From IMG/VR virus record IMGVR_UViG_3300020182_001907: a stretch of 64,000 nt of DNA. The stretch is one strand, 5' to 3'. Shown here in pieces: positions 1 to 64,000 of the stretch. Below the pieces are notes generated by a model. The model was not told the DNA's origin and made no database searches. It saw only the letters and a program-made list of their open reading frames with translations. How positions within the stretch are numbered: position 1 is the stretch's first letter; the number at the start of each line of letters is the position of its first letter. Source of the DNA: a virus. A program made the translations under genes and the position numbers.

Positions 1-1
1 T

Positions 2-3000
2 AGGTATAAATTACCAGGTAGCAATACTAGTGCGAACACAGACATTGACACTATTGCATCAGCAGGAATAATAGTAACAATTTCAGCAGGAAACAACTAT
101 TATAAAAATACTCTACCAGGCGATGTAGAGTACGATAATTCAGTTTCGTGGGGTGCCATAACAAGATTTTATCATCGACAGGGATCTCCTTACAGCCCTG
201 ATGTTTTTTTTGTAGGAAGCATAGACACAGATCAAATATTAGACGGCACTTATAAAGACCGTGTAGCTTCGAGCAGCACCAGAGGTCCAGCAGTAAACAT
301 ATTTTCTCCAGGCGATAGCATAGCAAGTGCTACTTCTACAGTTAATTCGTATGCAAGTTTAGATGTTTATAATTATATTCCAGACACTAATTTTAGAATG
401 GTAGAACTTGGCGGTACTAGTATGGCCGCACCACAGGTGGCAGGCATAGCAGCATTACATTTGCAAGCTAATCCTAATTTAACACCAGCACAAATACAAG
501 ACCGGATTATAAACGATAACAGTTATAATGTAATGTACAGTACAGGATCAGACACTGACTATACAGCGTTCACTAGTTCACTCCTGGGCGCTGCTGGTAA
601 TGTTGTATATTCTAAATATTCTATAGACGTTAACGAATCACTAAGTGATATTACTTTGAGCAATCCTTCATTAGTGACTACAAATTTAAACCAGCCAGCA
701 ACTATTAATTTACGGGATTTAACAAGCAACGTAGCTGTAACAAATTTTCGTGAATTTACGGTTACTACTACGCCAACCAACGGCACGGTTACTTTAATTG
801 ATCCATCCCAAGGCACAGTGGAATATACTCCAAATAATAGTTATACTGGGCCAGACAATTTTTCTTTTACCTTAAAAAATAATTTAGGTAATGTTAGCAC
901 TAATCAATCTGATGTTTCTGTGCAAGTTGGTAGCGGACAACTCGTAACAGTAGCCGATGATTCTTTTACTACATTTGGATTAGAAACCACAGTACTTGAT
1001 GTTTTAGCAAACGATGGTATAAATGCTAATGTATCCACAGTGGTAGTTGATACTAGTCCTTCTAATGGCACAGCATCTCCAAACATAGATGGTACAATTG
1101 ATTATACATCGAGCATAAGATACGGACTAGATTCTTTTACGTACACAGTAGATAGTACCACTGACGTAACTAGCGATATTTCAAATGTTACAGTATACAT
1201 AAATCAGAGAGTAGCTGTTTCAGATTTCTCGTTTGAGGCAAGTAGCCCTGGTACATCAACAATACCTGTACTAAAAAATTCTACAAGTTACGATCCTCAT
1301 TTTGCAAATGTTAGAGCTATTTACAATTTTATATCTCCCAGTTTAGGCACAGCAGCCAGTGCTACCGGCAGCACTTATCTCGGTAATATTACTCCAGTTG
1401 GCTCGTCGATAGAATTTGTAACCACTGGTGGCGAACATGATCTTGGCAGCTTATATTTTGGAGATAAGGATTTTCATACAGGAGCATCAATCGATTCTAC
1501 AAATTTAGCTGCTAGTAATTTCTTTACAAGTCCTGAGTGGACTGTGGAATGGAGCTTTAAAATATCTAGTAGCAGTGTTACTGGTACGCAATCGATGATG
1601 TGTGCTAAAAGCGTTAACAACGGTCCGTTACGTGTATTTTTTAACGGCACAGGTTTAACATGTTTAGTTAATTCCTCTAGTTCTATTATTAGAAATTTTC
1701 AAGGATTAACTGGCTGGGTCTATGACGATTGGAACAAAATTGCAATACAACGAAATAATGATTCGTTAGCTGTGTTTATAAACGGAGTACTAGTAAGAGA
1801 AAGTTCTACTGGTACAAGTCTTAACAATATATCTGAAACAGACAGTATTATATATCTCGGTAGAGATGCATTTAGTACCACCACATATAAACTTAACGAT
1901 TGTTACATGGATAACATTCGATTTACTGCATCTGCAAGATACGATATAGCAGATAGTTATTATCCTGCGACACAGACATTTGCCACTAGTAATTCTGATT
2001 TAGCAAACGTCAGCACATTAACAATTGCAGAACAACCTACTTACGGTACCGCAGTACTTGATTTAGGAAATGCTGCAATATTATACACAGCTGACGAAGG
2101 ATATGTAGGAGCAGACTCTTTCAAATATAATGTAACTAGCCTTAATCCAACACTGAGCGGCAATGCAATTGTTACGCTTGAAGTATCAGGTATAGGAACG
2201 TATGATACAATGCTGGTTTCTCCTGCATCAGTAGACGAAGACGGTAGCACAGTAACATTTACTATTAATACTGCATTTGTATTAGATGGTACCACTGTTG
2301 GATATACTGTAGGCGGTACTGGCATAACAGTTGATGATATCAGTTTGGGTAGTTTAACTGGAACAATTAATGTAAATTCTAATCAAGGCACACTAGCATT
2401 ACAGGTGTTAACTGATAACTTAACTGAGGGTGCTGAAACACTTACTTTGACACTAGATGCAACTGACAGTGCGGGATGGGCAACAAACAGTTTAAGCAAT
2501 GTATTACTAATTAATGATACCAGCCTAAGTAAAATATATGATTCATTAGATGTTTCGCCTGTATCGGTAGACGAAGACGGCAGTAATGTAACATTTACAG
2601 TTAATACCACTAATGTAACAGATGCTACAACAATTGGTTACACCATAAGCGGTACTGGTATAACAACTAACGATATTAGTTTAGGCAGTTTAACAGGTTC
2701 TATAACTATTACAGCAAACGAAGGTACACTAGAATTCCAGGTGTTAGCCGACACGTTTACGGAAGGTCCAGAAACCTTAATTTTAACACTAGATGCTAAT
2801 GATAGTTTTGGTACTAGTACAGGATCACTGAGTAATACTGTAACCATCAATGATACTAGTGTAACAGCAGGAGTTTATAACACCTCAACTTTTAATATTA
2901 ACAGTGTTAACGAAGACTCAGACGGGGACAACACTGATGTAATATTTACTGTGAACACTACAGCAGTACTTGATGGGACCACTGTTGGTTATACTATTAG

Positions 3001-6000
3001 TGGTGCTGGAATCACAGTTGATGATATCAGTTTGGGCAGTTTAACTGGTAATATTACTATCAACAGTAATACAGGTAATGTGTCTTTCAATGTAATTGCT
3101 GATAATTTAACAGAAGGAAACGAAACTTTAATCTTAACCCTGGATGCAACAGATAGTGCAGGATGGTCAACAGGCGGGTTAAGTGACACTGTGTTACTTG
3201 TTGATACCTCAGTTAATGATCCTATATATGATAATGTATACTTTAATTTAACTAACGTTGACGAAGATTCGTCAACACAAGTAGTTTTCACAGTAGATAC
3301 TAGTTACGTAATAGACGGAACTACAATTGGTTATACTGTAGGCGGGACAGGAATTACTGTTAATGATATAAGTTTAATATCTCTAACCGGAGATTTTACA
3401 ATAATCAATAATACTGATAGTATTGATTTTACTGTAAATACAGATAGTTTAACAGAAGGAAACGAAACTTTAACGATTACGTTGGACGCACAAGACTCTG
3501 TTGGAACTAACACAGGTAGTTTAGCAAATAGTATTATTTTAAACGACACCAGCCAATCACCGCTGCCCGGCACACCTACTTATAACACAGTAGGTTTTAA
3601 TTTTCCTACTGTTAACGAAGATGGCACAACTATTGTTATTTTTACAATTAATACCACTGACGTTGTGTCAGGAACAACAGTACCTTACACAATCAGCGGC
3701 GGCGGCATTACAACTGATGATTTAAATCTTAACTCTTTAACAGGCGATATAGTTATAGTTCAAGGTAACATAGGGCAACTTGCGTTTACAGTAAACCAAG
3801 ACTTCTTCACAGAAGGACCAGAAATATTAACTGTAACACTTGGTGCTACAGACAGTAACGGCGACCCAACTGGATCATTATCGGGGCAGGTAACATTAAT
3901 TGACACTAGCAAAACCCCTGCCTACTTGTCTGCTGCGTTTGATGTAGATAGCATAACAGAAAATGGAACAGATTTTGCAGTGTTTAGAGTTGATACTGAA
4001 AACGTAGCTGTCAATACTGAAATTGGATATGTAATAACAGGTGTTGGCAGCGGAGATATATCAGTCCCGCTAACAGGCAATATATTTATTAACAATACAG
4101 ACTACGGCATACTTGCATTTACTGCCACAGAAGACTTTACAACAGATGGCAATATGACTGCTACTGTTACACTAGTAGCTCAGGATAGTTTTGGTACATT
4201 TACTGGAGGACTAAGTGACAGTGTTATAATTATTGACACTAGTAAAACACCAAATACTCCGCCTACTGCTACCAGTGTAAATACATCTACTGGAGAATCG
4301 ACAACAATCATCATAGATTTATCAGGTAATATTTCCGATAGCGGCCCATTTTCGGGACTAACTGCATTAAATATTGTTACACCTCCGGATTTTGGTACTG
4401 CAAATGTAACTTTTAGTTTACCTGATGCTTACATTACATATACCCCTAATCCTGGTTTCTATGGCACAGACATAATTGCATATAACGTAACTGACAACGA
4501 GGATACAGACAGTAATACTGCATTTGTTACTATTAGAGTTTTTCAAGCACCAATTGCTGCTAATAATACAGTAACAATGAATCAAGCGGAAGTAGAAACT
4601 TTTGATATTTTATCAAATGATTCCCCCGGCGAAGGCGCCTTAGTTCCAACATTAACTGTTATTGAAACAGTGCCTAGCAACGGTACTGTGATTAATAATT
4701 TAGACGGCACAATTACTTATACTCCGTTTTCACAGTTCTTTGGTCTTGATACTCTAACATATAATGTTACAAATAGCAATAACGCTACCAGTCTGACACC
4801 TGGCACAGTATTTATTACTGTAAATCAAGCAGATCCACCGGTAGCAGAGGACGACGAATTCATTGGGCTTGTTAATACTGCATTTAATATAAACGTAGTA
4901 TCTAATGACCTTACAGGAAATGATCCAATAGATTTAAACACATTGATTATAACAGTTCCTCCAGTAAACGGCGCAGCAATTTATTTAAATGATGGTACGA
5001 TTACGTATACACCAAATACAGGATTTATTGGCGTAGATACCTTATCATACACAATAAGTGATACTGTTGGTAGAACTTCTAATCCTGCTAATGTGACCAT
5101 TACAATATCAGGTCCTGATGCATTGTTATTACACACTGTGAATAACGAAAATGCATATGGTTCTTCAGTTGGTGATAATTTTGGTGAAGTGGTAGCAATG
5201 TCCGATCGATATAGTATAGTAGGCGCACCAAACGAAGACGATGATAATGGTACTAGTTCAGGTAAAGCATATATATTTAATAATACAACTGGCGAATTAC
5301 TGCACACATTAGTAAATCCTAATCCTGACAATTTAAGTATAAATGATTATTTTGGATCCGCTGTAGGAATAACAGACAACTATGCTATTGTAGGTTCTTA
5401 CGGCGAAGATGCTACCACTGGTGTAAGCCCTGGAAGGGCATATATTTATAATGCTTTTACTGGCTTACTACTGCATACAATATCTGATCCTAGCCCACCT
5501 TACGAGTTTAATAACTTTGGTCAAACAGTCGCAATAACAGATAATTATTTCATAGTGGGCGACCCTACTTTTACCCAAGGTGGCGCAAGCAGTGGCATAG
5601 TGTATGTTTATGACCTCGCAACTGCTACACTGCTGCATACAATAATTAATCCTAATCTCTATTATTCAGGCTCGGGAGACCGTTTTGGTAGTGCAATAGC
5701 AATGACAGATACTTATTTTGTTGTGGGTGCTCCTGGCGAAGACGCGACTGTCGCACCGCTAGGCGATACTGGTATAGCGTATATATACAATACAGTCACT
5801 GGCGCACAATTGTACACGTTAGAAAACCCTGCTAACCCTGGCACACAAGACCTCTTTGGTTCTTCAGTAGCAATAACAAATGATTATGCAGTAATTGGCG
5901 CACCAAGAGCCACTGGAGATTCTCTAACCTATTCTGGAATTCAGTGGGGCGCTGCTTATATTTTTAACACTAGCACCGGTGCACTATTGCACACTCTAGA

Positions 6001-9000
6001 TAATCCCGAAGAAAGCGCCCTTCCAATGTTTATGGGCTCTTCAGTAGCAATAGACAATGTCCGAACTTTAGTTTCCGTTCCAGACGGCAACAATCAAACA
6101 GGCATAGTGCATGTTTATGATACAGCAACTGGCAGTTATCTTTATGCTATAGTTGATCCTAATGCCGATATAAACAGTAGATTTGGCAACTACGTTGGAT
6201 TATCAGATAACTATAGCATAGTCACTTCGCCTGGATCAGTATTAGGCGGTATTGAAGGAGCAGTATATATATTTCTCACTACTGTAGGAATAAACACAGC
6301 GCCAATATCAGTAAATGATTCAATAACCACATTCGAAAATGATACTGTCATTATAGATGTGTTGGCAAACGATATAGATTTAGAAAATAACATTAGACCT
6401 AGCACAGTAAGAATGACTAGTACTCCGCTTAATGGTACTGCAATTGTCCAACAGAATGGTACTATTCAATATACTCCAGCATTTGGTTATACGGGACTAG
6501 ATTCGTTTACATATAAAGTATCAGATGTTTATAACCTTCCTGCTTCAAACGCTACAGTCTCAGTAGATATTCTGCAGCTACCACTAGCTGTCAACGATTC
6601 AGTAACTATAGAAAAAAACACTATTGCAGAAATCAACTTACCCAGTAACGATATAGGAGCCAGTATAGATCCGTCTAGCGTAACAATTATTTCTTTACCT
6701 TTGAATGGTATAGTACAGTTAGACCAACCTACAGGCAATGTGGTTTATGTACCTAACACAAACTGGGTGGGCACTGATACTTTTCAATACACAATAAAAA
6801 ATACCTTTGGGAATATTAGTACTAATATTGGAACAGTAACAATTATTGTTGAACAACCACCCGGCGACGGAAACATAATATCAATTCAAGGTAATCAGTT
6901 TGATCAATTTGGTACTGTAGTTGACAAGCCGGTTGATGTAGAAGAATTTTCGGATAAACTAGCTCCAGTAATTGACACCGATATACAGTCATTTCCTGTT
7001 AGTTTCTTTTACGATAATCCAACATTGTTATACAGCGCAACGTCAAAGCCTACATATAAATGGGCAGGTTATAATCCCAGTGTTTATCCAAGGAAAAAGG
7101 TAACAGACAGGATACCGTTTAAGTGGAGTGATATGGTTGGATACCAGAATTATTATCTACCATTCCCTGATCCAGTAATAAAAATTACTAATCTTGGTGA
7201 TGTTTCAGGTTACACTAATGATACTGAAAGCCTTATCGCATCTTCTGCAACTATTAGTGTGGATTGGCAACAATCTTCATGGCCTATTCCACCAAGACCT
7301 AGTCCATCTCAATATCAGTATACACGGTCTGTAACATTCACCTGGTACCGAGACGGAGTATTCTTATCAAGAGAAACAAAAGTTAATGATTCAGTGTTTA
7401 CTGTCAGTTCTCCGCCTTTATTACCTCTTGGTGATGCAAAAAACTATAACATAAGACTAGACGTTATAGCAATACTGTATGGTCCAGATGACAGAGTAGT
7501 TCCTTTTAAGAACGATGCATCTTTTGCACATGCTAGTAGCAGTAAAATATCCAATGCTGCATTTAAAGTATCTACATATCAACCATCAGCATCAGCGTTA
7601 ACAACTAGTGTGCTGCCAATAAAACCTAATTCTACTGGTACTCAGTATGTAACAGTGTATAGAAGATTTGTTGATGATACGCTTATAAGTACAATTGGAA
7701 ACTCAGTTACTTTTGGCTCATTTAAAAGAGGATATATTTATCCCAACTTTGATTCTGCTCCAGGAAGAACTCCTGACAATTACGTAGATTACGAATGGCA
7801 GAGACGTATCGATCCTGGCAAAGAATGGTTTGCTGAAAATCTTACTGACAACACGCAGTTCTATTGGGACGCTGGCAGTAACGACGGCTTGGGTGGCAGC
7901 CAAGATTTAAACGGACATCAAATTAGATTTAGAGCAAGGGCAAGACAAGAGTTAAATGATCCAGATCAGACGATCACTGGAGATTGGGCAACCACTAGTC
8001 CTATAACTGTGCAATATTTTACAGAATACTATGTACCAATATTCAGTTTAGGTGGTGTTACTAGCGCAATAAAAGGCGGGGAAATATTAGCAGTGTTTAC
8101 CCCATACAATATGGGTGCTGGAGCCACTACTTACTACTGGCGTATAGTTCCTCTTGGAGCATTTGCAAACGAGTTTGTCACAGACAGTGGAAGTTTTAGT
8201 TTAGATGAAAATTTATATTATGATGGAAGTAGACCTATCGATCATAGACAAACTATAACAAGTCTGGTTAACGTTGGTGATACTGTGGATCGAACTTATT
8301 CTATAGAATTTTTTACAAATTCTGGTTACACAGGCGATCCTATTTTTGCAGACACGTTAACCACAGTATCTTCTGTACCAGCATACAATATTCAGGCACG
8401 ATGGTTAGGGTCCAACGGCAAAAATTATACTGGTAATATTGATAAATGGGAAGTATATGTTAGAGAAGAATCTGTTGTAGATTTGTTTGACATACAAATT
8501 AAAAACTTGCCGTACAAAGTTGGTGACATTGTTTACTTGCAAAATGATCGCATAGTAGGAGATGGAACTAGTGCTAATGATATTTACTTTAGAAAAAATA
8601 GTAATCAAGCATGGGCAAAATATAACAGCGGAACTAGAGTAGCAGTAGAATGTTATAATGTAACAGTAACTGACACAGATTATATTGCCCACTTTGCTAT
8701 ACAATTTAAAGGCGAAGACGATTCACCATTGGGCGGTAGCGCTGCTAATTATGAACTGTTTAATTTTACATTCTATAATGCTGCGGTTGCTGGAACAGCA
8801 CTAGTAGACTTTACGGCTAGAATTTACGACAATGTAGAATTCTTCTTTGCTATTACTAGCGAATTAGAAGCATCTGAGGTAACTTATTATACTATTAATA
8901 ATGTATTATCTCAAACTGGCGACGGTTACGTTAAATGGAAATCGTATGACATTGCTTCTAATACAGGTAATAACGATCATTATTTTTTAAATCCAGGTAC

Positions 9001-11392
9001 GTATGCACTAGAAGATTTAACTTTCTTTTATCAGTGGGAGCGTATACAGGATGGCAAGTGGACCTCTTTTAGAAACGATCTAGGTGGTTCTGACTGGGTT
9101 AATAAGACATCTAGCGCTTATTATTTGGGGAGCGGTGACGAAGGGTTTTATTTTAATGACATAGGAGATACAACTGTTATCCATAATTGGGCAAACGGTA
9201 TAGACATACGACAGAGAATAATTATATATAATAATCGAGGAAAAATTATAGCAGACCAATACAGTAATGTGGTTACCATGAAAATTAATGTAAGCAACAC
9301 TGCAAGCTCTGTGGGAATCAACAGTATTAGTGTACAAAATGCTACAGAAGGTAGCACTACTTATACTCTAACAATTAACAGCAAAGGAATGATAGGAAAA
9401 GGAGTTCGTGTACAACTAACTAACAATAATTTCTATCACACATCAACAGATTTTTATACTTTAATAAAAAGAAATACTACAAATGTGCGCTTAAATGATC
9501 TTATTCCACAAAAATATTACAATACTGCGGCCACAGAAACTATAACTGTGACTGCTCCTGCTGGAACTGCTGCTGCTGGGTACGAAAGTAAATCTACAAC
9601 ATACACTATTGCGCAAGCGCCCATGGAGTTTGTGTTTGGAAAAGTTGATTATACTTCAGGCGGAAGCACTCTTGAGAAAGGGTTTGGTCAGAGCACTGCG
9701 ATAACAAGTGAAGAAGGCGGTGTGTTAAACTTCCGAGGCTTCTTTAATAACGTACCGCCAGGAGAAGACATTATATTAGAGTTCTACGCATTCACTGATG
9801 ATGGCTCACTTGTGCCTAACGCTAGCATAGTAAACTTAATAAGCGGTACTGATGGTTTAGGCAGTCTTGATAAACCTTATAAAACAGGAACAATAACATA
9901 TCCTTATGTTCCAGCAAATAGTTTGGTTAAAAGAAATCAATCATATCTAGCAAAAATGGAAGGATTAACTTTAAAATATGATCCTAGTTCCTTTGACACG
10001 TTTAAAGGAAATTGGCGAGTTACTACTACGCCGAATAGATTAGTAGACATCACTGGATCAATTAAAAGTGTTAACACTTTGCCTGTGCCATGGAGTCCAT
10101 CAGGACAAGATATCAATGTTATTGCTTCTGAAAATATAAAAGAAGATGGTACAACTGCTAATCCTGTACTACAAGGATACGTGTTTTTCTGGGGTATAAG
10201 TTCAGCGCCAGCAGGAACAACCATTTACTGGAGAATAAATTCTAGTAAAACTACTGCTGTAGCTGGTGTTAATTATGACGGTACACAAAATAACGCAACA
10301 CTGACCACAGATGCGAGTGGTGTCGCATTTCAAAATAAGCCAGGAGTTAGACAAGACGGTGACCCAACAGCTCCTTTGTTTTTCCCTGTAATTAATGACG
10401 GAACATACGCTGTAACAGATCCTGTGATAGCAGTAGACATGTCATTTTACAGTGATTTTAGAACGTCGTACACTGCATCAACTAAGATACTTAATGTTAA
10501 TCCAGCGCCAATACCTGCTCCCACTGTCAATTTAGCACAAGCGTATAGTACTGGAATATTATGGACTTATATCAATGTACAAAATTTTGCAGTAGGAGAT
10601 TATCCTACAGGAACAATACTTACATTTATAATAGACGATGATGGTACAATAAAGAACATAGCAGGGTCAAAAGGAACAATTACAACTGTAAGTACTTGGT
10701 TACCAGCAGGCGAAAGTGCTAGTGATTATGAATGGAAAGTATCATATAGACATAGTGATAGTGCTCTTGCCGACCAAACTGGTGCAATAATGTATGCATA
10801 TAATAATGGGTCTACTGGCAATGCTCAATCGTTTAATACTTGGTATAGTACTACTGGCTCTCAAATAATATTTTCCAGTGGTGCTCAAGGTGTTAACGCT
10901 GATCCTGCAACATCAGTCATGACTATTGAAGTGCGATCTAAGAGTAATAACGCAGTTAAAGATTCAGATTCAACCTCAATATATTGGCTACCGGGTAGTT
11001 ATACATTGCCAAGTGAGGATGTACCAGTAGAAGAACAACCAACTACACCAGCGACACCGCCACCGACACCAGTAATTAAATACTTCTTCTGGGAGCCAGC
11101 AACAATAGAAGTAGGTCAATCTAATACATTGTATTGGAGTGTATCTAACGCAACTTCAGTAGAAGTAACAGGTGACACTGGAACTTACAGGTTATCAGGA
11201 TCGGGTTCACGAGTAAATGGCCCGTACAAAAGTGCCGGCAACTTTAGTACAACACTAACAGCATACAAAGCAGGCGCAGTGCCGACTACCGCCACTGCCA
11301 CTGCCCCAATTACAGTAAAAGCCGTATCTTCTACACCACCGCCTGACCTTGACCCACGCAGAGGAGGCAGGCCCAGAATTTCTGAAAGATAG
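2..11392 (+). CDS. Giant multidomain virion/adhesin protein (5'-truncated): S8 subtilase, 8 Big_9/cadherin-like Ig repeats, LamG-like lectin, 6 Calx-beta-like repeats, 7-blade FG-GAP propeller and a long C-terminal region
   Basis: The frame is open from position 2, upstream of the called start at 398. It reads ...ISAGNN...SSTRGPAVNIFSPG...GGTSMAAPQVAG (subtilase oxyanion Asn and catalytic Ser motifs). It also has PxNGT..YTP..G.D.F.Y Ig repeats, WTVEW..WNKIA..MDNIRFT (LamG) and FG..VA......VGAP repeats. Confidence 0.85.
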   Translation, partial: RYKLPGSNTSANTDIDTIASAGIIVTISAGNNYYKNTLPGDVEYDNSVSWGAITRFYHRQGSPYSPDVFFVGSIDTDQILDGTYKDRVASSSTRGPAVNIFSPGDSIASATSTVNSYASLDVYNYIPDTNFRMVELGGTSMAAPQVAGIAALHLQANPNLTPAQIQDRIINDNSYNVMYSTGSDTDYTAFTSSLLGAAGNVVYSKYSIDVNESLSDITLSNPSLVTTNLNQPATINLRDLTSNVAVTNFREFTVTTTPTNGTVTLIDPSQGTVEYTPNNSYTGPDNFSFTLKNNLGNVSTNQSDVSVQVGSGQLVTVADDSFTTFGLETTVLDVLANDGINANVSTVVVDTSPSNGTASPNIDGTIDYTSSIRYGLDSFTYTVDSTTDVTSDISNVTVYINQRVAVSDFSFEASSPGTSTIPVLKNSTSYDPHFANVRAIYNFISPSLGTAASATGSTYLGNITPVGSSIEFVTTGGEHDLGSLYFGDKDFHTGASIDSTNLAASNFFTSPEWTVEWSFKISSSSVTGTQSMMCAKSVNNGPLRVFFNGTGLTCLVNSSSSIIRNFQGLTGWVYDDWNKIAIQRNNDSLAVFINGVLVRESSTGTSLNNISETDSIIYLGRDAFSTTTYKLNDCYMDNIRFTASARYDIADSYYPATQTFATSNSDLANVSTLTIAEQPTYGTAVLDLGNAAILYTADEGYVGADSFKYNVTSLNPTLSGNAIVTLEVSGIGTYDTMLVSPASVDEDGSTVTFTINTAFVLDGTTVGYTVGGTGITVDDISLGSLTGTINVNSNQGTLALQVLTDNLTEGAETLTLTLDATDSAGWATNSLSNVLLINDTSLSKIYDSLDVSPVSVDEDGSNVTFTVNTTNVTDATTIGYTISGTGITTNDISLGSLTGSITITANEGTLEFQVLADTFTEGPETLILTLDANDSFGTSTGSLSNTVTINDTSVTAGVYNTSTFNINSVNEDSDGDNTDVIFTVNTTAVLDGTTVGYTISGAGITVDDISLGSLTGNITINSNTGNVSFNVIADNLTEGNETLILTLDATDSAGWSTGGLSDTVLLVDTSVNDPIYDNVYFNLTNVDEDSSTQVVFTVDTSYVIDGTTIGYTVGGTGITVNDISLISLTGDFTIINNTDSIDFTVNTDSLTEGNETLTITLDAQDSVGTNTGSLANSIILNDTSQSPLPGTPTYNTVGFNFPTVNEDGTTIVIFTINTTDVVSGTTVPYTISGGGITTDDLNLNSLTGDIVIVQGNIGQLAFTVNQDFFTEGPEILTVTLGATDSNGDPTGSLSGQVTLIDTSKTPAYLSAAFDVDSITENGTDFAVFRVDTENVAVNTEIGYVITGVGSGDISVPLTGNIFINNTDYGILAFTATEDFTTDGNMTATVTLVAQDSFGTFTGGLSDSVIIIDTSKTPNTPPTATSVNTSTGESTTIIIDLSGNISDSGPFSGLTALNIVTPPDFGTANVTFSLPDAYITYTPNPGFYGTDIIAYNVTDNEDTDSNTAFVTIRVFQAPIAANNTVTMNQAEVETFDILSNDSPGEGALVPTLTVIETVPSNGTVINNLDGTITYTPFSQFFGLDTLTYNVTNSNNATSLTPGTVFITVNQADPPVAEDDEFIGLVNTAFNINVVSNDLTGNDPIDLNTLIITVPPVNGAAIYLNDGTITYTPNTGFIGVDTLSYTISDTVGRTSNPANVTITISGPDALLLHTVNNENAYGSSVGDNFGEVVAMSDRYSIVGAPNEDDDNGTSSGKAYIFNNTTGELLHTLVNPNPDNLSINDYFGSAVGITDNYAIVGSYGEDATTGVSPGRAYIYNAFTGLLLHTISDPSPPYEFNNFGQTVAITDNYFIVGDPTFTQGGASSGIVYVYDLATATLLHTIINPNLYYSGSGDRFGSAIAMTDTYFVVGAPGEDATVAPLGDTGIAYIYNTVTGAQLYTLENPANPGTQDLFGSSVAITNDYAVIGAPRATGDSLTYSGIQWGAAYIFNTSTGALLHTLDNPEESALPMFMGSSVAIDNVRTLVSVPDGNNQTGIVHVYDTATGSYLYAIVDPNADINSRFGNYVGLSDNYSIVTSPGSVLGGIEGAVYIFLTTVGINTAPISVNDSITTFENDTVIIDVLANDIDLENNIRPSTVRMTSTPLNGTAIVQQNGTIQYTPAFGYTGLDSFTYKVSDVYNLPASNATVSVDILQLPLAVNDSVTIEKNTIAEINLPSNDIGASIDPSSVTIISLPLNGIVQLDQPTGNVVYVPNTNWVGTDTFQYTIKNTFGNISTNIGTVTIIVEQPPGDGNIISIQGNQFDQFGTVVDKPVDVEEFSDKLAPVIDTDIQSFPVSFFYDNPTLLYSATSKPTYKWAGYNPSVYPRKKVTDRIPFKWSDMVGYQNYYLPFPDPVIKITNLGDVSGYTNDTESLIASSATISVDWQQSSWPIPPRPSPSQYQYTRSVTFTWYRDGVFLSRETKVNDSVFTVSSPPLLPLGDAKNYNIRLDVIAILYGPDDRVVPFKNDASFAHASSSKISNAAFKVSTYQPSASALTTSVLPIKPNSTGTQYVTVYRRFVDDTLISTIGNSVTFGSFKRGYIYPNFDSAPGRTPDNYVDYEWQRRIDPGKEWFAENLTDNTQFYWDAGSNDGLGGSQDLNGHQIRFRARARQELNDPDQTITGDWATTSPITVQYFTEYYVPIFSLGGVTSAIKGGEILAVFTPYNMGAGATTYYWRIVPLGAFANEFVTDSGSFSLDENLYYDGSRPIDHRQTITSLVNVGDTVDRTYSIEFFTNSGYTGDPIFADTLTTVSSVPAYNIQARWLGSNGKNYTGNIDKWEVYVREESVVDLFDIQIKNLPYKVGDIVYLQNDRIVGDGTSANDIYFRKNSNQAWAKYNSGTRVAVECYNVTVTDTDYIAHFAIQFKGEDDSPLGGSAANYELFNFTFYNAAVAGTALVDFTARIYDNVEFFFAITSELEASEVTYYTINNVLSQTGDGYVKWKSYDIASNTGNNDHYFLNPGTYALEDLTFFYQWERIQDGKWTSFRNDLGGSDWVNKTSSAYYLGSGDEGFYFNDIGDTTVIHNWANGIDIRQRIIIYNNRGKIIADQYSNVVTMKINVSNTASSVGINSISVQNATEGSTTYTLTINSKGMIGKGVRVQLTNNNFYHTSTDFYTLIKRNTTNVRLNDLIPQKYYNTAATETITVTAPAGTAAAGYESKSTTYTIAQAPMEFVFGKVDYTSGGSTLEKGFGQSTAITSEEGGVLNFRGFFNNVPPGEDIILEFYAFTDDGSLVPNASIVNLISGTDGLGSLDKPYKTGTITYPYVPANSLVKRNQSYLAKMEGLTLKYDPSSFDTFKGNWRVTTTPNRLVDITGSIKSVNTLPVPWSPSGQDINVIASENIKEDGTTANPVLQGYVFFWGISSAPAGTTIYWRINSSKTTAVAGVNYDGTQNNATLTTDASGVAFQNKPGVRQDGDPTAPLFFPVINDGTYAVTDPVIAVDMSFYSDFRTSYTASTKILNVNPAPIPAPTVNLAQAYSTGILWTYINVQNFAVGDYPTGTILTFIIDDDGTIKNIAGSKGTITTVSTWLPAGESASDYEWKVSYRHSDSALADQTGAIMYAYNNGSTGNAQSFNTWYSTTGSQIIFSSGAQGVNADPATSVMTIEVRSKSNNAVKDSDSTSIYWLPGSYTLPSEDVPVEEQPTTPATPPPTPVIKYFFWEPATIEVGQSNTLYWSVSNATSVEVTGDTGTYRLSGSGSRVNGPYKSAGNFSTTLTAYKAGAVPTTATATAPITVKAVSSTPPPDLDPRRGGRPRISER
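2201..4245 (+). repeat. Six tandem ~113-aa Calx-beta/cadherin-like repeats within the giant ORF
   Basis: Repeating SV(D/N)EDG..V.FT.NT..V.DGTT.GY..G.GIT..DI.L.SLTG...D..TEG.E.L..TL.A.DS....I.DTS, with visible nucleotide identity between copies. Confidence 0.85.
5123..6280 (+). repeat. Seven FG-GAP (integrin-alpha-like) beta-propeller repeats
   Basis: Seven units of LLHT..NP...FG..VA.(T/S)D.Y..VG.P.....G.(A/V)Y(I/V)(F/Y). Confidence 0.85.
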
Positions 11393-11427
11393 GATTTTAA
11401 AATTAAAACGTATTTTATAAAAAATGA

Positions 11428-11433
11428 TAAATA
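11428..11433 (+). promoter_or_regulatory. Putative phage late promoter (ATAAATA)
   Basis: GATAAATA in the intergenic gap ~30 nt before 11463. The same core recurs in other + strand gaps and resembles the T4 late promoter TATAAATA. Confidence 0.55.
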
Positions 11434-11462
11434 ACAAGTATATAAATTGAGGAATATTAACA

Positions 11463-13301
11463 ATGCCATATATAGTAACTAACAGTGATGGTAGCTCTAC
11501 AATAACAGTAGCAGATAGTACAGTCGACACTGGTACGTATTCCCTTGCCCTTATTGGACGTAATGTTGCAAATTATGGGCAATATTTTGCTCAAAATACA
11601 ATTAGACAATTAGAAAATTTTGCTAGTACTACTGCACCTAATCCTGGTACAACGCTAGAAGGACAACTTTGGTACAATAAAACTGAACAGCAATTAAGTG
11701 TATGGCAAGGATCTACTTGGAAAAGAATTGGAGTTGTAGTAGGATCAGATAACCAAAAGCCCACTCAGTTTAGAACATCCGGTACAAGTTTTTTCAATAC
11801 AACCACAGACAAACTGGAAATTTGGAATAACGGTTGGCAAGAAGCGGCATATGGTGGTACAGTTACAGATGAATTTTCTTCGGATAGTAGCATCCAAAGT
11901 CCAACTACATACGGAACAAGATTAAGAACATTATTTTTTAAGGAAGCATCAACAGACAACATGCTGCCTGTTTTAGCATTAGTATATACTAAAAGTCCAC
12001 AAATTAATCCAACTGATCCTACTAGTAATAGAGGTTCGACCGAGGTACCATCAGGTTCAGGTAATTACGAAACAATCATGGCGTTTTGGAGTGATTTTGA
12101 CTTCTATGTTAACAGTGGAGGTACTGATTCTCCAGTCAATGGCAGTATTGTAGACTATTACAACGAGTTAGTAGAAGTTGATTCAGGAATACTTGCTGCT
12201 AGAGCAGGTAGATCGACTGGGCAAGTATTTAAAGGTTTGAACCAACGTGCTGAATATGAAGGTTCTAGTATTGCTACATTTGACAGCGTTTTTATTACCA
12301 GCGCATTGGGCTCAGCTAGTTTACCGGTTCCAGAAGGATACTTTTCTAGTTTAACCATTGGATCAGATATTACTGTGCAAACACTGACTGTTAATAATGA
12401 CGGATCTGTAGGAGGACAACTTACTGTTACTGGCAATATTACTTCTACATCAGGTACTATTAATACAACAGACTTAGTTGTTACTAATTCTAGTATCTTA
12501 AACGGAACTACAACCATAAATGGCTCTATTGTAGTTAATGGCGTAAACAGCCAAACATTAGGAACTGTTACTGAAGTAATTGAAGACAGCTATTTTGGAA
12601 ACGTTACTGCTGCAAACGCAACCATTAATAATTTAACGGTTACCGGAGACGTTGTTGGTTTATCAGTAGCAGGATTGGAATCTAGTGGTGACGTGGTTAT
12701 ACAAACAGGTTCTACTCTTATTATTCAAGACACAATTCAAGGAAGCATAGCTAATGTAACAACTCTTGATGCAAGTACATCAGGAGCAACACATTATCTT
12801 ACTTTTGGGACAAGTGACCTCGACTCTACTGCCCAACCACTTAACACAGATAGCGGAATAAACTATGTACCTAACACTGGTACCTTAAGTGCAACTACAT
12901 TTTCTGGTACAGCAACCTCAGCTGAGTTTGCGGATTTAGCTGAAATATACTCAACGGATGCTGTATACTTACCTGGTACTGTTGTAACAATCGGCGGCGC
13001 TGCTGAAATAACATTGTGCACAGAAGATGCTAGCACAGATGTATTTGGAGTTGTGTCAACAGACCCAGCGTACTTAATGAACAGCAAAGCAGAAGGTGTA
13101 GCGGTTGCATTACAAGGTCGTGTACCAGTTAGAGTTATAGGTAGTTGTTCTAAAGGCGACAGATTGGTTAGCGCAGGTGAAGGTGTTGCTAGAACAATAG
13201 GAAATACACCATATGATCCACGTATGGTAATAGGTCGAGCACTGTCTGGCAAATCAAGTCAAGCAGAAGATTTTGTAGAAACAGTAGTAGGAGTTAAGTA
13301 A
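11463..13301 (+). CDS. Tail fibre/baseplate-associated protein with a C-terminal autocleaving intramolecular-chaperone-like (peptidase G2/S74-type) domain
   Basis: N-terminal LIGRN..NYG....N...LENFA...P...GQLWYN motif of myovirus fibre/baseplate proteins, T/G/N-rich beta repeats, and C-terminal A.FADLAEIY..D....PGTVV..GG..EIT...GVVST.PAYLMN...VAL.GRVPV. Confidence 0.7.
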   Translation: MPYIVTNSDGSSTITVADSTVDTGTYSLALIGRNVANYGQYFAQNTIRQLENFASTTAPNPGTTLEGQLWYNKTEQQLSVWQGSTWKRIGVVVGSDNQKPTQFRTSGTSFFNTTTDKLEIWNNGWQEAAYGGTVTDEFSSDSSIQSPTTYGTRLRTLFFKEASTDNMLPVLALVYTKSPQINPTDPTSNRGSTEVPSGSGNYETIMAFWSDFDFYVNSGGTDSPVNGSIVDYYNELVEVDSGILAARAGRSTGQVFKGLNQRAEYEGSSIATFDSVFITSALGSASLPVPEGYFSSLTIGSDITVQTLTVNNDGSVGGQLTVTGNITSTSGTINTTDLVVTNSSILNGTTTINGSIVVNGVNSQTLGTVTEVIEDSYFGNVTAANATINNLTVTGDVVGLSVAGLESSGDVVIQTGSTLIIQDTIQGSIANVTTLDASTSGATHYLTFGTSDLDSTAQPLNTDSGINYVPNTGTLSATTFSGTATSAEFADLAEIYSTDAVYLPGTVVTIGGAAEITLCTEDASTDVFGVVSTDPAYLMNSKAEGVAVALQGRVPVRVIGSCSKGDRLVSAGEGVARTIGNTPYDPRMVIGRALSGKSSQAEDFVETVVGVK

Positions 13302-14272
13302 TGGCATCAGGAGCAACTATCACAATTACAGGCGGCACAAATATGCGATTAGTTGTAGCCGGTGTAGACGGTGTTGAAGCCGACGACTATAACTTGCCTA
13401 GAGCAAATGTAAATGATTTATTATCATCCCCGCAAGATGTAACACTTGGTACATTTACATTAGCTAGTACTTTTGGATACAATCAAGGTGGTGCAAGTGT
13501 TAATCCAAACAGTCAAGGTTCAACAGTTCTTGCAGCAGGAAGTTCTAGAGGTCTTAAAGACTTGCAAGACGATGTACAGGCATTACAGGTATTTTTAAAT
13601 GAAACTAGTGAAACTGTTACTGATGTGGCAGCTGGAGATATTATTACAGCCGCGACTTTTAACAGCTTGATGTTAGCAGTAGAAGATTGTTGGAATGCTA
13701 GATTTAACCACACTCCTAGCGCAGCAGTTACTGATGCAACTGTACAAAGAACAACTGCATGGACTAATACTCTTACTTCTGTATTAACGTGGACTTTTGC
13801 CAGTGAAGCTGCTTGCAGAGCATTCTTCAACGGTGGCGGCGAACTAGGTTTTAGTGTAGGTAGAACTGGTGGCTCAGCGAGTGATCAAAATACAAGGTGG
13901 GACGAAACGTTTACAGCAGTTGGTGATATATTGTTAGACCACGAAACAACTCAAGCGGGTTCTGGAACAAATTCAAATATAGGATTTTATGAACTAACTA
14001 CTAGTCCTCAGCAGTTGCTTGAAAAATTTACTGCTACAGCTCCATACACTGCTGACGTACTTCGAGTTACAGCAAACGTAAACAGCACAACCAACCCAAC
14101 AGTTATTACAATGACACTGACTTTAACTGATGCAGGCGACAATATTATTGATGCCCAACCAGATGGAACACTGAGCATTAATGCACGTAGACGCCAGCCT
14201 GATGTTACTGGTACTGGTTTTAGTGCTTTTGCCACTCCAACTGACAGCTTAGGTGCAATAACTGGTTCATAA
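13301..14272 (+). CDS. Putative virion structural protein
   Basis: Coupled to the fibre gene (TAATG overlap). T/A/G-rich, with a F.S...R.FFN.GG motif seen in large-phage structural proteins. Confidence 0.55.
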   Translation: MASGATITITGGTNMRLVVAGVDGVEADDYNLPRANVNDLLSSPQDVTLGTFTLASTFGYNQGGASVNPNSQGSTVLAAGSSRGLKDLQDDVQALQVFLNETSETVTDVAAGDIITAATFNSLMLAVEDCWNARFNHTPSAAVTDATVQRTTAWTNTLTSVLTWTFASEAACRAFFNGGGELGFSVGRTGGSASDQNTRWDETFTAVGDILLDHETTQAGSGTNSNIGFYELTTSPQQLLEKFTATAPYTADVLRVTANVNSTTNPTVITMTLTLTDAGDNIIDAQPDGTLSINARRRQPDVTGTGFSAFATPTDSLGAITGS

Positions 14273-14297
14273 ACTTATATTTTAATTGATACTTGCT

Positions 14298-14305
14298 TAT
14301 AAATA
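14298..14305 (+). promoter_or_regulatory. Putative late promoter TATAAATA
   Basis: Exact T4-type late consensus in the gap upstream of 14337. Confidence 0.6.
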
Positions 14306-14336
14306 GTGATAACACACTTACATTACAGGTATCTTT

Positions 14337-14696
14337 ATGAGCGCAAAACTTTCAAAAGCATTAGAATTTGCTAATTATCGTGTTACTTTAAACAATCAAA
14401 AAGAAGCTCTGAGAGCTAAAGCACATTCTCTACTAAGTTACAGCATTAATGGCGGAACTTTTACCATAGACAGAACACTAATATCGTTTTGTAGAAATCT
14501 CATTGACGAACAGTTAGTTGAAGCTATACTGCTTGACGATTATAACAATCCTATTAAAATAGAAATTGTTGAATTTTACGAAGAAATTTTAAGCAGATAT
14601 AGCGAAACTACCAATGACTATTACGTAGAATACGAAAAAATAAAAAAGGCTAGAAGTGTAAACAAGGTAGTGGATATCAATGAAGATAATGTCTAA
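14337..14696 (+). CDS. Hypothetical phage protein
   Basis: 119-aa ORF, first gene after the late promoter, overlapping the next gene. Confidence 0.7.
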   Translation: MSAKLSKALEFANYRVTLNNQKEALRAKAHSLLSYSINGGTFTIDRTLISFCRNLIDEQLVEAILLDDYNNPIKIEIVEFYEEILSRYSETTNDYYVEYEKIKKARSVNKVVDINEDNV

Positions 14697-15594
14697 GACT
14701 AACACAATTGATCGAGGTATTATAATGTTCGCTCATAATAATACTGAAATAGATTATTTTCGTTTAGCAGTGGTAAATGCAACACTGATACAACGCTACT
14801 TAGGCTTAGAAAAACAAAATATTGCTGTGGTCACTGACTTACACTCTCTTGAACACGCCCAAAAACAATTGGGCAAAAGATTTATTAAAAACGCAATCGG
14901 GCATATAATTATAAACGAAAAAGATGTTAATTTTAAACATTCCAATGTCCGCACATACAAAGATACTAGTTTACATTCTAAACATTTAAGTTTTTATAAC
15001 AAAAACAGAAGTGATGCATACGATTTAAGTCCGTTCCAAGAAACCATACTAATAGATGCTGACTATCTTGTTTTAAGCGATTCTCTTAATCAGTGCTGGG
15101 GACATAATAACGAATTAATGATGAACTGGGAATATAAAGATGTATATAGTAGTAGAAAATATCCTTCGTTAACACGATTACATAACTTAGGAATTAGCAT
15201 GTATTGGGCTACTGTGGTGTATTTCCGCAAAACAGATTACTGCGAAACATTTTTCAATCTAGTCAAACAAGTCAGAGATAATAAAGACTACTATGGACAA
15301 CTGTTTAGAATTAATAATAAACTGTATAGAAACGATTTTAGTTTTAGTGTAGCAGCACATATATTAGGCGGATTCCAAGATAAAACATTGCCGCAGTTAC
15401 CTTTTCAGTTGTTCAAAACATTTGATACAGATGATGTTTATGAGGTGAACAGTGATTTAAGTTTAGTTCTTTGTTTAGAGAAACCAGATTCGCCTGGAGA
15501 TTTTATTGCCACTAAGTGGAAGGGAGTAGATGTGCACATAATGAACAAATGGGCGTTATCTAGGATATCAAACGGATTATTAGAATATGTCTAA
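14680..15594 (+). CDS. GT-A fold glycosyltransferase (GT8/nucleotide-diphospho-sugar transferase-like)
   Basis: SPFQETILIDADY (DxD), YWATVVYFRK, RNDFSFS and C-terminal HIMNK. Confidence 0.7.
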   Translation: MKIMSKTNTIDRGIIMFAHNNTEIDYFRLAVVNATLIQRYLGLEKQNIAVVTDLHSLEHAQKQLGKRFIKNAIGHIIINEKDVNFKHSNVRTYKDTSLHSKHLSFYNKNRSDAYDLSPFQETILIDADYLVLSDSLNQCWGHNNELMMNWEYKDVYSSRKYPSLTRLHNLGISMYWATVVYFRKTDYCETFFNLVKQVRDNKDYYGQLFRINNKLYRNDFSFSVAAHILGGFQDKTLPQLPFQLFKTFDTDDVYEVNSDLSLVLCLEKPDSPGDFIATKWKGVDVHIMNKWALSRISNGLLEYV

Positions 15595-16444
15595 AGGGTA
15601 TATTGTGATTGCTCAAAATAACGCCACTGTTGATTACTTACAACAGGCGTATGCCCTTGCATTAAATTTAAAGTTAACTCAGAGCGAAGTTAACAAGTTA
15701 ACTGTTTGTGTTGATAAGGCAACAAAACGATTAATAACAGATAAACACAGACAAGTATTTGATTGCATAGTAGATATTCCCTGGATCGATGATGCTGAAA
15801 ACAGTGATTGGAAAATACAAAACAAGTGGAAATATTATTACATGACACCTTACGATGAAACTGTAATATTAGATACAGACATGATATTTCCTGTAGATGT
15901 TAGTTTCTGGTGGGATGTACTCAGCGAACGAGACGTTTGGGCAAGTACTAGTGTGAGAAACTTTAAAAACGAAACTGTGACTAATGATTATTATCGAAAA
16001 GTGTTTACTAACAACCAGCTTCCTAACGTGTATACTGCATTTATGTATTTTAAAAAATCCGAAGTTGCCGGGGAGTTGTTTGGATTAGCAGAGATAATAT
16101 TCCAGCATTGGGAAAGATTTTTTTATCTTTATATACCTAATAATAAACCAGACAATGTTAGCGGCGATGTGGTTTTTGCACTAGCAATGAAACTGTTGGG
16201 CGTGGAAAACGAATGCACTAAGCCTAAACTAACTAATTTGCCTACATTTGTTCACATGAAAAGCAAATTACAGAATTCACCACAGTTAAACGATGAGTGG
16301 ACTGCTAGTTTACCAACCTATTATCATAGCTACAGAGATTTTAAAATAGGCAATTTCCAGCAACAGTTACCCTTCCATTATGTAAACAAAGAATGGATGA
16401 CACCTGCAAAGATTGCACAAATGGAAAACGATTATGACAGTTAA
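15587..16444 (+). CDS. GT-A fold glycosyltransferase (GT8-like), paralog of the preceding gene
   Basis: TPYDETVILDTDM (DxD), YTAFMYFKK, SGDVVFA, HMK and PFHYVNK. Confidence 0.7.
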   Translation: MSKGYIVIAQNNATVDYLQQAYALALNLKLTQSEVNKLTVCVDKATKRLITDKHRQVFDCIVDIPWIDDAENSDWKIQNKWKYYYMTPYDETVILDTDMIFPVDVSFWWDVLSERDVWASTSVRNFKNETVTNDYYRKVFTNNQLPNVYTAFMYFKKSEVAGELFGLAEIIFQHWERFFYLYIPNNKPDNVSGDVVFALAMKLLGVENECTKPKLTNLPTFVHMKSKLQNSPQLNDEWTASLPTYYHSYRDFKIGNFQQQLPFHYVNKEWMTPAKIAQMENDYDS

Positions 16445-17114
16445 TCAAGCTGCAATTGACCGTAAAAATAGATTTTTAGAAGAAAAAAAGTCTGTATCAT
16501 CTGTGAAAGAGTTAGTTAAGCATAAAGTTGAACAACCTTTTACTTTGTGGTTCAATAGTGAAGGTGATATATTATCGTTTTCGCAAAATGAAATAGCACC
16601 GAGGAACGGATGGTACACATATGATTTTGAACCAGAACAGCTATCAGTGTTATACAACGGAACACATAATTATATAGTTGTAAAAGATCAATTAGTTGAA
16701 AACAAATATTCTATACAACGAAAAGTTTTAGAGGAACAGCTAATTTCTAAAGAGGAATATTTCTTACATGAAGTTCCTTTTGTTCGCGTATCACCTAGAG
16801 GGATAAGACTAGAATTAACAAAAAATCATTTAAAAATTGCTCTCGACACTAACATTAAACAATTATACGAAGGCATTAGTCCAGTTAAAGCAACTGCAAA
16901 ATCGCAACGTACATTTGAATTTTATATAACTAAAACTGGCGATCCGCATATACTTTACGATCAAGGATCTGTGTACTTTAGTCAGTTATTAACTAGCGAC
17001 GTAGTTAAGATTAAATTAAATAAACAACTGCCAAAAGAAGTAAGTATATATACTAAAAAACTTTTTGAAAGTAAATATCGTTACAGTGTTACAGACAAAA
17101 GGAAAACGAATTAA
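16434..17114 (+). CDS. Hypothetical protein
   Basis: ORF coupled to both neighbours; no recognisable motif. Confidence 0.65.
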   Translation: MTVNQAAIDRKNRFLEEKKSVSSVKELVKHKVEQPFTLWFNSEGDILSFSQNEIAPRNGWYTYDFEPEQLSVLYNGTHNYIVVKDQLVENKYSIQRKVLEEQLISKEEYFLHEVPFVRVSPRGIRLELTKNHLKIALDTNIKQLYEGISPVKATAKSQRTFEFYITKTGDPHILYDQGSVYFSQLLTSDVVKIKLNKQLPKEVSIYTKKLFESKYRYSVTDKRKTN

Positions 17115-18118
17115 TGAAAGTAGAAGTAACAGAATTAGATATTGTGTATATTAGTTATGACGAACCTAACTGCGAAGAACACTGGTCTGATCTCTTAAAT
17201 AAAGTTCCATGGGCAAAACGTGTTCATGGTGTAAAAGGTTTTGATGCTGCACATAAACGTGCTGCACAAATAGCAGAAACAGACCGGTTCATCACAGTAG
17301 ACGGCGACAATATAGTAATGCCAGACTTTTTTGATCAAACGCTAGATATACCAGACACTGATATGTATGGTAATGAAATAAGCGAAAGCATCTTTAGTTG
17401 GAACGGAAGAAATTTGCTAAACGGATTAGTCTACGGCAACGGCGGACTTAAATGTTGGCCTACAGAATACACTAAAACTATTAGCACACATGAAGCAGCC
17501 ACCGACGGCGAAGGTATGGAGTTTTGTTGGAAGTTAAACTATATTCAACTTAACGACACGTTCTCAGAAGTTCATCAAACTGCAAGCCCATTCCAGGCGT
17601 TCCGCGCAGGATTTAGAGAAGGCGTTAAGATGAGTTTAGATCAAGGCAAGCGAGTACAAGCTAACGAGTTTAAGGAAAAAATCTGGTACGGCAACTATAA
17701 TAGATTACAAGTTTGGTGCAATATTGGTGATGATGTGGAAAATGGGGTGTGGGCTATATATGGTGCAAGGCTGGGCTGCAAAATGACAGTGCTGTCAGAT
17801 TGGGACACTAACAACATTGCAGATTACACTTGGTTTAAGGATTTCTTTTACAAGCAAGTCGCTCCTCAATTTAATGGCAACAAGCAAAATCAGTGTCCTC
17901 ATACCAAGCAGCAGTGGGATGATCATTTATTATATAAAGAGATAACAGCGTTAGGAAATGAAATAAACACTGAAGTTAACCAAATGTTGTTATTTGATCC
18001 AAATCCACTAGTGAGTAAGTTCTTTAAAACAACCTACACTGCTCCTAGGCGTTGGGGTGTTATGGTTAGGGAAAAACAGATTCAAGAATTACTTGAGAAA
18101 GGGTTAATAGGACATTAA
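17114..18118 (+). CDS. GT-A fold putative glycosyltransferase
   Basis: ISYDEP..VHGVKG.D.AH..AA..FITVDGDN (DxD)..YGNGGLK..AGFREGVK; homologous to the last repeat of 38715..42113. Confidence 0.65.
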   Translation: MKVEVTELDIVYISYDEPNCEEHWSDLLNKVPWAKRVHGVKGFDAAHKRAAQIAETDRFITVDGDNIVMPDFFDQTLDIPDTDMYGNEISESIFSWNGRNLLNGLVYGNGGLKCWPTEYTKTISTHEAATDGEGMEFCWKLNYIQLNDTFSEVHQTASPFQAFRAGFREGVKMSLDQGKRVQANEFKEKIWYGNYNRLQVWCNIGDDVENGVWAIYGARLGCKMTVLSDWDTNNIADYTWFKDFFYKQVAPQFNGNKQNQCPHTKQQWDDHLLYKEITALGNEINTEVNQMLLFDPNPLVSKFFKTTYTAPRRWGVMVREKQIQELLEKGLIGH

Positions 18119-18150
18119 CCATATAAAATTAACAAATGTTTTTATTCAGA

Positions 18151-18156
18151 TAAATA
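18151..18156 (+). promoter_or_regulatory. Putative late promoter (GATAAATATT) with AC-rich leader
   Basis: Intergenic, upstream of ugd. The context resembles the site at 31583. Confidence 0.55.
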
Positions 18157-18183
18157 TTAACACAATACACAAAGGATACACAG

Positions 18184-19524
18184 ATGGCCTCGATCGGATT
18201 TATTGGGGTAGGCAAGTTAGGACAAGCCTGCGCCGAGATGGTCGCTGAGATCCATGATGTTGTTGGTTATGATGTAGAACCCAGAGAGCCTGAAAATTTT
18301 ACAATGGTTTCAGACTTGCGGGATGCTGTAATAGGACAAGATATTGTTTTTATTGCTGCACCTACACCACACGACCCACAGTATGATGGACGAGCACCCA
18401 CCAGCCATTTACCCAACAAAGACTTTGACTATACTATAGTCAAGGATATCTTAAAACAGGTAAATGAAGTAGCAACACCTAAGCAATTAGTTGTACTAAT
18501 TAGCACAGTATTACCTGGCACTGTTCGCAGAGAACTAATACCTCTATTAACAAACGCCCGTTTCATATATAACCCTTACTTGATTGCCATGGGCACAGTC
18601 AAGTGGGATATGGTTAATCCAGAAATGGTTATGATTGGCACTGGAGACGGTTCAGAAACTGGTGATGCAAAACAGTTAGTAGATTTTTACAAAACAATCA
18701 TGCAAAACGATCCCAAGTATGTTGTAGGTACCTGGGATGAATGTGAATGCATCAAAGTGTTCTACAATACGTTTATTAGTGCTAAAGTTAGTTTGGTAAA
18801 CATGATACAAGACGTTGCTGAAAAGCAGGGTAATATAAATGCAGAAGTTGTATGCGATGCTCTTGCTAATGCTGATAGGCGTATTATGGGTCCGGGTTAC
18901 ATGAAGCCTGGTATGGGCGATGGTGGTGCTTGTCACCCCAGAGATAATATTGCGTTACGCTGGATGGCTGAGGAGTTGGATCTAGGTTATGATTTATTTG
19001 ATTCAGTAATGCGTAGCAGAGAAGTACAAGCAGAGAACATGGCAAAGCGTTTGGTACAACTAAGTTTACCTGCTAATATTGCGCCTATGCATTATATTCC
19101 TAAGCTACCAATTGTTATTGTGGGTAAAGCTTATAAACCTCTTGTGCCTTATGAAGCAGGTAGCAGCAGTATGCTAGTTGGCCATTATATAGAAAAATTA
19201 GGCGGCGAACTTTATTATTTAGATGAAGAATGTGGAGAAACACCACCTGAAAACATTTTAAATAACCCAGCAGTTTATTTAATGGCCCATAATCCTGAAG
19301 TAACTTATGGCGAACAATTAGATTTTGTAAAAAGTTGGTATGCAGGCAATCACGCCGTTACAAACTGTGATACTGCATTAACAGTCGAAACTGCAAATGG
19401 TTCAGAATTGACTTTCAGTACAGGAAGTGTTATACTAGATCCTTGGAGAAAAGTTCCAAACAATATCCCTGGGGTCGAAGTCATACATTACGGGAATACA
19501 AGGGGAGAGAGATCATGGCAATAG
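18184..19524 (+). CDS. ugd: UDP-glucose/GDP-mannose 6-dehydrogenase
   Basis: Rossmann GFIGVGKLG, APTP, STVLPGT, YNP, E..K.FYN.F, catalytic GGACHPRD and AYKP. Confidence 0.85.
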   Translation: MASIGFIGVGKLGQACAEMVAEIHDVVGYDVEPREPENFTMVSDLRDAVIGQDIVFIAAPTPHDPQYDGRAPTSHLPNKDFDYTIVKDILKQVNEVATPKQLVVLISTVLPGTVRRELIPLLTNARFIYNPYLIAMGTVKWDMVNPEMVMIGTGDGSETGDAKQLVDFYKTIMQNDPKYVVGTWDECECIKVFYNTFISAKVSLVNMIQDVAEKQGNINAEVVCDALANADRRIMGPGYMKPGMGDGGACHPRDNIALRWMAEELDLGYDLFDSVMRSREVQAENMAKRLVQLSLPANIAPMHYIPKLPIVIVGKAYKPLVPYEAGSSSMLVGHYIEKLGGELYYLDEECGETPPENILNNPAVYLMAHNPEVTYGEQLDFVKSWYAGNHAVTNCDTALTVETANGSELTFSTGSVILDPWRKVPNNIPGVEVIHYGNTRGERSWQ

Positions 19525-20132
19525 TAACAAAATATAAAATTAATACAGAGATACCCGGCTGGACTACTGAAAAAAAATTAAATATGTTGGCGGAAAAAGC
19601 CGCAGCAGTACCTGAAAATGGCACAATTGTCGAGCTAGGAACTTTTTGCGGAAGAAGTGCATACAGTCTTGGTAGTAATAAACTAGATTCTGTGAAACTG
19701 GTATGTGTAGATATGTTCCCTGACAACTTTATACAGATTCTGGCTAAAGACTTCCCTGGCATTGAGCATGGCTTCGGCAATTTAGATACTCCATATACAT
19801 GGCAAGCATGTTCTTACGCCCTCAAAGATGTTGTTAATCTAGAATATCTTAGAACAGTATTGCCCCTTCCTAGTTTTGTACAAATAGATTTGGAGGTTGA
19901 TTTATTGTTTATTGACACAGTACACACTGCTGAGGGAGCCCAAAGTGATATAGATCAATGGTTTCCTCTATTAACAGATAATGCAGTTGTTGTTTTTGAT
20001 GATTATTGTGATGTGTTTCCTGAATATTCAGAAATAATAGACAAGCACCTTCTTACTCTAGATGTACAAAACAGAGAAGTATACGAACATGCATTATGGG
20101 TACAGCTAGGAAAAAAAGAGGAAAACAAATAA
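19515..20132 (+). CDS. Class I SAM-dependent methyltransferase (Methyltransf_24-like)
   Basis: IVELGTFCGRS, DLLFIDTVH and VVFDDY. ATG at 19515 follows a GGAGAG RBS. Confidence 0.8.
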   Translation: MAIVTKYKINTEIPGWTTEKKLNMLAEKAAAVPENGTIVELGTFCGRSAYSLGSNKLDSVKLVCVDMFPDNFIQILAKDFPGIEHGFGNLDTPYTWQACSYALKDVVNLEYLRTVLPLPSFVQIDLEVDLLFIDTVHTAEGAQSDIDQWFPLLTDNAVVVFDDYCDVFPEYSEIIDKHLLTLDVQNREVYEHALWVQLGKKEENK

Positions 20133-20133
20133 C

Positions 20134-21684
20134 ATGGCATATAAAAAAGGTATAACAAAATTTCACGGGGCTGGCTCTCAACAAACATTTGATGCTTTAA
20201 GTGAAGTGAGCGATTCCTTTTGTTTAGCAAAATGGCTGCAGGTTACATTGCATTTACAAAATGGGCACAACCATAGTTGCCACCATCCCGTTACACATCG
20301 GGCAGACGAAAATGAAATTGCAAATAATCCTAATGCGCTACACAATACTCTGTACAAAAAAGCCAAGCAAGCACAAATGTTAACAGGAGAACGGCCTACA
20401 GAATGCCAATACTGCTGGAACATAGAAGACATAGGGCAAGACAGTGATGACACGAGTTTTGCAAGTGACAGGATTCACAAGTCAGGCGATATTACTTGGG
20501 CCGGTACAAACCAAATACAGCCGTTGTTAGACAAAATAAAACGGGGCGAAAAAATAAATCCGCGTTATGTTGAAATTTCATTCAGTAATGTGTGTAATTT
20601 TAAATGCAGTTATTGTTCTCCTGTACACAGCAGTCTATGGACTAGCGAAATCAAAAACAAAGGTCCATATGAGTTGCTGTCTAATCCAGGACATAATAAT
20701 CTAGAATGGTTAGAGAAAGAAGATAAACTACCTATACACCACAAAGATTATAATCCATATGTAGAAGCATTTTGGGAATGGTGGCCTGATCTTGTTCAAG
20801 ATCTAGTGTCGTTTAGAATTACTGGCGGCGAGCCATTACTTGAAGAAAATACGTTTAAAGCGATCAAGATGTTACAAGAATCTGAAACTGGATCGCTAAA
20901 AGAGATGAGTATTAACAGCAATGCGTGTGTACCAGACGAAGTTATAGATCGGTATATTCTAGAAATGAATAAATTATTAGATTCTGGAAAAGTTGAAATT
21001 TCTCGGTTCTTTACAAGCTGCGATACCCATGGCGAGCAAGCTGAATATATCAGGCACGGATTTGATTATAAGAGGTGGCTTAAAAATGTAGACAAAATTC
21101 TAACAGAAATACCTAAATCTAGAGTGACAATTATGTGCACTGCTAATCTCATGAGCTTACCAAGATTTCATTTATTTCTCCAAGACGTACATGCGTTAAA
21201 GAAAAAACACTGGAATAATCCACTTAAAGGGCGTGACCAAGGATTAACATTAGATATACCTATATTGCGTCATCCCGCTCATCAAAGTGTAGCTATACTA
21301 CCTAGCACATATGCAGACATGTTAACTCCTAGTTTAGCCTATATGACCAGCCACTGGGTGGATGGACAGAACCGTGATGCCTGGACAAAAAGAACTACTA
21401 ACAAATTCTCACCTGATCTTTTACAAGATATACAAGAAGATGATAAAATGTTTACTGATTTAGAAATGCAGAGGTTTCAAAGACTGATAAAATCAGTTGA
21501 GGAAGATGTAAATGTTAACGAAGGTGTTAATTCTAAAACTTCAATGATTGATTTTTATTTGTTTGTAAACGAACATGATAGAAGACGTGGTACAGATTTC
21601 AAAAAAACTTTTCCAGAACTTATGGATTTTTATAGGTTATGTGAAGAAGAACATAATAAAAGAATTATGGTGAGGAATATATAA
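20134..21684 (+). CDS. Radical SAM enzyme with N-terminal twitch-like Fe-S region
   Basis: CNFKCSYC and ITGGEP, plus N-terminal FCLAKW..SCHH..ECQYCW. Confidence 0.85.
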   Translation: MAYKKGITKFHGAGSQQTFDALSEVSDSFCLAKWLQVTLHLQNGHNHSCHHPVTHRADENEIANNPNALHNTLYKKAKQAQMLTGERPTECQYCWNIEDIGQDSDDTSFASDRIHKSGDITWAGTNQIQPLLDKIKRGEKINPRYVEISFSNVCNFKCSYCSPVHSSLWTSEIKNKGPYELLSNPGHNNLEWLEKEDKLPIHHKDYNPYVEAFWEWWPDLVQDLVSFRITGGEPLLEENTFKAIKMLQESETGSLKEMSINSNACVPDEVIDRYILEMNKLLDSGKVEISRFFTSCDTHGEQAEYIRHGFDYKRWLKNVDKILTEIPKSRVTIMCTANLMSLPRFHLFLQDVHALKKKHWNNPLKGRDQGLTLDIPILRHPAHQSVAILPSTYADMLTPSLAYMTSHWVDGQNRDAWTKRTTNKFSPDLLQDIQEDDKMFTDLEMQRFQRLIKSVEEDVNVNEGVNSKTSMIDFYLFVNEHDRRRGTDFKKTFPELMDFYRLCEEEHNKRIMVRNI

Positions 21685-23201
21685 TGTCAGGGTACGACCA
21701 AGAATTAAAAGATTTTAAAAAAGTATTAGATGGCGTGAGTCCTAGTTTTTGCAGTGCCAAATGGTTGCAAACAACGTTGCATTTACAAAATGGAAGAACA
21801 CATAGTTGCCACCATCCCTCACCGCATGCAATCCCTATACAGGAATTGGAGAATTACGGACCCACAGCATTACATAACACAAAGTACAAGAAAGAGCAGC
21901 GCCGTCAGATGTTAGCTGGTGAGAGACCTAAAGAGTGTCAATACTGTTGGAATATTGAAGATTTGCCAGGGGACCATACTAGTGATAGACCACGTAAAAG
22001 TATGGAACCTTGGGCTAAAGATAAGTTAGATAGTATTATTGCTAGCGATTCTGATGCCAACATATTGCCTACCTATGTAGAAGTTAGTTTTAGTAATGCG
22101 TGTAATTTTAAATGTAGTTATTGCTCCCCTGTGCATAGCAGTCAATGGGTTAAAGAAATACGTGATCATGGACCATATAATTTAGGAAGTAGGATGCACA
22201 ATGGGTTAGAATATTTTGAGGAGACTGGGCAACTACCTTCACCTGACGCTGACACGTATATACTCCATTTTCGGAGTTGGTTGCTGAATACTCTAGGACC
22301 AAGTAGATCATTACAAGTATTGAGAATTACAGGAGGAGAGCCTACTCAAACAAAAGAGTTCGCTAAACTATGGGATATACTTTATCAGGTTCCACAACCT
22401 CAAATGGAGTTATGCATAAACACTAATTTAGGCATGGATAAAAAAGGTTTGGAAGATTTTGCAGACAAAATTAATCTCGCTTATCATCTCAATCTAGTTA
22501 AAAGTGTGACAATACACACCAGTTGCGATGCAGCTGGCGCTCAAGCAGAATACACAAGACATGGTTTAAATTATAATCAGTGGTTAGAGAATTGCCAGGT
22601 TCTTTTAAATACTTTTCCAAATTTAACAATAAACATAATGTGCACTACAAATATATTCTCTTTAACTAGTATGGATCGTTTTTTAGCCGACGTACTAGCA
22701 TTAAAATTATGTTATCATACTACTGAACGGACAGTACCAGTAACAATAGATTTCAGTATATTACGCTGGCCCGGCCATCAATCTCTTTCTATTATGCCAT
22801 ATGACTATGCCGATATGTTTAATACTAGTTTAGCATTTATGGAGAAGTGGAAAGATGATACTGAGTTAGTTGGTGGCAGCGAATCGATAGAGGCTTACGG
22901 AGTACACTATAATAAAACTCATAGTAGACAGTTAAATAAAGGCTTCTATGATTTTGAAATAAGCAAATTTAAAAGAATGATGGAGTTTACCAGGAACCCC
23001 CCTGATCTCAATGAGGGTGTAGTTAGTATCCAGGGGGCGTGGAGAGATTTTTATTTGTTTGTAGACGAACATGATAAAAGACGTGGAACAGATTTTAAAA
23101 AAACTTTTCCTGAGCTAGTAGAATTTTACAATCTCGCTAAAGCTACACATAAAAATAATGTGCATGTGATTTTAACTAATCATAGTACAACATACGAGTA
23201 G
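21684..23201 (+). CDS. Radical SAM enzyme with N-terminal twitch-like region (tandem paralog)
   Basis: CNFKCSYC, ITGGEP and FCSAKW..SCHH..ECQYCW. Shares the C-terminal EHD.RRGTDFKKTFPEL with the preceding gene. Confidence 0.85.
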   Translation: MSGYDQELKDFKKVLDGVSPSFCSAKWLQTTLHLQNGRTHSCHHPSPHAIPIQELENYGPTALHNTKYKKEQRRQMLAGERPKECQYCWNIEDLPGDHTSDRPRKSMEPWAKDKLDSIIASDSDANILPTYVEVSFSNACNFKCSYCSPVHSSQWVKEIRDHGPYNLGSRMHNGLEYFEETGQLPSPDADTYILHFRSWLLNTLGPSRSLQVLRITGGEPTQTKEFAKLWDILYQVPQPQMELCINTNLGMDKKGLEDFADKINLAYHLNLVKSVTIHTSCDAAGAQAEYTRHGLNYNQWLENCQVLLNTFPNLTINIMCTTNIFSLTSMDRFLADVLALKLCYHTTERTVPVTIDFSILRWPGHQSLSIMPYDYADMFNTSLAFMEKWKDDTELVGGSESIEAYGVHYNKTHSRQLNKGFYDFEISKFKRMMEFTRNPPDLNEGVVSIQGAWRDFYLFVDEHDKRRGTDFKKTFPELVEFYNLAKATHKNNVHVILTNHSTTYE

Positions 23202-23214
23202 AATAGTAAAAACT

Positions 23215-24693
23215 ATGACAGCCAATAAAATCAACAAACAAAAAATAATATTTGGTTATGACTATTTTTTCCCAAGTGGTCCACTACCTAACGCATTAGA
23301 TTTTGATGCAACATTGTTAAATCTCATAAATTCTAAACATCAGAATGCAAAACGTGGTTCTAGTATATTTACTTCTCCCCAACTTTTTCATACAAACATA
23401 TTAGGTATGGTTAGAGGCAATCCTGTACATCATTGGCCTGTAACAGAATACTCTAATTTACAAGCTGCTAATTATTGGGACATACTGGATATACAAATGT
23501 GTAGTGTGTATAGTATCCCCCCAGATGTAAAATACATATACCCAATTGTGTTACCGCCTCATTTAAACGAATGGATTTCTTTAGACGTTGTCCATACAAA
23601 ACCTGGCAACTTTTTTTTCAACAACATGAGTGCGGTGGCACGTCAAGACGTATGTGAAGGAAGAGCTACTATATTTCTAGATTTTGGACAAGAAAATTTT
23701 ATATCGAAATGGGATTTGGACAATTTACATCAGATGTTAGACCTGGTTAACCTGCGTGGTCCCAGTAGAGATAACTCGAATAAGATACCACCAGAACAAA
23801 TAGTATTAGGACATAATACGTTTAACGGCCAGGAGATTTACGAAAACTGGTATTCAGAGGAAGAAAGAAAAATAACGTACAGAAATTGGGACAGTGTTTT
23901 ACATCAAACCTCGAGGTTTTACGATCATGAACATGCGAATTCTTCAGCGTTGCCAACGTTGGAAGAATTAAATAAAGATGTAATTAGACAGTATTATTTT
24001 GTATTCAATAACAAACAGCCTAGACCATGGAGAATAGATTTGTTACTAGCTTTTGAAAGAATGGGATTGCTAGAAAATAAAATCAATTGGAGCTGGCTCA
24101 GTGACCGGGAGTTTGATTTAGATGATCTTAAAAGAAGTTTAGCACTGTTTCCTTTAGACAACAAGTCAGACAAGGATTTGGTCCAGTTAAACAGTCAATT
24201 ACCACGTCCATTAGATGGCGAACCTAACTCCACATTTGATAATGTAAGCGCTTGGACTGACAAAGATAGTAAACACATATTCTTAGACAGTTATTTCTAT
24301 TTGTGTACTGAAACTTACATGGATCAAGACGGCTATGAAAGCATCACAGAAAAAATAGCAAAGCCTATTGCTAACGGCCTTCCGTTTTTATTTGCTAGTT
24401 TTCCTGGTGTATTACGAAAATTAAGAGAATTAGGATTCCGTACATTCAATGGCTTTATCGACGAAAGCTATGACTTAGAGCCTGATGCAACAAAAAGAAT
24501 GGTAATGATAGGAAATGAAGTTGCACGATTATGCGCACTACCAAAAGGTGTAATACATGAATGGTACCACTCGCAGCAAGAAACTTTAATACATAATCAA
24601 CAAAATCTTTTAAAATATTACCAAAATTCTAGCCACACAACATCACTGATAGACGAGTTAGTAAAAAAATCCGGGGGTACAGAGGATAAATGA
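23215..24693 (+). CDS. Putative GT-B glycosyltransferase (GT10/exostosin-like C-terminus), paralog 1
   Basis: N..PRPWR...SYFYLCTET...ITEKIAKPI...PF...LRELGFRTF..IDESYDLE. Confidence 0.5.
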   Translation: MTANKINKQKIIFGYDYFFPSGPLPNALDFDATLLNLINSKHQNAKRGSSIFTSPQLFHTNILGMVRGNPVHHWPVTEYSNLQAANYWDILDIQMCSVYSIPPDVKYIYPIVLPPHLNEWISLDVVHTKPGNFFFNNMSAVARQDVCEGRATIFLDFGQENFISKWDLDNLHQMLDLVNLRGPSRDNSNKIPPEQIVLGHNTFNGQEIYENWYSEEERKITYRNWDSVLHQTSRFYDHEHANSSALPTLEELNKDVIRQYYFVFNNKQPRPWRIDLLLAFERMGLLENKINWSWLSDREFDLDDLKRSLALFPLDNKSDKDLVQLNSQLPRPLDGEPNSTFDNVSAWTDKDSKHIFLDSYFYLCTETYMDQDGYESITEKIAKPIANGLPFLFASFPGVLRKLRELGFRTFNGFIDESYDLEPDATKRMVMIGNEVARLCALPKGVIHEWYHSQQETLIHNQQNLLKYYQNSSHTTSLIDELVKKSGGTEDK

Positions 24694-25802
24694 GCGATCA
24701 AGAGATATTGCGCAATTGGGTATGTATGAACCCATTTAAATATTTAGACATTCAGGAAAATTTTTCTTGGGTTTGTTGTCCTAGTTGGATAACACTAACT
24801 CCTATTTCCAGACACTATGAGTTAGAGAACAACGGGGAAATTACTATTGCTGAAGATTGGTTTAATGGAGAAATAATTAAAGATATCAGGCACAGCGTAT
24901 TAGATGGTTCTTACGAGTACTGTGATAAAAAAGTGTGCCCTCATCTTAGCGAAATCGTTAACAATAAACAACCTACACACCCTTTGCCTATAATAACTAG
25001 AGCTGAATTCCAAGAACAATATCTAAAAGAAAAAGATCCTATAACATTTGTTGAGGAATTCAAAGAAGGACCAGAGGAAATATTGTTTGGTTTTGATCGC
25101 GCCTGCAATCTTAAATGTCCCAGTTGCCGTGATGATACAGTAATTAATCTCAAAGAGGAAGATCCATTACAAATTAAAAAAAGAAAGATTGCAGATATTA
25201 TCACTGATAATTTTGCACACAATGCTAAAAAGTTAATGATAACAGGAAGCGGAGATCCTTTTTACAGCAGAGCATTTAGGAATTACTTGCAAGAATTTCC
25301 TATTGACAATTATCCTAACATGGAGATGATACACATAATTACGAATGGTAACTTACTCAATAAAAAAATGTGGGATAGTCTTAATGCCAAAGAGTTTATT
25401 CGCAGTATTGAATTTAGCGTAGACGCAGGAACACAACACACATACGAAACAGTAACTAGGTTAAATGGAGACTGGAATAAACTGTTACAAAACATATCGT
25501 TTGTTGCAACACAAGAACAAATTAACGATATTACCTTAAGCATGGTTGTAAGTGAATTAAACTACACGGAGATGCATACCTTTTGGCTAACTATGACAGA
25601 TTTATTAAAAGATTTTCAGGGTAACCTAACGCTGAATTTTAGACGTATTGTGCATTGGCAACACAGCGCATATCGCCCAGAAGACATAAGAAACATTTCT
25701 GTATTTGATCGTGATCATCCGCAGCACGATAATTTTTTAACTGAAACAAACAAAATAAAAGATTTACCTTTTGTAAGTCATAACTTTCACGAGGTAATAT
25801 AA
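24690..25802 (+). CDS. Radical SAM enzyme with N-terminal SPASM/twitch-like cysteines
   Basis: CNLKCPSC and GSGDPF, plus N-terminal C..PF..VCCP..YCDKKVCP. Confidence 0.8.
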   Translation: MSDQEILRNWVCMNPFKYLDIQENFSWVCCPSWITLTPISRHYELENNGEITIAEDWFNGEIIKDIRHSVLDGSYEYCDKKVCPHLSEIVNNKQPTHPLPIITRAEFQEQYLKEKDPITFVEEFKEGPEEILFGFDRACNLKCPSCRDDTVINLKEEDPLQIKKRKIADIITDNFAHNAKKLMITGSGDPFYSRAFRNYLQEFPIDNYPNMEMIHIITNGNLLNKKMWDSLNAKEFIRSIEFSVDAGTQHTYETVTRLNGDWNKLLQNISFVATQEQINDITLSMVVSELNYTEMHTFWLTMTDLLKDFQGNLTLNFRRIVHWQHSAYRPEDIRNISVFDRDHPQHDNFLTETNKIKDLPFVSHNFHEVI

Positions 25803-25805
25803 ACT

Positions 25806-27272
25806 ATGCGACTACTGGCTCAAACTCACCCTAAACCTGAAAAACAAATTACATTTTTATATGATTATGCATTTCCTAACTACTATCTGCCTAATGCAAC
25901 TAGTATGGATTTATTCATGTTAAATTATATGAACAGCCAGCACGATGACGCTCCCAGCCCGTTTACAATAAACAATCATGATGCTGTAAGCAAATTGTTT
26001 AATAATAGAAATTATAATATGGCTGCAAGCAATCACGGATCTACACTATCCGCTTCTTGCTTTGCAAGGATAATAACCATAAACTGTGACACAATGGCTA
26101 ATCGTACAAAGTATCACCGTTATGTATACCCAATACATTTAACAGCGCATCTGGATCACTTTAATGGTAGGCCAGAGGGTGACAACAAGCTTAGTAAGTT
26201 TAAAGTAAATGGGGACTATTTCTATAAGTTTATGAGTGAACAAGCAATTCAAGATGTTCGCAGCGGCAAAGCAACATTATTACTTGATTACGGTTTAGAA
26301 AATTGGATACTTCGCACAGAATACGAACAAATACATGCGACACTAGACGCCGCTGGATTTCCAGCAGAAAACGTTGTGGTGTTTATTAATTCTTTGAATG
26401 CAGAAGATGTTTATAATGAATGGTTCCCAGATAATAAAAGATTACAAGTAGCAAATTTCCCCTATTTAATGATTGCGTCAAGCCAAACTTATTCCTCAGG
26501 AGAGAATTCAGTTACCGAAAAAAACTTATTAGCAAATAAAGACAACCTACGCACTTATCATTATTTGTTTAAAAGTCGTCGTCCTAGATTTCACCGCCAA
26601 GTCATTGGTTTGCATTTACTTAGTAAAGATAATTTAAAAAAAGGCAATTGGAGCTATTTAAGAGCAGGGGAGTTACCTGATCACACATTAAATTCTCTCA
26701 GGATACATTTTCCTGATATTGACTATATAAACATGGACTTAGTTGATTCATTTAACAGTATGCTTCCCAAAACACTGGTTGGCGAAGAAGACCTCACAGA
26801 ACAAACTGTTCAAACTTGGAGAGACTCTGAGTTAAACATATACTCTAACAGCTATTTTTATATCTGCACTGAAACTGGTTTTGGCTGGGAAAGTTGGCAT
26901 CAGAAAAGGGAGCACCATATCCTAACAGAAAAAGTGTGGAAACCCGTAGCTAATTTTCAACCATTTATTTTTTGCACTGTGCCAGGCACACTTGGACGAT
27001 TGCGCGAGTTAGGATACCGCACATTTGATGGCTATATTGACGAAAGTTATGATCTAGAACCAGATTACAACAAAAGAATGCTTATGATATTAAAAGAAAT
27101 AGACAAGTTATGTGCATTGCCACAAGAAGAAATACACAACTGGTATTGGTCCCAATGGGATATTTTGGTACACAACCAGCGTCATTTGATTGATCAATGC
27201 AAATTTGATAATGCTAACCTTCTTATAGAACCTTTAGTACGTAAATTACCAGCTAGGTGGATAAATGAATGA
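25806..27272 (+). CDS. Putative GT-B glycosyltransferase, paralog 2
   Basis: RRPRFHR...SYFYICTET...LTEKVWKPV..QPF...LRELGYRTF..IDESYDLE. Confidence 0.5.
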   Translation: MRLLAQTHPKPEKQITFLYDYAFPNYYLPNATSMDLFMLNYMNSQHDDAPSPFTINNHDAVSKLFNNRNYNMAASNHGSTLSASCFARIITINCDTMANRTKYHRYVYPIHLTAHLDHFNGRPEGDNKLSKFKVNGDYFYKFMSEQAIQDVRSGKATLLLDYGLENWILRTEYEQIHATLDAAGFPAENVVVFINSLNAEDVYNEWFPDNKRLQVANFPYLMIASSQTYSSGENSVTEKNLLANKDNLRTYHYLFKSRRPRFHRQVIGLHLLSKDNLKKGNWSYLRAGELPDHTLNSLRIHFPDIDYINMDLVDSFNSMLPKTLVGEEDLTEQTVQTWRDSELNIYSNSYFYICTETGFGWESWHQKREHHILTEKVWKPVANFQPFIFCTVPGTLGRLRELGYRTFDGYIDESYDLEPDYNKRMLMILKEIDKLCALPQEEIHNWYWSQWDILVHNQRHLIDQCKFDNANLLIEPLVRKLPARWINE

Positions 27273-27817
27273 ATTATAAATTACAAAAGTGGGACGAAGT
27301 AGCTACAAGCTACTTACAATCATTTGGGCAACAAGTTCCTGTTTACTCGCCTTCAGTATTTAGGGAATACAGAGGAGAAATTTTTACAACTTTCCACAGT
27401 CAAAAACATCCAGTACTAGAATACTTGACTAGCAATGTGAACATACACGCAAGATTTAGTAAAAGTTACAAAGGAGTTTTGCGAGGATTACATTACGACA
27501 ACAAAACTTGGAAATTAGTTCAAGCAATAGTGGGTGATATGTACTTCGTAGTATTAGACGTTAGACCAGATAGCAGTACATATGGTTTGTGGGAAAGTTA
27601 TATACTCAGTGAACACACCAGAGATCAAGTATTAGTTCCGCCAGGATTTGCTAACGGGTTTTTTGCTTTAACTGATTGCATGTTCCACTACAATTTATTT
27701 TATGAAGGAGAATATGTAGATGAAAATGCACAAGGCATTGTTAAGTGGAATGATAAAAATTTTAACATCAAATGGCCCACAAATAATCCTATTTTACAAA
27801 CAAGGGATGAATCTTGA
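27269..27817 (+). CDS. rmlC: dTDP-4-dehydrorhamnose 3,5-epimerase family (cupin)
   Basis: RG.IF, S.S.KGVLRGLH, KLV, D.RPDSSTYG.W, VPPGFANGF and W.D....I.WP. Confidence 0.85.
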   Translation: MNYKLQKWDEVATSYLQSFGQQVPVYSPSVFREYRGEIFTTFHSQKHPVLEYLTSNVNIHARFSKSYKGVLRGLHYDNKTWKLVQAIVGDMYFVVLDVRPDSSTYGLWESYILSEHTRDQVLVPPGFANGFFALTDCMFHYNLFYEGEYVDENAQGIVKWNDKNFNIKWPTNNPILQTRDES

Positions 27818-28512
27818 CATACAATGAATGCCATGCTTTTGGATGCAGTTTTACTTTTGGAACCTCGTTAGAGCTAGAAAGCAGCAACTGGAATCGCATG
27901 GACAGATTCTCATCATTGGTTGCTGAACACTTAGGATGTAAGGAAGTAAATCATGGACTTCAAGGATGTTCGACGGCTGGTATCTTGGACAGTGTGTACA
28001 AATTTGCTAATACTCGCAGTAAGCAACAAGCAGCAGACAATCACAATACTTTATTAATTATACAAACCTCTATTCTTTCTAGGTTGCAAGTATCTAGCAG
28101 TAGCCATAATAATTATTATCAGGTAATGAACTCAGACCAACCTGAGCCATGGATTAAAGATTTTTATAACATGTATCTAGCATATTCCTATAATAATTTA
28201 CTTGCATCTCAACAGTTAACTCAAAACATCACTGTGGTTGATGGTTATTTAAAGCATCAAGGATATTCGGTTATTTGGGTACCACTTGATTGGGATGTTA
28301 ATTCACCAAAATCGAGTGATTTTGATCCCAGAATATCAATTGTAGACTTTGGCGATAAAGACCGACTTACTGATATGTTAGTGTTCGCTGACAGACACAG
28401 ACTGCGTTTAGTAGATTTACCTGACGGTCCAAAAGATTACCACCTTTCCAAGAAAGGCCATCAAGAAGTAGCACAAAAGATAATTAATTGTATACAACGG
28501 GACAAGCCATGA
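27814..28512 (+). CDS. SGNH/GDSL-like hydrolase or acyltransferase
   Basis: AFGCSFTFG block I, NHGLQGCS block II and C-terminal DYHLS..GH. TTG start overlaps the rmlC stop. Confidence 0.6.
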   Translation: MTYNECHAFGCSFTFGTSLELESSNWNRMDRFSSLVAEHLGCKEVNHGLQGCSTAGILDSVYKFANTRSKQQAADNHNTLLIIQTSILSRLQVSSSSHNNYYQVMNSDQPEPWIKDFYNMYLAYSYNNLLASQQLTQNITVVDGYLKHQGYSVIWVPLDWDVNSPKSSDFDPRISIVDFGDKDRLTDMLVFADRHRLRLVDLPDGPKDYHLSKKGHQEVAQKIINCIQRDKP

Positions 28513-29138
28513 TCAAAAATTTATCTGCATATGAAAAAGTGCGTGACATCGATTACTCAGTACAAGATCTTAAAGACTTTGAGTTGGATATAGTTGAACA
28601 CTGGGAAGCAGGCAAAATACATGGACCTGTACATCTTAGTCATGGGAACGAACAACAACTAATAGAAATATTCCAGTGTATAAGTAAACAAGATTGGGTG
28701 TTCAGTACATGGAGAAGTCACTACCATGCATTGCTAAAAGGAGTTCCGCCTGATCAGGTAAAATCAGATATATTAGCAGGAAACAGCATTACACTGTCTA
28801 ATGTTGAACATAATTTTACTAGTAGTGCAATAGTAGGTGGGTGTTTAAGTATAGCATTAGGTTTAGCACTGGGGTTAAAAGAAACCGGCAGTAAAGATCG
28901 TGTTTGGTGCTTTATTGGTGACATGTGTTTTGAGAGTGGATTGTTTTATGAGACACACAAATATGCACGTAACTTTAATTTACCTTTACACTTTATAGTA
29001 GAAGATAACGGCGTAGCAACTAACACGCCAACTAAAGAAACCTGGAACGGAAAACGTGATATACCAGACGATGTAATTTATTACACATACGAATCAAAAT
29101 ATCCTCATTACGGTACGGGGAAATGGGTAATATTTTGA
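28509..29138 (+). CDS. TPP-dependent dehydrogenase E1 alpha-like subunit (short)
   Basis: GPVHLS.G.E, STWRSHYH, SAIVGG and the TPP/Mg motif IGD....SG..YE.....EDN. Confidence 0.8.
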   Translation: MIKNLSAYEKVRDIDYSVQDLKDFELDIVEHWEAGKIHGPVHLSHGNEQQLIEIFQCISKQDWVFSTWRSHYHALLKGVPPDQVKSDILAGNSITLSNVEHNFTSSAIVGGCLSIALGLALGLKETGSKDRVWCFIGDMCFESGLFYETHKYARNFNLPLHFIVEDNGVATNTPTKETWNGKRDIPDDVIYYTYESKYPHYGTGKWVIF

Positions 29139-30577
29139 ATGTAAAATTTGTTTATCAAAATTGGCATGATGGTTATCCTATTACTAATGGTTTGAATGCA
29201 GCGGCACTAAAAGAAGTGATACGCAGATGGGAAGAACCTTCGTGTAATGCGCAATCTCCAAATGATTTAGCTCACGAAGCCTGCCACGCAGTTGGACTAA
29301 ATTTCCCCTACCATCTAAAATCACAATGGTGGAAGCAAGCCGGTATTGAAGAAGTGAGAGTCCAAGACATAGACCCTCAGAGCGATACTATATGGATATA
29401 TCCTAACAACATAATGCGCGATTTCGGTGGTGTTGTGAGTGATTCCTACGATTTTTTTAGTGTATTATCTCCTGAATTGTTAGCATTTATGAGATCAGGA
29501 ACAGTAAAAATTCTGTTCGACAACTCTCACGATCCCACAGTGAACCAGGCACACTGTGGCCAAAAGAGTATATCGTATAAGTTCGAACTTAATGGTATTA
29601 ATCCTAACAACGTATTGTTTATAGCTGGCGACACCGACAGTGCGGTAGAAACTACAAAACATCTTAAGATGAAAATAATCCCGTTGGGTAAGTTTTATCC
29701 TTGGTGCGCCGCAAATACTTTTGTTGAGGCCTCTAAAGACAGCATTATAGATCCCATAGGCTTAAAGTCAGAGTATGTTACAGCAGCTGATTTGGATTCT
29801 AGTAAGATAAGAAAACACAAATTTTTAAGTTTTAATAGATCTTTACGCCCTCATAGACTTTGGCTTCTATGTAAAAGCATAGAACAAAACTGGTTAAAAG
29901 ACAATTTATTTAGTTTTTTGTCAATGGCTGGTGGCCGGGAGGTAGCGCAGGATATATTACTCAATATAAATTCTGATTACGATATTGCATCCAAAATTCC
30001 AAACAGCGGCTTAAAGAATATTATAGACCGCGATTCGATGCCCTGGTTGCCCCCTATTGCTAAGTTTAGCCAAAAAGTGGTAGACGAAGCTAAAAAAATT
30101 ATTCCGTTAGAATTAGATACACAATCAGTGCCCAGGGACAATCTGGGAGGGTTTAGTACTAGTAGTTGTAATAACAAACAATTTTACTCAGAAAGTTACT
30201 TTAATATCACTACAGAAACTGGACTTGATTATATGTTTCTTAGTGAAAAAACATTTAGACCTATTCAAAATTTACAACCATTTATTTTTATAGGACCAGC
30301 AGGTGCTTTAAAATATTTAAAAACTCAAGGCTTTAAAACTTTTGATTCAGTAATAGATGAATCCTACGATTTGGAAGCAGATCCCAGCATACGACTTACA
30401 ATGATAGCAGAGCAAATAAACAAAATTAACAATATGGACATGCAAACTGTCCACGATATGTACTATAGTTTAACAGATATACTTATACATAATCAACAAC
30501 ACCTACTTACATTTTGCGGAGATTCTCCGTATATAGAAAGTATGGAATACATAAAAGGAATATATAGTGGAAATTAA
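29123..30577 (+). CDS. Putative GT-B glycosyltransferase, paralog 3
   Basis: SFNR.LRPHR...SYFNITTET...LSEKTFRPI..QPF...GFKTF..IDESYDLE. Confidence 0.5.
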   Translation: MGNILNVKFVYQNWHDGYPITNGLNAAALKEVIRRWEEPSCNAQSPNDLAHEACHAVGLNFPYHLKSQWWKQAGIEEVRVQDIDPQSDTIWIYPNNIMRDFGGVVSDSYDFFSVLSPELLAFMRSGTVKILFDNSHDPTVNQAHCGQKSISYKFELNGINPNNVLFIAGDTDSAVETTKHLKMKIIPLGKFYPWCAANTFVEASKDSIIDPIGLKSEYVTAADLDSSKIRKHKFLSFNRSLRPHRLWLLCKSIEQNWLKDNLFSFLSMAGGREVAQDILLNINSDYDIASKIPNSGLKNIIDRDSMPWLPPIAKFSQKVVDEAKKIIPLELDTQSVPRDNLGGFSTSSCNNKQFYSESYFNITTETGLDYMFLSEKTFRPIQNLQPFIFIGPAGALKYLKTQGFKTFDSVIDESYDLEADPSIRLTMIAEQINKINNMDMQTVHDMYYSLTDILIHNQQHLLTFCGDSPYIESMEYIKGIYSGN

Positions 30578-31532
30578 ATCAAAAAACATCATTGTTACAG
30601 GCGCAAACGGGCTTGTAGGCTTACCTGCTGTTGAAAAATGTTTAGCAGAAGGAGCAAGTAATGTTTATGCAGTGGATATTAATACTAACAAATTAGAACA
30701 ATTAGGAAAACATCCTAATCTACACATAGTCAACTCAGACTTGACTTATCTAGATAAGTGTGAAGATCTTTTTAAAAATAAAGACATTAACATAGTATTA
30801 CATATTGCAGGCATTAAAGGATCTCCTGCAAGGTCTTCAAAACAACCTTGCGACTTTTTGTTTCCGATGTTAATGTTTAATACAAATATGATTAAAGCAG
30901 CATTTGATGCAAAAGTGGACTGGTTTGTTTATCTATCTTCTGTAGGCGTGTACCAACCTAGCCAAATTATGTATGAAGATGATGTATGGGCAACAGTTCC
31001 ATCTAAAAATGATTGGTATCCAGGCTGGACAAAGCGCATGGGTGAATTAACATTAGAATCTTTACAGGTACAATATGGATGGAACAATTGGACTGTTATT
31101 CGACCGTCAAACATTTACGGGGTTAACGATAACTTTGCTCAAGATGCAACAGTTATTAGTAGTAATATTTGGAAATTAAAAAATGTTCCAGGAAACATTG
31201 TGGCGTGGGGCGATGGATCCCCAAAACGAGACTTTGTATTTAGTGACGATGTTGCTCAAGCAAGCATTGATGCAGTAAAAAAAGAAGTAAATGATATTAT
31301 TAACTTTGGATGCGGCAAAGCAGTAAGTATTAAAGAAACTATAGAAACTATAGTAGATGTTTACACAGAAATTTCAGGCGAAGAACGAAATATTGTTTGG
31401 GATGAAACAAAAATGAACGGAGATCCTATAAGATGTTTAAGTTCAGCTCGCCAAGAAAAATATGATATACTACCTAATACTTCTCTCAGAGATGGGATCA
31501 AAAAAACTATAACTACGTATTTTGATTTATAA
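30567..31532 (+). CDS. NAD(P)-dependent NDP-sugar epimerase/reductase (GDP-fucose synthase-like)
   Basis: VTGANGLVG, SSVGVY, RPSNIYG..DNF and WGDGSPKRDFVFSDD. Confidence 0.8.
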   Translation: MEIKSKNIIVTGANGLVGLPAVEKCLAEGASNVYAVDINTNKLEQLGKHPNLHIVNSDLTYLDKCEDLFKNKDINIVLHIAGIKGSPARSSKQPCDFLFPMLMFNTNMIKAAFDAKVDWFVYLSSVGVYQPSQIMYEDDVWATVPSKNDWYPGWTKRMGELTLESLQVQYGWNNWTVIRPSNIYGVNDNFAQDATVISSNIWKLKNVPGNIVAWGDGSPKRDFVFSDDVAQASIDAVKKEVNDIINFGCGKAVSIKETIETIVDVYTEISGEERNIVWDETKMNGDPIRCLSSARQEKYDILPNTSLRDGIKKTITTYFDL

Positions 31533-31582
31533 GAAAATAGTTTTGCATTACCGAATTTTTTTGCTGTAAAAGACTGCCACGA

Positions 31583-31588
31583 TAAATA
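31583..31588 (+). promoter_or_regulatory. Putative late promoter (GATAAATATT)
   Basis: Intergenic, ~25 nt upstream of 31613. Confidence 0.55.
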
Positions 31589-31612
31589 TTACACACAAAC
31601 ACAGAGACAAAC

Positions 31613-32605
31613 ATGGAACTTACAGACAAAATATTAATAACAGGTGCCAGCGGATTTATTGGCAGTAATATTCTTAAAAATCTTTACAGTAAAGGATATA
31701 GGAACATACGAACTACAAGTCTTTCAAGAGATTTAAGAAATGACTTTACTGGTTGCGAAACAATCGAACATCTTAAAGGTGATTTAAAAGAAGAACAGTT
31801 CTGTACTAGTGTAACCAAGGACTGTGATGTAGTTATAAATTGCGCTGCAAGCACGTCAAATGCACTGGACACCAAAGTCAATCCATTAATCCACGTAACC
31901 CCTAACATAATTATGAATGTTAATTTGCTAGAACAATCATGGAGAAACTCTGTGAGTAAATTTGTATTCATTAGTAGTAACACTGTATACCCCGAGATGG
32001 GTAACGAGTATTGCCACGAAGAAATAGACTGTATAGGAAGCAAGTTAATTCCTGTGTATGCAGCGGTTGGCGGAATGAAAAGATACTTTGAACAATTGTG
32101 TGATTACTTTAGCAATCAAATACACAATCCTATGCAATGTATTATAGTACGACCTAGTAATGCATTTGGGCCTAACGATAAGTTTGATTATGATAAATGT
32201 CATGTAACTCCTGCTAATATACGCAAGGTAGCAGACGGGTTGAATCCGATACCAATTTGGGGCGATGGTAAAGACATTAGAGACTTAATGTATGTAGAAG
32301 ATATGTCAGACAGCATAGTTTTTCTAGCAGAAAATATTCACAAGTATGATATTGTAAATGTTTGTTACGGTAAGGGATATAGTATCAATGAAGTTCTAGC
32401 TGTCATGAAAGATATTGAAAATAATGATAATCCAGTGGACTATGTTAATAATAAAGCATTCATGATATCTGTGAGACTTTTAAGTAGCAAAAAACTTAAC
32501 GATATGGGATGGAAGCCTAAGTATACTCTTCGCGAAGGTTTGGAAAAAACTTTAAACTGGTATAAGCAAAATACACATTTATTCGATCCGGACAGCAAAC
32601 CATGA
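31613..32605 (+). CDS. NAD(P)-dependent NDP-sugar epimerase/reductase (GDP-fucose synthase-like)
   Basis: ITGASGFIG, SSNTVYP, RPSNAFGP.D.F...HV.PA and WGDG..IRD.MYVED. Confidence 0.8.
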   Translation: MELTDKILITGASGFIGSNILKNLYSKGYRNIRTTSLSRDLRNDFTGCETIEHLKGDLKEEQFCTSVTKDCDVVINCAASTSNALDTKVNPLIHVTPNIIMNVNLLEQSWRNSVSKFVFISSNTVYPEMGNEYCHEEIDCIGSKLIPVYAAVGGMKRYFEQLCDYFSNQIHNPMQCIIVRPSNAFGPNDKFDYDKCHVTPANIRKVADGLNPIPIWGDGKDIRDLMYVEDMSDSIVFLAENIHKYDIVNVCYGKGYSINEVLAVMKDIENNDNPVDYVNNKAFMISVRLLSSKKLNDMGWKPKYTLREGLEKTLNWYKQNTHLFDPDSKP

Positions 32606-33534
32606 AAATTCTTATTACAGGTGGAGCAGGGTATTTGGGCTCCACAATGGCGGAATATCTCCTTGACTGTGGACATACAGTAACAGTTCTAGACAATTTA
32701 ATGTACAAGCAGTTGAGTTTACTGCATTTATTTAAATGGGAAGGATTCAACTTTATAAAAGGTGATGTTAGAAATGTTAAACTGTTAAAAGAACTAGTAG
32801 GAATACATGATGTTATTATACCTCTTGCTGCTATAGTAGGGATGCCTGCATGTAATGCCGACCCTGAACTTGCTGTAGCTGTAAATCAAAAACACGTAGA
32901 AAACATTATTGCGTCAATGAACGACAACACCAAGATAATTATGCCTAACACTAACAGCCAATATGGAAGCAGTCAGGAAATTATTACAGAAGAAAGTGAT
33001 TTTAATCCACTTAGTTTATATGCTGAAACTAAATGTGCTGCTGAGGATGCAGTAATTGCTGCTGGCGGAGTAGCATTGCGATTAGCAACAGTATTCGGAG
33101 TAAGTCCAAGAATGCGTCAAGATTTGCTGGTTAACGATTTTGTTTACAGATCTGTAGTGGACGGTTATCTGGTTTTATTTGAAAGCCACTACAAACGTAA
33201 TTATATACATGTTCAAGATATAGCTAGAGTGTTTGCTTTTATGATCCAGAACTATGATGCTGCGAGTGGGCAAGCATTCAATGTAGGTCTAAGCAGTGCT
33301 AATTTAAGTAAACTTGAACTGGCAGAAAAAATCCATGAACACATACCTAATTTAGTTATATGCCAAGAAGAATTTAAAAAAGATTTCGACCAAAGAAATT
33401 ATATTATTAGTAATGACAAAGTAGAAAGCCTAGGTTGGAAACCACAATTTGGATTAGACTTCGGTATAGCCCAATTAATAACTGCATATCAAATGGTGCA
33501 AACTTACAACAACAGGAGTTTTACGAATTTATGA
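32602..33534 (+). CDS. NAD-dependent epimerase/dehydratase (extended SDR)
   Basis: ITGGAGYLG, LAAIVG, catalytic YAETK and RLATVFGVSPRMR.DL.VN. Confidence 0.85.
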   Translation: MKILITGGAGYLGSTMAEYLLDCGHTVTVLDNLMYKQLSLLHLFKWEGFNFIKGDVRNVKLLKELVGIHDVIIPLAAIVGMPACNADPELAVAVNQKHVENIIASMNDNTKIIMPNTNSQYGSSQEIITEESDFNPLSLYAETKCAAEDAVIAAGGVALRLATVFGVSPRMRQDLLVNDFVYRSVVDGYLVLFESHYKRNYIHVQDIARVFAFMIQNYDAASGQAFNVGLSSANLSKLELAEKIHEHIPNLVICQEEFKKDFDQRNYIISNDKVESLGWKPQFGLDFGIAQLITAYQMVQTYNNRSFTNL

Positions 33535-33956
33535 AATCTAGAAAATACAATCACACACTAGGAGACCTAATAGATAGGTTATCAATTGTTCAACTTAAAG
33601 AAGTGTTTATACCAGAGTTTAAAAATGAATATGCAGATGAAATTAACGACATTGTGCATGACATACAGCTAATTTTAGATGAAGAAAATCCTAAACTTGA
33701 TGCGAAAACCCTTAGAGCTATCATAGTATGTGCTCAAATGAATTTACATATTTGGCATAATGAGTCTAATTACCGACGAGGAATCAAGGAGGGTAATAAT
33801 CTAGAACTAACGCATGGATTAAATGGTATTCGTAATACCAGTAAAAATGTAATACAAGAAGCAGTGGGCGGTAGAAAAGATTATAAAGTAGACTGCTTGG
33901 CAGCTGATTGGAAAGATTGGTCAGTTAGTTGGGATGAACAAACAGGAGATAGATAG
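33531..33956 (+). CDS. Hypothetical helical protein (DUF6165-like)
   Basis: TLGDLIDRLSI..LK...N..IWH.E...R motif. ATGA overlap with the upstream gene. Confidence 0.5.
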   Translation: MKSRKYNHTLGDLIDRLSIVQLKEVFIPEFKNEYADEINDIVHDIQLILDEENPKLDAKTLRAIIVCAQMNLHIWHNESNYRRGIKEGNNLELTHGLNGIRNTSKNVIQEAVGGRKDYKVDCLAADWKDWSVSWDEQTGDR

Positions 33957-34488
33957 GATGCTGTACAAGGACGAACTAAAAAATGCAATGACCTACATAG
34001 GCAAAAAACCTTTAAGTAAATTTATTGGGCAGCAAACGGTTTATCCTGGTAACGTTACAAGCGGCACTTTGGTAAATGTCCCTAGAGATAAATTATTAGA
34101 AGTGCCAGTGTTCGAAGAAGTACAAATGGGTATGAGTTTGGGTTATGCACTAACAGGAGGTACAGTAGTATCAATTTTTCCTAGATGGGACTTTTTGATA
34201 AGTGCTACTAACCAACTAGTCAATCATGCCGACAAATGGAAACTTTTAACTAATAAGGAAGTTAATTTGATAATTAGAGTGTGCAAAGGATCAAACACAC
34301 CGCTTAATCCTGGGCTTCAACACCAAGGTGATTATTTTGATGAATTCCAATCAATGTGTAAAAACGTCAATTTCGTAAAATTAACTAAACCAGCTCAAAT
34401 TTACAACAGTTATGCAGAAGCAACAGATCAAGGAGGTGTACATTTAATACTGGAGTACCCTGACTTATATGAAACAACCGATGAATAA
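33934..34488 (+). CDS. TPP-dependent E1 beta/transketolase pyrimidine-binding domain only
   Basis: E.PV.EE.QMG...G.AL.G, PRWDFL..A.NQLVN and G.QH..D. At 184 aa it lacks the C-terminal domain. Confidence 0.75.
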   Translation: MNKQEIDRMLYKDELKNAMTYIGKKPLSKFIGQQTVYPGNVTSGTLVNVPRDKLLEVPVFEEVQMGMSLGYALTGGTVVSIFPRWDFLISATNQLVNHADKWKLLTNKEVNLIIRVCKGSNTPLNPGLQHQGDYFDEFQSMCKNVNFVKLTKPAQIYNSYAEATDQGGVHLILEYPDLYETTDE

Positions 34489-35329
34489 CAATACACGTTG
34501 GACTGAGAAAGCAATTGCATTTGCAGGATGCAGTTTTACCTGGGGACAAGGCCTTTATTATTATAGCGATTTAAGCACAGTGGTCCCAGTAGGCGAATAT
34601 GATTATCAAGATAATCTTGTTACTGAGATACAAAAAAAGTATGTAATGAGAAATAATTATAGCTGGCATGTTGCAAACTATTTTAACAGTGTTCAACTAA
34701 ACCAACTTAGGAACGGAGGGTCAAACTCCGATTGGATTAATTACTGGGGCGAAGATATATTGGGGGGTCCCAATCGGGAACATTATTACTATCCTGAGGA
34801 AATACACCTTTTTGTTGTCCAAATGACACAACCCCACAGAGACAATAACAGCCAATTATTTCCTTCAGATATGACCTATTTGGATGCATTAAACGATCCT
34901 AATCTACTTCCTGAAATAATGGAAATTCACGGCTTTAAAACAATACAAGAATTTACCAACGCTCATAATAAAATGGTTGTGGGAAATGTAAAAGCATTTT
35001 TACAAAAATTAGAAGCTCATGGAATACCTACTATGCTATATACCTGGCCAGCCGAGAATGTAAATCACATAATAAGTGATCCTTGGCTAGCTGAAAGATT
35101 TATGCGCATAACATATAATGGAATCACTTATGATTGTCAGTATGACTTGATGAACGATAATCCTCATCTAGTAATCAAGCACGACAAAAGTACGTTTGGT
35201 GAAAATTGCCCTACCGATCATCACCCTTCGTTAGAATGTCATAAAATAATAGCAGATAATGTAATACAACACATTACAACACACGATTTAATAAAGGAAA
35301 GAAATGAACGAGAGTTGGCAAGATCTTAA
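34469..35329 (+). CDS. SGNH/GDSL-like hydrolase or acyltransferase
   Basis: FAGCSFTWG, NGGSN and C-terminal DHHPS..CH..IA. Confidence 0.6.
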   Translation: MKQPMNNNTRWTEKAIAFAGCSFTWGQGLYYYSDLSTVVPVGEYDYQDNLVTEIQKKYVMRNNYSWHVANYFNSVQLNQLRNGGSNSDWINYWGEDILGGPNREHYYYPEEIHLFVVQMTQPHRDNNSQLFPSDMTYLDALNDPNLLPEIMEIHGFKTIQEFTNAHNKMVVGNVKAFLQKLEAHGIPTMLYTWPAENVNHIISDPWLAERFMRITYNGITYDCQYDLMNDNPHLVIKHDKSTFGENCPTDHHPSLECHKIIADNVIQHITTHDLIKERNERELARS

Positions 35330-35378
35330 ACATAATTTTTTTGAGCAGAAAGCCCGCCCTACTAGCAGAACGGATTAG
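35304..35378 (+). CDS. Possible 24-aa small ORF (MNESWQDLKHNFFEQKARPTSRTD)
   Basis: AAAGGAAAG RBS before the ATG; fills the gap before 35382. Confidence 0.3.
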   Translation: MNESWQDLKHNFFEQKARPTSRTD

Positions 35379-35381
35379 CGT

Positions 35382-35774
35382 ATGAAAATATTTGTTAATG
35401 GTACCTTTGATATTTTACATCCTGGACATATGGCATTATTTGAATACGCAAAATCGCTAGGTAAGGTGAGAGTAGCAATAGATTCTGATGCACGAATAAA
35501 GTTAATGAAGGGCGATAGTAGGCCTATTAACAGTGTGGAAGTTAGGAAACGCATGTTAGAATGCATAAGATATATTGATGAAGTTAGTGTTTTCGGCAGC
35601 GATCAAGAACTGATTGACACGGTAAAGACTTATGCACCTGATATAATGATAGTGGGTTCAGATTATAAACACAAAACAGTTATTGGAAGTGAACATGCAA
35701 AAAAATTGTTTTTCTTTGAAAGAGACGATAGATATTCTTCAACTAGCATCATCCAAAATATTAATAATAGGTGA
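35382..35774 (+). CDS. Nucleotidyltransferase, RfaE domain II/HldC-like
   Basis: NGTFDILHPGH, KG..RPIN, GSDY and YSSTSII. Confidence 0.85.
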   Translation: MKIFVNGTFDILHPGHMALFEYAKSLGKVRVAIDSDARIKLMKGDSRPINSVEVRKRMLECIRYIDEVSVFGSDQELIDTVKTYAPDIMIVGSDYKHKTVIGSEHAKKLFFFERDDRYSSTSIIQNINNR

Positions 35775-36492
35775 CGGCTGTAAAGATATCTACCACTACG
35801 GCGATGTAAATAAGATCAGCCAGGAAGCCCCTGTGCCTATTTTTAAGCAAGTAAAAACGGATTTTAAATTAGGCATGAGTTACAATGTGTGTAGAAATTT
35901 TAATGCTCTTGGATCAAACACAGTACTGCAAAGTTATGTTGCAGAGAATAAACATCGATACATAGATAGAAAAAGTAATCAGCAAGTATACAGAGTTGAC
36001 GAATCTTTAGCAACACCTCGATCTGAATTTGATTGTAGTGGAGACTTTGATGCAGTAGTGATTAGCGATTATGACAAAGGCGCTTTAAGCTATGAAGATA
36101 TCGAAGAGATAATTACATCCGCGAATGCACCAGTTTTTATTGATACAAAAAAATCTGATCTTGCAAGATTTAAGGATTGTATAGTAAAAATAAATGAGAT
36201 AGAATACAATGATAGTGTTAGCTTGCCAGAGAATTTAATTGTTACTAGAGGCAGCAAAGACGTAATTGTTCTAGATCAAGGTAAAGTTACAAGTACGCAT
36301 CCTGTTAATTCAGTAGAGTTATATGATACTACAGGAGCAGGAGATAGCTTTTTAGCCGCATTTGTGTTATACTATATAGCTACAGATCATTTAGTAGACT
36401 CAATAAACTTTGCTGTTAGAAGTAGCCAAATAAGTATAACTAAACGTGGGGTATATGCACCTACTCTGGAGGAAATATGTCAACTAGACTAA
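35695..36492 (+). CDS. PfkB-family sugar kinase, RfaE domain I/HldA-like (start uncertain)
   Basis: ILIIGD...D.Y.YG....ISQEAPVP, ISDYDKG and DTTGAGDSF. Confidence 0.8.
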   Translation: MQKNCFSLKETIDILQLASSKILIIGDGCKDIYHYGDVNKISQEAPVPIFKQVKTDFKLGMSYNVCRNFNALGSNTVLQSYVAENKHRYIDRKSNQQVYRVDESLATPRSEFDCSGDFDAVVISDYDKGALSYEDIEEIITSANAPVFIDTKKSDLARFKDCIVKINEIEYNDSVSLPENLIVTRGSKDVIVLDQGKVTSTHPVNSVELYDTTGAGDSFLAAFVLYYIATDHLVDSINFAVRSSQISITKRGVYAPTLEEICQLD

Positions 36493-36836
36493 GTGGTGAC
36501 GTGCAAAAAACATGGGGGTCAGAAACAATTTGGTGTTCTAACGATTTGTATTGTGGCAAAATGCTTAATTTTAACACAGGACATAGTTTCAGTATGCACT
36601 TCCACAAGGAAAAAGATGAGACATGGTATGTGCTTAGTGGTAAATTCCAGTTAACAACTATTAATACAACAAATGCTGAACAACTAGTTGAAACACTACA
36701 CGCAGGAGATGTAAAACATATACCGCCTATGCTGCCTCATCAGTTACTGTGTTTAGAAGCTGGCACCGTTATTGAAGTTAGCACACCTGATAGCGTAGAA
36801 GACAACTACCGAATGTGGAGAGGACAACCATCATGA
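36477..36836 (+). CDS. Cupin (mannose-6-phosphate isomerase/sugar isomerase-like)
   Basis: K.WG.E, SMHFH..KDETWYV..G, H.L and EVSTPD...DNYR. Confidence 0.75.
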   Translation: MSTRLSGDVQKTWGSETIWCSNDLYCGKMLNFNTGHSFSMHFHKEKDETWYVLSGKFQLTTINTTNAEQLVETLHAGDVKHIPPMLPHQLLCLEAGTVIEVSTPDSVEDNYRMWRGQPS

Positions 36837-37198
36837 AATACATAATTGACATTGACGGAACTATATGTTATACCGATAAAAGTGAATATACTAAATCTAA
36901 GCCTATAAGTAGTAATATAGACCAAGTTAACAATTTGTATGACCAAGGACATGAGATTGTTTACTGGACTGCACGTGGAGGCAATAGCGGTATCGATCAT
37001 TCCGAACTAACATTAAAGCAATTGAGTGATTGGGGATGTAAATATCACTCAGTGATGTTTAACAAACCTACTTACGATGTGTGGGTTGACGACAAAGCTT
37101 CTTGGATTTTTTCTGAAACACCAAAGGCGCAGTTTAGTGACGAATTAAAAGAAAGATTAAAAAAATTAAGAGAACGGGATCCGTTTATATACAGATGA
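36833..37198 (+). CDS. HAD-superfamily phosphatase (capsule-biosynthesis type)
   Basis: DIDGTI, WTARG and KP.YD.WVDDK. Confidence 0.8.
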   Translation: MKYIIDIDGTICYTDKSEYTKSKPISSNIDQVNNLYDQGHEIVYWTARGGNSGIDHSELTLKQLSDWGCKYHSVMFNKPTYDVWVDDKASWIFSETPKAQFSDELKERLKKLRERDPFIYR

Positions 37199-38691
37199 AT
37201 AGAATATTAGGTATTAGCAGTATGTTCCATGATGCAGCAGTATGCGTTATAGAAGATGGAGAAATATTGTTTGCGAGTCATGCTGAACGTTATAGTAAAG
37301 AAAAGAATGATCCTTTTCTTAACGAACAACTAATGACTGAAGCTCTCAGTTATGGTCTACCTGATGTCATAGTGCTGCATGAAAAAACTTGGGCAAAGCG
37401 TTTGAGGAATATTGCTGGCAGACAATGGAGCGGATTGCGTGAACCTAGTGCAGAATCTTTTATTAAAACAAGCATGCCGTTTTTAAATGATGTACCAATT
37501 AAAAGCTATTGGCATCACGAAACACACGCAGCAGCTGGTGTACTAACAAGCAATTTAGATAGTGCTGCTGTTATGGTTATTGACGCTATTGGAGAATTTG
37601 ATACTGCTAGTATATGGCATTGGAAAGATAATAAATTAACAAAGAAACACAGTATAAAATTCCCTCACAGCTTAGGGTTGTTTTATAGCGCAGTAACACA
37701 TTTTGTCGGATTAAAACCCATGGAGGATGAATACATTCTAATGGGAATGGCAGCATATGGGAATGATGTTGTTGCTGCTGATATCGAAAGTGCAATGACA
37801 GATGTTTACTTTAATAATAAACAAGGCCCTATTAAATTTAGAGAAAATTTACAACGTGGGTTACCACATAAAAGCCATTTTAATCAATATGATAATATGG
37901 ACATAGCATTAGCTGCACAAAACATTACAGAAAAACACATACTGGACTATGCTAACATAGCAAAAAATATAACTGGAGAAAACAATCTAGTATTTATGGG
38001 AGGTGTTGCTCTTAACTGTGTTGCTAACAGTCGACTGTGTTCTTTGTTTGAAAATGTACACATAATGCCTAATCCTGGTGATGCAGGTAGTGCATTAGGT
38101 GCCGCAGCATTAGAATATTTTAATCAAACTGGAAATAAAGTAAACTGGAAAAGCCCTTACTTAGGAACAAACATACCAGGAAAGTATCCTGTGAATAAAG
38201 CAATGGGTGCACTAACATCAAATAAAATTTTTGGTATAGCAAACGGCCGGGCGGAGTTTGGACCAAGAGCGTTAGGTAATCGCAGTTTGATGGCAGATCC
38301 CAGAGGAGAACAAATTAAACAAAGAGTTAACGTAATTAAGAAGCGCCAACAATTTCGCCCTTTTGCTCCTGTTGTTTTAGAACAATACGCTAATAAATAT
38401 TTTGATATGCCAGTAGCATCAAGTCCTTATATGCAATTTGTTGCTAAATGTAAATTCCCTAATATGTATCCTGCTATTGTTCATGCAGACGGTTCAAGCC
38501 GTGTGCAGACAGTTAACAAGTCCCAACATCCTGGATTGTACCAACTGCTAATGGAATTTTACTCTTCAACAGGATGCCCTATGTTGCTGAACACTAGTTT
38601 AAATATTAAAGGACAGCCAATAATTAACGACGAGGATGACGCTAAAGCATGGACATTACAATATGGTAGGCCTGTATTTACACATGATTAA
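37195..38691 (+). CDS. Carbamoyltransferase, NodU/CmcH family
   Basis: HDAAV, ERYS..K, HH..HAA, DAIGE, EY.LMGMAAYG, GGVALNC.AN, EFGPRALGNRS, RPFAP and LLNTSLN..G.PI. Confidence 0.9.
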   Translation: MNRILGISSMFHDAAVCVIEDGEILFASHAERYSKEKNDPFLNEQLMTEALSYGLPDVIVLHEKTWAKRLRNIAGRQWSGLREPSAESFIKTSMPFLNDVPIKSYWHHETHAAAGVLTSNLDSAAVMVIDAIGEFDTASIWHWKDNKLTKKHSIKFPHSLGLFYSAVTHFVGLKPMEDEYILMGMAAYGNDVVAADIESAMTDVYFNNKQGPIKFRENLQRGLPHKSHFNQYDNMDIALAAQNITEKHILDYANIAKNITGENNLVFMGGVALNCVANSRLCSLFENVHIMPNPGDAGSALGAAALEYFNQTGNKVNWKSPYLGTNIPGKYPVNKAMGALTSNKIFGIANGRAEFGPRALGNRSLMADPRGEQIKQRVNVIKKRQQFRPFAPVVLEQYANKYFDMPVASSPYMQFVAKCKFPNMYPAIVHADGSSRVQTVNKSQHPGLYQLLMEFYSSTGCPMLLNTSLNIKGQPIINDEDDAKAWTLQYGRPVFTHD

Positions 38692-38703
38692 GATACCGCT
38701 TAA

Positions 38704-38709
38704 TAAATA
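38704..38709 (+). promoter_or_regulatory. Putative late promoter (ATAAATA) 5 nt before the ATG
   Basis: The motif sits directly upstream of 38715 with no SD sequence, suggesting a near-leaderless mRNA. Confidence 0.5.
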
Positions 38710-38714
38710 TTCCT

Positions 38715-41700
38715 ATGTTTGATATATATTATACTGGTACAAATTCCTTACTGCATAGCACATATCCCTTTGCAAAAAAATACACGGAAGATGCTAATCC
38801 ATTGACAAAAATGTATTGGCTAGTAGACTCTGACATAGAAATTGTTGATCATAGTATTTTTGAATACCGTCCTCCTGCACATCAGGAACAATATGAACAT
38901 ATCTGGAAATGGAATAGTAAAAATTACGGCGGTGTACGGCTGCTACCTAAAAAATCTCCTAAAGGTGTTGTAGAGATAAACAAAGTTGTATGTAAAAAAA
39001 CTATTAGGATACTTTTTGATTGTGATGATCCAGACGAATATTTTGAGAATAATACAGCAGAGTACGTATGGTGTGTAGATTCTAGATATAAGTTGCCAGA
39101 AGGTGGTTTAGAATGGGCACCTGATAACACTGAACTTCCTTATATACATAATTTCCATTTAAAAAATCAACTTCAAGACTATTATCCTGAAGATGAAGGT
39201 GGGGTGACGCTGTATCCTAGAGACTGGAAAAAGCTGACAAAAAAATATCACGGGATTATGCATTTGGATAGCAGATTGTATCCTGTAATGTATGTTAGTG
39301 ATCCTTCAGATTACTCGCAACGTAATATATACAATCATGATTATGTGTGGTTAATAGACAAAAACTATAAGATAAATGAAGAAACCCTTCAATGGACTCC
39401 TAGTGTGGGAGAGCCTGAACAGTACATACATAATTTTCGAATGCCACAACAACTAAAAGAAAAATATCCACGAGCAATGGGAGGCATTTACTTAGTACCT
39501 AAAAACTGGATGGATGCTCAGATAAAAATACACAAAGGTTGCCATGTTGAAAATGAGGAATATGATACATTTTTCACTAATAAACCGTTTAATGCAAGTA
39601 CATATGAATTCTATGCAAACCGTAGCCTAACCGATTGGTTTTGGATTGTTGACTTAGAATACAATTTTAACGGTAAACTAAGCTTTGTTCCTGACAAACA
39701 CGATGGTAAAGTAACCCACGTTTTTCACTTTCCTGGGCAATTGCCTGCCCGCTATCCAGACAACGTAGCTGACCTTCCTCCTGACGATACTCGTAATGGC
39801 GGAATAAGATTAGTACACAAACAATTTGATATAACTAAAAACAAAGTGTGCAGAGATATATTACCTATAATTTATGACGTATTTTTTGTACATCACACAG
39901 AATTAAATAATTACACCAAGTATGAAAAACTATCTAATACAAGTATGTTTTATCTGGTAGACGAGGAGTTAGTGTTCGACATTGACTCACTGAATTATGT
40001 TCCTGAACCTTGGGCGTATCAATACGTACACACATGGCATTTACCTCCTCAGCTGGAATATAGATATGATAACGAAGGAGTTGGTCCCATAAAACTTGTA
40101 CCAAATACTTTTGTTAATGATGGTCACTATAAGTTAATTGAAGGAGATTTGTTTATTGGTAACTATGAAAATCTATCTAAAATTACATATCCGGTAATCA
40201 GGTCAAAAACCGTGTCAGATTTATTTGATATAGATGAGGATATACCTGGGCTATGTTGGCTTGTTGACGATAATTATATTATAGATAATGATAAGTTAAG
40301 CAAGATATGGAATCCTTCTAGCGATACTATTAACTATATACACAACTTTAAACTTGCTAATCAGTTAACTGAACTGTATCCAGATGAGATGGGGGGTATA
40401 TACTGGCTTCCCGATAACTGGAGAGAATTAAAAAATACAAAAAATACATTAGTAATACACGGATCGCAAGCTTGGCAAGAAACTAATATTGATGCCGAAT
40501 TCCCAATATTTTATAACGAAGAAGAAGCTAATAATAAGTGTAAAGATGAAAGATTCTACTGGTTAATTGACCCTGATGTAACAGTAGTAGACGACTTTGA
40601 TTTTAATTTCCAACCAGAATTCTGGGATCATGATAAAACACATATTTGGCAAAAATGTAATCCAGTGACTAATTCAGTTTTTGATTACGGGGGTATACAA
40701 TTAGTAAGTCGACATGCCGACAAAAAGAAACGACCAAAACATATACTAGAACCTGGCTGTTACCAGAAACAGATTCCTATTCACACTTTAACAAATGAAA
40801 CTTCACTAGCAAAGCAAATGTTTGACTTTAGTGTCCAAGCAAAAAATAACGGATTTAAGATGTTTTGGGTATTAGATAGTAGTGTTGTATTACATGACGA
40901 ATGGGACTTTAGTTATTACCCATCGCAATGGGAGCAAAACTTTGTGCATGTTTTTCAAAATACTAATGGTGAGTATCGAGATGTGCGGTTAGTTCCGACT
41001 AATTTTATAGAAGATAATGCTGATTTAACACTAAGTGATTTTACATACAATAATCTAGAAAACTTAAAATATATAGATATTATTGCTACTACGATACGAG
41101 AATGGCCAGTGATAAAGTTAAACGTAATTAATGTAGAGATTTTCTTGCAAGAGTTGCAGTCATACAGAAACCAAGGAATTTCTTATGTATGGACTGTTTC
41201 TTCCTATGTTGATGTAAATGAACAGTTAATAAAAGATAGTTTCCAGCCAGCAGGAGTAGATAACGCAAAAATTCATATATTCCAAGATTTTTCTCCTCAT
41301 ACAGGTCGTTTACACAGTTATGGTAGGGTTATGCTGTGGCCAACAGATGGAAATTACAGCAATCTTACTAGCAAACAAATCGAAACAGCAAGTATAAAAG
41401 ATAAAAAATACGTTAAAGAAGTTGGATCTACATATAAAAAGTTTGATGTTGCCTTAATTACTTACCGTAACGAGAACGCTGATGAAAGATTTGCAAAGCT
41501 AAAAGAAAAAGCACCACACGCAATACATATAAAAGATGTTAAAGGTATTTTTGAAGCACATAAAGCAGCAGCAGGCCAGTCCACTACGGAGATGTTGTGG
41601 GTAGTAGACGGCGATGCTGAGATAGTAGATGACTTTAATTTTGATTACATACCAGATATATATGATACTAACACTGTACACGTCTATACCACTATTAACC

Positions 41701-42113
41701 CAATCACAGGTGACAAATACGGCTATGGCGGAGTAAAACTATTTAATAGAAATCAAATTATGAAAGTTGATAATTGGGGATTAGATTTTACCACAGGCCT
41801 CAGCAAAGATTTTAAATTAATGGACGAAGTAAGTAATATCACTGCTTTTAATACCAGTCCATTAAGCACATGGCGTAGTGCATTTAGAGAAGTAGTAAAA
41901 TTAACATTAAAGGGCGACAATGAAAGCTTCCAGCGTTTGTTTATATGGTCTGAACCTGAGATAGAAGATGCAGATTATATACAATATGCAAAAGACGGGG
42001 CAGAGCAGGGTTATAATTTTGTAATAGAAAATTCAAACAAACCTGAAAAACTACAGATAATAAACGATTTTGATGAATTAGAAAAGATGTTTAATGCCAA
42101 ATATGAAACTTAA
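38715..42113 (+). CDS. Poly-GT-A repeat protein (ten repeats; the last resembles an intact glycosyltransferase)
   Basis: Ten units of W(L/V/I)(V/I)D...(Y/V)(I/V)H.(F/W)...GG(V/I).L.P. The final unit has VKG...AH..AA, WVVDGDA, YGYGGVKL and AFRE..KL. Confidence 0.7.
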   Translation: MFDIYYTGTNSLLHSTYPFAKKYTEDANPLTKMYWLVDSDIEIVDHSIFEYRPPAHQEQYEHIWKWNSKNYGGVRLLPKKSPKGVVEINKVVCKKTIRILFDCDDPDEYFENNTAEYVWCVDSRYKLPEGGLEWAPDNTELPYIHNFHLKNQLQDYYPEDEGGVTLYPRDWKKLTKKYHGIMHLDSRLYPVMYVSDPSDYSQRNIYNHDYVWLIDKNYKINEETLQWTPSVGEPEQYIHNFRMPQQLKEKYPRAMGGIYLVPKNWMDAQIKIHKGCHVENEEYDTFFTNKPFNASTYEFYANRSLTDWFWIVDLEYNFNGKLSFVPDKHDGKVTHVFHFPGQLPARYPDNVADLPPDDTRNGGIRLVHKQFDITKNKVCRDILPIIYDVFFVHHTELNNYTKYEKLSNTSMFYLVDEELVFDIDSLNYVPEPWAYQYVHTWHLPPQLEYRYDNEGVGPIKLVPNTFVNDGHYKLIEGDLFIGNYENLSKITYPVIRSKTVSDLFDIDEDIPGLCWLVDDNYIIDNDKLSKIWNPSSDTINYIHNFKLANQLTELYPDEMGGIYWLPDNWRELKNTKNTLVIHGSQAWQETNIDAEFPIFYNEEEANNKCKDERFYWLIDPDVTVVDDFDFNFQPEFWDHDKTHIWQKCNPVTNSVFDYGGIQLVSRHADKKKRPKHILEPGCYQKQIPIHTLTNETSLAKQMFDFSVQAKNNGFKMFWVLDSSVVLHDEWDFSYYPSQWEQNFVHVFQNTNGEYRDVRLVPTNFIEDNADLTLSDFTYNNLENLKYIDIIATTIREWPVIKLNVINVEIFLQELQSYRNQGISYVWTVSSYVDVNEQLIKDSFQPAGVDNAKIHIFQDFSPHTGRLHSYGRVMLWPTDGNYSNLTSKQIETASIKDKKYVKEVGSTYKKFDVALITYRNENADERFAKLKEKAPHAIHIKDVKGIFEAHKAAAGQSTTEMLWVVDGDAEIVDDFNFDYIPDIYDTNTVHVYTTINPITGDKYGYGGVKLFNRNQIMKVDNWGLDFTTGLSKDFKLMDEVSNITAFNTSPLSTWRSAFREVVKLTLKGDNESFQRLFIWSEPEIEDADYIQYAKDGAEQGYNFVIENSNKPEKLQIINDFDELEKMFNAKYET

Positions 42114-42765
42114 TACCTGGTCCGAAGTAGAAAAATTTACTGATAAAAATCTAAGAATATCACCCACCTATCTTTCAGAAGTTGGAACAGGAAAGTATCC
42201 TTGTGAAGCTTTTAGTTTGGGCCAGCTTGCAAGTAAAGCGTGGCTAATACGTTGTATTAATCAATATGTTAATCCTTTACAAGCTAATGTAACCGTTGCT
42301 ATTTTAGGCAGCTGGATAGGTGTATTAGTAGAATTTTTACATCAAAGTTTTCTTATTGATCGAATCTATGGCATAGATCTAGACGAATTCAGTATAAAAT
42401 TAAGCGAGGAACTTAATAAAAAACATGTCAACAATTCATGGAAATATAAAGGTGTAGTAGCAGATGTTTTGACACTGTCTACAAACAATATGGAATTTCT
42501 TACTGATAACGAATTAATAAATGTTAAACCTGAATGGATTATAAACGCCAGTTGCGAACATATGGGCTCTCAATGGTTTAATACTGCGGATTCAGATCAG
42601 TTAATTATTATGCAAACAAATAACTATCATAGATGGCATGAGCACACAAACACTGTGGACAGTATAACAGACATGCAAGATAAATATCCATTATCTAATA
42701 CCTTATATGCAGGAGAATTAGATATGCCATTATACACTAGGTACATGCAAATAGGATATAAGTAA
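42103..42765 (+). CDS. Class I SAM-dependent methyltransferase-like protein
   Basis: GQLASK.W, AILGSWIG, GIDLD, INASCEH, H.N and R.M.IG.K. Confidence 0.65.
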   Translation: MKLNTWSEVEKFTDKNLRISPTYLSEVGTGKYPCEAFSLGQLASKAWLIRCINQYVNPLQANVTVAILGSWIGVLVEFLHQSFLIDRIYGIDLDEFSIKLSEELNKKHVNNSWKYKGVVADVLTLSTNNMEFLTDNELINVKPEWIINASCEHMGSQWFNTADSDQLIIMQTNNYHRWHEHTNTVDSITDMQDKYPLSNTLYAGELDMPLYTRYMQIGYK

Positions 42766-42908
42766 TGGGTGATAACGTCGACAAAGCCCAAGCAATATTA
42801 GAAGGCCGTTGTGAGGAATGTGGATGGAAGGATGCACATAATGTGAGTTGTTCTAAAAATGCTATGCCAATTCAGTTAGAGCTAAATTTTGGGTGTATAA
42901 CCCCTTAG
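42765..42908 (+). CDS. 47-aa putative zinc-finger protein (absent from ORF track)
   Basis: TAATG-coupled ORF MGDNVDKAQAILEGRCEECGWKDAHNVSCSK... with CxxC-x5-H-x3-C. Confidence 0.5.
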   Translation: MGDNVDKAQAILEGRCEECGWKDAHNVSCSKNAMPIQLELNFGCITP

Positions 42909-43174
42909 ATCCCACTAAAGTATAAATTAACAGCATCCTGTTTGTGCTTAAAGTAAACAACCGTCTCTTCCATTAAGCCATCATACGCTATTGCGGTGTT
43001 TTCTTGCTCTATTTGCAATTGCCTATACCTACGTTTAAGTCGGTCATTACGTTTACGAGTAGTTATATTGTACTCTTTATAATTCCATGTAATACTAACA
43101 AACGCTTCCCAAGGACCAGGCGCAGTATAAGGATGCAATTGTAATGTTGCTATGTTATTATTATGGTTGTGCAT
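42905..43174 (-). CDS. Hypothetical protein
   Basis: Last gene of the minus-strand arm, overlapping the upstream gene's stop. Confidence 0.55.
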   Translation of the reverse strand: MHNHNNNIATLQLHPYTAPGPWEAFVSITWNYKEYNITTRKRNDRLKRRYRQLQIEQENTAIAYDGLMEETVVYFKHKQDAVNLYFSGI

Positions 43175-43523
43175 CGTTCTCAGCAAAAATATTATCTAGT
43201 ATTGAGGCAGCTTCATAACGTATAAACGTATCCGCATCAGCAATGTCTAATAAGATTTCTATTTTTGTGATATTGTTTGGAACTCCAATCTGTGATAAAA
43301 TTTTATCTATTTCAGGCAGTAGAATATCGTTTCCTAATGCACCCTGATTAACTTTATATTTTTCACCTGTTGTTAAAGTTACAAAGATACTGTCCAACAA
43401 CTCTAGTGGTATTGATTGCTGATTATCATGTCCTGTGTTTAAAAACTCGTGCAATACAGACGTTGGATTTGATTTGCCTTTACTTAAAATAACAATATCG
43501 GGACCTTGTTGTTTATTTGACAT
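43161..43523 (-). CDS. Hypothetical protein
   Basis: 120-aa ORF with a TAGGAGTAG RBS. Confidence 0.7.
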   Translation of the reverse strand: MSNKQQGPDIVILSKGKSNPTSVLHEFLNTGHDNQQSIPLELLDSIFVTLTTGEKYKVNQGALGNDILLPEIDKILSQIGVPNNITKIEILLDIADADTFIRYEAASILDNIFAENDAQP

Positions 43524-43549
43524 AAAACTACTCCTAGCTATATTATTAT

Positions 43550-44179
43550 TTAGCTAAGAGTAGTTTTTTTAGGACGTCCTGGACCTTTCTTTGGAACAAG
43601 CTCGGGATTTAATTCGTATGCTTGATTTATTTTTGCTTCTGCGTCCGCTAACATTGCTTCAGCATCTTCTTTCATTAACTGTGCTTGTACTAACAATCCT
43701 TCTGCAATATTACTATCGTCGATAGTTTCTACTTCCTGATTTGCTGTAGTTCCCTCAATGTCAGCAGTAGTGACACGAGTTTGTTGATCTTCTGGAAGGA
43801 TTCGGTTAGTTTTATGATTTTCTGATCGAGATTCTATCTTCCTAATTTCAGCATTAACTTCTGACAACATGATAGTTTGAGTAGGAGTAGGTTTTAGTAC
43901 TACTTGCGCTACTGGTACTTTTTTAATTTGTTTGTTATTATGCAACGAGTTTAATGCATTGTTACCATCAGTAAATGTTTTCCTTGCTAGTACTTGACTG
44001 ATGTCATTAGCCTCTTGACCTTCTGCACTTTGCACAAACATCATTAAGTCATCATGTGTTCTAGGATCAAGCTGGCCAGATTCTACTATTAAACAATTTT
44101 CTGGTTCGTTTGGAACTTCTCTATATAGCACAATACAAGGTCTATCTCCATATGCGCCCATGTGTTTCAAAACAGTCAT
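43550..44179 (-). CDS. Conserved hypothetical phage protein
   Basis: 209 aa; LKH.G...R.VP.EP..CL N-terminus, coiled coil and KKGPGRPKK tail; GGGAG RBS. Confidence 0.7.
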   Translation of the reverse strand: MTVLKHMGAYGDRPCIVLYREVPNEPENCLIVESGQLDPRTHDDLMMFVQSAEGQEANDISQVLARKTFTDGNNALNSLHNNKQIKKVPVAQVVLKPTPTQTIMLSEVNAEIRKIESRSENHKTNRILPEDQQTRVTTADIEGTTANQEVETIDDSNIAEGLLVQAQLMKEDAEAMLADAEAKINQAYELNPELVPKKGPGRPKKTTLS

Positions 44180-44180
44180 A

Positions 44181-44447
44181 CTATTCTCCCTTAGCTTCTT
44201 GCGCTGCTGCTGCTTCTTGCGCTGCTGCTGCTTCTTGCGCTGCTGCTGCTTCTTGCGCTGCTGCTACCCCCTCTAAAAATGCTCCTAGTTTGTCTCTAAC
44301 TGCACCAATCTGAGTGAGTTCTGGACCTTTAAAAGCTCCTCTTTCAGCAGACAAGTCGACAATTTGTAATAACGATTGTAAATCGTTTAAGTTGATACTT
44401 TCTCCAGTAGCTGGTGTAGGTGTTCCCTGTTGTAGTTGTTCGGACAT
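44181..44447 (-). CDS. Hypothetical protein with (AAAQEA)4 tail
   Basis: I.L.DL....QI.D....RGAFK..E...G motif; GGAGG RBS. Confidence 0.7.
   Translation of the reverse strand: MSEQLQQGTPTPATGESINLNDLQSLLQIVDLSAERGAFKGPELTQIGAVRDKLGAFLEGVAAAQEAAAAQEAAAAQEAAAAQEAKGE
44194..44265. repeat. Perfect 18-bp tandem repeat x4 (GCTTCTTGCGCTGCTGCT)
   Basis: Four identical copies read directly from the sequence. Confidence 0.95.
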
Positions 44448-44466
44448 TATTGTTCCTCCTATGTTA

Positions 44467-44733
44467 CTAGTGATATTTACTTTCTTTTATGACTTCAGGT
44501 CGTATTTTATGGCATAAATTAACAGTATTCTCTTTATCAATAACATTTTCAAAATAGATATAAGAATATCCAGTAGGGTCTACACGTACATGGTAAAAGC
44601 CTGTACTGTACTCATCCACAAAGTCTAATACTTCGTCCAGCATATCCTTTGTAAGGGTAATACGGTTACGAATTAGCGTAACAGCTAATTCGGTACCTGC
44701 CAACATAACAAACTCTGCCATATCAAGTTTCAT
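44467..44733 (-). CDS. Hypothetical protein
   Basis: 88-aa ORF with ATGA overlap to the vWA gene. Confidence 0.6.
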   Translation of the reverse strand: MKLDMAEFVMLAGTELAVTLIRNRITLTKDMLDEVLDFVDEYSTGFYHVRVDPTGYSYIYFENVIDKENTVNLCHKIRPEVIKESKYH

Positions 44734-46088
44734 GATTCTCTCTCATAATGTACACTAGTACCAAAAGGTGCTTCAGGAGATTGCCCGTTATAGCCACCGT
44801 GTACAATAAACAGTGTCTCACAATAGTTTTCATCTCCCCAACTGTTCCAAGGGTATCCGTCAGTGAACATCACAAACAGTTTAGGATTGATACCCTGATC
44901 TTTCATGTAGTCCCAACAGCACATAAAGTCCGTACCGCCACCGCCCATAGATTCATATTCTAAAAATTCATCTATGTTATTTTCGTCAAAATCCTGAGGA
45001 TTGTGTACCTCAGTATCAAAACAAAACAAATGTATATTGAAGTTGGTATACTGATCCATGCAGCCTTGTGTCTCTGACAATATGTCTTGTAGCATATCCT
45101 GAGACATACTACCTGAAGTATCAATTGCAATTGCAATATCAATACTTTCATCATAGTCCATGCTGGGCAAGTAAAAGCCTGCATCAACTCCCTTACGGCT
45201 AGGACGTCTATACGTGTAGTCGCTCTTTACAGTGCTTTGTATTTTAGTAGGTAACATATCGCGCCAATTTAATTGAGGAGAAAGAAACTCGTTAATGAGC
45301 CTCCGAACACCACTGGGTAAATTGCCAGCATCCTGGCCACGTGCACTTTGCAATACAGTACTCTGTACTTCCTGACTGATTTGCTCTTTCTCTTCTTGGG
45401 TGTACCGAATAGGACCATTGGTACCATCATTGTTTCCAGTACCAGGAGCATCATCTTCCTCTCCAGCATCATTACCATCTAGATGCATATCAAAAGGTGA
45501 GTATTGTATTACTCTGCCATTCTCTTCTGCATCTGTGATCATCTCGTCATATAGTTCTTCTGACGTCTTACCACGAGCCTGATGATCGTATATAATTTGT
45601 ATACTTTCAATCTTTTTACCAATTCGAGCTTCAACCAAATCGCTATTTACAATCTTGTCGTTGGCAATGTTCCAGATGTCAGCTTGTCTTGTGGTGTTGT
45701 TAACGTAATCCACATACTGCTCATCTGTATCAAAATCCTTTCGATTCTTAGTGATCTCCCAGTCACGATTGCGTCTCCCCATATGATCATATACACAATG
45801 TAATACTTCGTGACCAAAGCCAAACTCGTTTTCCCCTTCGTGTTCGTTAAACATTGCAACTAAATTACGATTGTAGTAAAAGTTCTTGCCGTCTGTTGCA
45901 AGGGTAGGACACCAGCTTGTAGCATCTACTAGGTTAAGTCTGGTTGCTTGGTTGCCAAAGAACGGAGCACTCATTAAGAGTTTCACACGAGCTTTAATTA
46001 GGATATCTCGAATTTCTTCGCTAGATAAATCAGTTTCTGGGATATGAAAGCTGGGTTTTTTCTGGGCAGTAGTATCTTTAGTACTCAT
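44730..46088 (-). CDS. Metallopeptidase-vWA domain protein (DUF2201-like)
   Basis: T.ATDG, HEVLH (HExxH), NIAND..VN, acidic linker, MIDAS DTSGSM, GGGGTDF and FTDGY. Confidence 0.85.
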   Translation of the reverse strand: MSTKDTTAQKKPSFHIPETDLSSEEIRDILIKARVKLLMSAPFFGNQATRLNLVDATSWCPTLATDGKNFYYNRNLVAMFNEHEGENEFGFGHEVLHCVYDHMGRRNRDWEITKNRKDFDTDEQYVDYVNNTTRQADIWNIANDKIVNSDLVEARIGKKIESIQIIYDHQARGKTSEELYDEMITDAEENGRVIQYSPFDMHLDGNDAGEEDDAPGTGNNDGTNGPIRYTQEEKEQISQEVQSTVLQSARGQDAGNLPSGVRRLINEFLSPQLNWRDMLPTKIQSTVKSDYTYRRPSRKGVDAGFYLPSMDYDESIDIAIAIDTSGSMSQDMLQDILSETQGCMDQYTNFNIHLFCFDTEVHNPQDFDENNIDEFLEYESMGGGGTDFMCCWDYMKDQGINPKLFVMFTDGYPWNSWGDENYCETLFIVHGGYNGQSPEAPFGTSVHYERES

Positions 46089-46119
46089 ATAAACTCCTAA
46101 TTTCTTAACCTACTCTTAT

Positions 46120-46147
46120 ATTATAGCAGATTTCACAGTATTGTCAA
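46120..46147 (-). promoter_or_regulatory. Sigma70-type early promoter for the vWA gene
   Basis: TTGACA-N16-TATAAT with TGC before the -10 element. Confidence 0.85.
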
Positions 46148-46151
46148 GCTC

Positions 46152-46164
46152 TAAGTGTTTGATT
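46152..46164 (-). promoter_or_regulatory. IHF-consensus site upstream of the -35 element
   Basis: AATCAAACACTTA matches WATCAAnnnnTTR. Confidence 0.5.
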
Positions 46165-46174
46165 TAAAAGAGGA

Positions 46175-46233
46175 AATTAGTGCCCGGGCTGTAGGTAGGA
46201 GTAGGGAGTGTGTAGATTGCCCGGGCACCAATT
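46175..46233 (-). other. 15-bp stem / 29-nt loop hairpin downstream of the MoxR gene (terminator, processing site or small RNA)
   Basis: AATTGGTGCCCGGGC ... GCCCGGGCACTAATT inverted repeat with one G-U pair and a C-rich loop. Confidence 0.6.
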
Positions 46234-46236
46234 AAA

Positions 46237-47349
46237 CTATACGATATACTTGGTATATCGCTCCGAAAAGACCTTGTATAAGTCTTTGTCAAGATCAGTT
46301 CGGATGTTGAACCGAATTTTGTAATCCTTCATAATGGTCTTGAAGAACAGGATTACTTGTTCGGGTTGAAAATTACTGTACGCAAATCGTACAGTGTTAT
46401 TAAAGAACTTCTTAAAGTCGCCCTTGATGCCATCTCGCTTGTAAATATTGTGGATTTCATAACTCAGTCCAACTACTAAGCTGGTCATTGCACTTACTTC
46501 GTTCTTAAGCTCTTTATCAATTGTAGTTACAGAACCGTCCAAGATGCTTTCTGGATTAGGTAAACGTCCTGCTGAACGTCTATGTTCCATAAACTTAGCA
46601 GCCATACCATCGCCTACTGAGCCAGCAATCTCTGCCTTACGCTCGTAATCAGGTGCAGCATCAAAGTCAGGATGCCACAAAGCGTCTGATACATCTACCC
46701 AACTACGTGGTGACGCCCATGCTTCGCTAGCACTCTTGGGGTCAAATGCAAACAAATCCTGTTTTGCAAAACTTAGATAACCAACTACATCAGGATGCAC
46801 TTCTTGATGGATGGCCCAGTCTTTCCAGTCTTCAAAGTCTACTACTAACTCAACATGTCGGAAACGATTAGCAAGGGGAGCAGGCATACGATATGTAACA
46901 CCTCTATCGCCCTGCCGGTTACCAGCCGCAACAATAACGACATTGTCTGGGAGGACATACTGACCAATACGACGATTCAGTATCAGCTGGTAACCGGCGG
47001 CTTGCACTGCTGGAGGTGCACTATTAAGTTCGTCTAAAAATAACACCACATTGTCATACTCTGAAGCTACTTCTGCGCTGGGCAGATCTGCTGGAGGGCT
47101 CCACTCCATAGTATTAGTGGACTCGTTTCTCCAAGCATAACCACGCAGGTCAGTTGGATCCATTAGTGCCAAACGGCAATCAATCAGTAGATTGTTACCA
47201 GGCATCACATCGTAGCAAATCTGGCTAACGATGTCTGACTTACCAATACCGGGAGGACCCCAGATGAACACTGGCTTTGGTTTGCGGGGATTTGTCATAG
47301 CACGATGAATAACGCCTACTGCTTGACTGGGTTTAACTGTAAGATCCAT
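46237..47349 (-). CDS. MoxR-family AAA+ ATPase
   Basis: Walker A GPPGIGKS, DPTDLRG, Walker B LFLDELN, AAGNR, PLANRF and SPRSW. Confidence 0.9.
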   Translation of the reverse strand: MDLTVKPSQAVGVIHRAMTNPRKPKPVFIWGPPGIGKSDIVSQICYDVMPGNNLLIDCRLALMDPTDLRGYAWRNESTNTMEWSPPADLPSAEVASEYDNVVLFLDELNSAPPAVQAAGYQLILNRRIGQYVLPDNVVIVAAGNRQGDRGVTYRMPAPLANRFRHVELVVDFEDWKDWAIHQEVHPDVVGYLSFAKQDLFAFDPKSASEAWASPRSWVDVSDALWHPDFDAAPDYERKAEIAGSVGDGMAAKFMEHRRSAGRLPNPESILDGSVTTIDKELKNEVSAMTSLVVGLSYEIHNIYKRDGIKGDFKKFFNNTVRFAYSNFQPEQVILFFKTIMKDYKIRFNIRTDLDKDLYKVFSERYTKYIV

Positions 47350-47381
47350 AAACTACTCCTAATTTTTTAACCTACAATATA

Positions 47382-47409
47382 ATTATAGCACCTATTTGCT
47401 ATTTGTCAA
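47382..47409 (-). promoter_or_regulatory. Sigma70-type early promoter for the MoxR gene
   Basis: TTGACA-N16-TATAAT with TGC before the -10 element. Confidence 0.85.
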
Positions 47410-47414
47410 CCTTT

Positions 47415-47756
47415 TTACATAGTCCAATAACGTTCTGTGAAAGGATCAGCACTGCTGCCTATTTGGTTAATGCTCATTGATAGCGTGATTTCTTTACCAG
47501 TACCTGGTGCAATACCAGTACGAGTAACCTGGCGCTCAATATTAGCCAAATAATGTTCAGATTCAGCAATACCGTAAATGAACTGAGGATCAGTGTCTAT
47601 ACTGTAAGTAGACAGATTTTCATGAGCCTTCTTGCTCATTCTAGTTAGAGCAGCCTTCGCAGCACCTAGGGACTTATAACACGTTGTCTCACGGTAAGAA
47701 TTACTGCTTCGGGCTTTAACAATTGCGGTGGTCTTTAAATCGTATATTACAAACAT
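47415..47756 (-). CDS. Hypothetical early protein
   Basis: 113 aa with its own promoter; AAKAALTR and C-terminal DP..E.YW.M motifs. Confidence 0.7.
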   Translation of the reverse strand: MFVIYDLKTTAIVKARSSNSYRETTCYKSLGAAKAALTRMSKKAHENLSTYSIDTDPQFIYGIAESEHYLANIERQVTRTGIAPGTGKEITLSMSINQIGSSADPFTERYWTM

Positions 47757-47788
47757 ATTTTCTACTCTTTTTATTAATGTATGCGTAT

Positions 47789-47816
47789 ATTATAGCAGGA
47801 ATACAGGATTTGTCAA
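47789..47816 (-). promoter_or_regulatory. Sigma70-type early promoter
   Basis: TTGACA-N16-TATAAT with TGC before the -10 element. Confidence 0.85.
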
Positions 47817-47820
47817 GCTG

Positions 47821-47833
47821 TAAGTTATTGATT
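47821..47833 (-). promoter_or_regulatory. IHF-consensus site upstream of the -35 element
   Basis: AATCAATAACTTA matches WATCAAnnnnTTR, with the same 4-nt offset as the site at 46152. Confidence 0.5.
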
Positions 47834-47855
47834 TATATAGACCAAAAAAAAGGTT

Positions 47856-47881
47856 AAAAAAAGCGGGCAATTGCCCGCTTT
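47856..47881 (-). terminator. Rho-independent terminator
   Basis: GCGGGC-AATT-GCCCGC hairpin followed by T7 on the minus strand, just after the stop at 47899. Confidence 0.85.
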
Positions 47882-47898
47882 CTGGGACGGCCTTCAGC

Positions 47899-48171
47899 TT
47901 ATACTAAGCCTGCTGCCAATGCTTTGAAACCAGCAGCAACAACTGCGCGGCTTGGGTTACCAAGACGATAAAAAGTCTTAGTACGGCCCTTTGTGTCAGT
48001 CTTTTTGTTTGCGTAGATAGCAAACCCTTTCATACGAAGAGCTGATACAGTTGACCGTGCATTACCTACACCAAATCGAGCTTCGATTTGAGCAGCAGTG
48101 AGACCACGATTGTTAGCTTTGAGAGCCTCGAGTACACGAGCTTCTTTAGTTACAACTGTTGAATTAGTCAT
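47899..48171 (-). CDS. Winged helix-turn-helix DNA-binding protein
   Basis: VLEAL....GLTAAQI..RFGV.N.RSTVS.LR..G..IY...FYRLG; AAGGAG RBS. Confidence 0.7.
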   Translation of the reverse strand: MTNSTVVTKEARVLEALKANNRGLTAAQIEARFGVGNARSTVSALRMKGFAIYANKKTDTKGRTKTFYRLGNPSRAVVAAGFKALAAGLV

Positions 48172-48228
48172 TAATGACTCCTTTACTTAGGTTTAATTGT
48201 GCTGTGCTTTATTGCGCAACATGTATTA

Positions 48229-48256
48229 ATTATAGCAGGTCTTAGCTCTTTGTCAA
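48229..48256 (-). promoter_or_regulatory. Sigma70-type early promoter for the wHTH gene
   Basis: TTGACA-N16-TATAAT with TGC before the -10 element, overlapping the end of the upstream ORF. Confidence 0.8.
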
Positions 48257-48568
48257 GCGTTTTTTCATGTTTTCTGTAATTTTTTTCATATTTTTTATGA
48301 TAAATTGCGCAGATTCTGGATTATCAGCAACTAGGATTTGTAGTTCAAAGCATAGTTCTGCTAATTCATCTAACTGAGACTCGTTGCCAAACTGAGGTAA
48401 GTTGTCCCAGAATGATTCAGAATCCCAGTTCAATACATCCCCATTTTCGTCAAAGGATATTGTAAGATTATTTAGGTCGTATGAAAGTTCTGCTAACCAA
48501 TCTGTGTTTTGGTTCTTATTTGATTTCTTTGGAAATTCTATGATATTTCCAGTTTTTTTCTCAGTCAT
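48242..48568 (-). CDS. Hypothetical protein
   Basis: 108 aa with N-terminal NIIEFP; GGGAG RBS. Confidence 0.65.
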   Translation of the reverse strand: MTEKKTGNIIEFPKKSNKNQNTDWLAELSYDLNNLTISFDENGDVLNWDSESFWDNLPQFGNESQLDELAELCFELQILVADNPESAQFIIKNMKKITENMKKRLTKS

Positions 48569-48597
48569 TACGTTTCTCCCTAAATATTTTCATGATC

Positions 48598-49212
48598 TTA
48601 TGATTGGTATGGATTTAATAATATGTCTAATTGCTCATACTCTCTTGGTCCAAACAGCGTTCTTTCCAGGATATGATTAGCAACCGTATCTACATTCATT
48701 CTTTTTGTGTCATAACTTCCCGATTTATCAGGATCACTTCTAGCAGTTGCTATTCTTGTTAGTGTGTAGTGACTTAATCTACATTTTCTACGAGGAAGAA
48801 CAGTAAATGAATCAAATATGCAGTTTTTGTATGCCTCCCAAAGCCTAATATTTGTTCTCATATCTTCTTTAGGCATACTATTCTCCGCCATTTTCTCCGT
48901 CATTATATCTATAATAAACTGATATTTTAATGCACTGTTAACAACAATAATATGTTTGTCCGGAAGTTCTCTCCATTTAGAATATAGTTCGGTTAATAAT
49001 TTGCTTTGCCCCATAGGTCCAGTCATTATAAACGCATCAAGGTCGTTTTCTAAAACATTCTCAACACAATTTAAATGAGCTTCAGTGTCGTACCGAAATG
49101 TGTAACCTGTTGCTCTAGAGTAACCATATAGTGTATGCTGGTTATCCTTATGTAGTTGGTTGCATAGAGCTGTTCCTAGTCCACCAGTGTGACCAGTAAT
49201 TCCAATTTTCAT
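48598..49212 (-). CDS. Divergent short-chain dehydrogenase-like (Rossmann) protein
   Basis: KIGITGHTGGLG and GYSRATGY; no clear YxxxK motif. Confidence 0.55.
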   Translation of the reverse strand: MKIGITGHTGGLGTALCNQLHKDNQHTLYGYSRATGYTFRYDTEAHLNCVENVLENDLDAFIMTGPMGQSKLLTELYSKWRELPDKHIIVVNSALKYQFIIDIMTEKMAENSMPKEDMRTNIRLWEAYKNCIFDSFTVLPRRKCRLSHYTLTRIATARSDPDKSGSYDTKRMNVDTVANHILERTLFGPREYEQLDILLNPYQS

Positions 49213-49715
49213 TGTATGTATTCCTCCCAACTTGGATGTTTAACTGTGAAAGGCATCTTCTTCCTGTTACTTGCTAGTTCAAAGTAGGTGGGTTGATATG
49301 GCTTTCTTATAGGTTTAATAATTTTGTGCCCTTTGTGACTATTGCATTTAGCACATGCTGTAACAATATTAGTCCATGTTGTTTTACCGTGATGCTTTAT
49401 AGGTATAACATGATCTAGTGTACCGTTAACCCTGGTTACATCTGTTTCGCAGTACTGGCACACAAACATGTCGCGTAATAATACACAATATTTGCTGAAC
49501 CTAGGTGCTCTGTTTTGGTTGACATACTGCTTAACCATTATCACAGCAGGCACTTGTGTTTCCCATGTGGGGGAACTTACAATCCAATCGTCATACCATT
49601 CTAGTACGTTAACTCTATCTAACCAAACATACTTGATTGCATCTTGCCAACTAACTGCACTTAATGGCAAAAAACTTATAGGTTGTGCGTCACTATTAAG
49701 TATTAAAGTGTCCAT
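49209..49715 (-). CDS. HNH endonuclease (McrA-like)
   Basis: L.LN.D..P, RD...CQYC and TLDHVIP...G.TTW.N.VTAC..CN..KG. Confidence 0.85.
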   Translation of the reverse strand: MDTLILNSDAQPISFLPLSAVSWQDAIKYVWLDRVNVLEWYDDWIVSSPTWETQVPAVIMVKQYVNQNRAPRFSKYCVLLRDMFVCQYCETDVTRVNGTLDHVIPIKHHGKTTWTNIVTACAKCNSHKGHKIIKPIRKPYQPTYFELASNRKKMPFTVKHPSWEEYIQ

Positions 49716-49716
49716 G

Positions 49717-50085
49717 TTATAAATATTCCGCAAATTCGTTTATATTTTTACCATTAAGCTGATACCAGGCAGCATCGTCCTCAGAGTAAAAAGTCGCATA
49801 TCTCATACTTATATAATACGGCCATAACATCTTTTTGTCAAGTACTATTATTGCTTTGTTGCTAATTTCTTGTATAACTGGATACGAATTAAATGCAAAG
49901 TGTTTGCATAGTACTGCATTACCATTAAATGTTAATCGTAATCCTTGGTGATGTCCATGACTAAATCTGTAGTTTTTAAATAAAAATGATAACGCTTTAG
50001 ATTTACTTACTTCTTCGTCAAACAGGGTGTTGACATCGTTATATACTGTATAGAGTATGTGTTCATGCAAACTTTTATACGTCAT
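49717..50085 (-). CDS. Conserved hypothetical phage protein
   Basis: GLRLT..G...LD.....PYY motif; coupled to neighbours. Confidence 0.65.
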   Translation of the reverse strand: MTYKSLHEHILYTVYNDVNTLFDEEVSKSKALSFLFKNYRFSHGHHQGLRLTFNGNAVLCKHFAFNSYPVIQEISNKAIIVLDKKMLWPYYISMRYATFYSEDDAAWYQLNGKNINEFAEYL

Positions 50086-50371
50086 GTTCCTCTACAACTT
50101 CACCCTGAGTAAGTTTAATTACACAAAACTTGTCTGTATTAAAAATTTTGTTTAATCTATCTCTTAAATTAAACGCATGTCCAGGATTACTAAAAGAAAC
50201 TTTTTTATATTTAGGTCCAGGATAATTTACTAGTGTATTTTGTGTTCTTAAATTAACAGGATTCCCGTCAAAGAATACACTAAAAATTGCTTCTGCACTT
50301 AGCACTTGTTCTGATTTATATGTATGTTTGTTAACTGCTTCTAGTAATATGTGTGGTTTAGGTCTACTCAT
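50075..50371 (-). CDS. Conserved hypothetical phage protein
   Basis: MSRPKP..LL...GPKYKKVSFSNPGHA.NL...LN..F; preceded by TAAATA. Confidence 0.7.
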   Translation of the reverse strand: MSRPKPHILLEAVNKHTYKSEQVLSAEAIFSVFFDGNPVNLRTQNTLVNYPGPKYKKVSFSNPGHAFNLRDRLNKIFNTDKFCVIKLTQGEVVEEHDV

Positions 50372-50376
50372 ACAGG

Positions 50377-50382
50377 TATTTA
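50377..50382 (-). promoter_or_regulatory. Putative late promoter (GATAAATA)
   Basis: 5 nt upstream of ATG 50371, the same arrangement as at 38704. Confidence 0.5.
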
Positions 50383-50396
50383 TCAAAAAACATGTT

Positions 50397-51338
50397 TTAA
50401 CGATTAGCAGTATATGTAAACTCCATATCGTTTAAACTAACACCATTTTCACAACTATTGCACATCTCAAAACATGTGTAAGGTTCCGGCGCTATTTCTT
50501 CATATGATTCTAGTATTAGGTTTCCCAGTACATGTTCTAAGTTATAATCCATACAACATAATACAACATCCCCATTAGGCAAACATACGTTATGATATAG
50601 TCCTTCTGGACAATTACAAGTAGTTGGACTTTCAGGAGGATGGCTAGCCCAGTAAAATATTTCGGGAAGCAATTCTGGCTTTAGTAAACGTTCTTTTTCC
50701 AAATTTCCTGCTCTCGAATACATTTTACTTGCACTAAATCCGTTCCAGAGATGGCTGAATTCATCTAATACTTCTCCCATGCACATTACATCAAAATTTT
50801 GTACTCTGTGCTCGTTTTCTTTAATATGCTGTAAAAGTTTACGATATCTATCAGTTATAGGATGCTTTGCTCTTTTTTCTTTGTCAGGCAAATGTAGCAT
50901 GAATCCACCGTTCGGATTTCCAGCAAAAGGTATATGTGCTATTTTCTCAAAATCCTCAACGCTCATACCTATGCCTGTGGTAAAAACACTTACAGGATGC
51001 CCGGTTTCGTGTGCATAAACAATCATATCAGCACAGTGGTTGTTTACAAATGGTTCTGTAAACCCTGCAAATGTAACTCTAAGCTCAAGTGGTAATTTAT
51101 CAACCATGTGTTTAAAGCTATCAAGAGATAACATAGTTAAGTCACTGTATGCTTTAGTTAATACACGCTGCGGGCAAAATACACAATCAACAGGACAACC
51201 TTTTAACGGTATATTTGTTGTAAATTCCATAGTAGGGAAATCTGTAGTTTTCCAAGGATGTGTTGTAAATTTTTTGTGTTTTACCACAGTGTTTACTTTT
51301 TTTGGTATAACTTCAACGGTTTTAATTAAGTTAATCAT
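50397..51338 (-). CDS. Radical SAM/SPASM domain protein
   Basis: CPVDCVFCPQ, FAGFTEP and C-terminal NGDVVLCCMDY...GN...C..C. Confidence 0.85.
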   Translation of the reverse strand: MINLIKTVEVIPKKVNTVVKHKKFTTHPWKTTDFPTMEFTTNIPLKGCPVDCVFCPQRVLTKAYSDLTMLSLDSFKHMVDKLPLELRVTFAGFTEPFVNNHCADMIVYAHETGHPVSVFTTGIGMSVEDFEKIAHIPFAGNPNGGFMLHLPDKEKRAKHPITDRYRKLLQHIKENEHRVQNFDVMCMGEVLDEFSHLWNGFSASKMYSRAGNLEKERLLKPELLPEIFYWASHPPESPTTCNCPEGLYHNVCLPNGDVVLCCMDYNLEHVLGNLILESYEEIAPEPYTCFEMCNSCENGVSLNDMEFTYTANR

Positions 51339-51862
51339 TATGTTAATTTCTGAGCATTCCTATATACTTTATTTAACTGTTTTAATCTCTGTTTAGCGTC
51401 AAAGGCAGTTTTAAAAGGACCTTCGTAACCATATTTCTCAAGTGTGGCTAGTTTGGGCCCGTGTGCATGCTTCCACCCTTTTTCAAAGTTAATTGTGTAA
51501 AAACCAGCAGCATAGTATACATCGCTATCTAAAATCTTTGTGTATAAAGGTAAATCATGCCGATAGTCTGGATTAGACTCTTCTAAGGCAAATGGTTCTG
51601 TATAATCTACTTGATGCCCTTTAACAAAAAACTTATCTGGTTTTTGTATAGGTTTTTTTATTTGTACCTCAAACATCTCTACATTACCAAAATGCTTAAT
51701 TACTGCAGACTTGTCTGTAAAATGAAGTAGTTCTTTACCAGTTATAAAAGTAAAATGGTCTTGTACATCTTTATTTAATATGCCCATTCTGTTTTCACCT
51801 TGATGAACTAACCAAGCAACGTCTGATACCTGCTGTAACATTATCTCTTTAAAGTACGACAT
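51338..51862 (-). CDS. Conserved hypothetical phage protein
   Basis: PLYTK...S..YYAAG.Y...W....PKL.TL..Y.Y.GPFKT motif. Confidence 0.65.
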   Translation of the reverse strand: MSYFKEIMLQQVSDVAWLVHQGENRMGILNKDVQDHFTFITGKELLHFTDKSAVIKHFGNVEMFEVQIKKPIQKPDKFFVKGHQVDYTEPFALEESNPDYRHDLPLYTKILDSDVYYAAGFYTINFEKGWKHAHGPKLATLEKYGYEGPFKTAFDAKQRLKQLNKVYRNAQKLT

Positions 51863-51872
51863 GTGTTTTTTC

Positions 51873-52133
51873 CTATTTTGTATCCCCAAACCTTCTAGGT
51901 CGGGTAAATTCTTGTTGTATTGCTTCGTGCGCACTATTGCCTTCAGCTGCTTTGCGTATATTGTAATATTTTTCTCGTTTAGTGTCTATCCAGGGAGGTA
52001 CATTACTATCTGGATCTCCCATAAACGGTCTTCTATATACTTGCTCATCTACTCTTTCGTAAACCCATTTAATATCAGGCTGGCCATTTTCTAAAATCCA
52101 AGCAGCTTTGTCTGTATCTGTCCACTCTATCAT
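51873..52133 (-). CDS. Hypothetical protein
   Basis: 86-aa ORF with ATGA overlap. Confidence 0.55.
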   Translation of the reverse strand: MIEWTDTDKAAWILENGQPDIKWVYERVDEQVYRRPFMGDPDSNVPPWIDTKREKYYNIRKAAEGNSAHEAIQQEFTRPRRFGDTK

Positions 52134-52336
52134 AGTTTAAATGCCAATACCATTAGTATACACAATAAAAGTATATTTGTAAAGAAGATTTCTATTGCAA
52201 GAATAGTATGATACCAAACCCAGCGGGACTCATATATCTTGTTTACTTCTGGGTGACTGCCTTTTTCTATAATAGCTTTATCCAGTATATTATCTTCAAC
52301 TGGACGTTCGAAGAATTTAATTATTTTTGCTAACAT
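52130..52336 (-). CDS. Small membrane protein
   Basis: C-terminal hydrophobic helix; AGGAA RBS. Confidence 0.6.
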   Translation of the reverse strand: MLAKIIKFFERPVEDNILDKAIIEKGSHPEVNKIYESRWVWYHTILAIEIFFTNILLLCILMVLAFKL

Positions 52337-52385
52337 TGTCTAATTGTTCCTTCTAGTTCTATCTTTTCTGAGGACATACAATCCA

Positions 52386-53375
52386 TTATTTAACTCCTGC
52401 GTTTAATAACGTAGCAAACTCTGTAGGTTGATCACTAAGTCTCTTTAAATCCCACTTAGCACAAAACTTCATAAAGTGTATGCCTACGTTCTGTACTTTT
52501 TCTTTATTTACTGCCTCAGCAATTACCGCATTGCATGCCTGCTTAACTTCTTCTGGTTGCATGGTTAAATCAATTAATGTACGGTTACGTTCATAGTCAT
52601 CTCGAACACGATGCTCTATATCTTCATGGTCTGTCCAGCGTTGTAGCATAAAGTTATTGTAATTAAAGCCACCAGTGTTTCGATCTGCAAACGCTTCCGA
52701 AATACCAGTTTTATTTTTACTGCCCTTAGTACGTGCGCCTGGGTAAGCAGCAAACACATTGTCTGCACTATCACCACGAACACATTTTTCAAACAGAATC
52801 CATTCAGGATCAGGCAGTACTTTATCTTTACCAGTCTTCTTATCAACTATACGCTTACCACTCTTAGCATCAACAAATCCTTCTAGACTAACAATTGTAT
52901 CCTGTGTGCCGTTATATTGCTTGACATTGGGCGCCATTAGCTGATGGAAATCACTATCTGTACTTACAATAACATGTTGATCATCTGGATGCTTTTGTAT
53001 CCAGGTAGCAATTAGGTCGTCAGCCTCAGCATTACCACACTGGATAACACTAGAGTTTGTCTTTTCAGTAAAGAACTTGATCATGTCATTATAAGCTTCA
53101 AAGAACAATTCGTCATCTTCTTGTTCCCTGACTGATCTTTTAGCTGCTAACACTTTACGATTGGCTTTGTAAGGGGGGTAAAAGTCTTTACGCCATGAAC
53201 GACCTTCTAAACAAAACACAACATGACTGCCGTTAAAATCCTTCCAGGCCTTCTTAATGCTGTTAAACATAATGTGCATTGCCATGCCAATCTTCATGTC
53301 AATGTCCTTACCACCACCCACATGCTTTGCTCTGAAAAACATGTTCAAACTGTCTACTAGGATATATGTTGACAC
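52386..53375 (-). CDS. rnh: T4-type RNase H / 5'-3' exonuclease (FEN fold)
   Basis: ILVD..N, SWRK..Y..YKANR, EADD.IA, STDSDF.QL, RGD..DNV and RN..LIDL; GGAGG RBS. Confidence 0.85.
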   Translation of the reverse strand: MSTYILVDSLNMFFRAKHVGGGKDIDMKIGMAMHIMFNSIKKAWKDFNGSHVVFCLEGRSWRKDFYPPYKANRKVLAAKRSVREQEDDELFFEAYNDMIKFFTEKTNSSVIQCGNAEADDLIATWIQKHPDDQHVIVSTDSDFHQLMAPNVKQYNGTQDTIVSLEGFVDAKSGKRIVDKKTGKDKVLPDPEWILFEKCVRGDSADNVFAAYPGARTKGSKNKTGISEAFADRNTGGFNYNNFMLQRWTDHEDIEHRVRDDYERNRTLIDLTMQPEEVKQACNAVIAEAVNKEKVQNVGIHFMKFCAKWDLKRLSDQPTEFATLLNAGVK

Positions 53376-53384
53376 TGTGACCTC

Positions 53385-53732
53385 CTATGGTCGATTCATT
53401 ACACGTAAATATTTAAGTTTGGTTTTGCCTTTATTGTACACACGATGAAATACACCTGCTTGAACAGTTACAATGTCTTGTGCATTTACTTTGTGTGTTT
53501 CTTCGATTTCTCCCTGCCCTTCGTCAGGATATCTCAAATACATCTCACCTGCGCCCTGGGTAAAAAAGAAAATTTCATCTTGTAAATGATGTTTGTGTCC
53601 AGCAGTATGGCTACCCGAAAACAGGTGAGTGCTACTGAGTATGAGATTATCACCAACAAAGTTATCTTTTACAGTATAACTGTCATTCTCTTTGGTGATA
53701 TGTCCGCCAATGTCATCAAATTCATCCTTCAT
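53385..53732 (-). CDS. Cupin-domain protein
   Basis: GHKH..QDE.FFF..G.G and V.AGVFHRV.N. Confidence 0.75.
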   Translation of the reverse strand: MKDEFDDIGGHITKENDSYTVKDNFVGDNLILSSTHLFSGSHTAGHKHHLQDEIFFFTQGAGEMYLRYPDEGQGEIEETHKVNAQDIVTVQAGVFHRVYNKGKTKLKYLRVMNRP

Positions 53733-54036
53733 TACTAGTCCTGCCCTCGTGACCTTGAATACCTTGACGTCCTTGTGTTGCTTGAGAACCAGTGTTGCCC
53801 TGTGGCACCAACTGTGTTTTGAACTCCTTGTACATCTTGTATGCCTTGAGCGCCAGTTGTGCCTTCTTCTTAGACTTCTTCTTCATACGGCGCAATTTTG
53901 CAAAAAAGTTTGATAATCGCTGTGATACAATTTCCCTGCGTTTATGACGTCTAGTTCTAGCACGTTCAGACTGTTCAACTCTTTTGGTCTTAACAACAGG
54001 TTTAACAACAACTTCTTCTAATATTTTGTCTTCCAT
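53722..54036 (-). CDS. Basic hypothetical protein with a short Gly-X-Y tail
   Basis: K/R-rich, ending GNTGSQATQGRQGIQGHEG; GAGG RBS. Confidence 0.6.
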   Translation of the reverse strand: MEDKILEEVVVKPVVKTKRVEQSERARTRRHKRREIVSQRLSNFFAKLRRMKKKSKKKAQLALKAYKMYKEFKTQLVPQGNTGSQATQGRQGIQGHEGRTSNEG

Positions 54037-54043
54037 AACTACC

Positions 54044-54229
54044 TCACTTTGAATGCGGTGGTTTTTTTACCTCTACAAACCATTCGTGCTTGCGACTAAC
54101 CGGATTGAATTTTTTCATTCGCATTTTTTCCATCTTCTTCTTTTTGGATACAGTGTAATGATACTCGTGAGATTCACGAGTTTGTCCTTCTGGGATCAAA
54201 TACACAATGTCGTTGTCTTTTCTAGCCAT
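54044..54229 (-). CDS. rpmG: Ribosomal protein bL33 homolog (zinc-free type)
   Basis: I.L...HYTVSK.K..EK.RMKKFNPVSRKHEWF.E.K aligns with the bL33 pattern YTTTKN...[21 protein letters not shown]. No Cys; GGAG RBS. Confidence 0.75.
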   Translation of the reverse strand: MARKDNDIVYLIPEGQTRESHEYHYTVSKKKKMEKMRMKKFNPVSRKHEWFVEVKKPPHSK

Positions 54230-54230
54230 T

Positions 54231-54455
54231 TTAATCTCCGTTTAAAATATCGTCAAAAGGTGATTCTTTTAAACCAACCTCTCTTGCTTTTTCTAAGTCT
54301 TGCTCTAAGTTAATTTTAAGGTAATTTCGGTAATTTGTCAAGATATAATTTACCTCTGCATTAGACATAGTTTTAATATACTCATCTATAACAGGTTGTA
54401 CTGCATTCATTAAGGCAGCCAGTTTAAGTTTACTTTTGGTATCAACGTCTTTCAT
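54231..54455 (-). CDS. Hypothetical protein
   Basis: 74-aa ORF coupled to neighbours. Confidence 0.6.
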   Translation of the reverse strand: MKDVDTKSKLKLAALMNAVQPVIDEYIKTMSNAEVNYILTNYRNYLKINLEQDLEKAREVGLKESPFDDILNGD

Positions 54456-54846
54456 GTGGGTCTACCTGTTGTAATCCGTAATCTTGGTCAGCCCCTGCTT
54501 GCAATAACACACTCCTACAAATACTGTTGAACCATTGATTAACAACATCTTCATCACTCTTGCCAGCCAAGCCGTTTGAAGACAGCATTTTAATAAATTC
54601 ATCGTTCCAATCTAATTCAAAAAAGCCTTGTGTTACATCGTCAGGATTAACACCAACTTCAATAACACTTACCCAAGGTTCCTCTCGCTTTGTTGCGTCT
54701 TCCTTGTCCCATTTGTTATTGATTTTAGTAACTTCTTCAGCTAACTTTTCTTCATCTTTAATTTCGTAATTAGCCTTTGCTAACTCTAGTTCTCTGTCTT
54801 TTTTGCCCCAACTAGTTGGGTGCATTCTAAAAGGTATTCTAGCCAT
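54442..54846 (-). CDS. Conserved hypothetical phage protein
   Basis: AT...EPWV......GFFELDWN.EFI..L...G..G..DE..V.QWF..IC motif. Confidence 0.7.
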   Translation of the reverse strand: MARIPFRMHPTSWGKKDRELELAKANYEIKDEEKLAEEVTKINNKWDKEDATKREEPWVSVIEVGVNPDDVTQGFFELDWNDEFIKMLSSNGLAGKSDEDVVNQWFNSICRSVLLQAGADQDYGLQQVDPHERR

Positions 54847-54847
54847 A

Positions 54848-55771
54848 TTATTTTCCTATTGCGTTTCCGTATATATGAACGTGGGCTCTTGTAGTATAGT
54901 TGTAACCACGTTGTATTGCTTCATCAGCAATGTTTGCTTCTGTTAAAGTAAGTCCTTCAAAGGTACCACCAACGCCCATAATCCAAACAGGAAAATCACA
55001 ACCGGCATCTCTAAATGCTTTAGTGTGTTCTTCCACTTCACGCCATGATTCCTTCGAACCGTTTACCACAAACTTTAACTGCCCGTGAGGACTAACCTGT
55101 ACATACTTACCTACTACTTTTGGCTTAATTGCTTTAGAGTTCTTCTCTCCAGCAGTGTTCCACAGTTTAGGTGAAATACTCCAATACCATTCAGGCGAAC
55201 CTAATGAGTCAGATAGCAATCCACCATAATCGCTTGAGGTATAAAATCTTCCTTGTATCCAACTAGCCATCTCGTCTGTGATATGCTGTGTACCGTTTGT
55301 TTCCACAGTAACGTTCTTGGGTGTGTTGAGCCGTTTATGAAACTCCTGCATAACAGCAATCATGCTCTTTTGGCTTGCTTTAAGCATGGGCTCACCACCT
55401 GTAAACACCATGTGTGTCCATTGCTTTGTTTTAGGATGACAGAACTTTCCATGTGGCAGCAATGCAGTTAGTTCGTCTACACCTTGCTCAACAGTGCGAT
55501 TATTAATCAAGTGTCGATACCGTTTGCTCCAAGTATATGAACTGTCACATCCTTTATCAAATACAGGCAAGTCAAACACACTTGTGATGTTAGTAATATC
55601 TAGTGTTTCATAAGGTAGTTCATATGTACTAGGATCAGTAGGATCAGTTTGTCCAAACCCGTCACACTGCAAGTTGCACAGAAAGAAACGCATCCACAAG
55701 CTGGGTATGCCTGTGTATGCGCCTTCGCCTTGTGCACTAAAAAATGTTTCTGAATATTTAAGTGATTCCAT
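54848..55771 (-). CDS. queE: 7-carboxy-7-deazaguanine synthase (radical SAM)
   Basis: SETFFSAQGEG..TG.PS..MRF..CNLQC...GCDS.Y.W, VFTGGEP, VETNGT, SISPKL, LKFVV and R.H..I.GN. Confidence 0.9.
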   Translation of the reverse strand: MESLKYSETFFSAQGEGAYTGIPSLWMRFFLCNLQCDGFGQTDPTDPSTYELPYETLDITNITSVFDLPVFDKGCDSSYTWSKRYRHLINNRTVEQGVDELTALLPHGKFCHPKTKQWTHMVFTGGEPMLKASQKSMIAVMQEFHKRLNTPKNVTVETNGTQHITDEMASWIQGRFYTSSDYGGLLSDSLGSPEWYWSISPKLWNTAGEKNSKAIKPKVVGKYVQVSPHGQLKFVVNGSKESWREVEEHTKAFRDAGCDFPVWIMGVGGTFEGLTLTEANIADEAIQRGYNYTTRAHVHIYGNAIGK

Positions 55772-56285
55772 TTATTTCTCCGAAATCAAATTTTAGACTG
55801 GATAACAGATATTCTATATCGCTCTGCTCTAACTCGCCATAGCTCTTTACAAAAGCATCATATACGATTTGATGCAACATACTTTCCTTAAAATGGTACT
55901 CATTTATGTATAAATCTTTTAAGATGTCACGTAATATATGGTGTAATCCTACCGCAAACAACCGTTTTAAATCGTCAGTGTTTAAATGTACATTTCCATA
56001 TGCAAGCACCGCTAAAAATACCCATTTACTTAGTCCCAGTGTGTGCAGAGATAGTTCGTTTTTTGCGTTGTGGGTTACTTCTAGTTCAATAAATTCCTTA
56101 TTACTAATTTCTGTTGTGTCAAGATAATAATCTATGCAAGCAAATACTTCTTCGTAAGTAACTGGATACAATCTTTTTGTGCGTACTAAGTTCCTATCTA
56201 CTACTACACTTTCTAATACTGCATCCACCGGTGTAGCAGTGGATTCAATAAGCACTTGATTACTAAATTGTCTCCTACCGAACAT
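55758..56285 (-). CDS. Hypothetical protein with DUF433-like N-terminus
   Basis: LI..T.TPV..VL.......YPVT.EEV.ACIDYY resembles the DUF433 wHTH pattern. Confidence 0.45.
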   Translation of the reverse strand: MFGRRQFSNQVLIESTATPVDAVLESVVVDRNLVRTKRLYPVTYEEVFACIDYYLDTTEISNKEFIELEVTHNAKNELSLHTLGLSKWVFLAVLAYGNVHLNTDDLKRLFAVGLHHILRDILKDLYINEYHFKESMLHQIVYDAFVKSYGELEQSDIEYLLSSLKFDFGEINGIT

Positions 56286-56287
56286 TA

Positions 56288-56959
56288 TTACGAATGCCCC
56301 TTCATGCTTAAACATACATCGTAAAACTCTTTCTTTAAACTCTTGTCTGATTGGAATAGGCCATGCATAACAGCAGTTGTCATATCCGATTCATGTTCTT
56401 TGACGCCTCTGTGCGTCATACAATGATGTTCTGCTTTAACTAAAACAGCAACATTAGGCGTCTTTGCATACTCCATTAATGCCTCTGCAATCTGTGTAGT
56501 CATCTCTTCCTGAATCTGTGGCCGCTCTGCAATGTGATGTGCTAGACGATTAAACTTGCTGAGACCAATTACTTCTTCCTCAGGAAAAATACCTACCCAA
56601 CACTTTCCAACGATATTTTGAAAATGGTGTGCACAAGTACTCCTGATACTTATAGGTCCTGTAACATACAAGCTTTTGTAGCCCATGTTAGGAAAACTTG
56701 TTACTCTAGGAACAGGTGCATAACGGCCGCCAAATGTTTCCCTAATAAACATTTTTGCAACACGTTTTGCAGTTTCTTGTGTATTGTGATCGTTATCTGT
56801 GTCAATAACCAGGGCTTCTAGTACACTCTGCATAGCAGTTTGTACTTCTGATTGTAATTGATCTAGTTCACCTTCATAGATAAACTCTGCAATATTGTCA
56901 TTACTGTGGAACCGCTTGCCTGCTTTTCCTATGCGGCTACGAATTTTGTCTGAAATCAT
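56288..56959 (-). CDS. folE: GTP cyclohydrolase I
   Basis: ET..RVAKM, STCAHHF, GLSKFNR, RPQIQE.MT.QI and H.CM..RGV. Confidence 0.95.
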   Translation of the reverse strand: MISDKIRSRIGKAGKRFHSNDNIAEFIYEGELDQLQSEVQTAMQSVLEALVIDTDNDHNTQETAKRVAKMFIRETFGGRYAPVPRVTSFPNMGYKSLYVTGPISIRSTCAHHFQNIVGKCWVGIFPEEEVIGLSKFNRLAHHIAERPQIQEEMTTQIAEALMEYAKTPNVAVLVKAEHHCMTHRGVKEHESDMTTAVMHGLFQSDKSLKKEFYDVCLSMKGHS

Positions 56960-56985
56960 ATTAAGAATCCTTTGTAAGTTTTATA

Positions 56986-57014
56986 ATTATACAGCTATTT
57001 AGACAGGAAGTCAA
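56986..57014 (-). promoter_or_regulatory. Composite promoter upstream of folE: TTGACT-N17-TATAAT with embedded TAAATA
   Basis: The minus strand reads TTGACT TCCTGTCTAAATAGCTG TATAAT. Confidence 0.6.
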
Positions 57015-57029
57015 GTATCAAAGGAAAAT

Positions 57030-57494
57030 TTAAGACCACCAATTTTCCCAGGGGAATTCAAACCATTGTGTATCGTCAGATCTACGTATATCCCTACCAG
57101 TGAAATCCACTTCAAATTCAACTTCATGGTTATGAATAGCAGCAGCGTAACTTACATAAGCAAAATGGCCTTCATTATGAATAAACTCTGCTATTTGTTT
57201 GAATGTTTTAGCAGTATCACATATATCATCTACTATTAATACGTCTTGACCTACGAAGTATTTTAATATGTCATTGAGTTTACTGGTTTCTCTAATATAG
57301 CCATCCCGAGTTTGCCATGCAACAGCGTGTGTTGGTACACTAAAATAGTGACTTAGTTTGTTAGAGAAGTCTACACCACCTCGCATAATGCCTACAATAA
57401 CATCTGGTTTATAATTAGCGATTGACATTTGACGAACACATTCTGAATAATATCCGTTCATTTGTTGTTCTGATAATTTTTCTATTACAGGCAT
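57030..57494 (-). CDS. Purine phosphoribosyltransferase (Gpt/Hpt-like)
   Basis: VGIMRGG, PRPP-binding VLIVDDICDTAKT and W.EFPWE. Confidence 0.85.
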   Translation of the reverse strand: MPVIEKLSEQQMNGYYSECVRQMSIANYKPDVIVGIMRGGVDFSNKLSHYFSVPTHAVAWQTRDGYIRETSKLNDILKYFVGQDVLIVDDICDTAKTFKQIAEFIHNEGHFAYVSYAAAIHNHEVEFEVDFTGRDIRRSDDTQWFEFPWENWWS

Positions 57495-58465
57495 TGTAAT
57501 TTTTTCCCAGTGGTACTGCTCTTTTGCCAATCATATGCATGACTTACTATATCTTTTAAAGTAAACTGTGGCTGCCAGCCTAGTAATTCTTTTGCTTTAG
57601 TAGTATCTGCATTCGTAGCAGCAATATCTCCAGGCCTAGCCGGGCCTACATCATACTCTATTGCTCTTGCATGTTTTTCTATTACTGCATTCATAACATC
57701 TAATATGCTATAAGAATTACCACAGCCAATATTAAATACATCACTAGTTTCTTGGTCATGTATATAATTTAATGCTGCTAGATGCGCAGTAGCAACATCA
57801 TATACATGTGTGTAATCTCTTTGAGCTGTGCCGTCAGGTGTGTTGTAAGAATTACCATTTACTGTAAATGTTTCTTGTTTTAATGCTGAGATGCATAAGG
57901 CTGGAATTAAGTGACTTGCAGGACTTTGTGTATAACCATGGCTTAAGTCAGGCATCGCACCAGCAGCATTAAAATAACGTAGAATTATATAGTTAAAGTC
58001 ATATGCTTTTCTATAATCCTCCAAAATCGTCTCTATAATGAGTTTTGATCTAGCATAGGGACTTTGCGGGTTACAATCGTGTGTCTCGGGTGTAGGAGTA
58101 GATGCATTGCCATAAACACTACTTGAGCTACTGAAGACAAATTCTTTAACACCAGCATCTACAGCACAATTTAGCAGATTGATAGTATTTGCAACATTGT
58201 TTGCATAGTAAACTGCTGGATCAATAACGCTTCTACCAACTTCATGATCAGCAGCAAGGTGTATAATACTGTCAGGTCGTACTAGTTTTATAATACCTTT
58301 TACTTGATTATTGTCAATATCAAAGGGATATTGTGATACTCCTTCTATTTTTTTCTTTTTTCTATCTAAATTAATAACATTGTGTCCTGCGGATACTAAT
58401 AATTTACATACCACAGTACCAATAAAGCCTGAACCTCCTGTAACTAAGATCGTTTTACTTTCCAT
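57485..58465 (-). CDS. galE: UDP-glucose 4-epimerase
   Basis: VTGGSGFIG, HLAA..EVGRSV.DP..YY.NN, YARSK, LRYFNAAGA and Y.TPDGT..RDY.HV.D. Confidence 0.85.
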   Translation of the reverse strand: MESKTILVTGGSGFIGTVVCKLLVSAGHNVINLDRKKKKIEGVSQYPFDIDNNQVKGIIKLVRPDSIIHLAADHEVGRSVIDPAVYYANNVANTINLLNCAVDAGVKEFVFSSSSSVYGNASTPTPETHDCNPQSPYARSKLIIETILEDYRKAYDFNYIILRYFNAAGAMPDLSHGYTQSPASHLIPALCISALKQETFTVNGNSYNTPDGTAQRDYTHVYDVATAHLAALNYIHDQETSDVFNIGCGNSYSILDVMNAVIEKHARAIEYDVGPARPGDIAATNADTTKAKELLGWQPQFTLKDIVSHAYDWQKSSTTGKKLQCL

Positions 58466-59447
58466 GTGTGTGTTCTCCAAACCAAACGTCAAAACAATTA
58501 TTTTTTATTTTATATGACTCTGACCCTGTTGTATTTGTTAAAGCATCGCAAACCATATCAATACTTTCTTCAAACCTATCGAATAAAAATTCTTTAGGAT
58601 ATAATTCTGGATAAACTAATCTGTTGGGCAAAATAACATTGCATCCTAAATATGCAGCTTCAGCCATCCCAAAACCAAAATTTTCTTGTAATGCGTAACT
58701 AACAGCACATTTGCTTTTCGCTACTATATTATAGTAATTATCTTTATCCAAGTTCATTTCTTGTGTTTTAAGGAATTTTACTGGAAAATCTAGCTTTTTC
58801 GATACTTGTCGTGCTAGTTCATCAAACAACCATGGCTGCTTTTCATCGCACAACCTTCCATTAAATATTACAATATTATCTTTTTCTGTTCCTAGATGCA
58901 TGTCTAAGCCTACAAAATCTAAAGGTAGTCCGCTAACAATTAGTTTTTCTGACTGTACCATTCTTTTTTTAAGGATGTCATTTCGAATAAAATTACTGGC
59001 GCAAAAAACTTTGTCGGATATGTCAAAAACCATATCCTCGAAGTTTTTTGCCCAGCGTTCCATATCACGTACAAAGTCTGTATCAGTAAAACTTCCTGCA
59101 TGTACAACACCAGTAATTTTTGCATTTACTTTATGAAAATAATTCATATAGGCAATACTTTCGATCCCAGGGAACCAGATATCACTAAAAAAGAACACAT
59201 CATTGTCGGATACTTCGCCACGCTCATACATACTGGCAATTTCTGCCATCTGTAAACTTTTAAATTTAGAAGTAAATGCAGCATTTAAAAAACAACCTTC
59301 AGGTAATCCCGCAGGCTCTCCTGCAGCAGGATATACTCGTACAAATGGAACATTATTGACATTCAAATAATTAAGTATGTCTCTGTCCATATGAACTGTG
59401 TATCTGCCTTCAATATGCTCTAACGGAACATATATAATCTTACCCAT
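58455..59447 (-). CDS. GT-B (GT4-like) glycosyltransferase
   Basis: HAGSF...D, FNGRL..EKQP and retaining-GT motif QENFG.GMAEA...G....P.RL.YPE. Confidence 0.75.
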   Translation of the reverse strand: MGKIIYVPLEHIEGRYTVHMDRDILNYLNVNNVPFVRVYPAAGEPAGLPEGCFLNAAFTSKFKSLQMAEIASMYERGEVSDNDVFFFSDIWFPGIESIAYMNYFHKVNAKITGVVHAGSFTDTDFVRDMERWAKNFEDMVFDISDKVFCASNFIRNDILKKRMVQSEKLIVSGLPLDFVGLDMHLGTEKDNIVIFNGRLCDEKQPWLFDELARQVSKKLDFPVKFLKTQEMNLDKDNYYNIVAKSKCAVSYALQENFGFGMAEAAYLGCNVILPNRLVYPELYPKEFLFDRFEESIDMVCDALTNTTGSESYKIKNNCFDVWFGEHTHGK

Positions 59448-59511
59448 ATTAGGTTTCCTTATAAATTGATGACGTATTTTTCTTTTTTGTAATAATCTGC
59501 CAGCACCCATT

Positions 59512-59691
59512 TTACATTGCGTTCTTTTTGTCCTGGATTTCTGCACGACGAGCTTTTGCAAGTTTTGCAAGTTCTCCCAAAGCCTTACGAGCTCTTGCCG
59601 CAGATGCTTTTACGCCTTTGGTTTCAAACTTCTCGCTTTCTGCGAGATACTCTTCCATTTGTGCTTTAATTTGTAAATGTACTTCTGTCAT
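59512..59691 (-). CDS. Histone H1-like (Hc1 family) nucleoid protein, 59 aa (absent from ORF track)
   Basis: MTEVHLQIKAQMEEYLAESEKFETKGVKASAARARKALGELAKLAKARRAEIQDKKNAM. KF..KG.KA...RARKA..EL is the Hc1-type motif; strong AAGGAG RBS. Confidence 0.7.
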   Translation of the reverse strand: MTEVHLQIKAQMEEYLAESEKFETKGVKASAARARKALGELAKLAKARRAEIQDKKNAM

Positions 59692-59702
59692 TTCTTTCTC
59701 CT

Positions 59703-60788
59703 TTAGTTTGTTTCATACCCTACAGCATAATTGTAATCTACGTAATCCTTCTTACATTTTAGATTACATTCCACCCAGGGCGAACTCTTCCAACTGTTAA
59801 ATAGTTTCTTCCAATGTTCATGATTAAGAACATCTTGCATAGAACTTGTTTTGACACTAAGTTGATCTCTATACATATAAAAGAAACTGTCAGTATAATT
59901 TATTGTTTTATCACCGTCACTCATAGCAATATAGGGAAAACTAGTCCAGGAACAGGGATGTAGTGCACCATCAGCGCTCAAATACATACCTCTGTTTCCC
60001 ACCATGCATAACGGCAAAATATTACCTTGTGGTTTTGCATTTTCATATTTAAAATGGTTAGTTTGCATATAGTTTTCTATAGGCTGTGTCCTGTTGCTAA
60101 TTTTTTTAATGCTTCTTTCGTATCTGTTAGTGCTACTAACAAATTCTGAATCTGGTTCTAAAGGATCGTATTCTCCGTACGATCCGTACTTGCTAGAAAA
60201 CTTTGTGCTTTTAGTCCATTGTACACTATCACAGCCATTTTGTAAAGCCTTATTTTGTATGTCGTAAATATGATCCTGATTAAATTTAAAATATATTGCT
60301 GCCCATACTGTAAATGCATCACTTTCTAATCCTATTATACGCATACCTTCCATTATGCTGTCCCACTCACTGTTTACCCGATATAGTATGTTACTGTCGT
60401 GATCGTAGCCATCTACACTAAAGTTTACAGTATCATAGTTGTTTAATAACCCTGCTAGCTCACGCCACCATTCTGGCTTTTTATAACTGCCGTTAGTGAT
60501 AATGAATATGTGACACGTAGGTTTAAGATTTTTTATATAGCGTACAATGTCTAGCATGTCCTTGCAGTATATAGGATCGCCGATATCTCCGCAAAATGTA
60601 AAACGTTGTACGTGTTCCAGTATAAAATCTTCTGTAAATGCGTTTTTAAACTCCTCAAAAGACCATTCTTTGTTTGTCCAGGAAGTGGCAGGCAATTCAG
60701 TTCTGGGGCACCTAGGACATTTTAGTGTGCACTTAGCACTTAACTCTATGTGCCAATGATATAATTGCCAGCCGTAATTATTAATCAC
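59703..60788 (-). CDS. Radical SAM/SPASM domain protein
   Basis: CTLKCPRCPR, CGDIGDP, TNGS, FSVDG and C-terminal C....G.L.PCSW...C...C. Confidence 0.85.
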   Translation of the reverse strand: MINNYGWQLYHWHIELSAKCTLKCPRCPRTELPATSWTNKEWSFEEFKNAFTEDFILEHVQRFTFCGDIGDPIYCKDMLDIVRYIKNLKPTCHIFIITNGSYKKPEWWRELAGLLNNYDTVNFSVDGYDHDSNILYRVNSEWDSIMEGMRIIGLESDAFTVWAAIYFKFNQDHIYDIQNKALQNGCDSVQWTKSTKFSSKYGSYGEYDPLEPDSEFVSSTNRYERSIKKISNRTQPIENYMQTNHFKYENAKPQGNILPLCMVGNRGMYLSADGALHPCSWTSFPYIAMSDGDKTINYTDSFFYMYRDQLSVKTSSMQDVLNHEHWKKLFNSWKSSPWVECNLKCKKDYVDYNYAVGYETN

Positions 60789-61381
60789 GGCGCTAACCTT
60801 AAAAACTTATCTGCAGAAAATATAAAGTGATATATTTCTTCCGCAACATCTTCAGGCAAAAGGTGTTGATTATCATATAAATTATCAATAGATTTGTGGT
60901 TAGGCTTATGTCTATTATTATTAAAGTTTGTTTTAGTAAGGCCTAACCGAACTTCCTTAACTGTAACACTAGGATGCTCTTGGGAAAGCATATTACCAAA
61001 GTCTTCTAATGCTTTTTTAGATAGACTATATACTAAATCACCAGGCCAAAACTTATCATTGTTTGTGCTTGTGATGTTAACAATTATTACTTCTGAGTTT
61101 TTTCTAATTGCTAACTGACTTAGAGTCATAGGACTTACTAGATTAGCAGAGATAATTTTTTGCCAATCTAAAGTGTTATGCGAACTAAACGGAACTTTAC
61201 CACCCAAGTCGTGACCAGCACAGTTTATTAGCATGTCCACAAATGGCAGGCTTTCTATTCTGTCAGGGTAGTCTAAATCACATGCATTACGTGTTAGTTC
61301 AAACACATTATGTGTGGCTTTTAACAATGTGCTCAGGCACTTTCCTACCCCACTTGATGTTCCGGTAATTGCAACTTCCAT
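60785..61381 (-). CDS. Short-chain dehydrogenase/reductase
   Basis: ITGTSSGVG, LINCAG, NITS and catalytic YSLSK. Confidence 0.85.
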   Translation of the reverse strand: MEVAITGTSSGVGKCLSTLLKATHNVFELTRNACDLDYPDRIESLPFVDMLINCAGHDLGGKVPFSSHNTLDWQKIISANLVSPMTLSQLAIRKNSEVIIVNITSTNNDKFWPGDLVYSLSKKALEDFGNMLSQEHPSVTVKEVRLGLTKTNFNNNRHKPNHKSIDNLYDNQHLLPEDVAEEIYHFIFSADKFLRLAP

Positions 61382-61383
61382 GT

Positions 61384-61791
61384 TTATCCTTGACGCACCT
61401 TCATTGTAAGGTCGCCATAAATATTCTCGCAACCGTTTTCATTGTCTTCGGCTACGGATATTTTTAACCAGCGATTGGGATATTTTGCTTGTATCTCTAA
61501 TGCCAAGTCATCTGCAATCATTTCACAACTCTTGTGATCCAATTGTAGTACACATGTACTGCTTTCTACTTCAGCGTACAATCTTTCTAACCAGCGTTTG
61601 AACTGGATAAATTCAATGTCTCTGTCGTCATGGAACACTTCGATCCATACTTTAAAGTGAAACATGTGTCTATGCGGAAAACCCAGGAAGCTAACATCGT
61701 CCCATTCACCTGTAGCAAGTTTAGGGTCTGTATCTGCACCTGGATACATGTGTACGCCTTCCTTCTGAAAGGTTACCCAAATAGTTCTCAT
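61384..61791 (-). CDS. queD: 6-carboxytetrahydropterin synthase/PTPS-like (QueD-like, T-fold)
   Basis: EG.H.YP, PHRH.F.F.V.I.V...DR.IEF...K, SCEM.A and V.ED.ENG; context with folE and queE. Confidence 0.7.
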   Translation of the reverse strand: MRTIWVTFQKEGVHMYPGADTDPKLATGEWDDVSFLGFPHRHMFHFKVWIEVFHDDRDIEFIQFKRWLERLYAEVESSTCVLQLDHKSCEMIADDLALEIQAKYPNRWLKISVAEDNENGCENIYGDLTMKVRQG

Positions 61792-62195
61792 TATAATGTC
61801 TCCACAAATTCTGCTAAGTCTTTAATGTCTGCATCACTTAACAAACTAGCCTGACTCCACATCATCGCAGATTGTCTGCCAACCTTCTCACGATTCTTGT
61901 ACGCAACAAGTCGCTCACTAATGTATGCAGCAGTTTGTCCTGCAAGTTTAGGACCAACACCACCTTCGCCTTTGCCACCGTGGCATGCAGCACAGCCAGC
62001 ATACTTCTTTTCACCTGGCAATTTTGGCTGTTCTTTCTTAACTGGAGCACCACCTGCTATAGCCACGGTTGGACTAAACAGTTGGTATTCAACAGTCTTT
62101 GGTTCTTCTTTTGGTGGTGTTACTCTTGTGCCAAACACTTTGTTAGGATCACAAGCTGTGATCAATAAGCATAAACTTACTAATAAAACTCTCAT
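61791..62195 (-). CDS. Lipoprotein class I cytochrome c (c553/c4-like)
   Basis: Lipobox LITAC, heme motif CAACH, GPKLAGQ, axial-Met region SAMM and LSD.DI..LA.. Confidence 0.85.
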   Translation of the reverse strand: MRVLLVSLCLLITACDPNKVFGTRVTPPKEEPKTVEYQLFSPTVAIAGGAPVKKEQPKLPGEKKYAGCAACHGGKGEGGVGPKLAGQTAAYISERLVAYKNREKVGRQSAMMWSQASLLSDADIKDLAEFVETL

Positions 62196-62338
62196 GTATT
62201 GTCCCCATCTCTATATTTTACGTTGTTCTTGTCAAAACCTTTTTTCTCATCATGTTCGACCATAAAGGGGTATGCAATACCGCATATGCCTACTAGCAAA
62301 AACCAAGCAGCCCCTAATAGTGTCATGATAGTATCCAT
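62192..62338 (-). CDS. Small single-TM membrane protein
   Basis: MDTIMTLLGAAWFLLVGICGIAYPF...; TAATG and ATGA coupling. Confidence 0.55.
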   Translation of the reverse strand: MDTIMTLLGAAWFLLVGICGIAYPFMVEHDEKKGFDKNNVKYRDGDNT

Positions 62339-62625
62339 TAGTCTTCGCCTTCCCGAAGATTTAACTCCTTTAAGTATTCGCCGCCATCCAATGTAGTGCT
62401 GTGAAAGCTCTCCCATCTTTTAACCACAATTCTTAACCCTCGGCAGATACCAGTTGAACCCACATTTTTAAATGCAAACGCTTCTATTGCCTGCATCTCT
62501 TCACGATTACATTGAGTAAAAGATTTACCATAAAAACTTCTGATAAAGTTTTCACATAAATTACTTAGATATACATCTAACTCTCTTTCTACAACTGAAA
62601 AATTTTCTATAACAAACTTATTCAT
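62338..62625 (-). CDS. Hypothetical protein
   Basis: 95-aa coupled ORF. Confidence 0.6.
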   Translation of the reverse strand: MNKFVIENFSVVERELDVYLSNLCENFIRSFYGKSFTQCNREEMQAIEAFAFKNVGSTGICRGLRIVVKRWESFHSTTLDGGEYLKELNLREGED

Positions 62626-62732
62626 TTATTCAACGCATCTTTTAGTTGCTCTAGAATCACAAGTATGCGCTCAAGCTGTTTCTTGTCTGATACATTATCA
62701 GTGTCAACTTCAAATTCTACTTTAACTTTCAT
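62622..62732 (-). CDS. 36-aa hypothetical protein (absent from ORF track)
   Basis: MKVKVEFEVDTDNVSDKKQLERILVILEQLKDALNK; AAGGAA RBS; ATGA overlap with the next gene. Confidence 0.55.
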   Translation of the reverse strand: MKVKVEFEVDTDNVSDKKQLERILVILEQLKDALNK

Positions 62733-63042
62733 CAGCTTCCTTTACAAACACGCCATCTACCATACGACCTTTGCGATCCTTAATATCATTATACGCTACT
62801 TCTAGACATTCTGTCAAGCTCAGTTTGTTACGTTCAGCGATATTAATTAGTACGACCATCATGTCACCGATATCGTCCCGGATGTCTTTGCCTTTGCAAA
62901 TGTTATCCGATAGCTCACCTGCTTCCTGAATAAGTTTAGCAAACTGTGTCTTATCATCTGAACCTTTAATAAGGTTCCTATCGTGATGCCATTGCTTGAT
63001 ATTTTCTACCCAAGCAAGAATAGTTGTATCTTCCATTGCCAT
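62722..63042 (-). CDS. MazG-like NTP pyrophosphohydrolase
   Basis: W...RNL......Q..KL..E.GEL...DDIGD..VVL.....CL..AY..IKDRKG..VDGVFVKE. Confidence 0.8.
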   Translation of the reverse strand: MAMEDTTILAWVENIKQWHHDRNLIKGSDDKTQFAKLIQEAGELSDNICKGKDIRDDIGDMMVVLINIAERNKLSLTECLEVAYNDIKDRKGRMVDGVFVKEADES

Positions 63043-63998
63043 TATATTTCTCCTAAAATATCTTCAAAGTTTGCATATTCCTCTGGTTTTGTCTCTTCCG
63101 ACTCTTCAAAAAAGTCAACACTTAGAGATGATTCCTGGTCTAGATCACCAAAACTTATTTCTTCCAAAAACGGCTTGTACTCTTTTAGCATTTCATAAGG
63201 ATTTTTACAGTCAGGATGCAACACTTCTTTTACAAAACTATCAAAATACACTACACTGTAAGGTACATATGGAGAGAACTCATTTGTTCCTTTGTTCTTT
63301 TTGTCTCTAATCCAGTCTTTGTATGTCAAATCAGTTCTGTATTTTTCCACATCAGCAAGACGATTTGCTTCCTGTACTGCAAATATATGGTTGTAAACAC
63401 TGTGCGCCATATAATACAAATAACTCTGCGTATCCCAGCTGGTGCTTCCTGCTTTTTTAGGTTTGCCGTTTCGATCCAGGTCACCTTCAGCCATAGCACA
63501 AATATCACCAGTAGTAAGTCTACTCATAATAGGAGATGCAGCAAATGGCATCGGCAAATCGCTGCCCTTCAAGCCCTGTTGATCAATAGCCCTATCCATA
63601 AAGTAACTAAACTTTTTAGGAGAAAAGAAATTATACGAGTATGTTGTCCCGTATGCTGTGTTCACAAAAGGGCTAGCAGCATCAAAACTTACTATAACAT
63701 CTTTGCTATAGTGTTCGCGGATAGTTCGTTGGATGCTTGTTAAATAACAACCCCAGTTCAACCTACCTGTTCCCAAAAAGTGAATCCAACCTTTGTTCTG
63801 TAGCAACCCATCGTCTTTAAGATTAAGTAATCTTTTGAGCGCCAAATACATGTTACTCTTGTTATTGCCAGCAAAAGCAAAGCCTTCAAGTGCAAGTTCA
63901 GCATCTCCGTAGTTTTCTTCCACCCAAGCAGGATCTGAAAATTGTTTAACGCCTTCATACCAGATATCAGATGTTGCTTCATCATTTCCACTAAGGAT
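63042..63998 (-). CDS. TGT/DpdA-like base-exchange transglycosylase (5'-truncated by window end)
   Basis: Frame open to the window edge (ILSG..W..). Has EGFAFAG, WIHFLGTG and SFDAASPF (TGT H.LG and catalytic D.S/A motifs) plus ...HSV; clustered with folE, queD and queE. Confidence 0.65.
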   Translation of the reverse strand: MLSGNDEATSDIWYEGVKQFSDPAWVEENYGDAELALEGFAFAGNNKSNMYLALKRLLNLKDDGLLQNKGWIHFLGTGRLNWGCYLTSIQRTIREHYSKDVIVSFDAASPFVNTAYGTTYSYNFFSPKKFSYFMDRAIDQQGLKGSDLPMPFAASPIMSRLTTGDICAMAEGDLDRNGKPKKAGSTSWDTQSYLYYMAHSVYNHIFAVQEANRLADVEKYRTDLTYKDWIRDKKNKGTNEFSPYVPYSVVYFDSFVKEVLHPDCKNPYEMLKEYKPFLEEISFGDLDQESSLSVDFFEESEETKPEEYANFEDILGEI

Positions 63999-64000
63999 AT

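Follow-up and report, generated by a model that had tools for sequence, protein, structure and literature searches.

A late-type sugar-gene island behind the fibre genes of an uncultured marine T4-like jumbo phage: a candidate virion glycosylation system

Introduction

To our knowledge, glycosylation of phage virions has been shown only for mycobacteriophages, and the sugar-gene clusters of marine T4-like phages have gone unexplained since 2005-2010, being called 'LPS genes' or 'stuffer DNA'. In the accounts of Freeman et al. 2023 (Cell Host Microbe) given by PMC12619734 and PMC12801897, mycobacteriophages carry one to a few soluble glycosyltransferases (GTs) among their structural genes, which use host sugar nucleotides and for which cytoplasmic decoration of virion proteins, at the C-termini of capsid and tail-tube subunits, has been proposed or shown. 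In the marine T4-like phages P-SSM2, S-SSM7, S-SCSM2R and Bellamy, 'LPS gene clusters' run to tens of kb and encode NDP-sugar enzymes, GTs and carbamoyltransferases, and these cyanophage clusters adjoin hli, phoH or tRNA among host-like metabolic genes. Mimivirus encodes rare-sugar synthesis and GTs for its fibrils independently of host machinery. DNA hypermodification clusters, according to Pyle et al. 2024, hold GT-A and GT-B enzymes akin to those of LPS synthesis, handle heptose, lie in some cases near structural genes and need a neighbouring 5mYOX or ThyA-type enzyme.

Here we present the analysis of a block of about 28 kb within 64,000 nucleotides (the window) of IMG/VR record IMGVR_UViG_3300020182_001907, from an uncultured marine T4-like jumbo phage whose near-complete relatives measure 340-365 kb. 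With mycobacteriophages it shares soluble GT genes embedded in the structural-gene region; it differs in having 29 genes with their own NDP-sugar pathways, radical SAMs and a carbamoyltransferase, placed beside fibre genes, the acceptors being only candidates. Like the cyanomyovirus clusters it is large and belongs to a marine T4-like phage, and its Ugd is 62% identical to that of Bellamy, whose island also has heptose-route genes and a carbamoyltransferase; unlike them, it follows fibre genes under late-type boxes instead of lying among host-like metabolic genes. The first-pass annotation proposed a virion glycan, and comparable clusters were already published with a different and equally conjectural reading. 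The resemblance to Mimivirus, a eukaryotic virus with other sugars and enzymes, is one of strategy and fold only.

Results

The 29 plus-strand ORFs spanning 14337-42765 are co-oriented and tightly packed between the fibre genes and a convergent replication block (Table 1); neighbours mostly abut or overlap, and only six gaps of at least 10 nt occur inside the block or at its head. The layout initially annotated, of about 28 mostly overlapping genes, is thereby borne out with a count of 29. Pfam/NCBIfam, folds and profiles likewise recovered the annotated enzyme classes (GTs, Ugd, RmlC, SDRs, heptose-pathway enzymes, TPP enzyme, radical SAMs, carbamoyltransferase). Where two methyltransferases and two SGNH proteins had been named, 19443 is a Pfam/NCBIfam match, while 42094 and both SGNH-like proteins are weak assignments.

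Table 1 Features of the window and the basis of their assignment
Feature	Position	Strand	Basis or remark
Giant adhesin-like virion protein candidate	2..11392	+	Pfam, composition; candidate acceptor
Late-type box and two fibre-like genes (11463-13301, 13301-14272)	11427..14272	+	PHROG tail fibre matches; candidate acceptors
TATAAATA late-type promoter box, head of GT cassette	14298..14305	+	Motif scan; conserved in relatives
Fibre-linked five-gene cassette	14337..18118	+	Profiles, synteny
119-aa product, no assigned family	14337	+	Cassette gene 1
Two GT8/glycogenin-like GTs	14680, 15587	+	Profile match to glycogenin
233-aa product, no assigned family	16413	+	Cassette gene 4
GT-A	17114	+	Homologous to C-terminal domain of 38715
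GATAAATA box and Ugd-like NDP-sugar 6-dehydrogenase	18150..19524	+	Pfam/NCBIfam, motif, relatives
Methyltransf_24, radical SAM x2, GT-B, radical SAM, GT-B	19443..27272	+	Pfam/NCBIfam, AF2 folds
Methyltransf_24	19443	+	Pfam/NCBIfam
Radical SAMs, twitch type NF033640	20134, 21684, 24690	+	CxxxCxxC plus four N-terminal Cys
GT-B paralogues	23215, 25806, 29123	+	AF2 model pLDDT 87; GT-B fold, VIA Z about 11
Classical NDP-sugar insert	27269..37198	+	Pfam/NCBIfam; no full-length counterpart in viral-contig relatives
RmlC-like epimerase	27269	+	Pfam/NCBIfam
SGNH-like proteins (weak)	27814, 34469	+	GCSFT(F/W)G and D(Y/H)H motifs; one Pfam GDSL match, E 0.14
Split E1-like TPP enzyme (E1-alpha-like, E1-beta-like)	28488, 33934	+	Pfam/NCBIfam
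SDRs	30567, 31613, 32602	+	Pfam/NCBIfam
173-aa product, no assigned family	within 27269..37198	+	Insert gene
HldE domain II-like nucleotidyltransferase, HldE domain I-like kinase	35382, 35683	+	Pfam/NCBIfam
Cupin	36477	+	Pfam/NCBIfam
HAD phosphatase-like (weak)	36815	+	Pfam/NCBIfam
NodU/CmcH-type carbamoyltransferase	37195..38691	+	Pfam/NCBIfam
AATAAATA box and 1,132-aa multi-module GT-A protein	38703..42113	+	Motif scan; fold model, module comparison
223-aa class I methyltransferase-like protein, last block gene	42094..42765	+	PDB profile E 0.01 to class I MTase folds (weak)

The window holds 15 copies of ATAAATA against 33.7 +/- 5.2 expected, and five of the eight plus-strand copies fall within the 367 nt of plus-strand gaps. 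These gap-borne copies (11427, 14299, 18150, 31582, 38703) fill 5/7 plus-strand gaps, including the one before the fibre genes; the full TATAAATA occurs among them only at 14298, and the copy at 31582 lies inside the classical NDP-sugar insert. Relatives keep a terminator plus TATAAATA at the place of box 14298, and a late-type box is conserved upstream of the homologues of both 14337 and Ugd, in the latter case as GATAAATA in 36/82 loci. As first annotated for the larger gaps of the block (boxes 14298, 18150, 31582, 38703), ATAAATA comes without a sigma70 consensus, no TTGACA-N16-18-TATAAT pair being found in the five ATAAATA-bearing plus-strand gaps. By contrast, the minus-strand replication/deazaguanine block has TTGACA-N17-TATAAT in at least five gaps and the ATAAATA box in none of its gaps. 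The island stands under the late-type promoter class that the fibre genes also have, whereas the block for replication and DNA modification is sigma70-driven, and on these motifs its expression would be late.

Directly behind the fibre-gene homologues, the cassette 14337/GT8/GT8/16413/17114 was found in every relative examined, comprising IMG/VR relatives, rearranged contigs and phage contigs binned into MAGs; homologues of both fibre-like genes stand before it. The same order holds in the cultured Ralstonia phage RsoM2USA (ORF355 to ORF347), where the cassette includes a twitch radical SAM and is co-oriented with ORF356, 359 and 361, virion genes confirmed by mass spectrometry (MS). Synteny with tail genes in related phages, suggested in the first-pass annotation as a check on its proposal, is upheld.

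None of the roughly seven GT-like proteins first annotated has a Pfam match, and profile, fold and homology confirmed seven: two GT8, one GT-A (17114), three GT-B and one multi-module protein. The N-terminal halves of 14680 and 15587 match glycogenin-1 and -2 (E 2e-8 to 1e-6), with D98 of the DxD and the metal-binding H264 invariant and D96 kept in at least 90% of sequences, by which they are predicted to be glycogenin/LgtC-like retaining GT-A enzymes. The GT-B paralogues keep the C-terminal Glu/Lys, and their best structural match is T4 DNA beta-glucosyltransferase (Z 11.4), tied with GtfC and FucT. In another phage (BFVD A0A6J5TB28) the same GT-B family is fused to Ugd, which links donor synthesis to these GTs. 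The 1,132-aa product of 38715 consists of about ten tandem GT-A-derived modules, with a complete GT-A fold modelled for the C-terminal module alone (about 905-1045; Z about 10, invariant D-x-D at D965/D967); most modules lack an intact D-x-D, and module number varies among homologues (open frames of 359-1,957 aa in relatives). GT-A matches include the peptide S-glycosyltransferases SunS and ThuS (Z 9-9.6), tied with many other GT-A enzymes, and Mimivirus R699 and several giant-virus GTs are among the structural matches. Such fold matches do not tell one target from another.

The Ugd-like dehydrogenase (18184) keeps the GGACHPRD cysteine and has at least 598 matching stretches in IMG/VR. NCBIfam scores lie below the curated equivalog cut-offs, except for a generic TIGR00125 domain match of 35382, so substrate names are not established. 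The carbamoyltransferase is 59-61% identical in relatives and 46% in RsoM2USA; the homologue of 42094 adjoins the multi-GT gene in relatives, its RsoM2USA counterpart being ORF347.

No Kyte-Doolittle segment points to a membrane protein among the 29 ORFs, the peaks being confined to TPP 28488 and SDR 32602, with one borderline segment in 42094. Every Pfam/NCBIfam scan of these ORFs was without Wzx, Wzy and PGT families, and together with Kyte-Doolittle no ABC exporter, ligase, transporter or priming transferase was found. The absence of flippase, polymerase, priming transferase and membrane protein, claimed in the first-pass annotation with transmembrane prediction on all genes as its check, is in agreement with this. 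The block does not match a Wzx/Wzy- or ABC-dependent O-antigen or capsule locus, no WecA/WbaP-type initiator, flippase, polymerase or exporter having been found. The sugar island is real, and every product looks soluble.

A frame of Ugd, radical SAM, GT-B, carbamoyltransferase and multi-GT genes recurs widely across viral contigs. The classical NDP-sugar genes (27269-37198) have few or no homologues in 88 loci, and none of their Pfam families occurs among 84 ORFs downstream of Ugd in 12 relatives, where 28/84 are radical SAM and 16/84 carry SPASM. In the relatives examined, radical SAM/SPASM arrays thus occupy the frame in place of classical NDP-sugar genes. The picture of one coherent glycan pathway first envisaged leaves out this exchange, and glycosylation of virions alone does not explain these arrays.

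Upstream of the cassette, the adhesin-like protein (more than 3,796 aa, its 5' end beyond the window) has subtilase S8, Big_9, cadherin-like and FG-GAP repeat domains by Pfam. It is the positional counterpart, with no detectable sequence similarity, of RsoM2USA ORF361, a 2,541-aa protein detected by MS in virions (PMC8504454). The richness in Ser, Thr and Asn first ascribed to the structural neighbours stands as composition (S+T+N 30-31%, versus 15-24% in individual island proteins and about 19% pooled across other window proteins), a level usual in fibres and Ig-domain adhesins. Within the three structural proteins next to the island, to which the search for an acceptor signature was confined since capsid and tube genes fall outside the window, there are no mucin-like S/T tracts save one 20-aa stretch, S-[G/A]-x-T is not enriched, and N-x-S/T is in marginal excess only (86 vs 69 expected).

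Discussion

The best reading, held tentatively and at somewhat less than an even chance, is that the island glycosylates virion proteins, most probably the adjacent fibre and adhesin proteins. Gene content, folds, promoter classes and synteny are shown here, whereas late timing and a virion protein as the acceptor are inferred. A late-transcribed, wholly cytoplasmic glyco-modification island would make its own activated sugars, a UDP-uronic-acid-type product and a heptose-like NDP-sugar by the HldE route, along with 6-deoxy and possibly two-carbon-branched derivatives. These could be tailored by carbamoylation, methylation, acyl handling and radical SAM chemistry before the seven GT-fold proteins transfer them to virion proteins during assembly, the likeliest acceptors being those encoded immediately upstream. 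The shared ATAAATA promoter class, the synteny of the cassette with fibre genes up to RsoM2USA, 29 products without transmembrane segments, flippase, polymerase or priming transferase, the retained catalytic motifs (GT8 DxD/His, GT-A D965/D967, GT-B Glu/Lys), the fusion of Ugd to this GT-B family in another phage and the placing of evident DNA-modification genes (QueE-like and others) in the sigma70 block all argue for virion glycosylation. Against it count the acceptor signature not found in the neighbouring proteins, the tie of T4 DNA beta-glucosyltransferase with GtfC and FucT, the Bellamy Ugd island lying among host-like metabolic genes, the radical SAM/SPASM filling in relatives, and a late timing read from motifs only. 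The virion-glycan proposal of the first-pass annotation accordingly gains from soluble products, promoters and synteny and loses on the acceptor.

Remodelling of the host envelope is unlikely. Here the soluble GTs and NDP-sugar enzymes would modify the host's undecaprenyl-linked or lipid A-core intermediates, and host flippase and ligase would export an altered glycan that masks receptors or changes the cell surface. This is the conventional interpretation of the P-SSM2, S-SSM7 and S-SCSM2R clusters (PMC3037559, PMC12801897), GT8, HldE-type and RmlC-type enzymes are typical of LPS synthesis, and peripheral GTs require no transmembrane helix. However, late-type promoters and a position welded behind fibre genes leave little time for export before lysis, the island brings no priming transferase, ligase or transporter, and the same cassette occurs in marine relatives and a Ralstonia phage, whose hosts would offer different envelope acceptors. 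DNA hypermodification, in which GTs would attach one or several sugars to a modified base ahead of packaging, is decidedly improbable, even though Pyle et al. (bioRxiv 10.1101/2023.12.21.572611) show phage GT-A/GT-B enzymes that add hexose, HexNAc and heptose mono- to trisaccharides to 5hmC, some of their clusters neighbouring structural genes, and the GT-B paralogues have T4 BGT as top structural match. By Pfam/NCBIfam the island has no 5mYOX/TET, ThyA-type hydroxymethylase or DNA methyltransferase; Tet_JBP matched in 0/3 near-complete relatives, with control genomes equally silent, and the ThyA-family match in 2/3 scores as an ordinary thymidylate synthase. Moreover, the deazaguanine genes sit with their own GT in the early block, and seven GTs with several sugar pathways outnumber the needs of any known DNA glycan.

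Ugd, radical SAM and carbamoyltransferase are found together in nucleoside-antibiotic pathways. A late product other than a simple protein glycan, for release or packaging, could be a RiPP-like peptide or protein matured by radical SAMs (thioether, epimerisation, S-/O-glycosylation) or a glycosylated, carbamoylated small molecule of nucleoside or aminoglycoside type. The radical SAM and SPASM share downstream of Ugd in relatives, the twitch enzyme within the fibre-linked cassette of RsoM2USA and the SunS/ThuS matches speak for it. Nevertheless we consider it improbable: SunS and ThuS are tied with many other GT-A enzymes, the family occurs almost exclusively in viruses and has no characterised member, and neither a precursor peptide nor a protease, exporter or immunity gene was apparent. 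The 119-aa product of 14337 has no known fold match. That the GT-fold proteins, especially the ten-module one, are non-catalytic carbohydrate-binding components of virion or assembly would agree with the degenerate modules, their freely varying number and the placing of 38715 in the late structural region. This is most improbable, as catalytic motifs persist in the terminal module and in every stand-alone GT, full NDP-sugar pathways would be senseless without transferases, and none of RsoM2USA ORF347-354 is among ten abundant virion bands.

A further proposal, rather doubtful as a whole, is a late 'post-translational modification factory', in which the fibre-welded cassette (GT8 pair, GT-A, twitch radical SAM, methyltransferase-like protein) would prime a fibre or adhesin, and swappable modules would elaborate a strain-specific glycoconjugate: rare heptose-like and branched sugars here, radical SAM/SPASM arrays in relatives, and the variable-length multi-module GT-A protein. 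If true, virion glycosylation would for the first time extend beyond actinobacteriophages and, also for the first time, use sugars made by the phage itself, and jumbo phage 'serotypes' could tune adsorption or evade defences. Virion glycosylation, if confirmed, would give a new reading of 'auxiliary metabolic' sugar genes in ocean viromes, and the biology of phage host range would gain a glycan layer.

A core cassette tied to fibre genes and late-type promoters, and shared with a cultured phage, offers a testable alternative for the marine clusters. Uncharacterised enzyme families are represented by the virus-only GT-B proteins, by the twitch radical SAM arrays and by the ten-module GT-A protein. 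Among catalogued phages, the GT8/GT-A/twitch radical SAM cassette and the multi-module GT protein were matched only in RsoM2USA.

Source and layout of the sugar-gene block

The window had no match among catalogued phages by megablast, and no tRNA was found in it. PHROG matches in the window to a tail fibre, an HNH protein, an ATPase, an exonuclease and a QueE-like protein denote a tailed phage, the ATPase being 45% identical to that of PA5oct-group jumbo phages and 37% to that of Atu_ph07. A gp23 match marks the IMG/VR relatives found via the island genes as T4-like; they are 340–365 kb in size, and one, which bears terminal repeats, is classed as complete. Taken together, these matches, identities and relatives indicate an uncultured marine T4-like jumbo phage as the source. 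The ORF listing places most of the sugar genes in overlapping or abutting positions downstream of two fibre-like genes; ORFs are referred to below by their start positions.

Coordinates of the features discussed
Feature	Position	Strand	Remark
Giant ORF (adhesin-like)	2-11392	+	Runs off the 5' end; subtilase S8, Big_9, cadherin-like and FG-GAP repeats
Fibre-like gene	11463-13301	+	
Fibre-like gene	13301-14272		
Sugar-gene island	14337-42765	+	29 ORFs
Insert	27269-37198	+	Classical NDP-sugar genes
SDR gene	32602-33534	+	
ORF overlapping the SDR gene	33435-33956	+	TTG start; 100-nt overlap with the SDR gene upstream
Multi-module GT-A gene	38715-42113	+	Product of 1,132 aa
Junction with convergent genes	42765/42905	+/-	Minus-strand replication, nucleotide and deazaguanine genes
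Replication block	44089-57030	-	

ORF 33435-33956 gave weak DUF7164 and DUF4254 matches only, and its internal ATG (residue 33), which overlaps the stop of the SDR gene, is more likely the true start.

Enzymes recognised by family

Pfam and NCBIfam scans assigned an Ugd-like NDP-sugar dehydrogenase that retains GxGxxG and the GGAC...RD cysteine motif, a Methyltransf_24 protein, an RmlC-like epimerase, a TPP enzyme in two halves (E1-alpha-like and E1-beta-like), three extended SDRs, HldE domain I-like and domain II-like proteins, a cupin, a NodU-type carbamoyltransferase and, by a weak match, a HAD protein. There are also three radical SAM proteins, all with an N-terminal twitch (NF033640) and all carrying CxxxCxxC together with four N-terminal cysteines. 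All NCBIfam scores fell below the equivalog cut-offs except for the generic TIGR00125 domain match of 35382, so that substrate names are not established. The first-pass annotation had listed two SGNH proteins and a second methyltransferase as well, both of which are weakly supported; its remark that no membrane protein is evident was borne out, as none of the 29 island products looks membrane-bound.

Glycosyltransferase-fold proteins

Twelve island proteins have no Pfam family, including 14337, 16413 and all seven glycosyltransferase (GT)-fold proteins, for which Pfam returned no GT family at E up to 10. PDB sequence searches with 38715, 25806 and 21684 as single proteins, and profile searches with the family alignments A1, A2, A5 and A6, gave no match. 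The seven GT-fold proteins, in agreement with the earlier estimate of about seven GT-like proteins, are three GT-B proteins and the products of 14680, 15587, 38715 and 17114.

The GT-B proteins 23215, 25806 and 29123 are paralogues of about 490 aa belonging to a virus-only family. Their alignment-based AF2 model (pLDDT 87, pTM 0.87) is predicted to adopt a GT-B fold, matching OtsA, LmbT, VldE and GtfA in Foldseek; by VIA, T4 BGT (Z 11.4), GtfC (11.0) and FucT (10.9) are effectively tied. BFVD holds many relatives from uncultured phages, among them A0A6J5TB28 (788 aa), in which an Ugd N-terminal domain is fused to this family, a Rosetta-stone link that would tie Ugd to the virus-only GT-B proteins.

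The profile of 14680 and 15587 with their relatives reached glycogenin at E 2e-8, with DxD and a His conserved. Self-comparison of 38715 resolved about ten tandem modules, each roughly 95–110 aa long and descended from the DxD-bearing half of a GT-A domain. The model of the 38715 product (pLDDT 81) matches the multi-GT-A proteins K4CP, Mimivirus R699 and LH3, with a predicted GT-A/nucleotidyltransferase fold at residues ~905–1045 (Z ~10). Among the relatives listed, more than 436 measure 1,092–1,953 aa, and open frames of 359–1,957 aa differ in module number. The product of 17114 is homologous to the final module.

Promoters and timing

ATAAATA is rarer than expected across the window (15 copies vs 33.7). 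The first-pass annotation had noticed it in the larger gaps of the island. Of the seven plus-strand gaps that measure at least 10 nt, five contain it, including the one 5' of fibre gene 11463. Boxes of this kind are of the T4 and cyanomyovirus late-promoter type. No ATAAATA box was found in the minus-strand gaps of the window, and at least five gaps of the replication block carry near-consensus TTGACA-N17-TATAAT, which would make for a clean early/late contrast between the strands. Of 82 loci in relatives, 36 retain GATAAATA 5' of Ugd; the 14337 homologue in relatives has a terminator hairpin and then TATAAATA ahead of it. In three relatives gp23 has no late box of its own because it directly follows gp22; one neighbouring gene has a terminator and GATAAATA. 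Late expression of the island can be inferred on good grounds from these promoter motifs.

A small inverted repeat, GTACT...AGTAC, is conserved in the 5' leader of Ugd in loci L009–L019, ~45–58 nt 5' of the start, with the conserved GATAAATA box on one side and the AGGAG ribosome-binding site on the other.

Fibre-linked cassette across phages

The association with tail genes, proposed earlier for checking, held in every relative examined: the cassette 14337/GT8/GT8/16413/17114 (GT-A) lies 3' of fibre-gene homologues in collinear relatives, in rearranged contigs whose Ugd block is differently oriented to its neighbours, and in MAG-binned phage contigs. The cultured Ralstonia phage RsoM2USA has the order fibre/small protein/GT8/GT8/x/GT-A/twitch radical SAM/GT-A/MT-like (ORF355–347), directly 3' of the mass-spectrometry-confirmed virion proteins ORF361, 359 and 356.

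L101 (PBPT01000016.1, 335 kb), L097, L098 and L141 show the order fibre, GT cassette, radical SAM. They are filed in MAGs of Neomarinimicrobiota, Gammaproteobacteria, Bdellovibrionales and Haliscomenobacter and are probably mis-binned jumbo-phage contigs.

A genome scan with 17114 as a single protein gave no match. Full-length homologues of its GT-A protein (38–41% identity) do occur in chromosomes of cultured marine Alphaproteobacteria (L107–L128; Sulfitobacter, Roseibium, Ruegeria, Tateyamaria, Cribrihabitans). The operon that contains the homologue in Roseibium album has three genes, the other two encoding a GT4 and a 145-aa protein, and that locus holds no other cassette gene, flagellin or pilin and offers no acceptor clue.

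Frame and insert in relatives

The frame of the island (Ugd, radical SAMs, GT-B, carbamoyltransferase, multi-GT and MT-like genes) recurs in many viral contigs, Ugd alone having at least 598 IMG/VR matches. Across 88 loci, homologues of the insert genes are few or absent. When 84 ORFs 3' of Ugd in 12 relatives were assigned to Pfam families, 28 matched radical SAM, 16 SPASM and 5 DUF6071; epimerase, RmlC and nucleotidyltransferase families were absent. Six loci (L016, L018, L019, L025, L008, L003) have between four and nine radical SAM/SPASM genes arrayed in tandem 3' of Ugd; in close relatives such arrays occupy the place of the window's classical NDP-sugar genes.

Discussion

As kinds of system, sugar islands and virion glycosylation are both already known from phages. 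The 15-kb island of cyanophage Bellamy encodes an Ugd with 62% identity, a carbamoyltransferase and heptose-route enzymes, but its neighbours are hli, pstS and other host-like genes. For P-SSM2 and S-SSM7, large "LPS gene clusters" of unknown function have been described (PMC3037559), the S-SCSM2R sugar cluster was interpreted as host-surface or DNA modification (PMC12801897), and 12 radical SAM genes have been noted in one marine T4-like genome (PMC5332604). The descriptions of virion glycosylation that we found concern mycobacteriophages. What appears new is a sugar island that is fibre-linked, wired for late expression and equipped to make its own sugars; among its proteins are uncharacterised families, namely the virus-only GT-B proteins, the twitch radical SAMs and the multi-module GT-A protein.

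The island is quite possibly a virion glycosylation system, a reading favoured by its promoter class together with a fibre-welded cassette shared by marine phages and a soil phage whose host is different, and by soluble machinery with intact catalytic motifs. That the evident DNA-modification genes sit in the early block argues likewise. Phage GTs do attach hexose, HexNAc and heptose glycans to 5hmC, some of the clusters lying near structural genes (bioRxiv 10.1101/2023.12.21.572611), but the island has no 5mYOX or hydroxymethylase partner, and glycosylation of DNA bases as hypermodification is judged highly improbable. Remodelling of the host envelope, which is unlikely, would have to accommodate the predicted late timing, the lack of genes for priming and export, and a cassette that recurs in phages of unrelated hosts.

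Virion glycosylation, for its part, leaves the radical SAM arrays unexplained, and a RiPP-like or small-molecule product, an outside chance comparable to envelope remodelling, must be weighed here. Counting also against a virion target, no acceptor signature was recognised in the giant adhesin or the two fibre proteins: S-[G/A]-x-T and related motifs were not enriched in these three proteins and mucin-like tracts were absent from them. N-x-S/T was marginally enriched in the same set.

In the giant ORF, residues 801–1200 are almost without Lys/Arg, and their content stays at 1–2% as far as residue ~2200.

Follow-up and report, generated by a model that had tools for sequence, protein, structure and literature searches.

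A minimal two-gene ThDP enzyme among heptose genes of a marine phage: a candidate for sugar C-branching

Introduction

Which reaction does a phage carry out with two genes that resemble the subunits of pyruvate dehydrogenase E1 and lie within a cluster of NDP-sugar genes? The question is raised by the IMG/VR virus record IMGVR_UViG_3300020182_001907, from which a stretch of 64,000 nucleotides (the window) was analysed. A first-pass annotation had proposed that the pair is not a pyruvate dehydrogenase, that it transfers a pyruvate-derived C2 unit to an NDP-4-keto-6-deoxyhexose, and that one SDR reduces the resulting side chain. That ThDP enzymes branch sugars is well founded: AviB1/B2, Pau11/12 and KbDH-alpha/beta form an established E1-type class (PMC4425429, PMC4753412, PMC12247030). 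These alpha/beta enzymes attach a C2 unit from pyruvate to keto sugars at C3 or C4, for KbDH-alpha/beta in vitro (PMC12247030), and in the paulomycin pathway the new acetyl branch is reduced by an aldo-keto reductase (PMC4753412).

Results

The two E1-like genes

The pair, here called mini-E1, lies in the following gene order; RmlC and the three extended SDRs that the first-pass annotation had placed around it are all present.

27269..27817, + strand: RmlC-fold epimerase of heptose type (GDP-4-keto-heptose 3- or 3,5-epimerase-like; Pfam, PDB)
27814..28512, + strand: o232, 232 aa, N-terminal GCSFTFG motif (no family match)
28509..29138, + strand: mini-E1 alpha, 209 aa, ThDP diphosphate-binding (PP) domain only (E1_dh profile match)
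29123..30577, + strand: GTc, 484 aa, putative glycosyltransferase between E1-alpha and the SDRs (no family match)
30567..31532, + strand: SDR1, extended SDR resembling Fcl (GDP-fucose synthase), canonical catalytic Tyr missing (PGWxKR; NCBIfam Fcl)
31613..32605, + strand: SDR2, Fcl/GDP-mannose-3,5-epimerase-like extended SDR, Val at the canonical Tyr position (NCBIfam Fcl)
32602..33534, + strand: SDR3, NDP-heptose C4-dehydrogenase-like (Cj1427 type), canonical YxxxK (PDB 6vo6)
33531..33956, + strand: o173, about 141 aa, helical, co-conserved with the module (locus conservation)
33934..34488, + strand: mini-E1 beta, 184 aa, pyrimidine-binding (Pyr) domain only (Transket_pyr, BCKDH beta)
34469..35329, + strand: o286, 286 aa, GCSFTWG motif (no family match)
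35382..37198, + strand: NDP-heptose supply set of four genes (NCBIfam, Pfam), namely
35382-35774, + strand: RfaE-II-like nucleotidyltransferase (NCBIfam rfaE_dom_II 1.2e-26, under cut-off)
35683-36492, + strand: RfaE-I-like PfkB kinase (NCBIfam rfaE_dom_I 1.5e-35, under cut-off)
36477-36836, + strand: cupin (Pfam)
36815-37198, + strand: small HAD phosphatase (NCBIfam EcbF/BcbF phosphatase 4.2e-7, under cut-off)

The alpha frame is open from a TTG (28488-29138), but translation probably begins with the ATG at 28509, which gives a 209-aa product identical to the called protein P0001. The match of this protein to Pfam E1_dh (1.6e-15) spans positions 4-173 of the 300-position profile, so that the last ~127 positions are missing. 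It matches NCBIfam PDH_E1_alph_y at 1.7e-25, far under the cut-off of that model, and PDH E1-alpha structures in the PDB at 1e-6. Matches to transketolase and DXS N-terminal models are weak (24.6 and 19 bits versus 89.6 bits for E1), as is that to the split-chain transketolase 6yak (1.3e-4). The ThDP motif reads GDM where GDG is usual. Among 23 relatives G137-D138-M139, E165 and N167 are invariant and D166 nearly so (EDN in the window), as are H42, S44, G46, N47 and E48 of the conserved PVHLSxGNE motif and W68, R69, H71, Y72 and H73 of the WRSHYH motif.

The beta protein matches positions 12-156 of 174 of Pfam Transket_pyr (3.8e-4, under the gathering score) and BCKDH beta in the PDB (5.7e-5). 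The Pfam scan found in it no Transketolase_C domain, the C-terminal domain that binds E2. Its cofactor-activating Glu (E61), Q129-H130 and R84 are all invariant. The sizes, the missing C-terminal domain of beta and the distance of ~4.8 kb described in the first pass thus agree with the reading frames and Pfam; the two genes are 4,796 nt apart in the same tightly packed operon.

Several observations connect the two proteins. In 11 cellular loci their genes adjoin or overlap each other. In the cultured cyanophages S-SM2 (402 aa) and P-TIM68 (381 aa) they are fused, and P0150, P0228 and P0244 are further fusions with E1_dh and Transket_pyr in one protein. A model of the alpha-beta complex reached an ipSAE of 0.81 (best of three controls 0.00). 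Among solved complexes 58 of 80 attained this mark, among mismatched pairs 2 of 110; since solved E1 complexes exist, passing it expresses likeness to these and is not proof of binding. Contact agreement between the runs was 100% and the partner pLDDT at least 89. The complex model supports binding, though of a textbook pair. Judged from sequence and model, alpha and beta each supply one half of a single minimal heteromeric ThDP enzyme with the cofactor predicted at their interface.

Absence of the remaining dehydrogenase components

A tblastn search of the whole window with four E2s, an E3 fragment, a lipoyl protein and an E1-beta C-domain gave only matches with E > 0.3, and a Pfam scan of the reading frames of at least 350 aa, apart from the 3,796-aa frame 2-11392, found no E2, E3, lipoyl or E1-beta C-terminal family. 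Within this scope the earlier statement that the window contains no E2 or E3 is borne out. As the regions by which an E1 serves E2 are missing from both subunits, and neither E2 nor E3 was found in the window, the pair is by its sequence a ThDP enzyme and not a pyruvate dehydrogenase, as the first pass had held. It lies in an NDP-sugar operon. Its warning about automated annotation was justified too, for family members are publicly labelled "pyruvate dehydrogenase E1 alpha". In CPR genomes of 0.7-0.8 Mb which contain the pair, no E1_dh match beats that of this cluster, and the remaining ones are weak (28-35 bits) and lie in long open frames.

Distribution and phylogeny

The mini-E1 family comprises 191 clusters at 50% identity on about 280 viral contigs as well as in CPR, DPANN and SAR11 genomes. 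With 3,790 database relatives of alpha and the same gene set recurring in all 80 fetched viral loci, the pattern is not due to chance. In a small tree which included full-length sugar-cluster and E2-linked E1-alphas, the mini alphas form a separate, long-branched clade. They share ~30% identity with the former and 30-37% with true E2-linked E1-alphas. Of the phylogeny against PDH, AviB and transketolase halves that had been suggested as a check, the tree covers the E2-linked E1s, from which the mini alphas stand apart. Neither this separateness nor the low identities link the mini alphas by descent to the known branching enzymes.

The pair always has a reductase next to it, which is an AKR in CPR genomes, a Zn-ADH in cyanophages and SDR1/SDR2 in the window. 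The CPR loci have GmhA (SIS), GHMP kinase, HAD and NTP_transferase genes around it. The four supply genes also flank mini-E1 in cyanophages and compact viral loci, and both the window and the cyanophages have RfaE-like genes. In compact operons the mini-E1 genes stand between epimerase and SDRs and not by the isomerase or kinase. Some phage loci have a 4,6-dehydratase in place of the C4-dehydrogenase, with the pair equally conserved. In S-SM2 and P-TIM68, where the enzyme is fused, neither a Cj1427-like gene nor an epimerase of heptose type could be recognised. The S-SM2 record gives low T4-like cluster numbers to the kinase, the nucleotidyltransferase and the "isomerase", and to the ThDP gene a high number that is apparently phage-specific; this numbering by itself suggests that heptose activation genes may be present where the ThDP enzyme is absent. 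One relative, P0208, is fused to an APH-type kinase. Twitch-domain radical SAM enzymes and DegT aminotransferases are co-conserved in the pathway loci.

Neighbouring genes

In most loci the epimerase gene immediately precedes that of E1-alpha, whereas in the window o232 intervenes. The epimerase matches Pfam dTDP_sugar_isom at 2.3e-34. Its top PDB matches are the GDP-D-glycero-4-keto-D-lyxo-heptose epimerases of C. jejuni (7ang, 7an4, 7m14, 8dco; ~1e-34), whereas true RmlC matches less well (3e-23). SDR3 matches PDB 6vo6, which we take to be the GDP-heptose C4-dehydrogenase Cj1427, at 9.9e-88 across residues 2-302. SDR1 matches NCBIfam Fcl (2.5e-37) and PDB 4b8w (1.5e-21, with Pro aligned at the Tyr position), and of 73 sequences in an alignment of 72 homologues with the window, fewer than half retain the neighbouring Tyr. 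SDR2 matches Fcl (8.9e-41), PDB 8sg0 (4e-25) and the C. jejuni-type heptose reductases 7anh and 7m13 (about 1e-22 to 5e-20); it resembles Fcl no more than the heptose C4-reductases of C. jejuni, and a Tyr three residues upstream is kept.

Neither GTc, o232 nor o286 matched any Pfam or NCBIfam family. GTc was found in 81 of 95 loci (~31% identity); it has no BLASTP similarity to a GT10-like neighbour gene, and the Atlas offers only a 0.80 lead to GT10. o286 occurs in 32 and o232 in 16 of the 95 loci, their mutual similarity being confined to the N-terminal motif. o173 is ~70% identical in 35 loci, cellular ones included; Atlas leads are DUF6165 and DUF4254, and its single-sequence fold is poor (pLDDT 52.6).

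Discussion

The neighbours are enzymes of heptose type and not of 6-deoxyhexose type. Contrary to the first-pass annotation, the sugar is most likely an NDP-heptose, judging by the matches of SDR3, the epimerase and the RfaE-like genes. As these are of heptose type, the 4,6-dehydratase that was to be sought elsewhere in the genome is not required. Together with the GmhA-type genes of CPR they support a keto-heptose as the hub of the pathway.

From gene context and analogy we infer that mini-E1 is a C-branching enzyme, and we lean, with slightly better than even confidence, towards a ThDP-dependent reaction in which an NDP-4-keto-heptose receives a C2 unit derived from pyruvate. Acceptor, donor, position of attack and the roles of SDR1 and SDR2 are all deduced. 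The RfaE-like enzymes would supply the NDP-heptose, SDR3 would oxidise C4 and the RmlC-fold enzyme would epimerise C3 and/or C5 of the 4-keto-heptose. Mini-E1 would then decarboxylate a 2-oxo acid, most likely pyruvate, and the acyl anion of hydroxyethyl-ThDP would attack the C4 carbonyl. The product would be a 4-C-acetyl tertiary alcohol, that is, a branched nine-carbon sugar, whose new side-chain ketone the atypical SDR1/SDR2 would process before phage transferases use it. Reduction of the side chain by one SDR is possible, SDR1 and SDR2 being without the canonical catalytic Tyr. No SDR of the module appears to have a canonical C4-reductase site, which fits a C4 ketone spent on a C-C bond. 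Nevertheless, given its closeness to the C. jejuni heptose C4-reductases and its upstream Tyr, SDR2 could itself be the enzyme that reduces C4; the ThDP step would then lack the proposed acceptor. We count the GDM motif and the S-SM2 and P-TIM68 loci without epimerase or Cj1427-like gene as points against C2 branching. Our literature search found no assay of any family member.

A different ThDP reaction in the same heptose pathway has a modest chance of being the true one. The donor might be hydroxypyruvate, glyoxylate or 2-oxoglutarate, the enzyme might attack a carbonyl other than C4 or break a C-C bond adjacent to the ketone, or an alpha-ketol rearrangement of the adduct might give a chain-extended instead of a branched sugar. 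The atypical SDR1/SDR2 motifs, the radical SAM and the DegT enzymes point to more than branching followed by reduction, YerE-like enzymes take C3 to C8 donors (PMC9306805), and split transketolases have been proposed to move hydroxyacetyl groups onto keto sugars (PMC12247030). However, the known E1-type branching enzymes appear limited to pyruvate and C2 branches (PMC12247030), and with cleavage next to C4 the pyranose ring would be opened and the NDP-sugar lost.

It is improbable that mini-E1 is a minimal transketolase/DXS-like enzyme that supplies sedoheptulose 7-phosphate, or an analogous ketose phosphate, as the precursor which kinase, phosphatase and nucleotidyltransferase then activate. 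Activation genes are indeed constant companions in the window, CPR and cyanophages, and in S-SM2 and P-TIM68 they are the neighbours in place of epimerase and C4-dehydrogenase; the kinase fusion of P0208 and the weak transketolase and DXS matches point the same way. Against this stand the much higher E1 score, the position of the pair in compact operons, the S-SM2 cluster numbering and the fact that hosts already make sedoheptulose 7-phosphate.

Cj1427 works by a ping-pong, 2-oxoglutarate-dependent reaction (PMC10680097), and SDR3 is a close homologue. We nevertheless give very little credence to mini-E1 as a 2-oxo acid decarboxylase serving SDR3, whose type needs 2-oxoglutarate to re-oxidise bound NADH: the pair is conserved to the same extent in phage loci that have, in place of the dehydrogenase, a 4,6-dehydratase, an enzyme that works without external oxidant, and decarboxylation of the co-substrate would hinder the SDR3 reaction. 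Least credible of all is an auxiliary metabolic pyruvate or acetoin dehydrogenase E1 docking onto a host E2/E3 complex, for although the top named family matches and the public annotation are PDH E1, this is countered by the truncation of both subunits, the missing E2 and E3 in the window, the clade apart from E2-linked E1s, the small CPR genomes without a stronger E1_dh match and the sugar genes that always surround the pair.

The closest parallel to C2 branching by mini-E1 are the "alphaKADH2" enzymes AviB1/AviB2 (avilamycin), Pau11/Pau12 (paulomycin), AlmDI/DII (aldgamycin) and KbDH-alpha/beta (kibdelomycin), likewise two-subunit, PDH-E1-like and free of E2. They share with mini-E1 the NDP-sugar cluster, keto-sugar-forming enzymes, an adjoining ketoreductase and, by analogy, the expected C2 addition from pyruvate to a ring ketone. 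Mini-E1 is ~40% smaller than Pau11/Pau12 (209 and 184 aa versus 325 and 345 aa; PMC4425429), lacks the C-terminal region of alpha and the C-terminal domain of beta and has GDM instead of GDG. Its hosts are phages, CPR and DPANN; it forms a separate clade in the small tree and probably acts on an NDP-heptose of surface or virion glycans, whereas the alphaKADH2 acceptors are deoxyhexoses of actinomycete antibiotics.

The capsular GDP-heptose pathways of C. jejuni likewise activate the heptose, form the 4-keto sugar and epimerise it, using Cj1427 or a DdahA-type 4,6-dehydratase, a Cj1430-type epimerase and a Cj1428-type C4-reductase, and close homologues of the first two steps are present here. 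However, they have no ThDP enzyme (no mention of thiamine in PMC10680097) and end with a canonical C4-reductase, whose place is taken here by mini-E1 and two Tyr-less Fcl-like SDRs; the supply genes here are RfaE-like (ADP-heptose type) instead of HddA/HddC. YerE/ErwE, which branch CDP-4-keto-3,6-dideoxyglucose, resemble mini-E1 in the proposed reaction, the surface-glycan 4-keto sugar and the side-chain reduction (YerF). They belong to the unrelated decarboxylase/ALS-type superfamily (single chain of ~580 aa with FAD domain) and have no sequence match here. Split transketolases (proposed for miharamycin/amipurimycin; 6yak solved) are also two-gene ThDP enzymes with PP followed by Pyr but keep the transketolase C-terminal domain and signatures, while mini-E1 scores much better as E1.

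A widespread marine giant phage carries a stripped-down two-gene ThDP enzyme among genes for the remodelling of an activated seven-carbon sugar.

Operon and phage

The window is part of a large uncultured marine phage: exonuclease, ATPase and tail-fibre families of phages are among its PHROG matches, the contig carrying the alpha gene reaches up to 257 kb, and a blastn search of the window against cultured phages returned zero matches. Near word-for-word copies occur in marine and estuary metagenomes from 13 studies (2014–2025). In addition, metatranscriptome contigs from two studies span the window at an identity of at least 99%, and two metatranscriptome runs cover 30 of 30 bins including pieces on both E1 genes; DNA carry-over is possible for both observations, so that neither is taken to show transcription. 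From ~13.3 to 42.8 kb every gene lies on the + strand, mostly overlapping by a few bases. The scan of the window for promoters and terminators gave sites not above the level of shuffled sequence and is therefore uninformative on transcription units. On the − strand, three grouped genes may form a 7-deazaguanine (DNA base modification) gene set.

Genes of the window discussed in the text
20134–25802, + strand: three radical SAM genes
27269–27817, + strand: RmlC-fold epimerase
27814–28512, + strand: protein with GCSFT(F/W)G motif
28509–29138, + strand: mini-E1 alpha subunit (PP domain)
29123–30577, + strand: GTc, 484 aa, putative glycosyltransferase
30567–31532, + strand: SDR1, Fcl-like
31613–32605, + strand: SDR2, Fcl-like
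32602–33534, + strand: SDR3
33531–33956, + strand: o173, helical protein of ~141 aa
33934–34488, + strand: mini-E1 beta subunit (Pyr domain)
34469–35329, + strand: second protein with GCSFT(F/W)G motif
36815–37198, + strand: HAD-like protein (EcbF/BcbF-like)
38715–42113, + strand: 1,132-aa protein without Pfam match, last gene of the sugar operon
54848–57530, − strand: GTP cyclohydrolase I, QueE-like radical SAM protein and phosphoribosyltransferase, grouped together

A minimal E1-type enzyme

Both genes of the split E1-like enzyme (mini-E1) are real, as the first-pass annotation had stated, with an alpha subunit of 209 aa starting at an ATG and a beta subunit of 184 aa. Alpha matches the Pfam family E1_dh (1.6e-15) over profile positions 4–173 of 300 only. 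For beta the sole matching domain is Transket_pyr, with 20.6 bits under the Pfam cut-off of 27 bits, and the Pfam search found no Transketolase_C in its 184 aa. The nearest NCBIfam families are the E1 subunits of pyruvate dehydrogenase (PDH), at 89.6 bits for alpha (cut-off 393.85) and 25.9 bits for beta (cut-off 321), and the closest solved structures are PDH and BCKDH E1 subunits (1e-6 and 6e-5).

In heteromeric E1-type ThDP enzymes (alphaKADH2 fold) the PP domain of the alpha subunit carries the Mg/diphosphate motif GDG-X(25-30)-N. This motif is present in alpha as G137-D138-M139 ... N167, invariant in 23 diverse relatives, with Met instead of Gly as the third residue. The largely invariant alpha motifs in 23 diverse pairs are GDM ... 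EDN, HLSxGNE and WRSHYH. At its C-terminus alpha has an invariant PHYGxGKW tail, which might stand in for the lost active-site loops. The beta subunit has the invariant cofactor-activating E61 (PVxEE motif) of a Pyr domain as well as an invariant Q129-H130. Full-length E1 enzymes have an alpha subunit of ~320–370 aa and a beta subunit with Transketolase_C, and the pair has neither.

Alpha and beta form one enzyme, as indicated by adjacent genes, natural fusions and the model of the complex. The spacing differs: −4 to +24 nt in cellular loci, where both genes adjoin or overlap, and 1.9–9.3 kb in this phage group (4,796 nt in the window). Single-chain alpha-beta fusions of 381–408 aa occur in two cultured cyanophages, S-SM2 (SSM2_198) and P-TIM68, and among several metagenomic proteins, and the fused chains also come without the C-terminal domain, including three of 401–408 aa (P0150, P0228, P0244). 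The alpha:beta complex was modelled with an ipSAE of 0.81 (runs 0.82, 0.79, 0.81), while three controls scored 0.00 at best; because E1 complexes have already been solved, this is to be read as likeness to known complexes and not as proven binding. Of 80 solved complexes 58 attain the ipSAE mark, as do 2 of 110 mismatched pairs. Contacts agreed to 100% across runs, the partner pLDDT was at least 89, and the modelled interface is the canonical PP:Pyr interface (alpha 113–126 and 145–152; beta 58–74 and 93–98).

A split decarboxylase of the sulfopyruvate (ComD/ComE) or phosphonopyruvate type was also considered and rejected, since neither the order of the domains nor the family scores agree with it. 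In these decarboxylases the Pyr domain comes first, whereas in mini-E1 the PP domain precedes the Pyr domain in adjacent and fused forms alike. Such decarboxylases belong to the TPP_enzyme_N/C families, and mini-E1 scores 57 bits with E1_dh versus 24.5 bits with TPP_enzyme_C. No PEP mutase or coenzyme M context is present around the pair.

The mini-E1 family

The alpha subunit has 3,790 relatives in a 90% identity database, the best 120 of which are all 208–230 aa long and 65–73% identical. When 1.84 billion representatives were searched with a profile, 191 clusters came out at E 1e-30 or better, and nearly all of these are 190–260 aa long. Relatives are encoded on 280 viral contigs and in 15 cellular genomes (Paceibacterota, Saccharibacteria, Woesearchaeota, Pelagibacteraceae, Phycisphaerales and others). 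The plasmid collection contained zero mini-type alpha subunits at E 1e-20 or better, and the best plasmid matches at looser E are true E2-linked E1s. Three alpha relatives carry extra sequence of three different kinds: P0208 carries a fused APH-family kinase domain, and of the other two (P0149, P0154) one contains an intein close to its ThDP motif and one has a LAGLIDADG domain fused on.

A quick tree, weak evidence given its few rows (ten of them full-length), long branches and quick search, places the mini alphas in a single group on a long stem (SH-aLRT 99), separate from the ten full-length E1 alphas. The E2-linked E1s split off (SH-aLRT 95) from the mini family together with two full-length sugar-cluster pairs, one of the CPR locus L010 and one of an Azospirillum plasmid, which served as proxies for AviB, Pau and KbDH. 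L010 belongs to an uncultured bacterium with a small genome (0.7 Mb) and harbors a full-length pair (310 and 312 aa, with Transketolase_C) as well as a mini pair inside one heptose cluster; therefore both kinds are not simply interchangeable.

As the first-pass annotation had anticipated, automated annotation assigns these genes to PDH: JGI names several alpha relatives "pyruvate dehydrogenase E1 alpha". The copies of S-SM2 and P-TIM68 are annotated solely as "transketolase central region-containing protein". Our literature search retrieved zero papers describing or assaying the truncated family, and PMC6109700, considered as an example of a viral PDH mis-call, proved irrelevant.

Features of compared loci
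L010, 2837–4714 and 9980–11150: spans given for the full-length and the mini pair
L113 (phage), 9105–10298: DegT/DnrJ/EryC1-family gene
L015 (Phycisphaerales genome), 8750–9973: DegT/DnrJ/EryC1-family gene
L096 (cyanophage), 16998–17309: gene related to the EcbF/BcbF-like HAD protein, annotated as phosphoheptose isomerase
L097 (cyanophage), 12468–12806: gene related to the EcbF/BcbF-like HAD protein, annotated as phosphoheptose isomerase

Heptose-type neighbours

The first-pass annotation had placed the pair in the synthesis of a C-branched deoxysugar, with an NDP-4-keto-6-deoxyhexose as the substrate. This setting has to be corrected, as the neighbours are heptose enzymes according to the PDB matches of SDR3 and the epimerase and to the RfaE-like genes. 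SDR3 matches over its full length (9.9e-88) the PDB entry 6vo6, which we take to be the C4-dehydrogenase Cj1427. The chemistry of the Cj1427 enzyme has been described (PMC10680097). The supposed RmlC is closer to named GDP-D-glycero-4-keto-D-lyxo-heptose 3- or 3,5-epimerases (~1e-34) than to true RmlC (3e-23). Thus, both the heptose-specific 4-keto-forming enzyme and the 3,5-epimerase of the NDP-heptose tailoring pathway of the Campylobacter jejuni type have homologues in the window. Downstream follow two RfaE-like genes, for a nucleotidyltransferase (domain II type) and a kinase (domain I type), and then a cupin and a small HAD phosphatase, the cupin taking the expected position of the isomerase instead of a SIS-domain GmhA. 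The 4,6-dehydratase called for earlier is not needed in this window, and the search of the window found none; the only further extended SDR of the window, at 57485–58492 (−), was tried as a candidate and is GalE (321 bits, cut-off 262).

A similar setting recurs elsewhere. In the CPR loci L003 and L010 the pair is surrounded by GmhA (SIS), GHMP kinase, HAD, NTP_transferase, aldo-keto reductase (AKR) and GT2 genes, as well as by the epimerase seen here and SDR3-like genes. Further phage loci form a second group with a compact arrangement: epimerase, alpha, beta, (DegT), SDR1, SDR2, SDR, kinase, nucleotidyltransferase and phosphatase. In at least two locus groups the pair directly follows the enzymes making and epimerising NDP-4-keto-heptose.

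The HAD-like protein of the window is 42–51% identical to cyanophage genes annotated as phosphoheptose isomerase, an annotation which looks doubtful.

Companion genes

A reductase is always found beside the pair: an AKR in CPR, a Zn-ADH in cyanophages and SDR1/SDR2 in the window. In paulomycin, Pau7 is an AKR too. SDR1 and SDR2 are nearly always paired directly after mini-E1. Both retain the GxxGxxG and Ser motifs and the catalytic Lys, but the aligned position of the catalytic Tyr is occupied by Pro in SDR1 (PGWxKR) and by Val in SDR2 (VGxMKR). A conserved Tyr three residues upstream might substitute for it in SDR2. The C. jejuni-type pathway is finished by a C4-reductase with the canonical Ser/Tyr/Lys. 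The atypical look of SDR1 and SDR2 might reflect a retooling for an exocyclic ketone.

In most viral loci the module comes with the radical SAM genes listed for the window; two of the proteins, of 516 and 505 aa, reach 292 and 306 bits with the NCBIfam model "N-terminal twitch domain radical SAM" and so pass its cut-off of 170. A PLP enzyme of the DegT/DnrJ/EryC1 family adjoins the pair in L113 and L015; by analogy to kibdelomycin it could aminate the branch, or it could serve as a C3-dehydratase.

No BLASTP similarity was found between GTc or GTb and the GT10-like transferase of L113, and the Atlas GT10 lead scores only 0.80, so that the label glycosyltransferase is putative for both. The GTc fold recurs in 705-aa viral proteins fused to an Epimerase/GDP_Man_Dehyd SDR (Atlas, TM 0.58 by query). 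For o173 no PDB match was found; its single-sequence fold is poor (pLDDT 52.6) and the Atlas leads are DUF6165 and DUF4254 only. The proteins encoded directly upstream of alpha and directly downstream of beta have two motifs in common, GCSFT(F/W)G at the N-terminus and a D-x-x-H-like one at the C-terminus. They gave no family match, and their motifs recall SGNH-type esterases or acyltransferases.

Proposed function

Among sugar C-branching enzymes, E1-type alpha/beta ThDP enzymes working without E2 form an established class. Genetic evidence backs this role for AviB1/B2 (accessions AAK83190 and AAK83191, as quoted in PMC4425429) and Pau11/12 (PMC4425429, PMC4753412), and KbDH-alpha/beta couples pyruvate with cyclic ketones in vitro, with branching at C3 or C4 (PMC12247030). 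The gene context of AviB, Pau, Alm and KbDH is found again here, since a homologue of a C4-dehydrogenase or a 4,6-dehydratase and an epimerase flank the pair, and a ketoreductase (AKR, Zn-ADH or SDR) adjoins it.

The pair is a minimal E1-type ThDP enzyme and probably a keto-heptose carboligase. By analogy to these systems, we lean slightly towards a pyruvate-dependent C2 branching of NDP-4-keto-heptose. Mini-E1 would decarboxylate pyruvate, the resulting hydroxyethyl-ThDP would be added to the NDP-4-keto-heptose, already epimerised, at its C4 carbonyl, and the product would be a 4-C-acetyl heptose. This reading fits the loss of exactly those parts which serve gating and docking of the lipoyl arm, the constant neighbouring reductase, and the Pro and Val at the catalytic Tyr position of SDR1 and SDR2.

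A different ThDP chemistry in the same pathway, that is, the use of a different donor or carbonyl or a rearrangement following the addition, appears unlikely, although the radical SAM and DegT genes travelling with the module leave room for it. Still less probable is a transketolase-like enzyme supplying a ketose phosphate precursor: activation genes are the sole recognisable neighbours in cyanophages, which favours it, but the E1-like scores and the gene position in compact operons argue against this role, as do the gene-cluster numbers of S-SM2, our sole basis for suggesting that activation genes are commoner among T4-like phages than the ThDP gene. That the pair is a helper recycling 2-oxoglutarate is very improbable and was rejected because the pair is retained where a dehydratase takes the place of the dehydrogenase. 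A true PDH auxiliary gene is effectively excluded, in agreement with the first-pass annotation, by NCBIfam scores far under the cut-offs, the missing E2-binding C-domain of beta, the position of the mini family apart from E2-linked E1s in the tree, and the lack of any E2, E3, lipoyl protein or E1-beta C-domain in searches of the 64-kb window.

Implications

If C2 branching is the true function, the label "pyruvate dehydrogenase E1" is wrong for thousands of viral and bacterial genes, and surveys of viral metabolic genes wrongly count mini-E1 genes as central-carbon genes. The synthesis of tertiary alcohols is a current aim of biocatalysis, and an E1-type carboligase of 209 + 184 aa accepting a nucleotide sugar would be of interest to this field. 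The question is testable now because the cultured phages S-SM2 and P-TIM68 carry fused versions.

Mini-E1 genes would then be markers of a pathway that leads to a higher-carbon branched sugar not yet described, and the carriers of this pathway are cosmopolitan ocean phages, with near-identical window copies in the 13 studies, and CPR and DPANN cells with reduced genomes. The wider proposal is a possibility that we hold with slightly less than even confidence: the family may provide an undescribed nine-carbon C-acyl-branched (or, if rearranged, chain-extended) heptose for the virion or envelope glycans of abundant phages of marine and fresh waters, cultured cyanophages among them, and of many CPR and DPANN organisms, and its enzyme may be the smallest known E1-type ThDP carboligase.
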